Assembly: GCA_977016875.1 (NCBI GenBank)
Contig: CDRNST010000060.1
Span: forward strand, 2,046,001-2,110,000
Origin: Pavona decussata
Lineage: Eukaryota
Direction of reading: 5' to 3'
DNA: 64,000 nt
A program made the position numbers and the translations under genes. This document shows positions 1 through 64,000 of this stretch, one piece after another (position 1 is the first letter of the stretch; each line of letters begins with the position of its first letter). The notes under the pieces were generated by a model. The model saw only the letters and a list, made by a program, of their open reading frames with translations, was not told the origin of the DNA and did not search any database.

Positions 1-57
1 TTTCTGGATCGCCTTATCTCTTCCTTTCTTCGTGCTATCCCTTCCCGATTCGTTAAC

Positions 58-527
58 TCACTTCGGCCTGTGAAACTCGATGTCGGCAATTCCATTTTTG
101 ATTAGTTGCTTCAATGCCTTACGATTCATGGTTTCATTGGCGACGTTGTTTGCGTTAAGAATTTCTTTGTATGCAGCTTGTAACTGAGAAATCGGTACAA
201 TCTTCACATCACTTGAAGTAATCTCAGTTAAAGTTAAGAATTCTATCTTGGCTGCTATCTCACTGGCCATTCTAACAGGGGCCCCAGAAGCGGGAGCGGG
301 CTTACGCAAAATATTGGTCACGCTGTTCAACCAACAGTTTTTTTGTGGTACTTGATGTCGATTGATTGCGCATCATTGGAGGCAAAAATGGCGGTATTTA
401 GCTTAACGGCAAGCTCTTCGCTACCTGACAAAGTGATGGCTTTACGCAGTGATTCTCCGCCAGATAGTGTCCTAACAATAAATAGCATCTCCCTATAACC
501 TGCTTGACCATGACATAAAAAAAGCAA
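58..527 (-). mobile_element. Degenerate, frameshifted ORF remnant, probably transposon-derived, downstream of the three Claspin exons (likely intronic)
   Basis: Two adjacent broken ORFs (58..330, 327..527). The DAQSIDIKYHKK segment resembles the D-x-x-A-x-x-x-x-YH-x-x-C motif of repeated uncharacterised TE-like proteins in invertebrates. No clean splice structure. Confidence 0.3.
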
Positions 528-1903
528 GCAGCTTTTTTTTAAGGTGAAGTTTGCGACCGAGTCAGCTGGGAATGCCCTGGAGTAATATTATCAGCTCCCG
601 ATCGAGACTTACGCCTAGATTCGCAGGAATGGACAACACCCTTGTAGCAGGATTGATGCCATGAAGAACCCTTTTCCTCAAGATCTTTAACTGAAATATC
701 CTGCAGCTTAACCCAAGCCTCCGAGCACTACTGTTTATTGCCATAACTAGCCCATTCTTTGACAAAATCTAAAACTTTTCCGTAGGAATCAATTGAAGGT
801 TTGCAAACAAGACTTTCCTTCTCTCTTTTCTGGCAAATATATACATGTAATGCACAAATCAAATTCTAGATTTGTCTTTTCGGGGGCTAGAGAAGCAGAA
901 ACATATAAATTCGCCATAAAAGATCACAACAGTGTGAGTACCTGATGAAAAAGACCGCTGACCAGCAATAAGGTTAATTTCGATTATTATATCAGAATTC
1001 AAAGCAGGTATCAAAGCAGGTATCATTGGGAAACAGTGACAGTAATTTTTGAAAGAATGTACATATTATGATGCCGGATATAAACATTTTTCTGTTCGAG
1101 CCTCGCTTCCATGATAAAAAGGTCACGTGACTATATGTATTACTTTAATGTTTATCATTTCATAGCCAATCTGAGCAAGTTTGATGACAATTGGTTCAAA
1201 TAAGCGATAATTATAGGCAATCTAATGTAGAAGCCTCGCTTCCATGTCAATATGGTCAAGTGACCTTGTTAACTATTATTCTGACCATTGACATGTTAGA
1301 TATCCCCTTATGATAAATCTGAGCAAGTTTGCTGGCTTTTGGTTGCAAATATCGATAGTTATGAGCAATTTAAGTCTCAGCCTCGTTTCCATGCTGAGCC
1401 ATACAGGGCCTATTTTAAAACCACCGTAGCAGCTGCCGGTGCAAGTCGCAAAATTGCCGACAACATTTTCTGTGTTCCTAAGGGTCCCCTTGACATTTCT
1501 AGATAGGTGGCTTGTTATCTTCAAGAAAATCCCACGGGATTACAGATGCTCCCTGACTAATACACAATTATTGATGAAAAAGGCAAGATATGTGCAGTGA
1601 CCAGAGTAGCTTAGGCTTTCGGGTTGGTCACTGCCATGTGCAATTAACTGTTGTAGACAATCTGATGTTTCATGTAGACTGGTTCTTACTGCCTTTCTTA
1701 CCTGCCGTACAACTGTATCTTGCAACTTGTCCAAAGTGATCATTTGGTGCATACAATGTAATCAAACTAATGATCTATTCTAGACCTTTACTACACATGT
1801 TACAGGCTGCCATTTTCGTTTTTAGGTTATCACCTTCCTGCACACCTGAGAAAATTTTGTGGGATAAAGTTTTAAAAGGAATCTTTCTAAATTGTCATTT
1901 TAC

Positions 1904-3604
1904 CTTTTAGTTTCCTTGTGATCCATGAGGGGCACCCTTTTCAGAAAGTGTGATATGGGAAGAACTGTTGGCTGGTGGTATGGTAACCTGACTGTTGATT
2001 CTGAAAGAGAAGACACAGTGCAATGTCAGAGGCAGTTAATGGTTAGGTAAATTCAAGACTTTGCAGGACCATTAGACCAGTTGGCAATCTTCTTTGTGAG
2101 TGCAAGACTTTCTTAGCTTTGCAGAAGAAGTCCAGACTGCATGATGGCTTTGTGAAAAAATAAAGAATGCAACACCTATGAAAACTGACTAAAATTTGTG
2201 ATACCTTACATGAATGTCCCATGAGGCTAAGTTGGAAGAGAAAATTTCCAAGAGGCTCAAAGCTCAGAATTTTAAGTGGTCATTCTAGCAATGCAGATTC
2301 AGACTACTAAACCGGCTTGGTCAGTGCATGCACCAAAGATTTCTTTCAAAATCACAAACCTCTGACCATTCTTTGTGTTTCACTGTGCATAGACATCAAT
2401 TCAGCCTTCTTGGCCTTGCGAGGCTTTGGGGACTGTTGAAAAACAATAAACATGTGTCAACCAGGCCAGATCTGAGAAAAATGTGACATTTTAATGGTGA
2501 TTTTTGACAGTGTTCTTAGGGTTTTTGGTAAAAAATCTAAGAAATCTGAGACAACATTCTAGAGTTTTCTAAGGGTATTTAGGCCAAATCTAAGAAATCT
2601 GTGACAGATGACAAGGAAATTGGATCTTTGATGCTTTTCTGAGGTTTTTAGGGCATCCAAGACAGTAGATATATTTTGCCAGTGAATCTGCAGTAGGCTG
2701 TCACAGATCATCAGATATAAATGAAACCCTTATGGAACCATGGTAAACATCTTGACAGTTCTACATCTGGAATGAAAAGCCTTTTGAAGATCGAAATCTA
2801 GCCGTCAGATTTCCTTATGAGGTACATGCACAGTCAGCTCCCTTTATTTCGGACACCCTTGGGACTGCAAATTAGTGTCCTGAATAGTGAGAGTCCGTAA
2901 TAGCGGGAATTTATTTTCAGTCAAACATCTGTAATTTATTTTTGCCAGGGATTTAGCTGTTGTCCGTATTATCGGGGTGTCCGTAAACGTTAATGTTACG
3001 TATGTGTCACAGACACAACCATCACGTGAATACTAAATTTTGTCCATAATGGGTATCTGCCCATCACATGTTTCACCGGCTTCCCTTTACAGCCCCCCCC
3101 TCCCCCTCACTCCCTCCTCCCTTACTGATTGACAATTAGATAGGAGCATAAATTATGGCTATGCTATATAACTACTGTACGGTCCACAAATAATTATCTG
3201 AAATATAAATCATAGGAGCTTTTCAAAATAAACAGTTTTCACGGTTTTCAACAGCTGTAATATAGGCCTTCTGTGTATCATAGCACAACTGGTTGGAAAG
3301 CTTCAGCTTTAATTAACAATGCAAGGTTCCTAATAAACTTAAGCGCTTATTTAGCTTATAAGGTTACCTTCTTTTTTGCTTCTCGCTTTTTCTGCTTCTT
3401 CCTCCTTTCCAGCGTGGTTTCCTCGTCAGAACTGCTGTTTGCAGCTTCTCCATCTGAGTTATTATCTTTCTGTTTGTCTATCCAATCCCGCGCTGGTGAT
3501 TTCGGAAGGCTATCCTCCTCAGAAAGGTTGCCATTTTGTCCGCCATCACTGTCTGCTCCGAGCTCCGCGTCGAATAAGTCGTCGTTCGCGAATTGCTGTG
3601 ACAT
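1904..3604 (-). CDS. CLSPN: Claspin-like protein, 5' exons (3604-3368, 2432-2360, 2000-1904); later exons not resolved or outside the window
   Basis: Spliced translation MSQQFANDDLFD...KKREAKKK|SPKPRKAKKAELMSMHSETQRMVR|ESTVRLPYHQPTVLPISHFLKR matches the conserved Claspin motif [34 protein letters not shown]/AG boundaries with consistent phases (0, 1). Confidence 0.8.
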
Positions 3605-3949
3605 TTTCGGACAAGAAATGATTGATTTCATAGCAGTTATGTATACGAAAACACTGGAAACCATTTTACCTGAAGTACGTCGACGGCAACTGCCATTTTC
3701 GTCCACAAGTCCGTTGTAAAACTCAGCGTAGTGAGCAAGCGGAGCAAAATAGACAAAGCAAATTTCGCGCCAAATTTCCAATCGTAGTTATTCATCGATA
3801 TGTTTCCGGGACACATCGGAATAACTTCGGGCAATTATCGGACAATGATTCATTCGGTTCCCCAACGCGGTTACCAAGCTATTCTGAGGGAACACTTCCA
3901 CACAACATTTTGGTCATTCAACAAGTACGGTGAATCATACAGTACAAAT
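3605..3949. promoter_or_regulatory. Probable bidirectional promoter shared by CLSPN and GTF2E2
   Basis: Only 345 bp between divergent ATGs. CpG-rich, with an E2F-like TTTCGCGCC at about 3763-3771. Confidence 0.6.
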
Positions 3950-4816
3950 ATGGATCCTTCCCTACTCAAGGACTTGAAAGACTTCAAAGCAAGAAGTATA
4001 AAACAGCCTACTGTCGAGTCCAAAAAGTCGAAACCATCACACAGCACTGACCAAACAAGATCAAAACCAAAAGTGCCAAAGAGTAGCTATCTCCCAAAGG
4101 AACTTTTGCAGCCGAAGAAACCGGCCAGTCCTGCGATCGACTATAAATCACACACTTTTAGAAGCAAACATAAATTTGCTGTGCTGGCTGCTATAGTGGA
4201 CTTCATGAAAAAGCGACATCTTCAACGAAAGTTCGACCCTTTGAGTGTGGATGAAATCCTCGATCAAATCAACTACACTGACATTAGTCAAAGCGATAAA
4301 GCTTGGCTGGGCAACGAGGCCTTGAAAGGGAACTCCAAGCTCGTTCATAGAGACGGCAAGTTTGCTTTCAAGCCGAAATATTATGTCAAGGATAAGAAAC
4401 AACTGTTGAAACTATTAGAAAAAAACGAAGACTCCGGTCTTGGTGGAATCTTACTCGACGATATTCGCGAAAGTTTACCCGATGCTGATGAAGTCATCAA
4501 GTCCGTTGGTCGCAGAATTACGTTTATAACTCGTACTACGGACAAAAAAGTTATTCTTTTCTTCAAAAATGACCAGTACCAACTCCCAGTTGATGAAGAA
4601 TTTCAAAAACATTGGCGTGGTGTGTCTGTGGAGGGCATCGGCGAGAACGACATTGAGAAGTATCTTGTGAACGCAGGGATCACAACGATGCAGGACTCTG
4701 GGATAAGAAAGCCACAGCAAGCCCAGCAACGAAGGAAACCGAATAGGAAACGAAATTTCAAGAAACTGAACACACATTTGGACGAGAGCACACTGAAGGA
4801 TTATTCACAGAGTTAA
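3950..4816 (+). CDS. GTF2E2: General transcription factor IIE subunit 2 (TFIIE beta), 288 aa, intronless
   Basis: MDPSLL start, KFAVLAAIVDFMK, AFKPKY, GLGGILLDDI, VDEEFQKHW and LKDYS end are colinear with human TFIIE-beta over the full length. The ATG at 3950 lies in the 3800..4816 ORF. Confidence 0.95.
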   Translation: MDPSLLKDLKDFKARSIKQPTVESKKSKPSHSTDQTRSKPKVPKSSYLPKELLQPKKPASPAIDYKSHTFRSKHKFAVLAAIVDFMKKRHLQRKFDPLSVDEILDQINYTDISQSDKAWLGNEALKGNSKLVHRDGKFAFKPKYYVKDKKQLLKLLEKNEDSGLGGILLDDIRESLPDADEVIKSVGRRITFITRTTDKKVILFFKNDQYQLPVDEEFQKHWRGVSVEGIGENDIEKYLVNAGITTMQDSGIRKPQQAQQRRKPNRKRNFKKLNTHLDESTLKDYSQS

Positions 4817-4930
4817 TTTATTAAGAAGTCAGAAGATACTGACATTGCAACTCATTAGATCAGAATTTAACATTGAATACTTTAAATTAATATACATGAA
4901 GTGCTACTTCTCCTCTGTCACTTGCATGTA

Positions 4931-5440
4931 CGGTGGAACCCTGTTAACACGACCACCTTCGGGCCTTGAAAATGTGATCATAATAATAGGGTGGTCCAAT
5001 TAACGAGGTTATAAAACTAAAGCCAGCGACACACTTGCCGATTTTAGATCGGCATATAAAATTGTTGATATCTGGCATGTCAGATGTCGGTGATTAAATT
5101 TGCTGGCATTCGCCAAGTGTGCCCGTTCCTGCGATTTTCTACGTTTATTGCTGCAAATCGCCAGTAAAGCCAACCCATCAGGTTGGGCAATTTTATCACA
5201 TGAGTTTTCAAAACTGCCACATCGCAGCGATTTGCGAAAAAAATCGTGAGGTGTGTCTGCATCAATCAAATGGGTGGCGAAAATTGCTTGCGATTTTTGA
5301 TGGCAATCAAATTCACTGCAATCGGTGTATAAAATTTCCAGGTGTGTCGCTGGCTTAAGGAAATGACTGAAATTTCAAATGGTTCGAAGCACAAAAAAAT
5401 GGTTGTAATAATGATGTGGTCGTAAGGCGGGGTTCTACTG
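4931..5440. mobile_element. Tc1/mariner-type MITE (TA flanks) with a nested PIF/Harbinger-type MITE at 5021-5355
   Basis: Outer ends ta|CGGTGGAACC...GGTTCTACTG|ta. Inner ends taa|AGCCAGCGACACAC...GTGTGTCGCTGGCT|taa. The inner element recurs at 60621-60943. Confidence 0.7.
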
Positions 5441-6598
5441 TAATAGCAAAAAAGATGCAGCAAGTGTTTCCGTGGGTTTTGTCCTTTTTTTGCTATTTGA
5501 CCATGCAAAAATAAAATTGTTGGAAAAACACTTACAGCCCACGGAAACGCTTGTTATGCAGGCTATATGTAGTGATCCACAACTTCTTATTTCAGTGAAA
5601 TATTAACTAAGATTCATACTAAAACAATTGGATTCACTCTCAATTTTTAAGCATGATAGTTTATTTGGGCTGCACCATCTTCACCTTTGTCACATCATGG
5701 AACACTGGAATACCCCAGAACACCAGGGATTGTAGCTAAAGCTTAATTAGGCCCCATTGGGCTGTACAAGTCCTCACGCTTATGTTTAGCTTCAATTTAG
5801 TGCTCTGGGCCAAGTTGTTGAAAGCCTGATTGGCATTTATGCTGGTTCATATCACTGGTTCATCTAGCTTTCCTGCCTTCAAGAAACAAAATAAGCCTGA
5901 TGGTTTTTTGAGGTCTCCTCATCATATCTTTACCCACTCTGTTACTTTTGTCTTTGATTAATGTGTTTTATGGCAAATAAATGATGATGATGTTGATGAT
6001 GATATGATGAAATGTTAACAGTGAACAAAACCTATAAGCTGTCATGGTACAATGTGGTTAATCTGGATTTGGGCTAATTTATTGTGCTTCAAACAACCAG
6101 CTCTGGTGTTGCTGGTTTTAGTACAGGAACAACATGGGAGAGGAATCTCAAACTATTAATAATTAATAGTTATTATTAATCTTATTATTAAATAAAAAAA
6201 ATGTTGTATGTAAACGCACAAATGCAAACTTTGTTACCACTTGTCCGCAGGGGATTTTCAGAGGAAATAACATCAAACATCTACAGTATATATGTATAAA
6301 AATCAAATGTTTAAAAACCCCAATGCTTTGACCTGACTGGCCAGAACTTCAGCCTTCATCAGGGGGAAGGCTGAAGTTTTAGCCAAAACGTTGGGGTTTT
6401 TAAACATCTGATTGTTATACATAACTTTTTTTAACAAAAGAAACGTTCTATTTATCATGAATCCACCTGATTACAGGCCTATCTTAAAAAAAAAAAAAAA
6501 CAGTTTATGATATTGTACAATTTAACTACAATATAGGTAGGCACTATCAATTCACACATTTAAATCTATAGTCTGATGCCTTCCTGGGTCAAAGTCTC

Positions 6599-9500
6599 CT
6601 ATGAACCCCTCAGTTCCCTCTTCAATATTTTTCCACTGGCCGTCTTGGGGATCTGTTCAATAAATTCCACTCCTCCTCTGAGCTTTTTGTGTGGAGCCAC
6701 TTTTTCAGCCACAAAATCTATGATTTCTGACTTTGTAACTTCCCCTTTTGGCACGATGAATGCTTTAGGAAGTTCTCCAGCTTCCTCGTCGGGAATCCCA
6801 ATCACTGCGACATCCAGGACATTTGGATGTGTATGAAGAAGAGCTTCCAGTTCAGCTGGGGGAACCTGTGCATGACAAAACTTTAATCAAGTTTCACTGT
6901 AAAACAAAAAATGGGCTTGCCTTTATTCTAACCTGTGAGTAGTTTGAGACAGTTTTCGATGACAGGATATATTACTTAAGACAGGACTTATAACCAAATA
7001 AAACATTAGGGGGGGAGGGGGTAGACATTTCCCTTGGCAAGCAGTGGGGAATGGAACGTAGCTTCAAATTGCTGGATATATATTATTATTATTATTACTA
7101 CTATTAATATTAGGGCTTAAAATTATCATGAAGGAGAATTTGGATCCCTCAGAAGAGAAGAGAGATTTCTGAAATAATCTTTCAAATAAATGTGTTTTTT
7201 TTTTTTGGGGGGGGGGGGGGGAGGAGGGAGATGGCCATGTGACAAAAGAAATGACCTTTGACCAGGGAATATTGTAGGGAAGGACAAGTATTATAACTTG
7301 CAGATCTGAGGAAGGGTTCAATTTTTATTTTGATGGGAGTTTGTAATTGAGAATAGTTAAAGGAGGTGTATAACGGGTGGAGTAATAATATTATTGAAGG
7401 CTTCAACTAAAGGTCGAATAAGCTAGGGGTGATAAACAGAGGATTTGTTGGGGATGGAGGTGGGGAAGCCATTCCAGGCATTTAAAGTAATCAAAATGTA
7501 TTACAAAAGCAGCCAAATTGCGCAGTGCAACCAGGCTGAAAAATTTACTTCAATTATTCTTCTTTGTTACCGTCAAATGTTGTTTTTTAGCCCTGGGCAT
7601 TCACGAAGAACTTTACCTGAAATCCTTTGTATTTAATGAGCTCCTTTAGCCTGTCCACAATGAAGAAGTGTCCCTCCTCATCGTAATGTCCTGTATCTCC
7701 ACTGTGGAACCATCCATCTGCAGTGATGGATTCTGCTGTGGCTTTGGGGTTATTAAGGTAGCCTAACACAGCAGAGGTTTTAACAAAGTTATCCACTGAC
7801 TGATTTCACAGGTGTACACATTTAATTATTAATAAGCCAAATCCAGTTGAAAAATTTGCAATTCCCTTCTTTCAACCATTCCTTATATGGGAGAAGTTGA
7901 TGGCATTTTTAATGTTACATGTATCTTTCTACCAATCACATGTAGTGAAATTTTAATGAACATCTCTCAGTAATACCATCTTAAAGTCAGACCTACTTAG
8001 GCAATAGTGTCACATGCAGTCATTTATAAGGGAGTGAGATAACCGTGGAGGCCCTTACTACCCCCTTACTCCCTTCTGTGTGCAAGGCTACTTTTGGAAG
8101 GGGCAATTATTTCCGTAACTGATTTTTTTGTGATATTTGTTTACTGGACAGGTACATATAATATTACGCTATGGACGAAGTTTGAGAAACAACTTAACAT
8201 CCTCAATATATATAGTCAAGCACATCTTATTGTTTTTATTACCATAATGATGGGCCACCCTGCCAGTTTTAACAAATGCCATTTAACTACTAATTTAGTT
8301 TTTCCGTAAAGCTAATAAAATAAACAAATAAAATGAATTTGTAGCTATTGTTCTTTTTGCCTTTAGTATAATTTTAACAGGTACAAAATAATAGAATTTA
8401 TTTGGTAATTATTGGAGCCAACATGTTACAGTAACATTATAATAATTTATTTATTTGGTGCTGGGCAATTTATGAATACTATTATTATTTCTAGATATTT
8501 TGGTAGATACATGTAAGTTTAATACAGCTGTGTGTGGAAGAAACAGTTCAAATTGGGCCTGTTTTTTCTATGGTAAGCCCACTGAAAAATCAACACCAAA
8601 CAATTAATGCATTATTGTACAAATATCCACATAAATTTGTATAGAAATATCACTGACAACAAATTTGCACACATTTCAATAGATATGCATTTCTTACAAT
8701 TTCAGAAAATTGACAAAAAGTTATTAATATGATTTTGCATATAGGAAATAACATATTGGTACCTTTCATAACAATGGGCCCTCTAATGCACACCTCTCCA
8801 TCTTGGTTTGGGCCAAGAGGTTCACCTGTTTGAACATCAACCACCTGCAAGACGAATTCCCCAGCACTGATCAATACTTAAATTTTCTGTACCTCTTCAT
8901 GTAATATGTCAAAAACGAGGGCGAGTGCTTTATCACGGGTTCCAAATACCGAGAAACAGATGAAAGCACAAGGCCGCAGGCCGAGTGCTTTCATCTGTTT
9001 CGAGGTATTTGGAACCCGTGATAAAGCACGAAGCCCGAGTTTTTGACATGTCTTCTCAAATGAAACAATAAGAAATTAATCTCATTAAAATGCAAATGTT
9101 TGATCTCAGATGAAAAACATGTTTCATCTCAGATGAAAACCTGGTGGTGTTTCATCTGGTGTTTCATTGGGGTATCAAGATTCATCCACCTGACCGAAAT
9201 GGAGGTCATTTATTGGCTTTTGACTGCATGAATTATTAATGAGTTTGAGAACATCAGATCAAGCACACAGGTAGTGATTGAGAACCAATATTTAGGTCCT
9301 GACACTTAACATGGCTGTTGTTCTTGAAAGTCACATTTGCACTTACCTCAAGTTTTTGATCTCCAGCATGTTTTCAAAAGCAACTGGGAGCAATTACTAT
9401 TCCCTCTCCCACCCCCTGCATGGGATGCCAGACTAACCCCTCCCTCCAATCCCAATGCCCAGGTGTCACAAGTACCCGGTTATACACCTGGGTGAGAGCA

Positions 9501-12500
9501 GAGGCCAATCTTGGACCAACAACACCCTGATTGCCCAGTCAAAAGTTTGCTGCACTAATTCACTGCTATTTTACCTCCCTATGCAAAAGTTTTACTGGTC
9601 ATGTGATAATTTAGAGGTAAAATCATACCTTTCCTTCAACATTTGGTAACATAACCCCAACAGCACCTGGCTTGCAGTTATTCCGAGGACAAAGCATCGC
9701 TGCTGGGCTTGTCTCCGTCAGGCCATAACCTGAAATGAATTTTTAAACTATTGGTCTCCAATTCTAATCCATTTTACCATGGCATGTCTTAACTGGTCTG
9801 CAGAAAGTGTGTTCTCCAAGGAGCAAAGACAAGGTTTAAATTTATTTCATTTTGCTTTTAATCCCTCTCTCCCTCTCTTGCTCTCTGTTCCTTCCTTCCA
9901 TCCTTGCCTCTCTCACTCCATTCTACTCATCCTTCCCTCCTCCTCTCTCCCTTCCTCCTTCAACACCTTTCCCTCTCTCTTTTCTTCTCACTCCTTTCCA
10001 CCCTCCTTCACTCCTTTCACCCTCTCTCTCTCTCTCCCTTCCTCCCTCCCTTCTTCCTTCCCTCCACGTCTATCTCTTCCTTCCTAATAAGCCCCCTCCC
10101 TCTCTTCCTCCCTCCTCTCTCTTTTCCTCCCTCTGTCTCTCCCTCCTACTCTCCGTTTCATCCTTCTTCCTTTCCTTTTTCCCTCCCTCCCTCTGTACCT
10201 CTCTCCCTCCCTTCTTCCTTCCCTCCATGTCTGTATCTTCCTTCCTTACACCCCCTCCCTCTCTTCCTCCCTCCTCTCTCTTTTCCTCCCTCTGTCTCTC
10301 CCTCCTACTCTCCATTCCATCCTCCCTCCTTTCCTTTCTCCCTCCCTCCCTCTGTACCTCTCTCCCTTCCTTCTTCTTTCTCTCTCACTCCATCTCTCCC
10401 TTCTTTCCTCACTCCCTTCCTCTCCCTCTCTTTCTTCCCCACTCCCCTCTTCCCTCCTTTTCTCCCACCCTCCTTCTCTTCCTTCCTCCCTCCCTCCTAC
10501 CCTCTCTTTCTCCCTCTATTCCTCCCTCTCCTACCCTCCCTCCTTACATCCTCCCTTCCTAACTTCCTGTCTATTTATGTATAATTCATTTAACATTTGT
10601 TTTTTCTTTCCCAGACAATTAACATTCTCCACTTATCATGGCAGTCTGTCTATCTGCATGTCGATCATAATATGACACATACCTTGCCCAAGAGCTACCA
10701 CAGTGGGAATGCGTTCTCTCACTGCATGAGTAAGTTCTTCACCAAGAGGTGCAGCACCACTGATGATGGTATCTATGCTTGTCAGGTCGTAATTTGCTAC
10801 TAAAGGATGCTTGGCCAAAAATGTGACAATTGGTGGCACAAGATAAACACTGCTTATCTGCAAGTGAACATGATTGAACGAGAAGGGAACCTTATGGTCA
10901 AATGTTGAAAGACCCTCAAAACAAAAGTCTTAAGAAAGTTTATGGTTCAGACATTGTTTGAAGGGCATGTCTACAAACTTCTGAATGTATCTGACTTGTA
11001 ACAAGATGTAATCTTCTTTACAGAACATTTTCACCAGAAACACTTACTGCAGAAAGCTGTCATGCAGGAGATGTTTTGTCTGGAAACCTTGTCACTGTTC
11101 CAAAAACACAGTGGAAGGATGCTTGCATTCATGTCACTTTCCTGCCAAAACTTGCTGGAGCTAAACACTGGTACCATTGCGTGGCTAGCATCTTTTTTAA
11201 TCATTTAGACTGACATTAACATCACAGTCTTACCTTGAAATCTTGCACTAGTCTTAGCATATGTTCTCCATCAAACTGCTGCATGCAGACAATTTTCCCG
11301 CCACGTTTCAAAAACTGTGCCATAACTACCACCATGCCAAAAATGTGGAAAAATGGAAGAATCCCTAGGACGGTGCCTCGCATTGGATGAGACCTGAAGG
11401 CTTCATGCATGAGCATGCATAATTGTGACACTATATTGTGATGTGTCAACATGACGCCTTTAGGGAAACCAGTTGTTCCACTTGAGTATGGCATGGCACA
11501 AATATCATCTCTTGGGTTGACTGGCACATTATGAGGAAATGCTGAGCCATCGTCATCCAACAGTGTGGTCAGGGGCTCACAGCCTTCTGCTTCTCCAATT
11601 ACAAACACATTGTTCATTCCAACTTCTGATGCCGCTTGCTTTGCTTTGTCAGCTATGGAAGGTATAGTGACAATGTATTTGGCACCTGAGTCTTTAAGCT
11701 GGTAGGCGATCTCCTTTTCTGTGTATGTGGGATTTAAAGTGGTTACCACACCACCAAGAGCAACGACACCAAAAAATAAAATGGGGTATTCAGGGACATT
11801 TGGAAGGTAGAGCGCAAATACATCGCCTTTCTTGAAACCTCTCTTTGTTAACGCTGATCCTAGGTTTTTAATTGAGGTACTTAGCTCATTGTATGTGAAA
11901 GACTTTTCTGAGCCACCATCAAACTAACAAAAGGAAATATAGAAGTCAGACTTTGTTATTGTCACAGTTATCAAATTTTTATATAACCTTTAATCAATAG
12001 AGAAAAACCAAAATATTTTAATCCTGGTGAAGACCCTTCAAGAAAACCAAGAAAGTTTGTGTATGGTTTTGTGTCTATGCCCCAGGGGGGATACTCGGGT
12101 ATAAATGTGACGGGGGGGGGGGGGGGGGAAGGGGGTCCGACGTATTTTTTTGGGTCTAAAATTTTCAACTCCTGTATTTTTTTGGGTTGAAGATTTAACC
12201 ATGTATTTTTTTGGGTCTGCAAAATCTGCGCGTATTTTTTTGGGTTCGAATTTCTGCCAGGCTAATGATTCTTACGCAATTCAAGCAAAGTTCCCGCAAG
12301 ATCCGCAAGGGAGAAAGGCGGTATGTATACTGTTCTTAAGATTGCCTTTTTAGGGTATAAAAGTCATGTAGTTTTTTGGGTCTAAAATTTCCAGTCTTGT
12401 ATTTTTTTGGGTGCACAATACCTTCAGATACCTCCCATAACATCAGATCACCTGTAACAAGTGGTCACTTCAAGAGGGTTGAAAAGAATAGGAAATTTCA

Positions 12501-14142
12501 AACAACGAGCTAAAAAGTGGCCATGGATGCTTATGAGAGGTGGCAGATCATTAGATAGGTTCCAAATTTTTAATAGTGATTTAACCACGAAAATTGTGGT
12601 ATAATTTTAGGAAAAGCAGTCACTTATGGGAGGTCCCTGTGAACCACCTCTTACAAGCAAACAGGTTTGACTGTAAGTAAGAATACTGCGCAGTACTGTT
12701 GTTGTATTTATTGTAATACATACATAACCACAAGTTAACTATTCTGCTTGACTAATATAAGTTTATACCTTTTCTTCATCTTGATAAATAGGGCACTGTC
12801 ACACTACTTTGAGACAACTGTAAGAAGTCTAGCTAGCATCGTCTTCTAACTCGAACTGTAACTCGAACCGGAACTCAAACTTAGGGGTATAGAATGGTAA
12901 AATCCGAGACCCGCTGAGACGCCGAGACCTTCATTTAAAATCCGAGACCGAGACTTAACTGCTTTTTCTAAATCCGAGCCCGAGACGTCGCGATGCAAAA
13001 CGTGTTTTTTACTAACACTGCCGAAAAGCATAGTACAGCAATTTACGAACAGAATTTATCCAAGCTTACATGTTTCACAGAAGCTGCAGAAGTGATTGCG
13101 ATGTTGAGCCGTTTTTCAAGATTATTGTTTGTTGTCAGTTTAGGACGGTTAATTCAGACTTAATTTTCGCTTGGTTTGCGAGACGTCTCTGAGATTGAAA
13201 TTTTAAAATACGAGATTCCGAGACCCGTTTTATTTTTAACGAGTTCGAGATTCCAAGACTCCAGTTTGAGACGCCAAGATTTCGAGACCCGCCGAATATT
13301 TGCCGAGACCCATTATTTTTCAAGGACCATTCTATACCCCTAAACTTGAACTCTACCTCGAATCCAACTCCAATCCAACGACTGTTACTTGCTCCCTAAT
13401 ATTTCTTGTTGTTTATTCAGATCAGAAGCCCAGCGGGAGGACTCTGGTTTCTATCCGCGATAATTTTCGTTTTCGTCGTCAAAACGATGGACTTTGACAA
13501 TCGTATATCGTTCGGGGGCTTTTAAGGTGAAAGCATTGTACAACTTTCTAATTCAGAGCCAATTCAATCCATCCTTTAATTGGCTCTGAATTAGAGAGTT
13601 GTACAGTGCTTTCACCTTAAAAGCACCCGAACGAGAATGTGCACTTAATTAAGTCCTCTACTATGCAATGACACGCTACTTAAGGTTGGGTTTGAATCTC
13701 TATTCTTTTGTATTTACATTGGGTCGCTCCACGCGGCGTAATCCCTAATAAAAACAACATTGATTTGCAAACAAATTATAGGTGAACTGAGCCAACATTT
13801 TATCAGCTATCCTGGCAATATCAGTAAAACTACACTTACCACTGCGATATCATCGCCGTGTGCTTGAAAGTTGCTCATCACAAACTCACTAAGGGACTTT
13901 TCTGGTACCTCAACTGTGTATTTGCTTTCAACAATGCCCGCTCTTGCTGAGCAGAATCTCGAGCTTGGCAATGTTTGTCCAAGAACTCTTGCCCGGAAAT
14001 GGGATACTGTTCTCAAACATTGCGAGAAAGATCGCTTCTCCAATGCAACGGCGCTTCGTGGTGGAAGTAAACCTTTTAACACGCTCCGGTTTAACAATCT
14101 TTTCATACAAACTGGACGCGATGCTTGAAGTACACTCGCCAT
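6599..14142 (-). CDS. 4CL/luciferase-like acyl-CoA synthetase copy A, about 587 aa, with a predicted mitochondrial presequence
   Basis: Exons 14142-13840, 11923-11234, 10857-10683, 9729-9629, 8844-8763, 7762-7617, 6865-6599, all GT/AG and in frame. Motifs [45 protein letters not shown]-terminal ~65 aa rich in Arg/Ser/Leu with one acidic residue. Ends LRGS (no PTS1). Confidence 0.92.
8906..9049 (+). repeat. Long palindromic element with central GGCC-GCA-GGCC hairpin
   Basis: ~70-bp arms ATGTCAAAAAC...GTTTTTGACAT with internal tandem GA/GA mismatches. Confidence 0.8.
9860..10570 (+). repeat. Polypyrimidine (CT-rich) low-complexity tract in intron 3 of copy A, with an internal ~160-bp duplication
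   Basis: Almost pure C/T. CCCCCTCCCTCTCTTCCTCCCTCCTCTCTCTTTTCC... occurs at ~10092 and ~10251. Confidence 0.9.
12883..13341. mobile_element. MITE in intron 1 of copy A
   Basis: TIR AGGGGTATAGAATGGT/ACCATTCTATACCCCT, flanked on both sides by AAACTT, with many internal CGAGAC repeats. Confidence 0.75.
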
Positions 14143-14247
14143 CTTGACCGCGCTTCCGGATTCTGTTGGTGCCTGCGCCTCCCTTCCCCTGCCTTCCCTG
14201 CAAAGTCATCGCGACCGTTCCTCTCCTCCCTTACTCCCAAATAAGTT

Positions 14248-14432
14248 CTAACGAGAGAGGACACAGAAGCTTCGAAAATGGTTCCTAAACTCTGCCAAAC
14301 AGTGCGAACATGACTGGAAATGACGGGAGAGGATCAGGAAGAAAATACGCTTCGGTTGAACAATCTTTTCGTACAAACAGAACGCGATACACGATACTTG
14401 AAATATATACTCGCCATGTTGACCGCGCTTCC
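14248..14432 (-). pseudogene. Diverged duplicate of the 5' UTR and presequence-coding start of copy A exon 1
   Basis: GGAAGCGCGGTCAA(c/g)ATGGCGAGT is shared with the copy A start. Translates MASIYFKYRVSRSVCTKRLFNRSVFSS* versus [23 protein letters not shown]. Confidence 0.7.
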
Positions 14433-14457
14433 TGGTTAGTCCCGCGCTGAACACAGT

Positions 14458-14775
14458 GGGGAGCTTTAGCAACGTCAGCGGAAACGTGAATTCGCATTTT
14501 TTCAAACGTCGTCGCGATTATTCTTATTTGCTTTAAATGTAAAATGCAGGTGAAATTTCAGGCCTGGAGTTGATTTCTTGGAGACAGCTTTCAAGTTTAG
14601 AAAGAGAAAAAAACAGTTCGTCGTCGTGTGTTTACGTCCTCCATAAAACGTCCCATCATGAAATTTCACGTCCCAGTCGTGCAGTGACGGCAAAGAAATG
14701 TACCAAAAATTGTAATCCACGCGCAGAGTTGTTGTTTTGGTTATTAAGGCTATTGCTTTTTTGACGTTCTCGTTC
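14458..14775. mobile_element. Dispersed non-autonomous element; second copy at ~27147-27505
   Basis: Shared blocks such as GTGCAGTGACGGCAAAGAAATGTACCAAAAA and TTGACGTTCTCGTT in both copies. Confidence 0.7.
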
Positions 14776-15861
14776 AGGTGCAGTGAAATGTCTTCCCCCC
14801 TCCCTACCAAACTCTTCGCAATTAAAACAAGAAAACCATAAATGACTCGTTTATTCTCACTGTACTCCTTTAATTATTAATCTTAATCTGCCTTGCAGAT
14901 TTCTGACAGATTTTCTTACAACCCAATTGAGCTAATTAAAAAGTTTAAAAAAAAAAAGATAGCGTGATATTGTTTTACTTCCGCAAACTCGTTCCCAGGG
15001 CTTCGTGAAAAGGACCCTGTATGCGGATCGTCACGTGGCACCCAAAATCTGGGTGCTTGACCAAATTTGTCGGTGGGAGGGGTATCAAAGTATATGGTAA
15101 TACCGTTTTCTCAGAAAGGCCTGAGATGTCCGAGAAGTCTGTTGCGAAGGTACACCAAAGGTACGCTAACTCTGCAAGTATGGAACAGAAGTTACGATAC
15201 ACTTGTCGGTTTACAGCTCTCATACTAGCGTTTTATAACATCTCTCTTACAAACAGCCAATGTTGGCAAAACCTTCCTGACATACGCTCTTCCTTGAATC
15301 TCTATAACTATAAAACTATAAAACTTCAACAAGCTATTTATTTTCTCTATTTATCTATTTATTCTCTATTTATTTGTTAAAGCTTTGACTAACCAAGAAA
15401 AGCTAATAGAGTGGCGAGGGACACACAACAGAGCGCATATAAAATTTACTTATAAATCATTCTATATCTTAAGTGAGCTATATCTATTAAAATACCCAAG
15501 AAAGCTATATATTAAAACTATATCTATACACTTAAAAAGCTACGATCTAGATGAAATAATTATTTGAAAAGTATCACAAGTATTATGATCATTATGTTAA
15601 TAACAGCATACATTAAATCGTAAAATATTACACACTACACAGCACTTACGGCAGATAGATTTCCAAGTGTTACAGGTGTTGACCGATCGTAAGATTAACT
15701 TAGCCTGTTGTACAGGAATGCACAAAAATAAGTACGTTCTAAGAATACTATGTATTCAAATTAGGCAGTATTATAATATTCATTCTGCGTGGTGTTTTAT
15801 CTTGGCTGGAACGAAATTCAATAATCATGATTTTAATCACCACCTGAATCGTTTGCGCCAG

Positions 15862-18800
15862 TTATAACTTGGATCGTGATTGACTCTGGCTGTTTCCACC
15901 TCGTAGCAGACGTCGCAATATTTTTCCACTGGGAGATTTTGGAATCTGGTCAATAAACTCCACCCCACCCCTCAGTTTTTTGTGAGGAGCAACACGCGCA
16001 GCCACGAATTTCACGACATCTTCGGCTGTAACGTCACCACGACGGACCACGAAGGCCTTCGGCAGCTCTCCAGCTTCAAGATCGGGAACACCGATCACTG
16101 CTACGTCATCGATGTTCGGGTGAGTAATCAATAACGCTTCGAGTTCGGCAGGAGCGACCTAAAACAACACGAAGAGTCCATAATGGTACAGATGGCATGC
16201 ATTGACAAGCGCGGGAAAATTTTACTGTGGTAGCCGTGAAAAAAAAAATTGTAACCGATTGCAAGCGCGGGAAAAGTCGCGTCGAGGCTAAATTGACAGC
16301 AAATGAGTGCTAGGAGCGGACGAAAATCAGTCCGATTTATTAAAATATCTGTGGCAGAGTGCTACAGATTTTTGAATCAGACCGACTTTCACCAACGCTA
16401 CACCAACAGAAAAGGAAATTGGCCGACAAATGGAAACGTGTTAACTGGCCCGTAAGATTGAACAGCATTGATAAACTGGTACAACCCAAAGGCAATTGGA
16501 TTGGTTATACACGAACTGTCTCACATGCAGGACTGAGGGTAGAGACGTAAATGGTCAGAGCTCGTTGCACACCGCGGAGTTCATTTATATAGCTTATTAA
16601 GTAGCAAACGAAATAAAAGGCTCCAAAACAAATGCAAAACGTCTGGAAAGAGGCAACAGAGAGAAAATTTGACGTCGATGACAACCGCGTGAAGCCATGT
16701 AACCAAGGAGGCCCAAAGGAAGATGCAGAGGAGACGGCAACAAGAACGTCACAAAATGAGCAACACAAGAGCTCTGCACATGCATTAAAAAATTGTAGTA
16801 CATAGAGGATATCACTTGGCGGCGCGAAGATATGAATTTTATCTTCGAGTGGTAAAATATTGTTTTTAACAAGAGAAAATAAAAAAAAAATTCATATCTT
16901 CAAGCCACCGTGTAATTTTCTTTTCATTATATAGACAAATCTATCGCTCGCCATTTTTCACCCACTGTTTGCACAAACGACCGTGAAAAAGCGGGAAATG
17001 ACGTCATCAATATCCTCACTAGTAAGGATATGGAAAATACGCCACTCGGTTCCCGGATGAAGTTTCGTAGGAATTTTACGAGTGGTGTATTTTCCAGTAA
17101 AACACTCCTGTCTATATAATATAAATAAGTATTTCTAGGTGACGTTTACGGGAGCAAGACGACGTGTGACTAGCAGCTAGCAGAAGATGAAACCGGTGAC
17201 AAAAACAGCGAAAAGAACGTTGACTGGGGTTAGCATCTTATTGAGGTGATTGGCTAACAGACGGAATAGACCCTCATCACTCGGCGGCCATGTTGAGTCT
17301 CAGGAGAATAAAAGGCTTTGTTTTCGCACGGCAAGCCTCGCCCAGACGCGAATTTAGTGCGAGGCTTACAGTGCAAAAACAAAGCTTTTTATTCTCCTGA
17401 GACTCAACATGGCCGCCGTGTGATTAAGGTCTATTCCGTCTTATTCATTGGCTCCAGTATTTTGAGCAGAGGGTTTGAAGTGAGACTTGACACAAACCCA
17501 AACAGTTCGGAGAGTGCACAAGAAAGTACTCTACCTGAAATCCTTTGTATTTTATTAACTCCTTAATTCGATCCACGATGTAAAAGTATCCTTCCTCGTC
17601 ATAATGGCCAGCATCACCGGTGTGAACCCAGCCTTCACTATCGATCGTTCGGGCTGTGGCTTCTGGTTTGTTTAAATAACCTGTGTGAATGAGATACAAA
17701 GGAAAGGCCCATCAAATCAGGCCTTTAACTTAAACGAAAGCATGCGAAGTATCAAGGGCGGTGGGAAAACATGTAAACGAGGCCAACGGCGGGAAAACAT
17801 GAAGCCGTACCAAGCGCGAGAAAACATGAAGCCATGCCAAGCGAGGGAAAACACGTAAGCAGTGCCAATCGTGGCAAAATGAAACCGATATTTGGCAATT
17901 TTCTCGATATCGATATATCGATACCGATATCGTGACGTCATCGTCATAGACTTTTCTGCAATGTTATCACCTACACTCTAAAAACACTCTTTACGGTCCG
18001 GTTAAACATTAAAACAAAAAACACACAGCTCTGGCGACTGAGTTTCAACTTTAAATTTGTGGTACTTACTTTGAGCTCAGAGCAACAGCACATACACAAA
18101 AAAAAAAAAATATCGCTTGCAAGTGATAACTTCCCTATCCTAGACAAGGTGAGTCCTCTTCGAACAAACTTGTTATATCAAATTCCCTGAGAAATCTGAG
18201 TTCCTCGGATTATTCCAAGATGCATAGAACGTAACCGCACGGATAAAAAAGGTCAAATTCCTTTAAAAATACCTTTCATAACTGTGGGACCCCTGATATA
18301 AATCTCCCCATCTTCATTCGGCCCCAGTGGGACTTGAGTCTCTTGATGGACAACCTGCCAATCAAACGATCAACGTCAAAGACGGTTATCACTTAAAAAA
18401 CATCATCTAAAGGTTTCACTGGTGAAGTAGGAAAACCGTGCAACTATCACCTTGCATTCCAGGTTTGGCAGAGGAACACCGCAGGAGTTTGGCTTGCATC
18501 CAAAGACCGGGTTAAGGTGGGTACCAGACACGCACTCTGTCAAACCATACCCTGCATTATAAACAAGACAGCTGATTAGTGTAGGAAATTAACAGGCAAG
18601 ATGGTTGTTTCGTAGTGAAAGAAAACAGTCTTCTTCATTGCCAATTTATATTTCCATTAAAGTGGCAAAAAAAGGAGCCTTATTCAACAAGAGAATGGGT
18701 AGAAGCAAGAGAGGATAAACATCCTCTCTTGGTAGGAGAGAAGCAATAGCACAATGCTGGCTGTGAAGCAGCCTTATGATTTTTACGGTCTGTACAAACA

Positions 18801-21800
18801 AGAAACAGGTAGTCAGTCCATTGATGGTCCGTAAATTTCATGTCAGAATTTCATGCTTTCCTGACCGAGGAATGAGACAGATTGATGGTCTGGACAGACT
18901 GTAAAAGACTGTAACTTCTATATCATTATCATCATTGCCATTATCATTACTATTGACATTTTATGGGGACCATTTCCTGGAGCCATTTCACCTGAAGTCC
19001 AGTTGGGCATCACCCCAAGAATTTAGACGGACAATGACCAAATTGTGGCCATCCTGGGGGGTGCTAAATTGGCAACATCATCTCTAAAGTTAAGATACCA
19101 CTATTCTGAAGGTGACTCATTAAACTCATCATCATCATCAACAATGACAAAACATCATCATCATTATTACTATTAAGGGTAGGAGCAGAGGTAGGGGGAC
19201 AGAGGAGTAAACTGCCCAATATAAGAAATAAACATTATTATTATTATTATTACATTTTTGTATATATTTGTAATCAATATGTATAATGAGAGAGATGTAT
19301 TATTCAGTAAGTGACACAGGCATACCCGGAAAAAATCTGAGTGCTCCAATCAGAAGTCGAACCTAAGACCTTTCGATTACTAGTCCTGATGCATTTTTTT
19401 GGGGTATGCCTGTGTCACTTACTGAATAATACATCATTCTCATTTATTCACTAGGTTTAAAATATTCCATTACATTTATTCTATTGCGAATATGTGTAAT
19501 GGTAGGTGAAAAGTATCGGGAGTGTGCTAAGCAGGCAGTGAAGTCTGTTTGATTAGTAAGAAGAGACAGGGGAAGAGGATTTAAAAAAAAACACTTCCAC
19601 TTTCAAACCGACGGGTCTTTAAAATTACACACTCTACCTTGCCTGACATGCTTTATGTGAGGAAATCTCCTTTTCAGTGCTCTCATTAATTCCTCTCCAA
19701 CTGGTGCTCCACCACAAAGAACATCCACCAGGGTGCTTAGTTTGTAGTTATCAACCATCGGATGTTTAGCCAAGAACAGAAGCAATGGAGGGACAAGTGG
19801 AGCAATGGTCACCTGAATCAAACCAACAGTTGAAGGGCTGAGATCAAGCATAACCGATCCAAATGACTAAGATTCACCAAAGTTTTTGCATACATGTCAC
19901 CTTAAATTCCTTCAACAAATGTTGCTCCAATGTATTATCTGCTGCTTTGTGCTTTGCTTGCAATAAAAACCTATGATTATGGACAAGATTTCTGTTTTTA
20001 TCACAAAATGAAGTGCAGAGCAGTGGGTAAAACATTAGGGGTAGAAAAGAATGAGTCTTGCACCCTTCTCGTACATGTATGTAGATAATAAGAGAGTTAA
20101 ATCTACCCGAAATTTTGAAAAAGGTGGCCAAAAAAACTTGAGGAGCAGAAAGAGGTGTTGAGAAGGGCAATTTTTAATTATACCTTATAATCATCCAATG
20201 TCTGTAGAAACATCTTTGGTTCAAATCCTTGCAAAATGATAAGTTCACATCCTCTAGACAAGGCCAGTCCCATTGTGAAAGATTGGCTATAGCCATGGAA
20301 GAGAGGCAATATGGTCAAGACAGTCTCATGCATTCGCCAATTGAGAAATCCTTCACCTCCAATAATACATGCCTCTGCGATCAGGTTGTAGTGTGTAAGC
20401 ATGCAACCCTTAGGCAAGCCTGTTGTACCACTGGAGTAGAGTAAAACTGCGACATCTTCCTTGGGGTTAATGTTGACATTACTTGGAAATCTAGAGCCAT
20501 CATCTTGAATCAACTCCTCAAAAGACTCAAACCCCTTGACTTTTCCAATCGTGAAAGTGCCAGCAATACCAACTTGTAAAGCAGCTCTTTGTGCAATACC
20601 AAGGTACTCTCGATCAGTTATTAAATACCTGGCGCTGCAGTCTCGCAGCTGGTGTACAAGTTCTTGCACTCCATACTGGGGGTTGATTGTCGTTACAGTA
20701 ACACCAAGAAACAAGGATCCATAGTACACAATAGGGAACTGGGCCTTGTTAGGAAGATAGATGGCTAGCACATCACCTTTCTTAACTCCTCTCTTGGCCA
20801 GGGCAGATGCGAAGTTCCTGGTCAAAATCTTAAGTTGTTTAAAGGTGTAGTGACAACCAGATGAGGGATGAGTCTGAAAAATGCAAAATTTGCAAAACAT
20901 ACCAGTATTTAAACCTTCAAAGCCTCAACATTAATATTAGTATAACATGTATTTTTTCACTGTCCTCTTACTGTCCTCTAATTAAGATGAGAGGGTTCAG
21001 AAACCCAGCGGCAGATAGTCGGGGGGGAGTGGAAATGAATGATTGGTTTTAGTGACAGAGTTGATAACACATGTAATTTGGCCACTGTAAAGAGAATGGA
21101 GTGCTCACATTTTGAGCAGTAGACCTTTGTCAGAGCAAACGATTTGAATCTCTTTACACGTGACTGGCCAAATTACCATCAGCTCTTTTGATATTAAACC
21201 AAACACTCCCTTATGGTACCTTCAGTTGGGAGAATTTCAAACAATGAAAGAACTTCTCTTTGTTGATCATTTCCTGTATTCTTGTGATCTGCTGAACCAA
21301 ACGACTAGTGAACTATATGATGGGGTTGGTTAGTAGAGTGAACATGTGAATTGAAAGCCGCTGTGATGAACTTTAAAGCGTCAAATCTTTCATGGTGAGT
21401 TGGCATGTCACATGACATTGATCATGCACAGTTGATACCAATATGGATGACGGTATGTCTGGACTCTTTAACTTTGAAGAAGATTTTGAAGCGATACTAG
21501 CCCCCCCCCCCCCCCCCTCTACTAACAATGATATGAGCATGGGGCTACTAAAAAGAAGATTTTAGTCTCTGGCTGGCAGCGGGCGAACTCCTGTGGTATG
21601 TCTGATTACACACTGATATTGGAAGGAGAAATTAGATTCTCGTCACTTTTAGGGCTTAATTTAAAGGGTTAAGTGATTGTCATTAGTCTAGTGTGTTGAC
21701 TGCATAAACATAAATAACCGGTTATTTTACAAAACCCCACTTCCCAATTGTCATCATGGTGCACCATTTCCCTGGCGTCGGCAACCATTTGCCGTAGAAC

Positions 21801-23685
21801 TTTGACAATTTTGGCACATCTTTGGCGTGTGACAGTGGGAGGTACAGTAGCTTGCTAGCATTTTTTCAAGCATTTTAGTGAGACTAAAGCATTAAGCATT
21901 ATTTTTTGAGCATTTCAGTAGCATTATTGCCCCCAAAATATTTTTTAAGATAAAAATAAAAATACTTGGCCTTTTAAAAGATCAAGCATCAAAGCCAGGA
22001 CGAATAAATAATACATGACTTAATATTTGTCGTGTTAAATTTTATTCATATTATTTTGTATAAATAAATAAATCATTGATTTGGCATCGACAAAAGCCGG
22101 ATCGGACCTGATGGGATCACAGATCGTATCAGGTTTTCTCAACGCCGTCATTGATTCATTGTCGAGTTAGGCCCGGTTCATACGTCGAACTTTACATGAG
22201 CCGAACCTAATCATTTGGTTCGGCGCATGTAAAGATCGACGTATGAATCAGTTAGGATCGACAGATTTGTATTTGGGTCGACCCGCCGTTTTATTCGACT
22301 GCGCCAGTCGAATAGAACGGCAAAAGTTCGATTTTGATTCAGACGTCGAACTTTACATGTGCCGAACCAAATGCATACGTTACGTATACATTATATAAAT
22401 TATATCTATCCCAGAGGTCTGCGCGTTCCATCGACTTGGCATGCGCAAAGGACTTCATTCTGAACAAGATGGTGGGAAAAGAGGAATGCGCTTGTTCTTC
22501 TTGTTTCGAAACAACCAAATATACTTGTCTGGGATGCGAAAGATTACAAAAAAAAAAAATGGATCTATTCTTGATGTGCACACGCACTTCAAACTGACAG
22601 AAACTTTCCAATAAAGGCTATATCAAAGGCGAAGCCTCAAGACTTCTCAGAACAAAATCTTCTAAAACAACATTTGAAGAAAACATTACTCTATTCAAAC
22701 AGAGATTACGCTACAGAGGTTACCTCGATAACCTTATAGATAAAACTCTTTCAGAAGTCAATTTCCGCGAAAGAATGCCGGCACTACAAAACAAACAAAA
22801 AACGCGCAAAAACACTTTGCCGTTTGTGACGGAAAACTAACCCTAAAAAACCTAAAACAATTCAGATGAGTAAATGGCACTTGATAGAAAATCAGCCTCT
22901 GCTAAGAGAGATACAAAGATCCTTCCCTACTTTCGTACAGAAAAGGGAGATCTTTGAAAGACGTACTCGTAATAGCAAATTAGCTTTGAAGGTCATATTC
23001 TTCCTATCTCGACCAATAGGAGCTGTGTTTGGCCTGTCTTCATTATTTTACCAAACAAGCTCTTCCATGTCAGAATTCATCTTTCCCGCCATTTTGAATC
23101 TTGTCGAGTAAAAACAACAGCCGCTGACCACGAAAACCTATTTTCTCACTTTAACTTTAATTAAGTTCGACTTCAGTTAGGTTCGACGTCTGAATCAACT
23201 ACCGAACTTAATTATTTGGGTCAACCTTAATAGGTATTAGGTTCGGCTCATGTAAAGTTCGACGTATGAACCGGGCCTTAGTTTACCCTGAACTAGTACT
23301 GTTGAATTAATTAATAACATTACTTTCATTAACAAAATAAGCAGGCGTATAATTACTCATTATCCAAGAATTTTAGTGACTTTTTTGGGGTTGACCGAGC
23401 ATTTAAGTGGAAAAGTGGAGCATTTTAGCAGGGAATTAAAAGCATAATGTGCAAAAGCCTAGATGTATGTGTAAATTATAATGAACCGGGGGAGATCTCG
23501 TTAACTCATTACATCCCAAAAATTATGACGCTTTAAAGTAAGACTGTTGCTTCAACGGTCTTACTCCTGCTTACCACTGCTGCACTGTCTCCATATTTAT
23601 CAAAGCTCTGGAACACAAACTGTGGCCAAGAAAGATTATCCGGTATAGGAACTTTACGTCCGCTCCGAACGACTTTCAGAGCCAT
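15862..23685 (-). CDS. 4CL/luciferase-like acyl-CoA synthetase copy B, about 533 aa, peroxisomal (C-terminal SKL)
   Basis: Exons 23685-23575, 20873-20184, 19812-19638, 18551-18451, 18354-18273, 17680-17535, 16158-15862 (internal sizes 690/175/101/82/146, as in copy A). Motifs [32 protein letters not shown]. Ends SRSKL*. Confidence 0.92.
22170..23277. mobile_element. PIF/Harbinger-type non-autonomous element with TTA TSD, in intron 1 of copy B
   Basis: ~42-bp perfect TIR GGCCCGGTTCATACGTCGAACTTTACATGAGCCGAACCTAAT, flanked by tta on both sides. Confidence 0.85.
22575..22985 (+). mobile_element. Penelope-like retroelement fragment (RT thumb/linker), nested in the MITE
   Basis: Degenerate translation [10 protein letters not shown]...[35 protein letters not shown]...LPFVT...[16 protein letters not shown] is typical of the PLE RT C-terminus. 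Confidence 0.7.
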
Positions 23686-23818
23686 CTTGAATCCACAACA
23701 AGCTGGAAACAAGCTCGATTTGGACCCAGTCTCCCGGAGAGCAACTCGGAAAACTCGACTTGCTTCGCTCGGCGCTCGGCCCTACCGACCTTGGTTTTGG
23801 TCTGGAAAATAAGGGGCT

Positions 23819-24058
23819 GGGGCCCGTTTCTCGAAAGACCCGGTAACTTACCGGACCCGTTAAGTGATTTGGTAACAAATGTTTCTTAACAGAAGTCAAT
23901 TTTTGTTAGATTTGAATACTAAATTTTATAATCTTATAATTCTATGAAAACATTTGCGAAGTACCATGTCTGTAATCATTGTGTAATCGGCGAAAAAACA
24001 TTTAAAAATATACTTATCGGGCCCGGTAAGTTACCGGGACTTTCGAAAAACGGGCCCC
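23819..24058. mobile_element. MITE ~130 bp upstream of the copy B start codon
   Basis: TIR GGGGCCCGTTTCTCGAAAGACCCGGTAACTT / AAGTTACCGGGACTTTCGAAAAACGGGCCCC. Confidence 0.75.
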
Positions 24059-24733
24059 AGGCCACTTCGGGGCCCTCCCCTAAATCCACCAATAAATTAA
24101 AAGAGGGAAAAACTACTGAACTTACGGCTGGATTTTGAGCCAACGCAACGATTAGGATAGGGAAGACTGTACTGAAAATTTTTAGCTTATTGCCATATTA
24201 TGAAATGATTAGGACAGAACGACCTTACTGCTGGATCTTAAGAGATAAAGAAACAAGAGGCAGGAGAGGAAAAACTCACTAAGCTAAAGAAATGACTAGA
24301 GCAGGGAAGACTACTGAACTTCGATTGCTGCGTTATAATACATGACTTTATTATTCCACTATTATGTCATTTCACCAAATAAGGTCAAGAGAACGCGCAA
24401 AATATGAGACCGTAATACACTGTAGTGTCCCGGTTTGACCGGTTTACAACAGAGCGAATACGGACGGAAAAGGCAGAAAAAAGGAGCAACAATGTCCGGA
24501 CTGGACGAAGAATAGTTTTTGAAACGATGCAGACTCGAAAACAAGTTTCACTTGTCATTTATCTTTTCATTTTATCTAATCAAATTAAAGACATTTAACT
24601 GGCTTTCTGTGTTGTTTACATCATTCGTACGCGCCATATACCGATGGACAGTTGATGCCGGGTGCATTTGAAAACTGTTACCAAAACAGAGAAGCCAAAA
24701 TAACAAAATCTTTTTGTAGTGGAATAATAAATC

Positions 24734-24875
24734 TCTTATTCGATGGTTTTACATATAATACTCGCGGACATTTTGCTCATTGCTCGTATTTTTCCTCGCC
24801 CCTTCGGGGCTCGGAAAAATACTACGCAACTCGCAAAATATCCGCGCGTATTATATGTAAAACCATCGAATAAGA
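24734..24875 (-). repeat. Long palindromic element with central CCCC-GAA-GGGG hairpin (minus strand)
   Basis: Arms TCTTATTCGATGGTTTTACATATAATAC / GTATTATATGTAAAACCATCGAATAAGA with TC/TC (minus-strand GA/GA) mismatches. Confidence 0.8.
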
Positions 24876-26019
24876 TATATTTATTTTTGTGAGAGAAGTA
24901 ACTAGATAATTTCATGGGCGCAAAAACTAATGCATATTCAGACAGTATGCACATGAGCAATACATCACTACATTGAGCCGACCATGATTTACTAACAGGT
25001 GTATCATGACAGTTCTCGATCTATCTTTCTTGACAGCAAGATCAAGAACTGCTAAGCAGTAATGTATGCGATGTAACTAGATATTCAGCAACAGTGATGT
25101 TTGGCTTTCTGTAATTCCCTCAAAAAGAAAAAGAATTAAAAACGAGCAGGGGAATGTTTTGAGAAGCGAAGCCAAACATGAATCTCTGTTGTCCCAGTTC
25201 ATCCTAAAAACCGCCGATTGGAATTTTCATTCCTAGAAGGTTTAAAAAGCTTCTAGGATAACTTACAACAATTCAAGGCGTGGCAACTGGTAAATGCGAG
25301 ACGGCGAGGCTAGCGTTTATCCTCGCGAGCCCGAGACATTTTGACTTTTTAAATAGCTAGACTGAGACTTTAAAGTGTTTTAAATGCGAGCGCGAGACGT
25401 GCAGACTCTTGAAATAAAAATTCTTGCAGATCTAACAAAGGCCAACTTGCAAAGGAAAATTACTTCTAAGAAAGCTGTTTTGAATGCCGAGCTTTGCCTA
25501 GTTCCTTGGCCTCTCTCTATCTTTCGTCTCTGTACTGTCAATTCATTTCGGACCACGTGGTCCCAGAGAAAAAGCCGTGAAGGCTTTACAGGAACTGGGT
25601 AAAGCGATGCTCAGTGCAGTAAGTAGCCAATTAAAAATATGAATTTTTGACGGGTTGCACGCTTGGATAAAATCATCGAGCATTGAAACACAACGAAACA
25701 GAACAGTAAGGTGTACCAAATCACCCAGTTTTATTTAATTTTTAAAAATCTTGTTTGTAAATTAGTGATCGTAGAGAAATCATTTGCTGTGGATGATCTC
25801 TTAGATACAACACAGCAATCAACTGTACTCAACGATACAGATATGTTTCTTTTTTTATAACATACCTTTTGAAGGTTTTATAGTTTGAAATCTTTCACAT
25901 AAATATGTGGTAATCTTTAAAAACAATATGTGGTACAATTCAGCGAGATCAACCCTGATATTATGAAATGCTGCCTTGAGGACCACAGACAATCCCCGAA
26001 CGTAGAGGTGTACATGTTA

Positions 26020-29000
26020 CTAAAGATGACTCTTTTGCTTCTCCTTTTCTCGGAGAAGGCGACGTAGTATTTTCCCACTGGGAGATTTTGGAATCTGATC
26101 AACAAATTCCACTCCACCTCTCAGCTTTTTCTGTGATTGCACTTTCTTGGCCACGAATTCTTTGATTTCTTCTGCCGTCACGTTTCCACGACGGACCACG
26201 AAAGCCTTCGGCAGCTCTCCGGCCTCAAGATCGGGAACACCGATGACTGCCACGTCGTCGATTTTCGGGTGAGTAATCAATAACGCTTCGAGTTCGGCAG
26301 GAGGAACCTGGAAAGACGGAAGGAGAAGCAAGCAGAAAAGAAGAATTTACGAGAAGAGAAAAGACAAGTTGGAAAAGTTTTAATTTAGTTGTACAGTCAA
26401 CTCTCGCCTTGCGGACACAAAATTGTTTACAAACCATTTCCATCCTAGCCATCTGCAGCAAAAGATGAAAGATACTAGTTTCTGTGCACTTTCTGTTAAC
26501 AAAACTGGACCACTATTTTAACGTCTTGGTCGATAGAAATACAATAAGGTTTTAAGCCACTCCCAGTGACACTAAAAATAGATGACACTGCCTCTGATGT
26601 TACCTGAAATCCCTTATACTTGATAAGTTCTTTCAAACGACCAACAATAAAGAAATATTCATCTTCGTCGTAGTGTGCAATGTCTCCCGTATGAAGCCAG
26701 CCTTCACGATCAATTGTCTGCGCTGTGGCTTCTGGGTTGTCTAAGTAACCTAAAATGGTGTTTATAGAAAGTTTCTATCAATAGAGGGATTAGGTAGTAC
26801 TAGCAAGCCCGACAAACGTCAGTTTGACTTGCAAAACGTAAAGATTTTTTGTTCGTAAGTTTTACGTCTCCGACTTAAAAGTTTGACAAGCGCGACAGAA
26901 GTTCCTTTCTCTGTCTGCTCGGGGAGAAAACAGTTTTCTAAGCATCAACTGAAGCGACCGCGAGATAATTAATGTGGTTTCTGGCGACGCTTTGGGAGTT
27001 ACGGTTAAGGGAACAGCTAGATATTATCATAGTTCGCCTTCTTAAACTTTTTTTCTTCATATCTGTGTTAAGCTGGCAGCCAACTAGTTATTTTGCAATG
27101 TAATATTAGACGTCACCCAAAGAAAAGAGTCTCTCTGGCATTATAGAACTTTAGCAACGACGACGGCAAAGGCAGCAAAAACGTCACTATTAAAATGAAT
27201 TCGCGTTTTCTCAAACGTCACGGCGATTCGGCCAACTCGCTGTAAATGTCGAATGTAGGTGAAATTTCCTGGAGTTGAATTTGCACCCAAGTTTAGAAAG
27301 AGAAAGAAAAATTCGTCGTAGTGTGTTTACGTCCTCCACGAAACTCCCTATCAGGAAATTTCACGCACTAAACGTGCAGTGACGGCAAAGAAATGTACCA
27401 AAAAGTGTGATGCACGCGCAGAGTTATTGTTTTAATGATTATAAAAGCCTATTGCTTATTTGACGTTCTCGTTGCCGGCGCCATACGTCGTTGCTGACGT
27501 TCCCTATTAAAACGGGCAAACGACAGACGACAAACGTGCAGTGAAAACGGCGGGAAAGTGATGATTACGTGGGGTTTTCATTGTAAACGTGATTCTTAAC
27601 CTGCCTAATAAGGAAGAGTAAAGGTAGCCTGCATAGCAAGCGTTTCCGTGCTGTTTCCGAGCAAGGACCGCACGAAAATGGCGCGAGTAAGCGTTTCATT
27701 TCTCGCGCGGCCAAAGCCGAGAATCTCGTTCCTCGGTCTTTCTTTGCTCCGAAACAGTACGGAAACACTTGCTACGCAGGCTAGAGTAAAGGAGGTGGTC
27801 CTTGCTGGTGGTATTCCCTGGTATTACAGAGGCTAAGGTCACGTTTATTCTGTTAAACACAGGTAATTTTTCTGTTAGCGTGTGGAATCATGAAAAAAAG
27901 TTTAACTGCACCAAGCGTTTCAGTATCAGTGACCGACAACGTTACACAGCGCATCTCAACTCAAGGGTAAAAATAAAGTATATAACAACAACAATGCAAT
28001 ATAAATAGGCCATTTCCGAGTTACTGTGAACCTCACTATGAAAGCGAGGCTAGTGCAAAACATAGGAAAATTAGTTTGGTTTGTATATGAATGAAAACTA
28101 ATTTTCATAACAAAAACTTTGCACTTAGCCTCGCCTTCATAATGAGGTTCACAGCAACTCGGAAATGGTCTGTTATACCATCACAATCACCGTTACCGCA
28201 CGGCAAAATCAATGAGTTTTCATATATTAACAAGTTTAACAAGCGAAGAGAAGTATAGAGTAGCTGAAAAGATGCAAGTTTTCCAAATTGTGATCTTACA
28301 TGGCTATTGGTATCAAAGGCGGTGGGAAAATGATTTTTCCAATTTACCGCAACATGTCGCATACGCCGCCCATTTTGGTACACAATTTTGGAAAATTAAA
28401 TAGAAGAAATGCCCTCGCTGTTATTTAAGCAACTTAAGCTGTTGGGAAAAGAAAGCCTGAAAAAAAAATCAGGCTTGAACGGGATTCGAACCCATGACCT
28501 CTGACCTCTACCAACTGAGCTATCAAGCCAAATGGGAGGTGGTCGACATATTGTGAGATATATATTCACTATTCGTAATTGTATTAGAAAATCTTAATTC
28601 TTCAAACACCATGCTATGGAGAAATTTTAAAGACCGCTCACTCGAAAGCAAAGAATTTGAACTTTAAAGTGTCAGAACCACATGGAAAACCCTCCTTTCC
28701 ATTCCACCGGTGATTCGTTTCTCTCACCTTTCATTACTGTTGGCCCCCTTATACACATTTCTCCGTCTTGGTTTGGCCCCAGGGTTCTACCAGTATCAAG
28801 ATCGATAATCTGAAAACAAATAATCAAAAGTAAGTGATATGTAATAATAACAAACTTATGCATTATTCAGGTTAACAAAAGAAAACGTATCCTAACCCTA
28901 GCCCTAACCCCGTAAAATCAGCACATAAAGCGGTTTTGAATTGATTGTCGAAAATAATAGGCGTTTGCACTACTGCGCGCTGTGATTGGTTGGTAAAACT

Positions 29001-29226
29001 CGCGCCACTTTCTCAACCAATGAAATGCAAAGGCAAAAGTAATCGTGACTTGTTCGCACTTGCTTTCCCGCCCTTTGCGCCGCTCACGTCTATCTCCTTC
29101 GAGTTCTGATTGGTTCCTTGCGCTGTTTACGCCTTTTCTGAATGGTCAGAGCAATTACTTTGGTATTGTTTTTACGAAAGTCAATAGAGAACCGCTCTAC
29201 AATGCGCCCATATCGTGTTCTGCAAA

Positions 29227-29277
<51 letters not shown>

Positions 29278-32200
29278 AAGACAAAATCCTGTCGAGGGAA
29301 CTTTCAAGACCGCGGTGTTATTTGACGGTATTCTTCAAACCATTGTGTTACGTGAAGATTAAACAGAATAAGAATAAATGAGTTCGAACAGCAGCAGCAG
29401 CAGATTTAATTATTAATTTCGAGCATTACAATCACGTTAATCCAGGAATCTAAATTTCATCCACACACGCTTGGAGCTAAAATGTATAATCTACCATGGA
29501 TTAACTTTGCTGAAACAAAATATGAAGCAGCGTGGACAAGTTTAACAGTCTCAGATTGAAAGAAACTGAAAAAGTGGCCTTTTAATAAAAAAAAAAAGGA
29601 GTATCGGCTTTCGATATACCAGTTCAGTACATTGTTATGTCGAAGTAGTAATGTAAATCCACAGGTACTGCAATGCGCATGCCGTTTAATGGTCTTTTCC
29701 ATTGGTTGTTAGTAGAATGGATACTCCAAAACAAGTTTGGACACCTTATAATGTTTATACAACAGAAATCTTCTTTCAAACTTCACAGTAAAAAAAGTTA
29801 AAATCAAAATAGTGTACGCCTGGTCATTTGCTTCATAACTGCTATCTATATACACTAGACCAACGAGGGCTAGTTGAGGGAAAATTATGGTAAATTTTAA
29901 CTTATTTCAGAGAGCTAGCCATGACAACAAATGACAGCTAACCGTTCAAATCAGTGCTTAGGCCTAAAAAGTGCAGATCTGTGCTAATCTCGTACGACAT
30001 TCCCGAACCAAATGAGATCTTGATGCGAGATTAGATCTGTGCTAAACCTCCAAAACGGTTGTTCTGTCTCTGCCTAAATGGAGCTCTTTTCTCTCAGTTT
30101 TCTGCCTAACAAATGGGCTTCCGTTCTCGTCTATGTCAGGGCTATCACGATTAAGGATACTATATTGTGTAAACACCATAAGGTGTCTTGCCATGTTTTG
30201 GTGTGTCCATTCTAGGATCAATCCGTTGGGTTTCAAGAACAACCCGTTATTGTTGCAGAATATTGAAAATATAAGGATTGAAGCAGAATCCAGGACCTAC
30301 CGTTTTGTACAAAATCTTTACGATATGTGTTTTTTTACCAGCACCTTATCACCCCCACCCCCCACCCCTCCCAAAAAGAGACAAAAAATTTGCCTCTTAA
30401 ACTGTATCACCCACGAAAATGGATCAGGAGTGCAGCCAACGAGCATAGCCACGTGGCTAACAACAGCCAGAGCTCAGCTGGGTTTCCGTAACATGAACTG
30501 GGCCCAGCATTCAAGTTATTCACACATACCTTGCATTCCAAGTTTGGTAGCAGAACACCCACTGATCCAGGGACTATTTTGCCATCAGGAGCTATGTTGT
30601 GAGAAGCTCCACTCAATTCGGTCATTCCAAACCCTAAGGGAGTTTGCAAAACAGCTCGATGTAAATTCAAGATGTAGTTTAGCCTCCAAATTGAACCAGT
30701 TCCGTTTCGAGGGATGCTAAGCCAGCCCAGAAGCCCAATCACCGGAGCATATAACTCCTATATCTTCGTCTAACGGTGTTTTTATAGACCTATTTATTTT
30801 AGCTTGAAGTTCCCACAAATTCAGCCTCCAACGGGAGCCTAAGGGTGCGTTTCATTAAGAAAATCCGAATAAGGATTTCTGATCCAAGATCACTCGGATC
30901 ATGGTGTATTAAAGGCACCAACAAATCCACTCAGGGTAAGGATTCGTCGGTTCCTTTGATGCACCATGATCCGAGTGATCTTGGATCAAAACTCCGGATT
31001 CGGATTTTCCCAAAGATACACATCCTTAATAACCATGTCTCATGCTTTGCATAATTCTCGTGTGAACCAGTATTTACATTGTCGCGGGAAATAGCATTTC
31101 CATGAGTATCTAAAAATAGACAGATCTTGAAACACCGTGACATAGGCTGGCATAGGAGCTGTACGCCCAAGTAATGCGCTCCTGGCCCGCCCCAATCAGT
31201 CACTTTATTTCTTACAAATTAGCGATGAACCTCGCACGCGGAACCCAAAGGACGATACCTGAAGGTGAACACTACCTAGCGTTTGAATAGCCAATCAAAG
31301 CGTGTGAAAAACACTATTCATTGGAATAGTATATACTAAACACTGACATTGTTGCTTTCGCGGCGCAAATTTTGCTTTCAAAACGTGTCTACCAGTCTAC
31401 CAAACTTTTTCTCCCGCAAATACCCTGTCCTAACCTTGTCTAACTGTGTCCACGTTGGGTATCCTCCTAGCTACGCCTCTTTCCAGTTCCTGAGAGAGAG
31501 CAGCGGCACCTGAGGAGATAGACTTGAGACTGGACAAGTCGAACTTGTCTACCAGAGGATGCTTTGCCAAAAATAACACCAGGGGAGGGACCAGAGGAGC
31601 ATTTGTCACCTGGGGAAGAAATGGGAAAACATAACCTCTAATCAAAAACATCATCCGATTAAGGTTTTTTTTTTTTTAGACTTTTTTCAAGGTTCGCTAA
31701 GCGGACTGGCTTGGTCAAATGCAAGTAAACATCTATTTTTGTGATGAGCGACTGACTTTATGAAAACAAAAAAAAAACGTAACATTCACGTGCACTTGAT
31801 TGATTGCTGTATATCGTAAAAGAAATCTTCTCCAGGTGACTTAGGAAACAAAGAATCTTTGTCATTCCCGTAACTAGGACAAAAAGGTTTTCAGAGTCGT
31901 TTATCATTCGCAGCTGTAATGATGCACAGTATGCTTAATCCGATTTTTTTAAAAAAAATATTAATTATTTTTAATTAAAAAACTGTCGTTAGATGATTTA
32001 CACTTTTATTGTACTTTTATTAGCTTATCGATCTATTGTAATTATTCAGAAAATGCTTCTAAAAGTTACGCAATTCAGTGTTTTTTCTGCAAAGTAATTT
32101 CAATAAAACCAGTCTCTCTTTCTGCCTGTCTGTCTACTTTTATTCTGTAAACTACGTAAAATGCTTTTAAATCTGTTACTACGTAAAGTTTTTGCATATC

Positions 32201-35200
32201 TGTATTTGTAAGTTCTTGTTACTTTTCTAAAGTGCTCCTGTATTCGTCTTGTCCCGCCTCGATAAGTTTTGTAACTATTTTCGGGACAATTCTGTCTGTC
32301 TATATGACGTCTCAGTTTATCCAGTAAATCTTGAACTTCCAAGCCATGAAAGCTTGTCATTCCGTGTTCTCTAGCATTGCACTGAGTCCACCAGAATTGT
32401 AAAGAATTGAGGATAGGGAGTGTCCTGAAATATGGCTTAGAGATAAAATAAAGGCGCCCCTATCGCAAATTCTGGGACGGATTTCTTCAGCCGGTAGTCG
32501 CACTTCCTCAGCCATTACTTTAGCTTCCAGCGGAGGATATTGCATGCTACAGCAATAGAAGCCGTCCTCGCAAACGCTCTTTTGGCTCCTCACGCAATGC
32601 GTGTGGAGGAAAGGTTGCGTGACGAGCCAAAAGAGCGTCTGCGAGGGCGGCTTCTATTGCTGTAGTATGCAATATCCTGCGCTGTAACACCCGTCTACTA
32701 AGTGGACTGACCTTGTAGTCTTGAATAGCTCGAAGAAACGTGTTTGGTTCGAAGCGCGAGAGCAGGACAATCTTACTTCCAACATGCAGCCGTCCTGCCA
32801 TTATTATTGCTAAGCCGTAAATGTGGTAGAGGGGTAACACATTTAAAACTACCCCTACATCCTCAAGTGGTGGACCATCTTTAAAAAGGATACGCACTTC
32901 CGCTATCAGATTGTAGTGCGTCAGCATAACACCTTTAGAAACACCTGTCGTCCCACTTGAGAATGGTAAAGCAACTACATCCTTCTTTGGGTCGATTTTC
33001 ACATCGTCTGAGAATGCGGCTCCATCTTCGGATAGAAGAGAAGAAATTGACTCACAGTCTTGCGCTTGTCCAATCACAAATACGGAACGCATTCCTTTCA
33101 ACACGCCTGCACTGAAAGCCTTCTCCGCAAGCGAAGGAGTGGTAACAAGATATTTTGCACGGGAGAGTTGTAGGTAGCGAGCAAGGTCCTCGTGTGAAGA
33201 CTTAGGGTTGACTGTCGCGATTATTCCACCTATGATCGCGGCGCCGAAGAAGATGATCGGATATTCTATGACATTTGGAAGATACATGGCCATGACGTCA
33301 CCCTGTTTAAAGCCTCTTCTGGCCAGGCCATAACTAAAACGGTGTGTTTGGTCTTTAAGCTGAGCGAAGGTGAAAAATCGCCCGGACCCAGCGTCGATCT
33401 ATAGGAGACAAAAAAGAAATAATATCCTCACAATGTAAGCTCAGTTCTGGGCAGCAGGGATGGCGCAGAGGTGAGAGCACTCTTCTCCCTCCAATGTGGC
33501 CGGGGTTCGATTACGAGACTCGGCGTCATACGTGGGTTGAGTTTTGTTGTTGGTTCTCGTCCTCTCTCCGAGAGGTTTTTTCTGGGTACTTCGGTTTTCA
33601 TCTCTCGTTAAAAACCAACATTTCCAAATTTCAATTCGATCTGGAGAGTGTCTCCAATTAGCGGCTCTGCGCTAAATGGTTTGAGACTTAAATATAGTGC
33701 AAAACAGGCCCCTGGGGGGGGGGAGAGGTGCCTTTAATCTTTAATTGGTATACTTCTGAAACAGTAAAAAATAAAATACTATACTAGAAGTTTCAATAGG
33801 TAAATAATTCAGAAAGAAAACAGTAAATACTGTACTAAAAGGATATAAGCTAAAATTCACATAAACATATATACATCAATCGTTTCTACATTTCTGAAAT
33901 AGAAGTTGCCAGATTGAAAACATGTGAAAAGCACTTGAGACACAAAAGTGTATTGCAAACCATGCTGTGATTTTTGGTAGAGCTACTTCATTGAATAAAG
34001 AGACTGCGTCTCCAGATGGTGGTTTTTACTAAGCAATCAGACACTGGAAATTTTTGAACAGGCCCAGTTAAGAAAACATTATCCCAAAACGCCATTCATA
34101 TAGTAAAGAAATAATTGAGAAAACTGTTGAGATTGCCTTCATGCAAATATGTAAAAAATATTGTTTATGTGCCATTTAATTTCAGCAGCTGAGTAAAACA
34201 CAGCTATACAAGAATTAAAAGAGTTTAAAGCTTAATATTTATGGGTTCATTCAAACTCCACAGTCTGTATGGAGCTTGAAATTCAGTTATTCATTGTGTT
34301 ATACAATTGAGCCAGTTTTACTTTTTCCTGGTTACTTTTCCTTTTTATCAATGCACACCCTGTTAAAGAAACATTGTGCCATAATCATTGGAATTGCCAA
34401 TAATTTCAGATAATCGTGTCAGTTCAGATTCTCGTTTCTAGCACTCCTCAGCTGTCCTTTTGGATGGTAGGATTTAAAGGAGCAGACTGTCACCTAATTT
34501 TAGTGTCACTTTGAATAGCCAAAAGATATATATTTTGTACCTGTAGAAACATACAAAAAAAAATGGTTCGGTCTTGTTAACATTACATCCTTACTGTAAA
34601 ATCAATCATGTTTATTTTGCCCTGGTATGGCTATCTGTTAACCCTTTAAGCCTTAACAGTATTCAGCATCAAATTCCTCCTTGTAATATCAATGCTTATT
34701 CAACCCCTGAGGTCAGGAGATTTGAGGATATGATCACCCAAAGTGAATTTTCATGATATTTAATTAATTTCTCCATGGTACTACTATAAGAAAAGTATGG
34801 GGACAAGATAGGAGAATTTGCTCCTCTTTGATATTAGGGTTTAAAGGTTTAAACAGTTTCTTGTTGTTTCATTATTATACAGGTACATATCTATACAGAG
34901 ATTATGAAAAGAAAAGTTATTTCAAGGATTTCTGGTATATTTCAACCTGAATGTGCAGTTCCAGAAAATATCCATACTCCACCCATGGAAGGTTTTTTGT
35001 TTTGCACCCCTCCTCTCCCCAGGAAATTCCAGTTTAGCTTCATACTTTGCTTCCAAAATTTTGGCTTTTAAGACCCCCACCCCCCTAGGAATTTCTGATG
35101 ACCTTCCTCAGGGTGGGTATTCAGGGATGTCTGAATTGCCCCACAGTGCGTCTTCAAATATGGAGAAAATGACTTCCCCTGCCAGCAATAATAAAACGCC

Positions 35201-36767
35201 TTACAGAGGCGTCACATCAAGGGCAGGCCAGGTTCAGTGGGGGGGGGGGGGGGGGGCGTCAATTAAACAGTACCTAAAACAACGCTAAACATTTCAGATT
35301 TCCTTGTCAGAAAGTCCAGTCTACAACAAATAGCAAACTTCGTCAATATTATTATCCGGGAGATTACAGACATAAATCTGGAGACCGGGAGATACGGTTC
35401 AAAATCTGGAGACTCCTGGATTATCCGGGAGAGTTGACGGGCCTGGTATTGATTTTTTTTCTGGAACTGCACATTATGGGACTAAAGTAGGGTTAGTGTG
35501 ACTGAATCTCAGTTTAGTCAGGATATCACTGCATAATGTCTTCTACTGACAGTTGTGCCTTAAAGGCACTGTTACAGTGAGTTTGTTGTGTTTTGATCAA
35601 AACTGCTCAACTATTTAACAAAAAACCTTTCCTCTAACACAAAATTGCCCTTAGAGATCTGGGAGGACGATATTGAAGTGATCTCTTGGAGGAAAAACAA
35701 AGTGTAATTAGTTCTTCAGTGACTTCTCTAACATGCACAGCTGAAAGATTAGAACTTAATAAAATCGCCATCAATTTCCACCCTAGCCATCCACAGCCAA
35801 ATTAGATAAATACTTAAATTCCTGATCACTCCTATTAAGCTTATTTAACAATAGGCCTTATCACGGTTTTCAACGCCATATTGACGAGTAGGCAAACAGG
35901 CTTGAAATAACAGTGTTTGTTGTTTGTATGTTTGTATGGAAATCCGAACTTTCCATACATTTCCCCGTATTTTTTTCCCACGAACTATTTTTAGTAGCAG
36001 TTCACAGCTGGTTCGCTATACAGACAAATGTATGGAAAGTTCAAAACATGACTGGACGCTTTCTGGCACAGCTACATCCCTCCAATCCCTAGTGCCAAAA
36101 GTCTCCAATTCGTGAATTTTTCAGAAGCGATGTTTTATGAAAATTATTTGACATCGGATTTCCATACAAACACTGTTATTTCAAACCTTTTTGCCTACTC
36201 GTCAAAATGGCGTCGAAAACCGTGATAAGGCCTATTATTTCATGAGCGCGCACTGGATATCAGATGATAGATAGCCAGTGAGGCACATAGCGCCAAGTTG
36301 GCTGTAATCATCACATATCCAACAAGCGTGAGTGCAATCATTGTTTTATTAAAACAATCAAGAAATCTTATTTTCTAGATCTTGCTGATTTTGCTTTTAA
36401 TTGCAGGAACAACCAGAAGACAATTTGATAGTTGCTATTTCTCAGGCCTGGTACAATGGCTCATATACCATGACCGCTAAAGCCAATTCCTGGAATTGCA
36501 CTATACGATGATTCGTTTTTTAATGATATTAAAATATTATATATGAAAGAAGATCTGATCGCGTGGCCTCGAGCATATACAAAACGCCGATACAGAACAA
36601 GGCAAGACAACACAGTCAAATGATACGGTACAACAAAATAAGGAGCTATGCTTACGTACAATAGCTTGTCTGTCTCCATACTCATCAAAGTTTTGGAAAA
36701 CGAACTGAGTCAATGATAAATTGTCGGGGATGTTTATGTCAGGCCATTTGCTTCGAATGGTTGTCAT
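26020..36767 (-). CDS. 4CL/luciferase-like acyl-CoA synthetase copy C, about 529 aa, probably peroxisomal (C-terminal SHL)
   Basis: Exons 36767-36660, 33398-32712, 31609-31435, 30633-30530, 28809-28728, 26749-26604, 26307-26020, in frame. Motifs [30 protein letters not shown]. Ends QKSHL*. Confidence 0.92.
28405..28550 (-). mobile_element. tRNA-derived SINE fragment
   Basis: Minus strand reads TAGCTCAGTTGGTAGAG (A box)...GGTTCGAATCCC (B box) with the anticodon arm deleted; not a functional tRNA. Confidence 0.65.
30841..31028. mobile_element. Palindromic MITE in intron 3 of copy C
   Basis: Internal IR TGATCCAAGATCACTCGGATCATGGTG / CACCATGATCCGAGTGATCTTGGATCA with AAGGGTG...CATCCTT ends. Confidence 0.65.
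33450..33680 (+). mobile_element. tRNA-derived SINE with a V-SINE-like core
   Basis: A box TGGCGCAGAGGT, B box GGTTCGATTAC, then GGTTTTTTCTGGGTACTTCGGTTTTC resembling the V-domain core. Confidence 0.7.
34952..35473. mobile_element. MITE with probable nested insertions
   Basis: TIR TGTGCAGTTCCAGAAAA / TTTTCTGGAACTGCACA. Confidence 0.65.
35851..36235. mobile_element. MITE with long TIRs in intron 1 of copy C
   Basis: ATAGGCCTTATCACGGTTTTCAACGCCA...TGGCGTCGAAAACCGTGATAAGGCCTAT, ~65-bp arms. Confidence 0.75.
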
Positions 36768-37481
36768 GTCTGTCTTGAAAATTGCGAGCCCTCTTTTGGA
36801 CAAGCTGTAAAGTGCATCCGAGGCGGCTTCGTTGACTTGGTTTTTACGTTGAATCTATTTTTTTCAGGGAACTAAGGTGCATTTGATTTGAGGATATACT
36901 CGATTTACGCCGTGACCGCTGGTACATCGCCCAAAGCTCGAGCTTGGGTAGCCTGTGGACCACTCATACGCGCGTTGAATCATGGAGCCAAAAGCTTGGG
37001 GGAAAGTCACGCAATCCACTGACGTACTCTGTGCAGAGGGAAACATGGGGGTCGACCAATTGAGCTGAATTTCATAGAAACTTCAATGAACCTATCATTT
37101 TTGCGTCAGTTCAGTTGTCCTGTGTCTTCGATTTCCACGTCTTCCTCTGCATATATCCCCGCTTTACTAGCTCACCCCTGGATGAATCGCAGCCCAGTTC
37201 TACGCAGGAATTTTTAACAGGCATAGAACTGGGACCAAGTAGACTTGTCAGACTGGTTGGACAATTCGAATTGAATCGGAACGGAAACAGGGATAACATG
37301 CAGAAGAAAAAGCGAAACTCAAAGATACAGGACAACAGATCAAGCGGGAAAGATTTCTGCACAGTCCGAACATAATTATACATGCGCCACTGTCATATTT
37401 CACGATAGTCTCCTGAGCCGTTCGTAGTGTCGTCATGCAACGCTCCTCCCCACTAAGAATGGCTGCGCAGTAGACTAATTA

Positions 37482-37565
37482 CACGACGGACCAGGAAATC
37501 CTTCGGCAGCTCTTAGGCTTCAATATGGAGAACACCGATGACTGCAACGTCATCGGAGTAATCAA
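37482..37565 (-). pseudogene. Isolated decayed fragment of the last exon of the acyl-CoA synthetase family
   Basis: CACGACGGACCAGGAAATCCTTCGGCAGCTC...AACACCGATGACTGCAACGTCATCG-GAGTAATCAA aligns to the [24 protein letters not shown] exon, with a stop codon and indels. Confidence 0.75.
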
Positions 37566-37569
37566 CTAG

Positions 37570-38400
37570 ATGCAACAATCACACATTGCTGAACACCATT
37601 TAAAAACAAACCACAGAATCGACTGGGATTCTGCCAAGTGCGTTACCTACAGTACAAATTACTATCAACGGCTCACTCTGAAAGGCTGGTTTACTAACTC
37701 AGAACAAACGCCACCCAACCGTTGCCTAAAACAACCTGCACCTTACAAACGACTTATTGACATCAACAAAAATCTTAGACGACAAAGAGCATAAACTACA
37801 CCTCTTGCTTCCCCCAAGACATACCCCTAAGTACAACTTTAGGCAAAGCCGAATGTTTGATCTTAGTTATAAGACTAATCGTACAAAGAATAGTTTTATT
37901 AACTTTCAGTGTAATTTAATTAACAACAATAAGAATGTATATTAGGTTGTATATCTTATAAATATTTTTAGTATCTCTAGCATTTTTTTAAGCTTTTTTT
38001 CCCCTTAGTATATACAGTTATTGTACGTAATTTAGCCAATGGCTACCATGTACATACTAATAAAATACCTATCTCAGTATTTATCTATCTCACAAAACAG
38101 ACAAACAATAGGCAATTTTACCAACAACAGACCAACCGTTTGACTAACAAAACACGGATCAAAACGCACCAATCACTTTTCAGTCTTTATAGCCAATACC
38201 ATCACAGCTTACTGACAAACGATCAGTAACCTCTCGACTTTCTTGACCAATCAGGTCAACAGCCAGCGACATTTATACCATCTACTGACGTTCCACAATT
38301 TACTTGGCTCTGAAGATGACTTCCGCTCAGGTTGTCGAAACGTCAGTCAATGTCACCTCAAACGAGAGTCGTTCTCAAGACTACGGATGATCATAATTTA
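37570..38400 (+). mobile_element. Penelope-like element 3' end (GIY-YIG C-terminus and tail), interrupted by a LINE 3' fragment at ~37765-38080
   Basis: SHIAEHHLKTNHRIDWDSAKCV...QRLTLKGWFTN resembles the PLE endonuclease tail. HKLHLLLPP...YNFR...KTNRTKNSFI followed by AATAAA resembles a LINE RT C-terminus. The PLE tail carries a hammerhead motif. Confidence 0.7.
38304..38350 (+). ncRNA. Minimal type-I hammerhead ribozyme motif (PLE-associated)
   Basis: Stem I TTGGCT/AGTCAA, core CTGAAGA, stem II GAC...GTC, GAAA, loopless stem III, GTC cleavage triplet at 38342-38344. Confidence 0.7.
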
Positions 38401-38651
38401 CGTACATATGAAAATAATTTTATTAACCAAATAAAAAAAATGTCTCGTTTGAATAAACCGAGTACGTTGCTGTTACCAAGCTATAAACAATGTTACCCAA
38501 AATTTCTTCGATACCAGAATTCAACGATACTAGGTCGAGGTCCTAACCATGCTAACGATACTAATTGGCATCACAGTCTACCATTTCTGAGCACTTAGCC
38601 ACGCTGGCTACCAATGCCTACATAGACAATCTCAAAAAGCCACGAATTTTA

Positions 38652-41600
38652 CTAAGGACATGCTTTTCTGTTGAGAAGGCGACGAAGTATTTTTCCACTG
38701 GGAGATTTTGGTATTTGGTCAACGAATTCCACCCCACCCCTCAGCTTTTTATGTGGTGAGACTTTCGTGGCCACGAATTCTTTGATTTCTTCTGCCGTCA
38801 CGTTTCCACGACGGACCACGAAAGCCTTCGGCAGCTCTCCGGCTTCAACATCGGGTACACCGACCACTGCCACGTCATCGACGTTCGGGTGAGTAATCAA
38901 TACCTCTTCGAGCTCGGCGGGAGGAACCTGGAAAGTAAGCACGAACAAATTACGAGCAATGCCAAAGAAAGATTTTGATGACAATGGGCTACTGTCCGGC
39001 CGGCTCCGTACAGCATAGCGTACTTGTGGCAATGGGCGAGGTGGAACTACGGTTGAGTCTGTGAAAATCAAAGGGTGTGACCACACAAATGACAGCAGAG
39101 GAGCATTTTCCTCAACAGATTCCTGTGGTATTGTTCATCTTCTTTGATTTCTTCTAAACGAAAACATTAGAAACTTTTTAATTTAGTTGCACTTTAGGTT
39201 ACGGTTAAGAGTATTTGATCAAAGAGGCAAATGTAAAATGGAAAGAGAAAAATATGTTTGGCTGGTTGTTACCTGAAATCCCTTATACTTGATAAGTTCT
39301 TTCAGTCGACCAACAATAAAAAAATATTCATCTTCGTCGTAGTGTGCGATGTCTCCTGTATGAAGCCAGCCTTCACTATCAATTGTCTGCGCGGTGGCTT
39401 CTGGGTTGTCTAAGTAACCTGAAAAACTGAATGCTGTTAATAGAATGTTTCCATCATATTCCATCAGCAAAAAGATTTTATTTTCGTGTTCTATAGGTAA
39501 CTCGGTAAACGTAAATTCGCCCCCAGAGTAAAACGTGAAGGTTTCCTTCGTAAGCTTCACTCCAACTCAGTAAAAAATGATTTCCCTGTGAGATAGTAGC
39601 TCTCTTTTTCTTTCTAAAATAGCTTCCTTAGAATCAGCTAAAGCGGTGACTTGTTTAATGTGGTTTTCTTGAGATGTTTTGGCGTTACTCCATAAAGTGA
39701 CAGCCAAACATCAGTTCATCTTCTTGGTCTTTTGTCTTTAACTCTTCTGTCTGTTAGCGTATAAAAGCTGACCCATTGCATAAAATAGAAAACGAAAGAC
39801 CGCACACGTAAAAATGGCGGGAAATTTGCGATCACGTGATTGGTTATTTTCGCCGTAAACATTATGTTTAACAAATAGATTCCATTTTGCCGTGCGTCTG
39901 TACTCTGATAACGCACGGATGACGTCAAAACGTGGTGAGAACAAAGAAGTACGCTACGAGCCGCAGGCGAGTGGCGTGACTGATGTTCTCACCACGTTTT
40001 GACGTCCTCTGTGCGTTATCAGAGTACAGACCCACGGCAAAATGGAATCTATTTGTTTTATACAATAACCAAGACATTTCAACACATTTCGAGCGAGCAT
40101 CGCGTTGACTGAGCTGAGTCAAAAACTTTCCAGCAAACTAAGTTTTAGACTACTACACACATGCAATTGTGATCTTCTAAATTAGAGTATAATCCGAAAG
40201 AATTTCACTAACAATATTTTCAAAACTAACCTTTATCCCAGAAGGAAATCCTGACCCCAAAATATTACAGCACGTAAGTCGCTTCGATTCACTGCGATTT
40301 GTAATCGATTACTCGCCATTACCGGATTTCTATCAGCGACATATTTCGACAAATATTTGTTTCCTTTTCACGTCACAACAAAGTTCTAGCTTTTTTGTCC
40401 TGGTTGAGATCACTCTCAACGGTCTTTGTCCAATTTTTTTTTTATTGGGCAGTTTTCCTTTCCTGCGAAAATTTGCCGTGTTTGTCAGCTACTCGCAAAA
40501 ACTTTGTTGACCAGTTACTCTGGCTGGACTCTAGACTCTGATCACGTGCTCCGGTCACACCACTCGATGACGTCAATCGTGCGTCTATACTCTAATCACA
40601 CACTCCTCTAGACCAATGAAAACGCGAGTTTTACACAGTTCATTGTATAATTCAGAGTAACATGCCAGATCACAAAGACTATCCTCCCTTCCCCTTATTC
40701 ATGAGTCCGGTGGTGGGAAGTCTCGAATGGACTGATGGCACTGTCATAAGCTCCTTTAAGTCCGATCTCAATCCCCTCCCTCTCCCCATCTCGTTTAATA
40801 GGGAGGTGTCCATGTTCGCCGAATTTTCTGACGTCATCTTTAATCACTAAATCCATTAAATTTGTAACTTTCCTAAAAGGAATTGTTCAGATAATGTTCA
40901 AATTTCAATGCTGAGCCCAGCTGCTATCCCTCGCGATTCCCACCTTGCAACCCTTCAGAATAGCTTATTCCCTCCCCAGCTCGTTCAATCTTGTACCCAG
41001 AGTCCTCAGGCTCTTTGGCCGGCGGTTGGTCTCCAGGAGAGACTCTGGAGAATTCAAAAAATTTAAATTTTTTTATTGGCTGCCTCGTAGCAGTTTGCAT
41101 TGTTTCACTGCAGAAATCCTGCGGTAATAAAATTCCAGTACCCCAGAGTCTCTCCTGGCGACCAACCGCTGGCCAAAGAGCCTGAGGACTCTGGGTACGA
41201 GATTGCAGCTCGTTTATGCACCTCTGTAATTCAAGCCATGGCTTTGAGTGAATAAGACCACCAGCCAGTATGAGTACTGTGGACTGTTTGCATTCCAAGG
41301 TGATTCAAAAGATCGATTGTATTCATTCTTCCATCTACGCATTTTCTTTCTCTCACCTTTCATTACTGTTGGTCCCCTTATACACATTTCTCCGCCTTCG
41401 TTTGGTCCCAGGGTTCTACCAGTATCAAGATCGATAATCTGTAAAGGAAGGAAAAACATCAAACGAAAGCAAACGATACGTAAACCCAGTGTTAGTTGTT
41501 AGAGCAGATCAGCAAAGGGGGGCTGGGATCTCAGTCAGTTATCAGTTAAATTTTCGGCCATTTCTTAGCTATCAGTTAAAATTTATATTTCTGGCCCTTT

Positions 41601-43314
41601 TTCTCAGCTATCAGTTCCCCGTTCTCGGTGATTGCACTTAAAGAAGGCAGCATTTCTCAGCCGACAGTTAAGAGTTTCGCTAATTCTTCCTATCCAATTC
41701 CAGTTGCTGTTTTCCACTGGATAAGATGCTATTCCATTGTAGATGAACTATATCATGCAGCTCACATTTTGTTACATAGAAACTGATACAGTGAAATATT
41801 GAGAAAACATTACTACAACCCTCTATTTGGCCTTTGTCAATACGGTATCTCAGGCACATATATGGGAAGGAGAGAGAAGTCAGCTTAAGCAGGGAACATG
41901 AAGCGCGATTAAGAGAAAGAAAGGGGAGATCATATCCGTTTCCCCTTCCTCTCTCCGCTTCTAATGTGCGTGTCATATAGGCTATTTCCATATACCTTAC
42001 ATTCCAAGTTTGGTAACAGAACACCTATAGAACCAAGAATATCTTTGCCATCAGGAGGACCTGGCACGTGGGAAGCTCCACTCAATTCTGTCATTCCAAA
42101 ACCTAGAGAAATTAACAAAGGAACAGCACGCAGCTTAATAATGGCAGAAGCACACCAAATGCGCGCATATGTGGTTGGAAGGCTTTTCGTTGTGATCGCG
42201 ACGTGAAAACCTAGAAGTATCGTCGGGACTATTCCTCGTGCTTTCCGACCTTGTTACAGTCAACTGCCTTTATTGCGGACACCCTCGGGACCGCGAGTTA
42301 GTGTCCTTAATAGCGAGAGTCCGTAATAGCGAGAATTTATTTCAGTCAAATGTCTGTACTCTATTTTTGCCGGGGATTTAGCTGCTGTCCGTATTATCGG
42401 GGTGTCCGTAATAGCGAGGTGTCCGCAAGGCGAGAGTTGACTGTATATATTTCGCTCCCGAAAGACACAAGATTGTCCTTGCTCGCGTGGGACTAATAAC
42501 TGACTCTTAACAGCCTGAAGTGTTTCCTTTCGGGGAAAGGGCGCGCAAGGAAGCGAGTGGAGCGCGAGGGATTTTCAGGTGACGTTAAAACTCTTTTAAA
42601 TGTCTTCCCGCCAATTGATTCATCCGCGCTGCTGGTATCATATATTGCTTCCTGCAAAACGTGCGGGAACATCTGCAACAGTTTTTCTTCATTTAGCCGG
42701 TCCTGACCTTGTCTAACGTTTCCCACGCTGGGTATCCTCTTAGCTACACCTGTAGCAAGCTCTTGAGGGAGAGGGGCAGCACCTGAGGAGATGGACTTGA
42801 GACTTGACAAGTCGAACTTGTCTACCAGCGGATGCTTGACCAAAAATAACACCAGGGGAGGGACCAGAGGANNNNNNNNNNNNNNNNNNNNNNNNNNNNN
42901 NNNNNNNNNNNNNNNNNNNNNNNNNNNNNNNNNNNNNNNNNNNNNNNNNNNNNNNNNNNNNNNNNNNNNNNNNNNNNNNNNNNNNNNNNNNNNNNNNNNN
43001 NNNNNNNNNNNNNNNNNNNNNNNNNNNNNNNNNNNNNNNNNNNNNNNNNNNNAAAAAGTCTGAGTCAAGATAACCTAAGGTAGCATCCCGCTTGACTGGC
43101 TTTGGTGATAAGCAGGAACAAAAAACAACAACAACTGGTGCTGTCAGGAGCCGTTTGGTGCTGTTCATGTGGTACTACAGTAAGCTGGGTACAGGAATCG
43201 ACGGTTTAACTTGTGCCTGGTATTGGAGGATTATGTCAGCGGACCTGGTGCACAAGTTTGTAAGGTTCAGGAGCTAGCTTGGACAAATGTAACTAAACGT
43301 TTATTATTTACTTA

Positions 43315-43378
<64 letters not shown>

Positions 43379-46273
43379 TTGCAGTGTAAAATGTAGGAAT
43401 GCTAATCATGAACCACACCACGGGGCGCACAGCGTAGCCTATGTGGCCTTAGAGGAGCTAAACTGCTCTATTAAAACTATTCCGTACTTAAAATTAATTA
43501 AATCTAACCCTAAATAACTTGGTGATAAATGTTGAAAAAAAAATACTAATAAATGAGAAATTATATAAATGGAAAGGCCTACTTCATTTATCGAATCAAA
43601 ACCACTCCCAAAACACGCGCCTAAAATGTCACTACTGGGTTCCAACGATTACTATTACTATCATCATTATTATTATCATCATTATCATTATCATAATCAT
43701 TATCATTATCATTATCATTATAATTATCATTATTATTATCATTATAATGATCATGATCATGATCATGATCATTATCATTATCATTATCATTATTGATTTG
43801 CTACTACGCACGAATTTAACGGTCACTTCACTGGCTCTTTCCGATTGTGCAAGCTTGTGATTCCATGTTCCCTGTCATTCCACTGAGTACAAGTGGACTC
43901 ATTTCTCTAGGATTTCAAGGGGTGGGGTGTCCTCTGAAATATGGCTTAAAGACTAGTTACGGGTTTCAAGGATCTGGAATGGAAAATGCTCTACCAAGTA
44001 TTCTGCGGCGTATTACCCCCTCTCTACCAAACCCCTCCATCCTTCCCGAAGTCACACCTCCCCTGACTGAGGCATACAATATCCCTCGGGTACCCTCTCT
44101 CCCAATTACACTGACCTTGTAGTCTTGAATAGCTCGAAGAAACGCGTTTGGCTCGAAGCGCGAGAGCAGGACAATCTTACTTCCAATATGCAGCCGTCCT
44201 GCCATTATTACTGTTAAGCCGTAAATGTGGTAGAGCGGTAACACACTTAGAACCCCTCCTGCGTCTCGCTCGGGTCGTGCATCATTTCCAAAGAGGACAC
44301 GTATTTGCGCTATCAGATTGTAGTGCGTCAGCATAACACCTTTAGAAACACCAGTCGTCCCACTTGAGAATGGCAAAGCCACTACATCCTTCTTTGGGTA
44401 GATTTTCACAAAGTCTAGATAGGTGGATGCGGCTCCGTCTTCGAATAGAAGAGAAGAAATTGACTCACAGTCTTCTGCTTGTCCAATCACAAACACGGAA
44501 CGCATTTCTTTCAACACGCCTGCACTGAAAGCCTTCTTCGCAAGCGAAGGAGTGGTAACAAGATATTTTGCACGGGAGAGTTTAAGGTAGCGAGCAAGGT
44601 CCTCGTGTGAAGACTTAGGGTTGACTGTCGTGATTATTCCACCTATGATCGCGGCGCCGAAGAAGATGATCGGATATTCTATGACATTTGGAAGATACAT
44701 GGCCATGACGTCACCCTGTTTAAAGCCTCTTCTGGCCAGGCCATAACTAAAACGGTATGTTTGGTCCTTAAGCTGACTGAAGGTGAAAAATCGCCCGGAC
44801 TCGGCGTCGATCTGTTATGGTAAAAAACGTTGAAAATAAAGACGATGATGATGATAATGATGATGGTGGCTTAAGAGTAAGTTTAGTGGAAATGACAAAG
44901 TTTTTTCAGTGGAAAAACAGAAACTTATTGTTTTTTCGTTGTTGTTGTTGTTGTTGTTGATGTTGTTTTTTTGTTCGTAATTTCATTAACTCAGTTTTGA
45001 ACAAAGGCAACACAAACCCAAACAACCCAAAAAGAATTGACCACGGCAAAAGGAACTCTCCATGTACATCTCATTCCGCATTTGGTTCGAATTAGGGCAC
45101 GAACTTTGTTTAACTCCTTCCTAAGAGGATTTTCCTAGATTTTCAGCGCGTTTAATTTACCAGTTTTTAAAGCATCAAACGAGGGGAAAATTGAACGCGT
45201 TTGTCAGTCTCTATGTACAGGAGTTAAATTTTCGTCTGGATAATGTTTGAAGTCCCTTCTCGGCCTTTTTCGTTGTAATTTCCAGTGTATTCATTGTAGT
45301 TTTTATAATTTCCACGTGCATTTCGTTCACGAAGGCTCGATTTCCTTAAGGTTTGAGTGCACTTCTGAGTCGTATACATTAACAATTGTAATGTTTGAAG
45401 ATGTCACGTAACCCAACTTCAGCCCATTTGCTTTGCAAAGAAATCGACGATCATTTGCAAGAAAGCATGAATTTCGAAACCTTTTGGTCGACTTTTAAAG
45501 TACTTGGAGTATTCTTACTCGTTTATTTTCATGCCAAACAATAAGAAACATCACTACTCTCTTAAGCCCACACTACCTCATTTGTCTTACATATTATCCG
45601 ATTTCATATCAAGACGACGGGAAACTTGCAGCTGAACTAGGCCTATACGGAATTCCGTCCGACAGAAACCCGTTTAATATGAATTTAAGACGGTTTTCCG
45701 CCGGTCTATTAAAGACGAGTATCTCCTCTGATTTTTCCGCCGTTTTAGAAGGGAAAATGTTTTTTTGTGACGGGAAACTCGTCCTACACCGAATTCAAAT
45801 CAGACGAGTGTTCCGTCTCCGAAGACGAATTCCTGTCTGAGTCCGTTCAGATATGAATAGGAAATTAAATAAACGTGAGCTTCTTTGCTCAAAAAGGCAC
45901 AAATTGTTCCGTTTTTTCGCCACAGCATGATATTATTGTTAAAAAGTATTCTGAACATAAGTACAATTCCTAATTTTTGGCATCATAGATGAAAGACGAT
46001 CTGTGTTAGACAAGAACTGAAAATATATAACGTGACCTCGTATGCAAAATTCAACAATAATCAATAACACGGTCCAGCTTTCATCAGACTATAAAATGTC
46101 GATATAGCTGGCACATTCAAATGTTGAGGTAAAACAAAGAACGAATTAAATTGTGTCTTACGTACAATAGCTTGTCTGTCTCCATACTCATCAAAGTTCT
46201 GGAAAATGAACTGAGTCAATGACAAATTGTCGGGGATGTTAATATCTGGCCATTTGCTTCGAATGGTACTCAT
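38652..46273 (-). CDS. 4CL/luciferase-like acyl-CoA synthetase copy D, about 529 aa; close paralog of C with no PTS1
   Basis: Exons 46273-46166, 44811-44116, ~42882-42708 (first ~11 nt in the N gap), 42102-41996, 41438-41357, 39418-39273, 38927-38652. All core motifs intact. Ends NRKACP*. Confidence 0.88.
39870..40057 (+). repeat. Long palindromic element with central CGAG-CC-GCA-GG-CGAG
   Basis: Arms AACAAATAGATTCCATTTTGCCGTG / CACGGCAAAATGGAATCTATTTGTT. Confidence 0.8.
40986..41205. mobile_element. MITE with a 9-bp TSD (Mutator-like), apparently recent
   Basis: TIR CAATCTTGTACCCAGAGTCCTCAGGCTCTTTGGCC / GGCCAAAGAGCCTGAGGACTCTGGGTACGAGATTG, flanked by CAGCTCGTT on both sides. Confidence 0.85.
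42257..42443. mobile_element. Tc1/mariner-type MITE (TA TSD); partial copy at 2831-2985
   Basis: ta|CAGTCAACT...AGTTGACTG|ta. Internal sequence is shared with 2831-2985. Confidence 0.8.
42872..43052. other. Assembly gap (N run) covering the acceptor of copy D exon 3
   Basis: Run of n. Confidence 1.
43315..43795. repeat. (ATT)n and (ATC/ATT)n microsatellites
   Basis: Visible at 43315-43377 and ~43650-43795. Confidence 0.95.
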
Positions 46274-47611
46274 GTTCTATTTAAAACTTGTGAGCTCTCT
46301 TGTAAAAGCGCAGTATCATTGCACGAGGTGACTACGTTGTTCAAGGAAAATTTGGAGCACTCTGATCTGAACATAAAAGAGATTGACTTGAACCGGGCTT
46401 GAGAAATTTACGAACAAACTGACTGCTTCCTGTATCCTCGCGTTGAATCATGGAACCGAAAGATCCGGGGACTCTTGTCACGTAAGATCACCGAATTTTA
46501 TGTCTCCGAAAGTCACGTTTCACTCACCAGCGGTCTTATAAAGAACAATAAACGAAAAACTTTGATATTCAGCAATTAAGATGAAGCTGAGAAGCTAGAA
46601 ACTAAGAGAGTGTCATAATAGACCTTAATAAAATGCCGCCATTGATTTTATGACTTCCGGTGAAAAAAAGCATCCCAAAATTTATTGTTCTGAATTTATG
46701 AGATTTTAGAAATATGCGTGGCATTCCTCTTCCTCGTGTGATTGGTCAGGGTATTTACTTTGCTTTGAGTGCGGTTTAATTTTCGACACTCTATTATAAA
46801 AATTATTTTTTGCCTTCCACCCAAGATAAGTGGGATATACAAACAAAATAAAAAGCGCGCGGAAGGATTTGATGCGAGTTGCTTTTTTGCCATTTTCTGG
46901 TGAAGTTTTCAGGTTGATTTCATAGGATGCTTTAGCTGACAATTTTAATTGCAGATAGTTTTAGAAATTAAATTTTATTCCCAAATTTACCAGTTGTTGT
47001 TGGTTTTAAGAAAATGCTAGCTGACCTTTTTTTTAGCATTTTTAACTACATATTTGAAAAGAAAGGAATTAGTTTTCCAGTGTTACGAAGTTTATATGAC
47101 CTGACATTTTGCCCGAACAACTGCAGATTTTTTTAACGACTCAATCCAGATTTTTCAGAGCCCAGTTGTTCGAAAGCCGATTAATATAACGTTAATCCAC
47201 GATTAAAAGTTAACCGAGCTTTTCATGTTTTCCAAGTCATAACTGAGGGACAAAAATCTTTTTTGAAGGACCTCTATTGATTAGGTCGTGTTTCCATCAC
47301 AATTCGATGACTTTCTTCCATGTCTGTGTAGAAGGGCGCCACTTTTATAAATCACCAGATAACAACTACAACAGCCGCCATTTTGAATCACGTTGTTTCT
47401 CGAAATAGTGGAGGAGACCTGGGGCCTAGAATGTGCCTTTGGCCCCTTTTTTAGAGCAAAATGTACACCATATGTGTAAGCGTGCCCATAGGCCCGGGGT
47501 GTCTTCAAGGGTCAAAGGGTTACGAATTAAAGTTCACGTTAACCCAGGTTTAGCTAAATCGGGCTTTGAACAACTCGGCCCACGTTATTAACGCCATGCG
47601 AACAGATATTA

Positions 47612-47819
47612 CAGTCGACTCCCGATAACTCGAACCTCCCGCTAAGTCGACTCCCGATAACTCGAACCTTCAAGGGAAATTGACATAGGTTCGAGTTATC
47701 GGGAGTTCGAGTTAGCGAGGGTAAAATTATCTAGAAAATGACCTGAAAGGAAAGGAAAATTAGTTCGAGTTAGCGGGAGGTTCGAGTTAGCGAGGGTTCG
47801 AGTTATCGGGAATCGACTG
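47612..47819. mobile_element. Tc1/mariner/pogo-type MITE (TA TSD)
   Basis: ta|CAGTCGACTCCCGATAACTCGAACC...GGTTCGAGTTATCGGGAATCGACTG|ta. Confidence 0.8.
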
Positions 47820-48387
47820 TATTATATCCGCCAATATTAACCGTCGGGTGCCTCAGACGTCTGTAGTCAGTTTCTGTGGCGCGGTAGCACCTGGCCTAAA
47901 ACAACGTTTTTACTGATTGTTTCTGGCTCTCACTCACACGGTACATTTTAACAAACCTCTTTATTGTTGAAAATAAACCGCGGTTACATTCATTACTTCA
48001 CAAAGTCCGTAGTACATCAAGCTCAGAGCAATAGATGATTATATGAAAATTGACTAGAACTGAACGAATCAACGTTTGTTACACTTAACCTGAACTGTCA
48101 ACTGTTAAGGGAGTAACAAGCTAAGGACATTTATACCGACTTTAGCAAGCAGAAACTACTTTATTCTACAATCAACTTCAACACTACAAAACTTGGTAAG
48201 AACTCACGAATTCTAAAACAAGATTTAACACAGCAGTAAACTGTGATCACTTCAAAAATCGTCGCCATAAGAATCACACAGTTCGCAGTTTTGTTCGCTT
48301 GTTTAAATCACACAGTTATTAAATCCTACGTTGTCATGTCCGGTGAATCAAAGCAAATCATGTTGAAACGTGGCACAGACTGCTGAC

Positions 48388-51300
48388 TTACTTAGCGCGG
48401 AGTTTTTCTAACTCCACCCGCATAGCTGAAACTACTCGATCCATGTGTTTTTCAGTATTGTAGATGTGAGGCGAGAATCGCATTCTGTTGCCCTTCTTGG
48501 TGGAAACGCCGATCTTGTGGTTTTCGTACAACCCGTTATACACCTGCTCGCTCAATGGTGGATTCACACTCGCATCCTCTGGCCACTTAATAACCATGAT
48601 TCCATGGAACAGGTCCTCCTCGGACGGCGTCTCGATCACGAATTTCTGCTCTTCCGGCAAAAAGCTAAGCAGGTTCTCCAGGTTTTTCCTCAGACGAGTC
48701 GAAAGCGCTTTGATCCTGTCTTCTATCTTATCATAGCCGATGAGGCCCATCACGTCGGCAGTGTACAACAGCCCGATGAGATTCGTGTCATTTCGCTGAC
48801 CCACCATCTCAAATCTGGAGGCATCTAATGGAAGTGGATCTGGTGGTGGCTGCATCTCTCCATTGTAGCCGATGTCTTTAGGTGCGAAGTTAGGGATGCG
48901 GTCTTCCTTCATGTACAAGATGCCAGTCTCCTTGGGCCCCAAAAACCACTTGTGGCTCCCGCCACTGTAACTATCACAGCCCATGTCCTTAAGGTCATGG
49001 TTGAGAGCGCCCCAGGATTGGGCCCCGTCAACATGGACATGGATGTTTGGGTGCTTTGAGTGAATGTCTTGGCACAGCATTTTGGCTGGGAGGCGAGTTC
49101 CACTCAAGTGCGAGATCTGACAAAGATAAAAGATGATCACAAAAGATTTTAGGGTATGAAACCACTAGAGGAAAACAACTTCTCTTACATTCTCTTAAAT
49201 GCTCCTGCAGCTGCTTAAATGAAATCGAAGCGATGCTTGCACAATTTACAAGGCAATCATATAGTTTTAGTCAGCGGATTTATGTGTTGCGCATGTGCAG
49301 TTGTTTGAAAATTCAACACCTGAAAATGTCGGAATCGAGTCATGAAAAGAAATTCCGGCCGAACGGTAAGTTTAGTACTGCCTGTTTTCGCCTGCCTGAT
49401 TCACAGATATATTGAATTTAGCAATTTTATTTTTACTTTACATAATATTTATGTACTCTTTGTTGCTTGTATAAAGAGGTTTTGGAAAGATTTCCCTTTC
49501 TTTTTCCCATAATTCTCATGACCTCAGGGGTTGAGCTTGATATTATAAGAAGAAATTTGATGCTGATCACTGTTAGGGTTAATTATTTATACGGTCTTCG
49601 TTCAACGTCTTTGGGATTACTACGCTTTATTCCTCGAAGTTTTATATATTTTTCAAAGAATAAATATCTTCGAAGACCTATAAAAAATTGTTATTATCCC
49701 GGGATTGTTATACAGCTCTGAGCGCCCCGACCCCGGAGCCTAGAACATAAAGTCTTCGTAGATATCATGCCATAATATATTTTCCTGTTAATGTTGAAAA
49801 TGAAAGGAAAGGCCATCTAAATTAAAATGAGAGCTGGCGGAATACAAAGAAACCAAACGACAGAGAAACGAAATAAAATTTTCTTTTCAAGTTGTGAGAG
49901 CATCGCCTTTCTGTCCCAGGCCCTGCTCTTTATCCCTCACCCCACCCCAACACCCGCCTGTAAAGAGCGGTGAAGACGTGATTAGATGTAACTGTTCAAG
50001 ACCGCATATTGCTTTCACTAGATTTGCAAATCTGAAATAGCCTGCTTGTGAAAAAGAATAATCCTGTCAATCGGTGGGCGGTTTTCGAAGCCATGCATCA
50101 ACCGATGAAACCCCAGATGATTTTACATCTCTGTAAGTCCTTGTCTAGACTGGTGTTGTTTTATTGACAATCCGGTTGCCTTAAAGTGGTTTAGTCTGAT
50201 GAAGGCTGCAAGTCTTTGTCCTTTGCAGTTAAATTTTGATCCCGAATCTTACCAGTATACACACTAAATTAAAACTAAAAAAATCCTATATTCAAAACAT
50301 TGCTGGTTTTTTCATGAACAATTATAGTAACCTATCTTTCATAACGCGTGATTAGCTTACCATTCATAAGATTGAATGCTAGTACTCGCCCACTACTTCA
50401 CTGAAAACAAAATAACGACCTATCGTGCGCTTTCGCCAGAAATTCTTGTGCATCCACCATGCGCCTGATATCATTAGGCTACACAGAGCGAGTTCCTTGA
50501 GAGTTTTGCCTTATTACTCGGGCCGTAAGGCGGCCCGAGTTAAGTTTTCGGTCGCGTTATCAAATTCTTTTTTTATTTTTTTAGGGTCACGATGGGCCGA
50601 GAGATAAAACTTCGGGCCACGAGTTAAGTTAATCATTGTTCAAGTCCGGATATTTACAGGTTTGGACACAAATGATCTAAAGTAGTCATTAAGGATTTCC
50701 GAGATAGTTCTCTCTGGGAAGACACAAATCACTAAAAATATTAAGACTTTAGTATTCATAGAGAGAAGTATCTCGGGAATTCTTCATGACTACTTTAACT
50801 CATTTCTGTCCAAACCTGTAGATATCCGGACTTGAAAAATGATGACGGAAAACGCTTGCAAAAGTTTGCGTTTTAATACAATGCCAGTGATCACCACAAG
50901 ATTTGATTGCTGTTAGCGTCATCATGACCCGGGGTCGGATGAACAGACGCGAAGAAGCTTAATCTGTTTATGTGTCTATTTTTAGTGTCTTTTGTGCATG
51001 ACAATTAAAATACCGTTTTTCCCTGTATTTCATTCTGACTGCACGAAATGCAATTCTATCTGGTGGTTACTTATTGCCTCACTATATCTCTGTATCTATC
51101 GATTTGGGGGAATTAACGATGCTGGAGGTTATCACTGCCAAAATATTATATTGTAAGCTTACTGACCACGCAGTCAAATGTGGCCCGAGTATAAGCTGAA
51201 AACTGCTTTTTGTTTCTGCGATTCCTTCCCTCGCCATATTTAGCAAAAGATTGTTTGATGGGATATTTGAAGTACTTCTACTTTCTGGCCAGAATTAGTC

Positions 51301-52331
51301 AATGAACAGCGAGTAAATGATGCAGTACGCGGAAAGTGATGAAGCGAAGTGGATTATTAAGAGACAGATGTTTGAGAACGTTGTCCACTGGTATTGGAAG
51401 GTGGCATTTTAGTTCGATTAAATGCATGTTAAAAGATCTTCAACATTAACATGACCAGTTTTCTCAAACTTCATGATTGTACTGATTATATTCACTGACA
51501 TGATATTTTTATCACTGACATGTGCCCCAAGTATTTAAAAGCGGCATTCTAGCTTCAAATTGCCAAGAAAATCCCAGCTGAACATTAGCCCAAAAAAGAA
51601 TATTCGTCGCTTTAGATAATCATTTGTGGTTGGCTGTTTTGATTTCTATGTCAACGTTGTAAATATAAGTAAAATTTAATATATTCGCTTACCTCACTAA
51701 ACGCAACCAATTTGGTGTTCTTGTTCACTTTTTCAAGGAACTTTTGCACAATTTTGAATTGATCCGTTTCGCCTTCAAGGTCCAGTACCTTGATATTGAT
51801 ATTTTTAAACCGCTGCTGTCTGATTTTCCAAGCTACCTCACCGCCAGTGGGATGGTTTTCGTTCCATACTAGGACTTCCTCTCCAGGAGCAAAATCCAGG
51901 CCATTGCTGATGACTGCATTGGGGTCTGAACCATTCCTCAGAAAAGCGACCAACTTTGGCTCCACGTTAAGTTGCTTGGCGATCAGCGCTCGGGCGAACT
52001 GGATGGTGTACACAAACGGCTTAATTCGCTTCTGGATGGAAATATCTCTGTTCCAATCCATCCCAATGCAGTTTAGAAAAACCTGCACTGGGTGGAAGAG
52101 GATCGACAAGTTTGCAGCGTTAATTGGGACGCAATCGGCGTAGTCATCATAAGCGAACAGGCTACGGACATAGTTCCACAACTCATCGTCCGGGATGGTC
52201 GATAAAGTGTTGATGATCTCTCCGAATGTTTTCTCAAAGGCGAGGAAGTTGTCACGTTCGATCAGCCCATGGCAGCGGTACCAGTGTGCGACTTTGAAGG
52301 TAGGGCGTTCCTGCAGAGTGAATTCGGCCAT
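48388..52331 (-). CDS. Class-V (fold type I) PLP-dependent enzyme, isopenicillin-N-epimerase/cysteine-lyase-like, 455 aa, two exons
   Basis: Exons 52331-51693 and 49116-48388, phase 0 (GAG|GTAAG...TGTCAG|ATC), Kozak-like gtcaccATGG. Motifs INAANL, RNGSD, ENHPT, HVDGAQSWG, GSHKWFLGPKETG (PLP lysine), MRFSPHIYNT. No NifS/SufS Cys loop. Confidence 0.88.
50510..51195. mobile_element. Non-autonomous element in the PLP-enzyme intron, with an internal ~210-bp hairpin at 50633-50842
   Basis: Ends TTA(T)TACTCGGGCC...GGCCCGAGTATAA. Internal arms TTCAAGTCCGGATATTTACAGGTTTGGACA / TGTCCAAACCTGTAGATATCCGGACTTGAA. Confidence 0.55.
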
Positions 52332-54600
52332 GGTGACGCCTTGAAGCAAGCCTCAGTAAAACCTCAACTGCGATACTAATACTCGAGCACTGTTGTGCAA
52401 TTTCTTTTATGCAAAGCGCAATGGGCGGAATCAATCAGATGATGAGCGTCTTGTCATTTTGGAAACAATTAAGAAGCTGAGGTCTAGCCTAGGTACAATG
52501 GGTCAATTTAGTATTGGCGCATACATACCAGCACGTACAACTATACATATTTAACCAGTTGAGAAAAAAGAGAAAATATTTTCTTCATTGAGCGGGGTAT
52601 CAACATAATAAGCCGAACACTGCAGTTTTTAAAACATCTAGGCACCGAATTGTGAGAAGGCATTGGAGACCTCAGCGGACCCCAGGACGTGCTTTTTTCA
52701 TTCGCTAATCTATTATTGTAAAAAAAAAACTTTCGTCGGTAATACAGTTAAGCTCACTTTCAACAAATGTTGTTTTCAAACAAGGTACTTTAAATCAATT
52801 TTTCGGTGTTTTTGCAGTTTAGTTTAATAAACCCACGAAGTTTTCTCACGCTGCAATGCGCAAGTGACTTAATTATTCACATCCATCAGACTGAAGCCAT
52901 TTTAATTTTTTGTTTCAACTGACAAACGTCAAGTGCCACTTGATGGTGCCACCCCACTTTCACGAAAAAAAAAAAAAACACCTGATTACACAGCACACTT
53001 GGTTGAACTTTGAATACCGAGCGCCAGATTGACATGTTTTAAAGTTAAGACGGTTTTACTCAGTTACCAAACGTTGGCAAACCCATTTTTGCAAATACTC
53101 TTCTCTTGGGCCATATCAAACTTATCATGCTAAAGTTTTGCAGCAATAGTTGAGAAATTCCAATCACCTTAAAATCTCTATTTTCTTGCCGGATTTTCCG
53201 ATTGAATAGATGTGGTGTAAGGTTAGTGTGGACGTATTAAGTACAAAAATTTAACTTGACAAAAGAGAAAATATTTCACCATTGAACAAGGTATCACTGA
53301 TACAAGTTGAAAACGCAAAGTTTCGCCAAAGCTAAGTGTAAGATTTTGTCTCAGATGAGAAAACATTGGAGACCTCAGTTGCCCTCATGTGTTGCTAAAT
53401 TTGGTAATTTATTCTTACACGAAACGTTCGGCTGTAAAACATTTAAGTTCACTTTCAAACGTTTTTTTTTTTAACCAAGATACATTTTTCGGTGTTCTGT
53501 CAGTTACGTTCGATGAATTCACGAAGTATTTTCACGCTGCAGTATGAAAAGAGCAGGTTTCAATTAAAATTAAAATAAGACGTGTTGACTCAGTTGGAAA
53601 GCACTCGAAAGTTAAAATATAAAGCAAAAGTTAAAACGCTAAACTGCAATCGTGAAAGACTGTGCTGACCAGCTTTGTATATTGCTCTATTGCTCTAATC
53701 ACAAGAATACAAATAACTTTAGTGTCACTGGATATGCAGAGTAAAGCATGGTGCAGTACATTTGTGTAATCTGTCGTGGACGAATTTTATTGGTTTGGCT
53801 GAACTTTTGTGATTGTCATGCCATCAGTAGTTGCTCATTCGCTACTACATGTGACAGTCGGAAGTTGGACCCAACTGGGCCAATCTAGTAGTTGCTCATT
53901 CGGTACTACATGATCCAAACTGTAAATCTACTGGCCGTTTCTTATTGTCTGGATTTATATTATTGGGATAAACATTCACGATGAAAAGCTTTGTTAATTA
54001 ACCGCCCAACTATGCACTATGCACTCCTGGGTGCTTTACATTGGATTAATGTAAATATTCCTTCTCTTTTGCAGAGCTATATTGAAGTTATCTTGTCAAA
54101 ACTTTTACAGCGATAATCGCCGGAGAAATGTCAGTTATGTTAAAGTCTCATGTTTCTTCATTTTCCGATTCAACAGTGTTCTCCTTCGCTAGCTGGAAGG
54201 AGCGTTGTGTGACGACACCAAGAACGGCTGCGTACATTGGATCATGGAGACTATAATTTAACAGGATCAAGTGCAAATTAATATAGTCTAAGCGCGTTGC
54301 AGTTCCATTCCAGCATGGGGTAATATTTTTTAACTTCCAGAGAAAAGAAACGAAAATTGATCTTCATCGTTGCACAAGACACAGCCAGAGAAACGTTCAT
54401 TTAAATAAAATGATGTCACCATCTACCAATTGCTGGCTGGCGTTGTTTATTTTCGCTAAGTTGGCAAGCTTTAAAAACCAAACAATGCACTTGTTCTTGG
54501 CTTCCTTACACTGGACCAATGTAAATACCCTGTCTCTCTAGCACACTGAAACTTTGAAGCAACAATTGTGAACCTTCTGTCATCTTCTCAAGCAGTTTAA

Positions 54601-55255
54601 GGCCTGGGTCAAGGGCTTTTAAGAGGAAAAACGGTTTATTCTAGATAACTTTAACAAATTCAATGGCACTGAACTGAAATTTGGAAGATAAAAAGATCTC
54701 ATTATTCTGAAAATTTCTAAGCATAACAAGTAGTGCTATAGATCACGTGACATGTCACGTGATCATTTTTGTGAAAAAAGCAAAGATTTGACAGGTAGGC
54801 GACGGTTTTAAGAGATAACATTAAACAAAAACGCGTTTCTAATAAAGATTAAATATCTCCATCGCTTCACGTTTGGAATGATCGTCCATTGTTTTCCAGA
54901 AAAAAATTATCAGGGCAAAGGTCATTTTTTAGTCCACAATTCAACCTTTGATCGTTAATTTCTCATATTTAAAAACTTACGGACAGTCATTCCAAACGTA
55001 GAAAGTTAAATATTTAAAATCTGCTTCGGAAACACTAATTCAGTTATCTTTATAAGGAAAATTCGCCGCCATATCGCCGATTTACGAAATTCTCATTTTT
55101 TGGTCACGTGATGTGTCACGTGATCAAAATTATACGTTAAGGCAAAAGAAAACAGCAAGTTTAATATTCAGGGAAAATTTCATCCTGTTCTAGGCAGACA
55201 AACCGAAGATATAGGGGATCATTCATAATTTCTGAACACCCTTCAAACCCAGGCC
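54601..55255. mobile_element. Non-autonomous TIR element (Kolobok-like, TTAA/TTAG flanks)
   Basis: ttaa|GGCCTGGGT...ACCCAGGCC|ttag, with two internal TCACGTGA-x4-TCACGTGA palindromes. Confidence 0.6.
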
Positions 55256-56434
55256 TTAGACTGCTTGAGTTTTCAAACCTAAATTTTCCTCATTTTTCGC
55301 TATCTCCCTGTTTAAACATCCTAAAAGTTTTAAAAACTCTGAAATTCTATTTCTTGCGACCTTGCATGACGAAAGAAGGTTAATTTGATGCAGAAAACAT
55401 TCATTTACATATAATGCAGCCAGCAGCCCGGTGTTGTTTGATCACCTCAAGTTACATTTGTCTAGATATGATCGAAAGAAGATCAAAGGGCTCTGTTAGC
55501 GAACTCGTGAATTGAACAAGATAATGAAATGATGTTTTGGATTATGTCCACGTGTCCGAAATCCTTTCTAGGTCCAAACGACGGCTTCTGTCAACGCTGT
55601 ATAAAATCGGAGGGGCTTTTAATTTTGCTTAAGTTGCTATTTTGGCTTTATCCAACATGGAATACATGTATATATAGAAATGCGTGAAGCGTTGCAGTAC
55701 TCAGTGGTTATCGCTAAACATTCGCAAATTTTCAGTGTTTAATTAAATTTGTTCTGGTGTATCAATCTTATCCACTGAAGGTGTGAAGGTCTCGATATTG
55801 AAAAGAGACGTTATTGTCGAATGACCCTTCTTTCGGGCAATCTGGCATCATCTTGAATTGCAATGCATTGTGGGGCGTCCACGGGAAAGCCTCTAACAGC
55901 GTTGTCCTCAGGGTTTCCGCGAAATCAAAAAAGGCCGGCGTTGGTTTGGTGTCATAGCGAGTCCTCGGGCTTGCGTGCAATGTGTACGTCCCGGCCATGA
56001 AAAAAAAAGGCTACAGTTGTCTCTTATTTCTCTCAGCGATAGTTTAGCGTATTTAGCGAGGGAAATACTGGCACGCGACAATCGCCTCGCGGCAGGAACG
56101 CAACACGCGGGTATGAAAAAAAAAAAAAAAAACAATTCGATGATATCCGCGATATCTCGAACTCTGATCTCTCGAACAAATTTTTGCTTCCACTGAAGAT
56201 TCGAGAAATCGGGATTTTACTCCATGCACTGTACCCTTCACAAGCAAAGTAACCAACCTCGAAGCCTCTAGAAATATTCAAGGCCAAGGGAATAGAGGGG
56301 AAACATTTAAGAGTTTGAGGATAATAATGTACAAGTGAATCGTCAACGCGCGGTTCGTCAAAAGAAGTTTTGTATTAATTTTGTTTTAAATCTCATCTGA
56401 TCTCGTAAAACGTCAAACAAATTAAATGCCACCT

Positions 56435-56840
56435 TAAAGAGAACCTCCACTCTGACAACAGACTGCCTTTTAATTGTTGGAAATAATGACTAAATTCTAA
56501 ATTTTAGTTTGAAAGGTAGAAATGAGACTCAACTGTGATAAAAATTGGATCAGAATGATTATCGCCTCTTTTCGCTTTTAAATTTCCCGCGCGCCGCCAT
56601 GTTGGATTTTATGACGTCGTTCGGTGGCCGCTGTTGTCAGTAAGTAGAGGTTCAACTGTATGACAACTGTTTGATGTCATGAAATCCAACATGGCGGCGC
56701 CCAGGAAATTTAAAAGCGAAAATAGGCGATAATTAAATCCTGTACTGTTTTGTCCGACACAGAAATATCGAAATGTGAAATTAGATTGTATTTTCAGCTA
56801 TTCAACGTTAATTTATTTCAAGAGTTAAGGTTTCCATTAA
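56435..56840. mobile_element. Non-autonomous TIR element with internal inverted repeats
   Basis: TTTTCGCTTTTAAATTTCC...GCGCCGCCATGTTGGATTT / AAATCCAACATGGCGGCGC...GGAAATTTAAAAGCGAAAA, with TTAA at both ends. Confidence 0.55.
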
Positions 56841-57648
56841 GACGTTTATCACTGCCTAACAACTGACTGTTCAGCTCAGGAAAGAAAACTGGTTAATTCA
56901 GGTGAAGTTCATCAAAAATCATATCAAAAGGTTGCGGCGATAGATGGATCCAGTTTTTCTTTTTCCGTTATGCAAGGGTCCCTACGTTGTCCTTATGTTC
57001 GACAGAAATCTTGTGTCAATCGTTCGGTGATAAATAAGTATGTTCACCATTTGCAGGCAAAAACCGGTTGGGATCACTGTTAAATAATTATGTAAAGGAA
57101 AGTGTAAAAAGACACGAGCAGACGAACTGAATAAGATGGCACTTACCATTTGCAATACTGCGCAACTCACCAAACTGTCATAAAAGCTTTTTTTTCATTA
57201 GGGTAATCAGTTTATGGTATAATCTGCCGAGACACACAGCTGAGAGCTTCCAGTTATTTAAATCCGGGCTCAAATTTCACTTGAAAGTCTTGGGATTTTG
57301 TAATTTTAATTTTCAATTTTTCGTTAGGAAGTTTTTGCATACGGCTAACCTCCAAACTTTCAAAATGCCTTTTTTTATATAACTGCATCTTGAATACAGC
57401 ATTTTATGTTATGTTACGTTATGTTACGGTACTTTACGTTACGTTACGTTACGTTACGTTACGTTACGTTATGTCATGTCATGTCATGTCATATCATGTC
57501 AAGTCATGTCATGTCTCCTTTATGGAAGCCATAATGCGGAATTTTTGTGACGATCCGTTCCGAACAGAAAAACGAGGACTATCTCGAAATTTTCGAGATT
57601 TGATTTGTAACCGACATTTCAGGATTACTTAAGCAAATGATGAACACC

Positions 57649-60600
57649 TCACAATTTAGCCTTAGCATGTTTTGCTTTCTCTTGTGTTCTGAGCAAGCGC
57701 CGTAGAATCTTCCCACTTGGCGATTTTGGTATCTGGTCAACAAACTCCACCCCACCCCTCAGCTTTTTCTGTGGTGGGACCTTCTTGGCGACGAATTCCT
57801 TGATTTCTTCTGACGTCACGTTCCCACGACGAACCACGAAAGCCTTCGGCAGCTCTCCGGCTTCGAGATCGGGGACACCGATCACTGCCACATCGTCGAT
57901 GCTTGGATGAGTGATCAATAACGCTTCGAGTTCGGCGGGAGGAACCTGTAAAAAAAAAGAATATATAAAACAAAAAAGAAATGAATGAATGAAGAACATC
58001 ATTTAACTTTCAGGGAGAAATTGTTGAAAATGTATCAAATTATGGCCAAGTCTGGTTGGGATTATACCGAACTAGAGAAAAAATTGCCAATATCCCAACT
58101 TTGTTTCTTTTCGCTTCAGTGAGGTTTAAAGAGCAGTGAATTGAATGTCAAAAGTAACTTAGTTTTTCAACCAAATCCAGCACGCATTTTCCGGCGCTTG
58201 ACACCATTTCCTTGGATTCGCTTCGAGTTCCCGTGGATTCATTTCTTAACGTTTTTTGCGATTGTTTAGAGTAATGAACTGCTCTATATTTACCAATTCC
58301 GATTTACATTCGCAAAGAACAGGATAGAGAAGCAGCTGACGATTAAACAAAAATAAACCGAACGAGGATACGCCTTATTGCGAAAAAAGAAACACTAGCT
58401 TATTTATTTCGTTCTTTCTCTCTCTTTTTTCATTTATTGTTATGATGATTGCTGATGAACGTTCTTGCTTCTATGAATTAATTCTTGTCTTCTAAAGGCC
58501 AGGGCGCAATCATTGTTCCTGGGTTACAATAAGACGATTATTTCAATGAAGCAGTGAATATAGGAAGTTTTTGGCCATTGGATTTTTCGCGCTCGGCTTC
58601 AGTTGTATGCTTTAATGAAATCAAAGGAATCGTTGACAAACCATAATATAATTAACAGAAGCGGCTCTAGAAGATCCCGTAAGTTGGAGACCCTTGGGCC
58701 TGGAGTTCAAAACGTTTCAGTTAGAATTAAAGATATTTCGCCCTCTGATCCTTACAAACTGGGCTTCTTCCCAGTAGATCCACAACTATTTCATAAATTT
58801 TCACCGTCAAACTGGCGTACTGCATGTATACTTATTAACACCCTTTTTAGTCGAACTCACGTCGAGCAATATTGCCATGGACGTTAATTTACCTGAAATC
58901 CTTTGTACTTGATAAGTTCTTTTAGTCGATCAACAATAAAAAAATATTCATCTTCATCGTAATGTCCGATGTCTCCCGTATGAAGCCAGCCTTCACTATC
59001 AATTGTTCGCGCTGTGGCTTCTGGGTTGTTTAGGTAACCTGTAAAAAGGTTCATGCAAATGTTACCTATCCATACAAACGAATTGCCAATGATATCAACA
59101 GAACAGCCAAACAATACACTTAGCTGACAATAGAGTGTGTGTACGGCGGCCATGTTGGAGGACTAAAACAATAGAAAATATTTCCATAAAAATAGAATAT
59201 ATTTCCCACAGGAAAATCATTGTATTGTTTCGGTCCTCCAACATGGCCGTCGTGCACACACTCTATTTGACTAACAACGGACTGAGGAAAACAATAACAA
59301 AAATTAACGTATCTGACATCACAAAAACAGACCAATCGCTGTTTTGAGTATTCGCAGCCAATAAGATTAAGGCTTAAAGGGGGAAGTGCGGTTAGATTCT
59401 TATGAAATCGGATGTGATTTAGGAAAGAAATAAGAGAGGGATAAAGAAATTTTGTACGCTCCACCAGACAGTCCACCACCCATCACCCGAAAGATCTTCG
59501 GGTTGTCAGCAGACTGTTTCGATGTCATATGATACTCTTACTTATTAACCTCAATTTCAATTTTTAACACCTTAAAATCATGTTTTCAAAAATATATACC
59601 ATCTGTTCATTAAAGCCCTCCCAGCTGACTGTTTAACAAATGGACGGCAGTTTCCTATGGTCTATACTCTTATAGACCATAAAATGGCGTCAAAAAATGT
59701 TCAAAACTCAAGTGGAACCCCGAGCCGCAGACGAGTGATTTCCCTTCCAAGTTTTGAACATTTTATGGCGTCATTTATGGTCTAAAAGAGTAAGGCCCAT
59801 AGAAAACTGCTGTCGATTTTTTTTTTTTTTACAAAAACATGGGAAAAGTACGTGCGGAATTGGCTTTATTTTCCGTTTAAAAAAGCTCGTGTGTTACATC
59901 TGACGTAATTTTTATTGTCTCTTTAACAAATCGACGGCAGTTTTCTATGATCTACACTCTTATAGACCGTAAAATAGCGTCAAAAAATGTTCAAAACTCA
60001 AGTGGAACCACGAGCCGCAGGCGAGTGGTTTCACTGCCAAGTTTTGGACATTTTATGGCGTCATTTTATGGTCTATAAGAGTATAGACCATAGAAAACTG
60101 CCGTCGATTTATTTTTTACAATAACATGGAAAAAGTACGAGCGAAATTGGCTATTTTTTTCGTTGAAAAAGCGCGCACGTTACATCTGACGTCTTTTTAT
60201 CGTCTGTACTCTTATAGACAATAGCTACGAGCCAATCAGCGCGCGGGAATTTAAACAGCTATTGTAAAAAAAAAATATTATACACAATAGCTACGAGCCA
60301 ATCAGCGCGCGCGGTAATTTTGTAAAAAATGGAGATGGTTCGTGATGTATCAGGCCCACATTCTAACGGAACAGTTTTGGATCCATAACAAACTTTCCTA
60401 TTTGTTCACACTGTACCGCTGCTTTCTGAGCCACCTCTTCGAGAAAGCTTTGTACCTGTTGCAGAGAAAGGGGTCTTAAATCCGTAATCACACGCCGTGA
60501 ACATCTTGCTAGATTTTCAAGAAAAATGCATGGCGTAACTGTGCAGATTTGGCGAGGATTCATAATTTATCGGTACAGGTCGGATTACCGTGACAGTTCG

Positions 60601-61444
60601 GATCCTTGTAAGTTTTGTAAAGCCAAAACAAAAAAATCGCCAGGTATGCCCGGTGCAGCGATTGCGATTTTCGCCCGCGATCGATGGCTTGTCAGATATC
60701 GGCGATTAAAATTCGCCGGCATTCGCCAAGTGTGCCCGTTCCCGCGATTTTCTACGTTTATTGCTGCGAATCGCCAGTAAGGCCAACCCATCAGGTTGGG
60801 CGATTTTATCACATGAGTTTTCAAAACTGCCACATCGCCGCGATCGGCGTATAAAATCGCCAGGTGTGTCCGCATCAATCGCCAGCGAAGGCGATCAAAT
60901 TCGCCGCAATCGGCGTATAAAATCGCCAGGTGTGTCGCTGGCTTAACGAAACAATTCGGATCCTTACGAAGCGATTTCGTTCAGGTGATCGAGAAAGGAA
61001 AGATCGTTGCTAATTGTAGAGAAGTTGTTACCAATATGAAGTTTTCCTCACCTTTCATAATGGTTGGCCCTTTAACGCATATCTCACCGTCCTGGTTAGC
61101 TCTCAGAATCTCGCCAGTGTCGGGATTAATAACCTAATTAGTATAAACACATTATTATCAAGTTAATTTACATTTTGAGAGAAAAAATTTCCATGGTAGT
61201 AGTTTACTATCATAGGTTACTCAAGTCATAGCTTACCTTGCATTCCAGGTTTGGAACTAACAGACCAACGGAACCATGCTTGGCTTTCCCCTCAGTTGGG
61301 ATGACGTGAGATGCTCCAGCAACCTCCGTCATACCAAAGCCTTGATGAAAAAGAGACAGGAGAAAGCAAAAAGTGAATGACCAACTGGATAACCAAACTA
61401 CCAACCGAATTGACTGACTGACGGACGAATGGACTGGCTGACTG

Positions 61445-61475
<31 letters not shown>

Positions 61476-63825
61476 AATGGACTGACTGACTGACTGACTG
61501 ACTGACTGTGAAATACAATTATCAATAGCAACAGCAACGATGGTAGGAGCAACAGAACAACACTGAACGGCAATGTCTAACCATCCATCAAACTAAACGA
61601 AACTGTAGTTGTACAACAACAACATAAATAATAACGGAAGAAGCAACCAAACAATAGCCTGCGTGCAGACGTCACTTATTTCCTATGTTCACTCTTTTCC
61701 TAGTGCAATAAAGGAAATAGGAGACGTCTGCACGCAAGCTACCAAACAACAGCTGAAAGATCTACTCCATGCCAAGTTTAAGAATTGGTCCATGCTTAGC
61801 GTGCGTATATCGAGTTATGGATGCACGCGGGAAGTTTGAAGAGCACGAGAGAAGCGTAAGAGTTGCTCGATGCGTAGCCAAGTGCACCCATAACTCAATA
61901 TACGCACAGCTAAAAGTCATGAACCAATTCTTTTATAACATAGTGACAACAAAGTATCGAAACGTGATACGCGAAAAACAGGTTTTATTTGTGATTGGTT
62001 ACAAAATTCTCTCAATGCGCTGCACCGAAAAGCAAAGGTTCTTATCTGCTGTTTACACGCCACAATGGTATGGTCTGAACGAGAAAGTTTCATCTGAAAT
62101 TGTCGATGAAAATTTGCTTCTTTAAATTAGTTTGTACAAAGTAAAACTAAGCGACGGAAACCCGAGTTTGTCTGCAAGTTGCACACGTCATTTTATGGAC
62201 GCACGGCCGTGCGTACGTTTAGAAAGTACCATGATGGCGCCAACAGGAATTAGATAGGGAAGCACGCGCACTATGTTATAAACAGAATTATTACAACAAC
62301 ACAAATAACTACAGAATGCTTCATATATACACCTACCTTGCCTTATTTGCTGCACATTAGGGAGGCGTTTCAACATGGCTTCTTCCAGCTCCTTGCTCAA
62401 TGGGGCGGCTCCACAGCCTACACGGACCAGCCTGGACAAATCATATTTATCCACTAGGGGGTGCTTGGCCAAAAACAAGACTAGTGGAGGGACGATGGGT
62501 GCATCCGTGACCTGTAACATGAAGTATTAGGGACGACACAAAACAGCAGGTTTCATGAACAAATGATGGGTCGGTATTTTTTTGTTGTCCTCTGCAAACC
62601 AACAACGTCAAGTGATCAAATTCGAGTCTTGGTGAATTTTGTCTTTCTTCCCCACAATTTAAGCTCACCATTCGAAAGGGAATAGGTTACTCAGTTGGTA
62701 TTTTTTTCATAGGATTACGTTATTTCGCATGTAAATAACGTAAACACATCAACCGTGGAATAAATCCTAGGGGTCAACGCTAAATTCAATATCGACAATA
62801 TGAGTACAATCCACTAGAATTTTCTGTGAATTTTGGTCATCAGCCATTTTGCTATGACGAATTATAGAATGTGATTACTGAAGTACATGTGAGTGGGATT
62901 TTTAAGGCCATAAAGTTGATAAGAAAGAGAAAAAAGTTTTAGATTCATGCACATGCGCTGAAATGTGAACCCCTCCCTTTAAATGCAATTTGAACGAGTT
63001 GGAATGCATAATAAATAGTTTTAAAAAGGTGATGTTATACGAGACGATTTGCAACATTGATTTTCAGCACACCGAATCCAATGAAAATTGTGCAGAAAAT
63101 CGTCGTGTCAACTTCCTACGCGACAGTGTTGCGCTGAATCGACTAGTTTAACATCACCACCACCAAGTAGGAAAAGCACTTCCCGAAGAGTACATTGTAC
63201 TCACATCATGTACTTTTGATTCAAAATGTTCAATGGAAATCGATAAAATTGCACCACCATATTGCACAGACTACTGTACATCTACACCTCATGATTGCTC
63301 AATAACGGCTACATGCGACCACAGACTCAATAGTGTATTCCAGTGAATGGATAAACAAAATGACTGCTGTGGCGAACTATAAAAAAGCTGAAATTTCGTG
63401 GCTATACTTCAAGTCTCTCGCTCTGGGAACGGAATCGGCTGAAAGCAATGAGCGACGGGCCACAGTAAAGGTAATATGAGACTTTGGCCAGAACCAAAAA
63501 GAGCCCAAGGAAAGCCTCTTGAATGTCGTGCCAAATTCTCCATCATTATAAACAGCAAGCTAACCTTGTAGTCTTGTAATGTTTTGAGGAAGGCCTCAGG
63601 TTCAAAGCGGGGGAGGAGCACCAGCTTCCTTCCAAGATGTAGACATCCACCCATCATTACCAACAGCGCGTATATGTGATAGAAAGGGAGGAGGTTGAGA
63701 ACCACTGCTTTGTCGGGAAAGATGTCATCATTGAATATCAGAATCATTGCAGCTACAAGGTTGTGGTGTGTGATCATGACGCCTTTGGACAGACCGGTTG
63801 TTCCACTTGAGAAAGGTAAAGCCAC
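57649..63825 (-). CDS. 4CL/luciferase-like acyl-CoA synthetase copy E (5' part beyond the window), peroxisomal (C-terminal AKL)
   Basis: Exons 63825-63565, 62511-62337, 61340-61237, 61133-61052, 59038-58893, 57945-57649, in frame. Motifs [30 protein letters not shown]. Ends HAKAKL*. Confidence 0.9.
59632..60320 (+). repeat. Tandem pair (~290-bp period) of palindromic elements with a CGAG-CC-GCA-GG-CGAG apex
   Basis: TTTAACAAAT(g/c)GACGGCAGTTT starts at ~59632 and ~59922. The tail ACAATAGCTACGAGCCAATCAGCGCGCG is also duplicated. Confidence 0.8.
60621..60943. mobile_element. PIF/Harbinger-type MITE of the same family as 5021-5355
   Basis: Shared internal sequence and right end GTGTGTCGCTGGCT|taa. 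Confidence 0.75.
61410..61508. repeat. (GACT)n microsatellite
   Basis: Directly visible. Confidence 0.95.
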
Positions 63826-63894
63826 CTAAATGAAGGAGATAGATGGGTGTCTGTTACCGTCATGGAACAAAGGCAACATCCCAGTTAGCTCAGT

Positions 63895-64000
63895 TGGTAG
63901 GACCCTATTGGTAAGGCACTTTGGCAGGACCCTGTTGGCAGGGCACTTTTGATAGGACACTGTTGCTATAGGACCCTGTTGGCAGGACACTTTTGGTAGG
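63895..64000. repeat. ~15-bp minisatellite (GGACCCTGTTGGCA-like) in the copy-E-specific intron
   Basis: Repeated ggaccct(a/g)ttgg(t/c)a and ggcactttgg units run to the window end. Confidence 0.75.

Follow-up and report, generated by a model that had tools for sequence, protein, structure and literature searches.

Introduction

Terpene-synthase gene clusters of octocorals are reportedly conserved across deep lineages and biochemically validated. For the enzymes treated here, two described groups are closest. The first is the branch of ANL enzymes with the 4CL-like peroxisomal acyl-activating enzymes, firefly luciferase and Drosophila CG6178. The coral ligases share with it the two-domain AMP-binding architecture and the motifs A3, A5, A8 and A10. 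A C-terminal PTS1 in three coral copies and the best PDB matches (4CL, FadD and luciferase-family enzymes) also agree with this branch. The second group comprises the group-II class-V PLP enzymes, namely SufS/CsdB, PvdN, C-DES, EgtE/Egt2 and the JGI-annotated isopenicillin-N epimerase. The coral PLP enzyme has the fold in common with them, together with the SHKW PLP lysine and the invariant D-G-A-Q and H-K-W positions. In desulfurases the persulfide Cys sits in the C-terminal lobe. PvdN carries a Tat leader, as do the bacterial relatives of the coral enzyme.

A stretch of 64,000 nucleotides from Pavona decussata (GCA_977016875.1, contig CDRNST010000060.1, positions 2,046,001 to 2,110,000), called the window below, was investigated, in which ligase genes of the first kind enclose a gene of the second. 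The results speak for a commonplace tandem gene family and a neighbour unrelated to it. In prior literature nothing directly relevant was found on coral 4CL arrays, or on horizontal transfer of class-V or isopenicillin-N-epimerase-like genes into corals or other cnidarians.

Ligase genes

Five ANL (4CL/luciferase-like) genes lie on the minus strand of the window. They share one 7-exon plan, their splice sites are conserved and their catalytic motifs are intact. An all-against-all comparison of stop-free minus-strand segments gave six or seven homologous blocks common to all copies. Canonical GT..AG sites were located at identical positions and phases in all of them, and exons 2, 4 and 5 are equal in length (175, 82 and 146 nt).

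Copy A (6599-14142; exons 14142-13840, 11923-11234, 10857-10683, 9729-9629, 8844-8763, 7762-7617 and 6865-6599) codes for about 587 aa and ends with RGS, without PTS1. Copy B (15862-23688; exons 23688-23575, 20873-20184, 19812-19638, 18551-18451, 18354-18273, 17680-17535 and 16158-15862) codes for about 534 aa and ends with SKL, a PTS1. For copy C (26020-36767; exons 36767-36660, 33398-32712, 31609-31435, 30633-30530, 28809-28728, 26749-26604 and 26307-26020) about 529 aa were obtained with the PTS1 variant SHL at the end. Copy D (38652-46273; exons 46273-46166, 44811-44116, a third exon from within an assembly gap to 42708, 42102-41996, 41438-41357, 39418-39273 and 38927-38652) also has about 529 aa, if exon 2 is of the family's 175 nt, and ends with ACP, without PTS1. 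The implied open reading frames of these four copies (587, 534, 529 and 529 aa) are each a multiple of three. Exon 1 of C and D is 86% identical.

The gap in copy D (N at 42872-43052) conceals the acceptor and about 11 nt of exon 2. Its flanks probably adjoin and the figure of 181 for its length is nominal, because they are collinear, in the same orientation and 46 bases apart on one continuous contig stretch of a related coral.

Copy E is present with its 3' part (57649-64000; exons 63825-63565, which is the second half of exon 1, 62511-62337, 61340-61237, 61133-61052, 59038-58893 and 57945-57649), ends with AKL (PTS1) and runs off the window. An extra intron of about 1 kb splits its exon 1; the first half follows at C60:2110876-2111319 and exon 0 at about C60:2112451-2112564. 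An earlier note on this DNA had described an array of five same-strand copies. Profile matches, homologous blocks and splice sites confirmed the five genes of the window, but the array itself is larger. The 5' part of E and two more copies, F and G, lie beyond the window, so that the array consists of seven tandem copies over about 88 kb. An eighth copy is located at C60:2.30 Mb, about 190 kb from the array. Similar ANL arrays with the same exon plan occur in other stony corals.

The large exons match PF00501 (E 1e-21 to 5e-50), with 77-171 bits in all five copies at a Pfam cut-off of 29.9. The last exons match PF13193 (70-78 bits for copies A and B) and hold in all five copies the SGKIL(R/K) motif with the catalytic A10 lysine. 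Besides SGKIL, all copies carry SSGTTG(L/F/V)(P/S)KG and G(Y/F)G(L/M)TE. The P-loop motif A3 has the PKG form in A and B and a Pro-to-Ser variant, SSGTTG(V/L)SKG, in C, D and E. The best solved relative is plant 4CL (E 6e-30), followed by archaeal FadD and luciferase-family enzymes. Judged from these sequences, the ligases are 4CL/luciferase-like ANL enzymes of a native animal family. A firefly-type luciferase was rejected, since beetle luciferases match at E 1e-18 or weaker, whereas 4CL and FadD reach E 6e-30 to 2e-29. The coral ligases are nearer to 4CL than to true luciferases, and light emission is not implied.

Targeting was predicted from terminal motifs alone. The N-terminus of copy A is extended by about 60 aa rich in Arg and Ser, a stretch that resembles a mitochondrial presequence. 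Copies B, C and E are predicted to be peroxisomal by SKL, SHL and AKL, and D would have neither signal. The tandem paralogues may thus be a clean example of divergence in predicted targeting (peroxisomal, mitochondrial-like, neither).

The PLP gene

As the earlier note had stated, an unrelated, co-oriented PLP gene is located between D and E. It spans 48388-52331 on the minus strand, with D 2.1 kb downstream and E 5.3 kb upstream of it, so that non-homologous enzyme genes are adjacent. One copy was found in the genome. The protein of 455 aa is encoded by two exons. Exon 1 (51693-52331) gives 213 aa from the ATG and covers Aminotran_5 profile positions 42-146. Exon 2 (48388-49116) gives 242 aa and the stop, with the SHKW PLP-lysine motif and the C-terminal lobe. 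The intron between them (49117-51692) has 2576 nt, GT..AG ends and phase 0. A repeat at 49540-49703 inside this intron is highly expressed.

Transcription and splicing of the PLP gene could be demonstrated. RNA-like contigs cover 47978-52729 on the minus strand, with untranslated regions of about 400 nt (5') and about 410 nt (3'); an AATAAA (47965-47960, minus strand) follows just past this extent. The joint 49116->51693, which corresponds exactly to the predicted intron, was present in contigs from four runs of three studies. Exon depth is tens of times intron depth in these contigs, which show transcription and splicing and are not suited for a ranking of expression. Spliced transcripts of a coral orthologue are joined at the same point, and the two-exon structure recurs across many coral assemblies and transcripts. 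Nothing points to a transcript that runs from the PLP gene into copy D; a 30-base loose end past the PLP 3' UTR in one run is absent from the window.

The exons were searched singly, and the full-length coral orthologue P0163 (64-70% identical) served as stand-in in searches for homologues, in scans against families and in structure prediction. The two exons match the class-V family PF00266 with 67.8 and 27.1-30.1 bits (cut-off 21.5). Family alignments show no variation at the H-K-W positions, and the PLP lysine is kept. The C-terminal lobe lacks Cys: none occurs after residue 48 of the 242 aa of exon 2, and the part that aligns with the Cys loop of SufS is likewise free of it. The earlier note's description as a bacterial-type class-V enzyme without the desulfurase Cys was therefore correct. 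A cysteine desulfurase (SufS/IscS/NifS) was excluded, as the active-site Cys loop is missing and the SufS model gives 54-96 bits at a cut-off of 475. Equivalogs of PvdN (82 vs. 650 bits) and EgtE/Egt2 (EgtE 24.7 vs. 400 bits), tested with the full-length orthologue, were also rejected. Every NCBIfam match of the PLP family is far under its cut-off. The fold matches SufS, PvdN and C-DES (TM 0.80-0.84, at most 23% identity), a search that does not separate class-V subfamilies.

Close relatives with 60-73% identity come from corals and an octocoral only, and the named relatives, with 33-39% identity, belong to bacteria. The coral sequences group as a single clade amid bacterial ones in a quick ML tree. 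The bacterial relatives have an SRRxFL (Tat) leader, which the coral proteins lack. These tests support an acquisition of the gene from bacteria. RidA, which scavenges enamines produced by beta-eliminating PLP enzymes, adjoins the bacterial homologues at 19 of 80 loci. In the searches made, this expressed, intron-bearing enzyme of bacterial type was found among animals only in corals and one octocoral.

Linkage across genomes

The adjacency of PLP gene and ligase array is kept in two close relatives (L021 and L022), hence in three genomes including Pavona decussata, and is older than the duplication of C and D. Non-coding DNA of both relatives is 75-88% identical to the window. Since the intergenic DNA of these relatives can still be aligned to the window, shared adjacency is expected by descent alone. 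Assemblies were called close or distant by sequence identity alone.

Elsewhere, 8-10 kb on each side of the PLP genes and 14-36 kb per array locus were read. Within 8-10 kb of the PLP gene no ANL gene was found in Tara coral scaffolds, two long-read coral assemblies and Paramuricea. In the more distant corals ERZ25067868 and ERZ25067872, PLP genes and the nearest ANL arrays are on different contigs, an arrangement compatible with looser linkage on the same chromosome. The array stretches of three further corals, including 36 kb of Desmophyllum, did not contain the PLP gene; at the array locus of L114 the contig end is too near to judge its presence upstream. In distant corals, the ORFs flanking the PLP gene matched no Pfam family. 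In other assemblies the PLP gene is tandemly duplicated by itself. From these comparisons the adjacency appears to be kept only where non-coding DNA still aligns.

In bacteria, an ANL gene within 8 kb was detected at 4 of 80 PLP loci, all four in related Acidobacteriota MAGs. This frequency is estimated to be about chance level.

Discussion

The locus is probably an ordinary tandem ligase array with an unrelated PLP gene of bacterial descent, and the adjacency a positional accident rather than a pathway. Native animal genes for 4CL/luciferase-like acyl-CoA synthetases would have multiplied by repeated local duplication, and the copies would then have begun to diverge in targeting. Most likely, the ligases convert fatty or other carboxylic acids into CoA thioesters via the acyl-adenylate, mainly in peroxisomal metabolism. 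A coral ancestor would have taken the PLP gene from bacteria. Afterwards the Tat export leader would have been lost and one spliceosomal intron gained, and the gene is expressed. Its product is most likely a cytosolic enzyme of the C-S/beta-lyase type or similar, not a persulfide-forming desulfurase. The gene would have arrived at the array, or stayed there, only in the lineage of this genome and its close relatives.

The earlier note had suggested that ligases and PLP enzyme could form a metabolic gene cluster for a single pathway, and had proposed microsynteny across anthozoans as a check. This suggestion is not supported: outside the closest relatives, no sampled coral has the PLP gene linked to the array, the bacterial association with ANL genes is near chance, and the predicted compartments differ. 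Thus, the speculation on luciferin-like compounds, DMSP or detoxification should be dropped.

The tight, co-oriented adjacency (D at 2.1 kb, E at 5.3 kb) in three genomes, spanning the C/D duplication, counts against an accident. It would fit a young, lineage-specific cluster, in which the PLP gene landed in the array and was recruited with one or more neighbouring ligases into a two-step pathway, e.g. one in which an acid is activated and a cysteine or thiol conjugate then cleaved or epimerised, with linkage selected in the genus or family. Expression of the PLP gene agrees with this, as does purifying selection on it (90-94% amino acid identity vs. 82-88% in the neighbouring non-coding DNA), and RidA at 19 of the 80 bacterial loci fits a lyase reaction. 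Nevertheless, we consider such a cluster unlikely. The three linked genomes are close enough for synteny to last without selection, the linkage was not found in more distant corals or Paramuricea, and the PLP gene duplicates alone in tandem elsewhere. Bacterial ANL neighbours are not above chance either. Furthermore, three ligases have a PTS1 and one a mitochondrial-like leader, but the PLP protein has neither. That a C-S-lyase-like gene was captured in a peroxisomal ligase array and wired into a new two-enzyme pathway, as a nascent animal cluster, is likewise unlikely. If true, an enzyme gained by horizontal transfer would stand at the centre of a metabolic gene cluster, which is rare in animals.

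Alternatively, the PLP enzyme could belong to an unrelated thiol-histidine or sulfur pathway, for instance as the C-S lyase of ovothiol synthesis, and its place in the array would be irrelevant. Metazoans except Hydrozoa are without recognisable OvoB, though OvoA is present in Anthozoa (PMC8433421). The missing desulfurase Cys, the weak similarity to the sulfoxide lyases EgtE and Egt2 and the FGE-sulfatase-domain genes of this genome (at domain level only) point in the same direction. However, EgtE reaches 24.7 bits at a cut-off of 400, SufS and PvdN score higher, and within the searches made other ovothiol-making animals do not have the PLP family. Hence, this assignment is very unlikely.

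Bacterial contamination or misassembly, to which the bacterial origin of the nearest named relatives might point, is refuted by the spliced PLP transcripts, since RNA-like contigs from four runs lack the GT..AG intron. The gene also lies inside a 6.7-Mb contig with animal genes on both sides, and many assemblies and transcripts of corals show its two-exon structure unchanged.

Relative to the 4CL-like branch, SKG replaces PKG in the coral copies C, D and E, and targeting signals vary between the copies. The coral PLP enzyme differs from the group-II class-V enzymes by at most 23% identity to any solved structure and by the missing desulfurase cysteine loop; furthermore, the coral proteins are leaderless and have an N-terminal helical extension. 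Compared with the octocoral terpene-synthase clusters, the adjacency of PLP and ANL genes is limited to close relatives and is without a biochemical link or the logic of tailoring enzymes. In common with those clusters, non-homologous enzyme genes, one of them likely bacterial, lie side by side in an anthozoan genome.

The ligase array

According to an earlier note, five minus-strand ANL (4CL/luciferase-like acyl-CoA ligase) copies, A to E, and a bacterial-type class-V PLP enzyme gene between D and E may form one metabolic gene cluster. The identities of the ligases and of the PLP gene were confirmed, but their functional coupling into a pathway is not supported by synteny, bacterial association or predicted compartments.

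For the ligases the description was correct. Five minus-strand ORFs of 138-248 aa matched PF00501 in a Pfam search (E 1e-21 to 5e-50), and the last exons matched AMP-binding_C. The top solved relatives of exon 1 were plant 4-coumarate:CoA ligases (E 6e-30) and archaeal FadD, followed by an ancestral luciferase, Drosophila CG6178 and beetle luciferases. By all-against-all comparison of stop-free minus-strand segments, every copy was found to be built from one common series of homologous blocks, with canonical GT..AG at all block boundaries and with aligned position and phase common to all copies. Exons 2, 4 and 5 measure 175, 82 and 146 nt in each copy with both ends visible. The models, counted in whole codons, comprise 587 (A), 534 (B), 529 (C) and 529 aa (D). 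The P-loop SSGTTGx(P/S)KG, the motif G(Y/F)G(L/M)TE, the hinge region with its YKGFQ end and the A10 lysine motif SGKIL are kept in all copies. Only in copy E is exon 1 split between KEDL and VALPFSSG, by an extra GT..AG intron of ~1 kb (window 63826-64000 and C60:2109826-2110875, C60 being the contig of the window); translation of the inserted DNA gives repeated VSYQKCPANRVLP-like units.

The extent of the array was determined by a whole-genome Pfam search and by reading the neighbouring DNA. Copy E runs on beyond the window edge, and past it the copies F and G follow on the same strand up to C60:2134603. An eighth ANL copy lies at 2.30 Mb of C60. The 16 kb beyond the opposite window edge contained no ANL exon. 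The contig, of which the window covers 2046001-2110000, has a length of 6.7 Mb, the genome of 602 Mb.

The sole N run in the window (42872-43052) touches copy D. Exon 2 of this copy ends at 42708 and, with the 175 nt of the family, would start ~11 nt into the gap; hence, the acceptor site and the first few codons are hidden. Window 43321-43053 aligns to 11135-11410 and window 42871-42444 to 11457-11878 of L021, a locus of a closely related coral. There, both flanks belong to one continuous stretch with order and orientation kept and 46 bases between them. Thus, judged by this alignment, the two flanks are in all likelihood contiguous, and the gap is overstated by its nominal 181 N.

GC content is ~40% throughout the window. 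An uninterrupted plus-strand ORF of 338 aa (3800-4816) with TFIIE-beta core and TFA2 winged-helix 2 domains, apparently an intronless general transcription factor gene, adjoins the array on its downstream side. The strongly skewed GC and AT at 10-12 kb, as well as plus-strand ORFs of 226-236 aa that are spurious, go back to a C/T-rich tandem repeat within an intron of copy A (9991-10403, 2.6 copies of 159-bp units). Dispersed repeats are represented by two pairs of fragments (5012-5553 and 60588-61009; 2837-3032 and 42263-42574), which showed 53-86% protein-level identity between members and no Pfam match; one member of each pair lies within an ANL intron.

Structure and expression of the PLP gene

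Aminotran_5 (PF00266) was matched by the minus-strand ORFs 51651-52349 and 48388-49140. The gene model consists of two exons that are mutually in phase. Exon 1 extends from the ATG at 52331 to 51693 (213 aa, end GAG|gtaagc), exon 2 from 49116 to the stop at 48388 (242 aa, preceded by ttgtcag|), both on the minus strand. The gene is single-copy in the genome.

Expression was examined over 47900-52800 with assembled contigs, presumably of RNA, from four runs of three studies on the same organism. Contigs of all four runs contain the joint 49116->51693, skipping exactly 2576 bases with plus-strand CT..AC; one run has >255 letters to either side of the joint. The summed contig depth was ~50-700 over the exons versus ~2-15 over most of the intron. 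Joint and depth follow the pattern that RNA gives; thus, the PLP gene is transcribed and spliced at the predicted intron. The transcript ends near 47978, just beyond AATAAA. For P0163, a full-length coral orthologue of 477 aa, transcript-like contigs join the two exons at the same residue. In contrast to the remaining intron, a short element at 49540-49703 reached a summed depth of ~6500-9000 in all four runs, and contig breaks were frequent at 49537 and 49582. A dispersed repeat with high expression is the probable explanation.

Linkage of the PLP gene and the ligases

In other genomes 8-10 kb of flank were read per PLP locus, and genomes were classed as close or distant by sequence identity alone. 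Two coral assemblies (L021, L022), with ANL exon 1 84-90% identical to copy C, shared the arrangement. The order is PLP gene (91-94% aa identity), D orthologue and C orthologue in L021, and PLP gene, D-like copy and B orthologue in L022. Hence, the PLP gene lay upstream of the D/C ancestor before the D/C duplication. Introns and intergenic DNA of both loci can still be aligned with the window (75-88% identity), so that the kept gene order needs no selection.

The microsynteny check went against the proposed cluster, as the linkage was absent in every more distant sample. Four Tara coral scaffolds (L012-L015) showed no ANL exon at a distance of up to 8-10 kb from the PLP gene, which is followed there by a partial, degenerate exon 2 copy. 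Nor was one detected within 10 kb of the tandem PLP pair in two long-read coral assemblies, or in 31 kb of the Paramuricea locus. The PLP gene forms a tandem pair in more distant corals (L018, L019), and the PLP flanks of distant corals are alike among themselves and unlike the window. The closest ANL copies in the two long-read assemblies, ERZ25067868 and ERZ25067872, form arrays on other contigs than the PLP gene (PLP on ctg79225 at 1.22-1.24 Mb, ANL on ctg79283 at 0.67-0.73 Mb; PLP on ctg20919, ANL on ctg20182). In array stretches of Desmophyllum pertusum (36 kb), ERZ25071797 (20 kb) and ERZ25071802 (14.6 kb) the ANL copies follow the same exon plan, and a PLP gene is missing.

Bacterial association was examined at the best 80 loci with a PLP homologue, each read together with 8 kb of DNA to either side. 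Bacteria commonly have ANL genes, and by our estimate about five of 80 loci would have one nearby by chance. Only four did; these belong to related Acidobacteriota MAGs, with the ANL gene on the opposite strand.

The predicted compartments differ as well. Copies B, C and E end with SKL, SHL and AKL, which we take to be peroxisomal PTS1 tripeptides like those of firefly luciferase and of 4CL-like enzymes from plants; no PTS1 stands at the ends of A and D. Exon 0 of copy A (13840-14142, minus strand) encodes an Arg/Ser-rich N-terminal extension of ~60 aa, which resembles a mitochondrial presequence and has no counterpart in B, C and D; at ~14337-14517 the exon sequence recurs in degenerate form. 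From these motifs, a peroxisomal location would follow for three ligases and a mitochondrial one for another. In the PLP enzyme no targeting signal is recognisable, and no conserved C-terminal PTS1 was found in the coral PLP proteins. Together with the missing linkage in the more distant corals sampled and the bacterial loci, this makes a young, lineage-specific functional cluster of PLP gene and ligases very unlikely.

The simplest reading, which we consider probable, is a native ANL array with a PLP gene relocated or retained in one lineage. The tandem array would be a usual gene family expansion, present too in other stony corals. The PLP gene would have been acquired horizontally and moved into the array in one lineage, or retained there only in that lineage. 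The remaining probability falls to other roles of the PLP enzyme and to unforeseen explanations.

Relatives, fold and candidate role of the PLP enzyme

Homologues were searched among 1.8 and 5.8 billion proteins with the exons as queries and P0163 as full-length proxy. Relatives at 60-73% identity came exclusively from transcriptomes and genome assemblies of corals and from Tara coral metagenomes; over exon 2, 60% was reached by an annotated gene of the octocoral Paramuricea clavata. The next named matches were bacterial (33-39%; Vicinamibacteria, Gemmatimonadota, Desulfobacterales, cyanobacteria). In a quick, unrooted maximum-likelihood tree the coral sequences formed one clade (support 100) with two unnamed sequences as sister, the whole group standing amid bacterial branches. 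By their isolate names, several MAGs among the bacterial loci (L027-L106) may stem from sponge or other marine-invertebrate microbiomes, which would then be a possible donor pool for the coral gene.

The enzyme retains the PLP lysine (SHKW) along with further invariant positions. Its C-terminal lobe contains no cysteine, nor does the part that aligns with the Cys loop of SufS, and all scores for the NCBIfam families SufS, PvdN, CsdA and EgtE were far under cut-off. The confident structure model of P0163 (pLDDT 89.6) matched SufS, PvdN and C-DES with TM 0.80-0.84 at <=23% identity; these matches confirm the fold, not the reaction. Conserved neighbours at the best 80 bacterial loci are a class I/II aminotransferase (39/80), RidA (19/80), a beta-propeller protein and glutaminyl cyclase. 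The RidA neighbourhood hints at beta-elimination chemistry.

Genes with an FGE-sulfatase domain are located at G000:C93:6069404-6071396, C13:1990259-1995565 and C162:1287972-1288079 of the coral genome, and one of them might be OvoA. An OvoB lyase is not known in animals except Hydrozoa (PMC8433421). Thus, the class-V lyase-like enzyme of the coral is a candidate for the OvoB step. The coral proteins lack the twin-arginine leader SRRxFL of their bacterial relatives, which in this leader resemble the periplasmic PvdN.

Follow-up and report, generated by a model that had tools for sequence, protein, structure and literature searches.

How a PLP enzyme of bacterial affinity comes to be encoded among animal genes in a stony coral, and what it might do there, is the question raised by a gene on the minus strand of a 64,000-nt window of Pavona decussata DNA (the window being the whole stretch that was analysed). 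Reading of the sequence gave two coding exons, 52331-51693 and 49116-48388, with a 455-residue product. Exon 1 (213 codons) starts with the ATG at 52331, has an in-frame TGA 8 codons upstream of that start, and encodes an N-terminal helical extension (about residues 1-45), the PINAANL block and the ENHPT motif with the stacking His; exon 2 (242 codons, 49116-48391, followed by TAA at 48390-48388) encodes HVHVDGAQ, SHKW and RMRFSPHIYN. Between them lies a single phase-0 GT..AG spliceosomal intron of 2576 nt (49117..51692; donor GAG/GTAAGC, acceptor TTGTCAG/ATC, the slash marking the splice site), inside which repeat fragments were found at about 49440-49593 and 50980-51133.

The gene is spliced and expressed. 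The exact joint 49116/51693, for which a sequence-only reading of this DNA had proposed an RNA check, was found in contigs of 4/4 runs from four studies. The joint skips 2576 nt, whose ends are CT..AC on the plus strand and hence GT..AG on the gene strand, and one 721-nt contig bridges the junction, 442 of its nucleotides falling on exon 2 and the other 279 on exon 1. Contig depth, when summed, was about 50-700 on the exons versus 0-15 on the non-repeat intron. In one run with low-depth intron coverage, a contig extends beyond 52500. The 3' untranslated region was placed at 47980..48387 (approximate end) from RNA-type contigs of four runs, which run from 48387 to about 47978-48007; AATAAA occurs on the minus strand at 48165-48160 and 47965-47960. 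A minimal 5' untranslated region (52332..52365) was taken from contig ends of three runs, which fall between 52294 and 52365. When the ortholog mRNA L001 was aligned to the window, the alignment gap coincided exactly with the intron, and the exon 1 and exon 2 products were 74% and 72% identical to residues 1-214 and 215-474, respectively, of P0136, an ortholog mRNA product. The one intron that the sequence-only reading had drawn was thus confirmed by transcript contigs and by orthologous mRNAs.

Homology searches were performed with each exon separately, or with the natural full-length ortholog P0136 and its relatives, as query. The product is a class-V (fold-type I) PLP enzyme, as had been proposed from its motif blocks, all of which are present: the Pfam model PF00266 (Aminotran_5) matched exon 1 with 27.1 bits and exon 2 with 62.6 bits, both above the gathering score of 21.5, and its profile positions are covered consecutively across the exons (42-146, then 149-294). 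The PLP-binding residues, also said to be intact, are all retained, namely the stacking His (His160 of exon 1, codon at 51854), the Asp to the pyridine N (Asp30 of exon 2, codon at 49029, in HVHVDGAQ), the Schiff-base Lys (Lys56 of exon 2, codon at 48951, in SHKW) and the carboxylate-binding Arg (Arg213 of exon 2, codon at 48480, in RMRFSPHIYN). Conserved family positions are retained throughout the coral protein (29/29 invariant and 29/29 near-invariant, 58 in all).

By profile and by predicted fold, the nearest characterised relative is PvdN, followed by SufS and C-DES. Against solved structures, the family profile gave 1e-45 for PvdN (aligned nearly end to end), about 1e-36 for SufS and 2.6e-32 for C-DES, and Foldseek with the AlphaFold model of P0136 (pLDDT 89.5) placed PvdN at rank 1 (TM 0.86 by target length). 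PvdN is the Pseudomonas periplasmic pyoverdine-tailoring PLP enzyme (PDB 5i90, 5hh9; reaction and Tat export, PMC6206403). Both it and the coral protein have a short active-site loop without the SufS cysteine, and many bacterial members of the coral enzyme's family also carry a twin-arginine signal; however, identity is only about 19-25%, PvdN has DGVH and HEHYS where the family has DGAQ and ENHPT, the coral protein lacks a Tat signal, and animals lack the pyoverdine pathway. C-DES, a cystine C-S lyase (PDB 1elq, 1n2t), is likewise a class-V beta-elimination enzyme without a catalytic cysteine and was matched by both profile and Foldseek, but its matches are weaker than those of PvdN and SufS, and the N-terminal helical segment is absent from it. 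In the NCBIfam search no curated model reached its cut-off on family members: the PvdN model NF051467 (cut-off 650 bits) gave 20.8 and 48.5 bits for the exons and 81-157 for full-length members, the SufS models TIGR01979 and NF006791 (cut-off 475) gave 54 bits for exon 2 and 84 for P0136, and the EgtE/Egt2 model TIGR04343 (cut-off 400 bits) gave 20.7 bits for exon 2 and 41-74 for family members. We therefore count this large bacterial family as uncharacterised, no curated model or characterised member having been found for it in the searches made here. For CefD, whose likeness the sequence-only reading had put forward in place of PvdN, neither the NCBIfam nor the PDB search gave a model or structure match; the one use of the name 'isopenicillin-N epimerase' is in labels that JGI assigns automatically to some of the bacterial homologues. 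Membership of EgtE/Egt2 or OvoB was rejected, with scores far below the cut-off and OvoB described as matching class I/II enzymes.

In NCBI the Xenia homologue is annotated as a SufS-like cysteine desulfurase; among solved structures SufS ranks second as a relative, and for some family members it is the top NCBIfam match. The type II cysteine desulfurases SufS and CsdA share with the coral enzyme the fold, the PLP Lys, Asp, His and Gln, and the C-terminal carboxylate-binding Arg. Against this reading stands the cysteine loop. In alignment to SufS the coral loop is shorter and has no Cys before the Arg (IGVSTKKGNRMR), the family profile aligns to PvdN gap-free at this point and needs an insertion against SufS, and alignments showed the persulfide-cysteine loop to be missing from the whole family, so the absence of the persulfide Cys noted in the sequence-only reading holds family-wide. 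In the window's clade, Ser replaces the sole Cys that is conserved close to the carboxylate-binding Arg (RLCPH), SufS-model scores range from 54 to 154 bits, far below the cut-off, and no SufE/SufU partner context was seen. A cysteine desulfurase of this type is, on balance, highly improbable.

Named eukaryotic matches in sequence searches came only from Xenia, Dendronephthya and Paramuricea, and in bacteria the family was counted at no fewer than 591 genome loci (Acidobacteriota, Gemmatimonadota, Gammaproteobacteria, Desulfobacterales and Rhizobiales). Word searches and the strongest matches of an exhaustive search, most of them unnamed, yielded no named eukaryote other than anthozoans, and none was among 75 inspected representatives at E ≤ 1e-30. 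The expectation that cnidarians would be the only animal members accordingly stands for named database proteins, all of them anthozoan, most matches being unnamed. Since the matches included neither a stony coral nor a sea anemone protein named in RefSeq, and no named pocilloporid homologue was seen, the gene is, by these searches, patchy within Anthozoa, and a single ancient transfer needs several losses or database gaps. Stony coral and octocoral members are 36-48% identical; identity to bacterial members is 33-44%, at best about 37-44%, and no close bacterial donor was found.

Maximum-likelihood trees were computed under the LG+G4 model, with more distant class-V proteins as outgroup rather than a curated root. 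Cnidarians formed one clade (support 100/99) nested within bacterial sequences, inside a group of bacterial-type sequences with the N-terminal helix (99/96) that itself lies inside Tat-signal bacterial sequences; the nesting nodes were supported at 99/96, 94/93 and 100/99. Placement of cnidarians outside the bacterial group was rejected by the AU test (p = 0.002, delta lnL 51), for which the groups were defined with the tree already in view. The sister sequences are mostly metagenome proteins without a name; their contigs are bacterial in gene density and content. The P0165-type anthozoan genes were grouped with octocorals in the protein tree, weakly (89/64), in conflict with the intron that they share with the window's clade.

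We consider it likely that the locus is an intact, functional stony-coral nuclear gene derived from a bacterial class-V PLP enzyme that was acquired horizontally in an early anthozoan, probably intronless and with its N-terminal helices; the horizontal bacterial origin suggested in the sequence-only reading is supported by the nesting of the cnidarian clade, by the AU test and by the anthozoan-only set of named eukaryotic relatives. An old bacterium-to-animal transfer is indicated because every named relative found beyond corals and soft corals is bacterial. Vertical descent from an ancient eukaryotic gene that all animal lineages but Anthozoa have lost would fit a gene that is old enough to be common to stony corals and octocorals at such divergence, with no recent donor visible among the bacteria. 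It is nevertheless decidedly unlikely, given that the cnidarian clade sits two to three well-supported nodes deep inside bacteria, that the searches gave no named non-anthozoan eukaryote, and that the introns of the window's lineage do not coincide in position with those of Dendronephthya, which is what an arrival without introns would lead one to expect. Passage through another eukaryote, a protist or alga that had itself taken the gene from bacteria, is also unlikely, if a shade less so. It is suggested by P0262, a protein of a neighbouring clade encoded on a 42% GC contig beside split mitochondrial-carrier ORFs, which could come from a microbial eukaryote. However, P0261 and P0267, the closest relatives of P0262, lie on gene-dense contigs, one of them deposited as a Pseudomonadota MAG with neighbours (EamA, Usp and a PRMT-like gene) in a pattern seen in intracellular bacteria, and the tree left the clade of these three proteins in an open polytomy, without resolving it as the sister of cnidarians.

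Contamination of the assembly by a bacterium or symbiont would account for the bacterial affinity of the protein and for a GC3 of 0.60 and 0.64 in the two exons, above the 0.42-0.47 of neighbouring host exons. The splice evidence refutes it: the intron is canonical and is removed in RNA-type contigs of four studies. Moreover, the gene lies in a 40% GC window between animal genes (multi-exon AMP-binding genes and a TFIIE-beta gene), downstream synteny was seen in a related species, and relatives sit on contigs of up to 1.7-3 Mb. Its probability is negligible, in agreement with the host integration argued for in the sequence-only reading. Bacterial-origin genes of this kind have been listed in corals before, and a bacterial-origin 'aminotransferase' common to Anthozoa is entry 38 in Table 1 of Bhattacharya et al. 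2016 (PMC4878875). The listed cases are comparable, in that a metabolic gene from bacteria became fixed in Anthozoa. Seriatopora served as query species in that study, and the paper gives entry 38 no sequence or family, so a match to the coral gene was not established.

Under the favoured reading of horizontal acquisition, the N-terminus is informative about the form in which the gene arrived. An N-terminal extension of about 45 residues is present as the sequence-only reading had described, but not as the unexplained add-on that it was taken for. These residues form ordered, confidently folded helices in the AlphaFold model of P0136, and the bacterial subgroup closest to the coral protein has a homologous N-terminus (hhalign probability 93%, E 2.9e-7). 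Many other bacterial members have a Tat signal at the position of these helices; the coral N-terminus has no RR motif and no hydrophobic stretch. Judged by this homology, the extension is not a host addition, and the helical segment would already have been present on arrival. The intron position FSE/IS is common to the window's gene and the P0165-type anthozoan gene. The Dendronephthya gene has four introns, all at other positions, from which it follows that the gene probably arrived intronless.

After arrival the gene has been maintained. Values of dN/dS were 0.32, 0.20 and 0.11-0.12 against relatives at increasing distance, by which measure the coral gene is under purifying selection. The enzyme appears to have evolved faster in the stony-coral branch, with three otherwise conserved residues replaced (SN to SH and two Cys to Ser), and these changes suggest a shift in substrate or chemistry.

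As to what the enzyme might do, the protein would be cytosolic and presumably dimeric, as in fold-type I, and would bind on PLP, as an external aldimine, either an alpha-amino acid or a metabolite that ends in a free alpha-amino acid group. The reaction would need no persulfide-carrying cysteine. Because the family lacks the persulfide-cysteine loop, we infer that an alpha-amino acid undergoes chemistry of the lyase or PvdN type, most likely either beta-elimination, with the enzyme acting as a C-S or C-Se lyase in the manner of C-DES, or decarboxylation resembling that of PvdN. Going further, one may picture a cysteine-independent C-S lyase or PvdN-type decarboxylating tailoring enzyme in an anthozoan-specific small-molecule pathway, for example at a thiohistidine (ovothiol-type) beta-lyase step, re-tuned in stony corals by the SN-to-SH and Cys-to-Ser changes; we regard this as a very doubtful, speculative proposal. 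Outside Hydrozoa, animals are not known to have an OvoB-like enzyme (PMC8433421). Bacterial gene neighbourhoods were scanned at 80 loci with simple ORF calling, which produces antisense artefacts in high-GC genomes. A RidA-family gene adjoins the family gene in 22 loci, on the opposite strand, and the RidA-adjacent loci that were checked are Longimicrobiales or Gemmatimonadota MAGs; for both reasons RidA was set aside as a functional clue. In the closest bacterial subgroup no common neighbour theme was found (M20 peptidase, FHA protein and uncharacterised proteins).

Bacterial genes fixed in cnidarians are already known, and the transfer itself is unsurprising, but the case is unusually clean. 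The recipient clade is old, comprising stony corals and soft corals, and the gene is still held by purifying selection; the different intron positions among anthozoan lineages would be a record of independent intron gain after arrival. By this analysis the Xenia homologue is misnamed in the database as 'cysteine desulfurase SufS-like'. The bacterial family sits beside PvdN, the catalyst of an unusual PLP reaction, and the coral gene offers both a motive for characterising that family and a eukaryotic context for such work.

The gene reads as two exons on the minus strand. Translation from the ATG at 52331, with an in-frame TGA eight codons upstream, runs through exon 1 (52331-51693; 213 codons), directly followed by GTAAGC. 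The intron ends at 49117 with a polypyrimidine tract and CAG, and exon 2 begins at 49116 in phase 0 and continues for 242 codons to the TAA at 48390-48388; read in sequence, these ORFs reproduce the 455-residue protein proposed by the sequence-only reading. Searches were performed with each exon separately (51693-52331 and 48391-49116, minus strand), and natural orthologues served as full-length queries. P0136, a 477-residue protein encoded by a transcript contig of a related coral (L001, JGI sample; L002, Logan run), aligned to exon 1 over residues 1-214 (74% identity) and to exon 2 over residues 215-474 (72%), which sets the junction exactly between ...FSE and (I/V)SHLSG. Contigs from four runs in four studies of the same organism, for which the type "RNA" is a guessed label, were mapped on 47900-52500. 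The expected spliced transcripts were present: the 49116-to-51693 joint occurred in contigs of all four runs, skipping 2576 nt with GT..AG on the gene strand, and one 721-nt contig spans it (442 nt of exon 2, 279 nt of exon 1). Summed contig depth was ~50-700 in exon bins versus 0-15 in non-repeat intron; with the intron-less form far deeper than the intron, this is the pattern of spliced transcripts although the run type is guessed. Two intron stretches (49440-49593 and 50980-51133) reached a summed depth of up to ~9600 with many loose ends, and are repeat fragments that are transcribed or plentiful at other genomic sites.

The surroundings are those of a host genome. GC content is ~40% throughout the window, and minus-strand exons of AMP-binding enzymes (PF00501, PF13193; 11222-11749, 20178-20900, 32547-33293, 38652-39086, 43966-44706 and 63409-63825) flank the PLP gene on both sides, placing it inside a tandem array of acyl-CoA synthetase or luciferase-like exons; an assembly gap lies at 42872-43052. 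The window also contains a TFIIE-beta ORF (3800-4816, plus strand; 338 uninterrupted residues with core and winged-helix domains), which is a gene with a single exon or else a retrocopy. L009, a contig from a related species, shows collinearity with the window that starts at exon 2 and extends downstream to include the AMP-binding gene. Contamination, earlier judged unlikely, is excluded by the splicing, this composition, the animal-gene neighbours and the collinearity. Exon 1 was not found in L009 within 10 kb upstream of its exon 2; L009 1-9500 carries intronless ORFs, among them a packaging ATPase of Pox_A32 type and an 867-residue fibre-like protein, and resembles an insertion of virus-like or Polinton-like DNA within or close to the intron. 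At L098, the locus of a second anthozoan gene type (P0165/P0175), the neighbours are laminin-G and histidine-phosphatase genes, so the AMP-binding linkage is not conserved. GC3 was 0.64 in exon 2 and 0.60 in exon 1 versus 0.42-0.45 in the AMP-binding exons and 0.47 in TFIIE-beta; expressed-gene codon bias and residual foreign composition are both possible causes.

Both exons scored above the gathering score of PF00266 (Aminotran_5) at consecutive profile positions (42-146 and 149-294). No curated NCBIfam model came near its cut-off for the window's exons or for ten full-length family members (top scores: PvdN, at most 157 bits against a cut-off of 650; SufS subfamily, at most 154 against 475), and we found no characterised member among the proteins retrieved. 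Against solved structures, single exons matched the cysteine desulfurase SufS, the C-S lyase C-DES and PvdN weakly, and the family profile matched PvdN almost end to end (1e-45), then SufS (~1e-36) and C-DES (~1e-32). Foldseek with the AlphaFold model of P0136 (mean pLDDT 89.5, pTM 0.89) ranked PvdN first (TM 0.86 by target length), many SufS entries following. Of the proposed CefD-like resemblance, the bacterial class-V assignment stands, and the nearest characterised relative is corrected to PvdN, then SufS, by profile and fold. The alignment with PvdN is gap-free where SufS has its cysteine loop, and the persulfide cysteine reported missing from the coral gene is indeed absent, across the whole family; the name "cysteine desulfurase SufS-like" carried by the Xenia homologue is thus misleading.

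In a 25-member family alignment, the window's exons kept 29 of 29 invariant and 29 of 29 near-invariant positions, among them all four PLP-binding residues described from the sequence: the stacking His (ENHPT), the Asp of HVDGAQ (with its Gln), the Schiff-base Lys in SHKW, and the RMRFSPHIYN Arg, the counterpart in alignment of the Arg that binds the carboxylate in SufS. Purifying selection acts on the gene: dN/dS (Nei-Gojobori, per exon) was 0.32 in the comparison with a congener-level contig (dS 0.14), 0.20 with a relative at dS 0.34 and 0.11-0.12 with the P0136 transcript (dS 1.2-1.3).

The ~45-residue N-terminal extension, previously left unexplained, has bacterial counterparts. In many bacterial members the N-terminus is a twin-arginine signal, as in PvdN; others begin, at the position of the coral extension, with a helical segment of pattern L..L...G(L/V)(I/L)S. 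Profile-profile comparison of anthozoan with these helix-type N-termini gave a probability of 93% (E 2.9e-7, 36 columns), and residues 1-60 of the P0136 model form three helices (pLDDT 87-98), so the extension arrived with the gene as a structured part of the enzyme. No sign of a targeting peptide was seen in the coral extension, which suggests a cytosolic enzyme.

Bacterial gene neighbourhoods held nothing that narrows the reaction. At 22 loci (within L022-L091), the bacterial homologue is followed ~20 nt to 4 kb downstream by a RidA-family (L-PSP) gene in convergent orientation; those checked belong to Longimicrobiales or Gemmatimonadota, making this synteny lineage-specific. RidA proteins quench enamines released by PLP beta-eliminases. 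The coral enzyme would form an external aldimine with an alpha-amino acid, or a metabolite ending in one, and would then carry out a cysteine-independent reaction, either beta-elimination of the C-DES kind or PvdN-like decarboxylation. From sequence and fold, a lyase-type reaction is a tentative but quite plausible assignment. PvdN itself, a PLP enzyme exported by the Tat pathway, turns the N-terminal glutamate of pyoverdine into succinamide, a decarboxylation with retention of the amino nitrogen (PMC6206403); such a reaction is the next, less likely candidate for the coral enzyme, and transamination or racemisation would be less likely still, about level with all other chemistries combined. 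Brancaccio et al. 2021 reported no OvoB-like lyase in animals outside Hydrozoa (PMC8433421), which prompts the idea that the coral enzyme supplies this ovothiol-type step; its probability is low, and the occurrence of the gene in only some anthozoans speaks against a general role of this type.

The exon 2 query best matched exon-sized ORFs on large eukaryotic contigs (88-45% identity), then a Xenia protein, then bacterial and metagenomic proteins of ~415 residues (37-44%). Searches with P0136 and with a profile built from nine full-length anthozoan proteins gave just three named eukaryotes, the octocorals Paramuricea, Dendronephthya and Xenia, in line with the expectation of solely cnidarian animal members; all remaining named matches were bacterial. 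Among the matches in the databases searched, none was a RefSeq-named protein of a stony coral or sea anemone, and the gene therefore looks patchy within Hexacorallia, as a statement about those databases rather than proof of absence. Exhaustive HMMER searching returned 75 representatives at E ≤ 1e-30. P0320, a representative from this search, is a 131-residue fragment resembling the start of exon 2 with many conservative positions changed (e.g. YVDGVQVWG, GSYKWFLGFKEIG), and may be a decayed copy from an anthozoan genome. Xenia has two proteins (364 and 465 residues). In Dendronephthya gigantea (L099), the last and first exons have additional tblastn matches beyond the annotated gene on its downstream side, at 12763-12921 and 17261-17467 (60% and 83% identity), which suggests that a second copy, tandem or partial, is present. 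Across bacteria and archaea, with one genome scanned per species, there were at least 591 loci, the best 80 of which (32-39% identity) fall in Acidobacteriota, Gemmatimonadota (Longimicrobiales), Gammaproteobacteria (Pseudohongiella, OM182, Maricurvus), Desulfobacterales and Rhizobiales.

A quick tree (82 rows) and a careful tree (57 rows, the window's exons as two separate rows; IQ-TREE, LG+G4, 1000 ultrafast bootstraps, SH-aLRT) were concordant. In the careful tree, distant class-V proteins fall outside, the cnidarians form one clade (100/99) within a clade with the helix-type sequences (99/96), and this lies inside Tat-type bacterial sequences (94/93, 82/90, 100/99). The best tree uniting 30 bacterial-type ingroup rows without the cnidarians, a group named after the tree was seen, was rejected by the AU test (delta lnL 51, p = 0.002). 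Nesting and test together support the proposed horizontal bacterial origin. The contigs of the sister sequences look bacterial in gene density and content: L010 (66% GC) has a sigma-54 activator and an adjoining M20 peptidase, L015 (68% GC) carries KAS III, acyl-CoA dehydrogenases and FHA all oriented alike, ORFs overlap in L013, and L097 is gene-dense. Passage through an intermediate eukaryotic host has a small probability, kept alive by L011, the contig of P0262, where mitochondrial-carrier ORFs in two pieces (6879-7874) lie beside an uninterrupted ThrRS; this contig may derive from a microbial eukaryote, or from an intracellular bacterium that has eukaryote-like genes.

The P0165 type has exactly two exons with the same split and phase as the window gene (...TFSE | ISNVSG). 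The Dendronephthya gene has five, its introns after approximately residues 65, 166, 274 and 399 and none at the FSE position. The simplest reading is that the gene arrived without introns and that separate anthozoan lineages then gained theirs independently. The protein tree weakly places the P0165 type with octocorals (89/64), whereas the shared intron links it to the window's clade (window gene, P0136, P0173, P0174); the long stem of that clade (0.57) could have produced the octocoral placement by branch attraction. Bhattacharya et al. 2016 listed 41 transferred coral genes, one an unspecified "aminotransferase" of bacterial origin common to Anthozoa (PMC4878875), which may or may not be the gene described here, and the evidence supports the coral PLP gene as a well-documented case of this known type of event, bacterium-to-animal transfer. 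Three sites otherwise conserved from bacteria to octocorals or the P0165 type are changed in the window's clade: Asn to His in (V/I)SHLSG (exon 2 codon at 49110, His3 of ISHLSG), the position at which SufS has its substrate-contacting Asn; a Cys-to-Ser change in NAANLS (exon 1 codon at 52106); and Cys to Ser in R(M)RFSPH (exon 2 codon at 48474), all on the minus strand. Together with the long stem branch, these replacements suggest that the enzyme underwent a functional shift in this clade.
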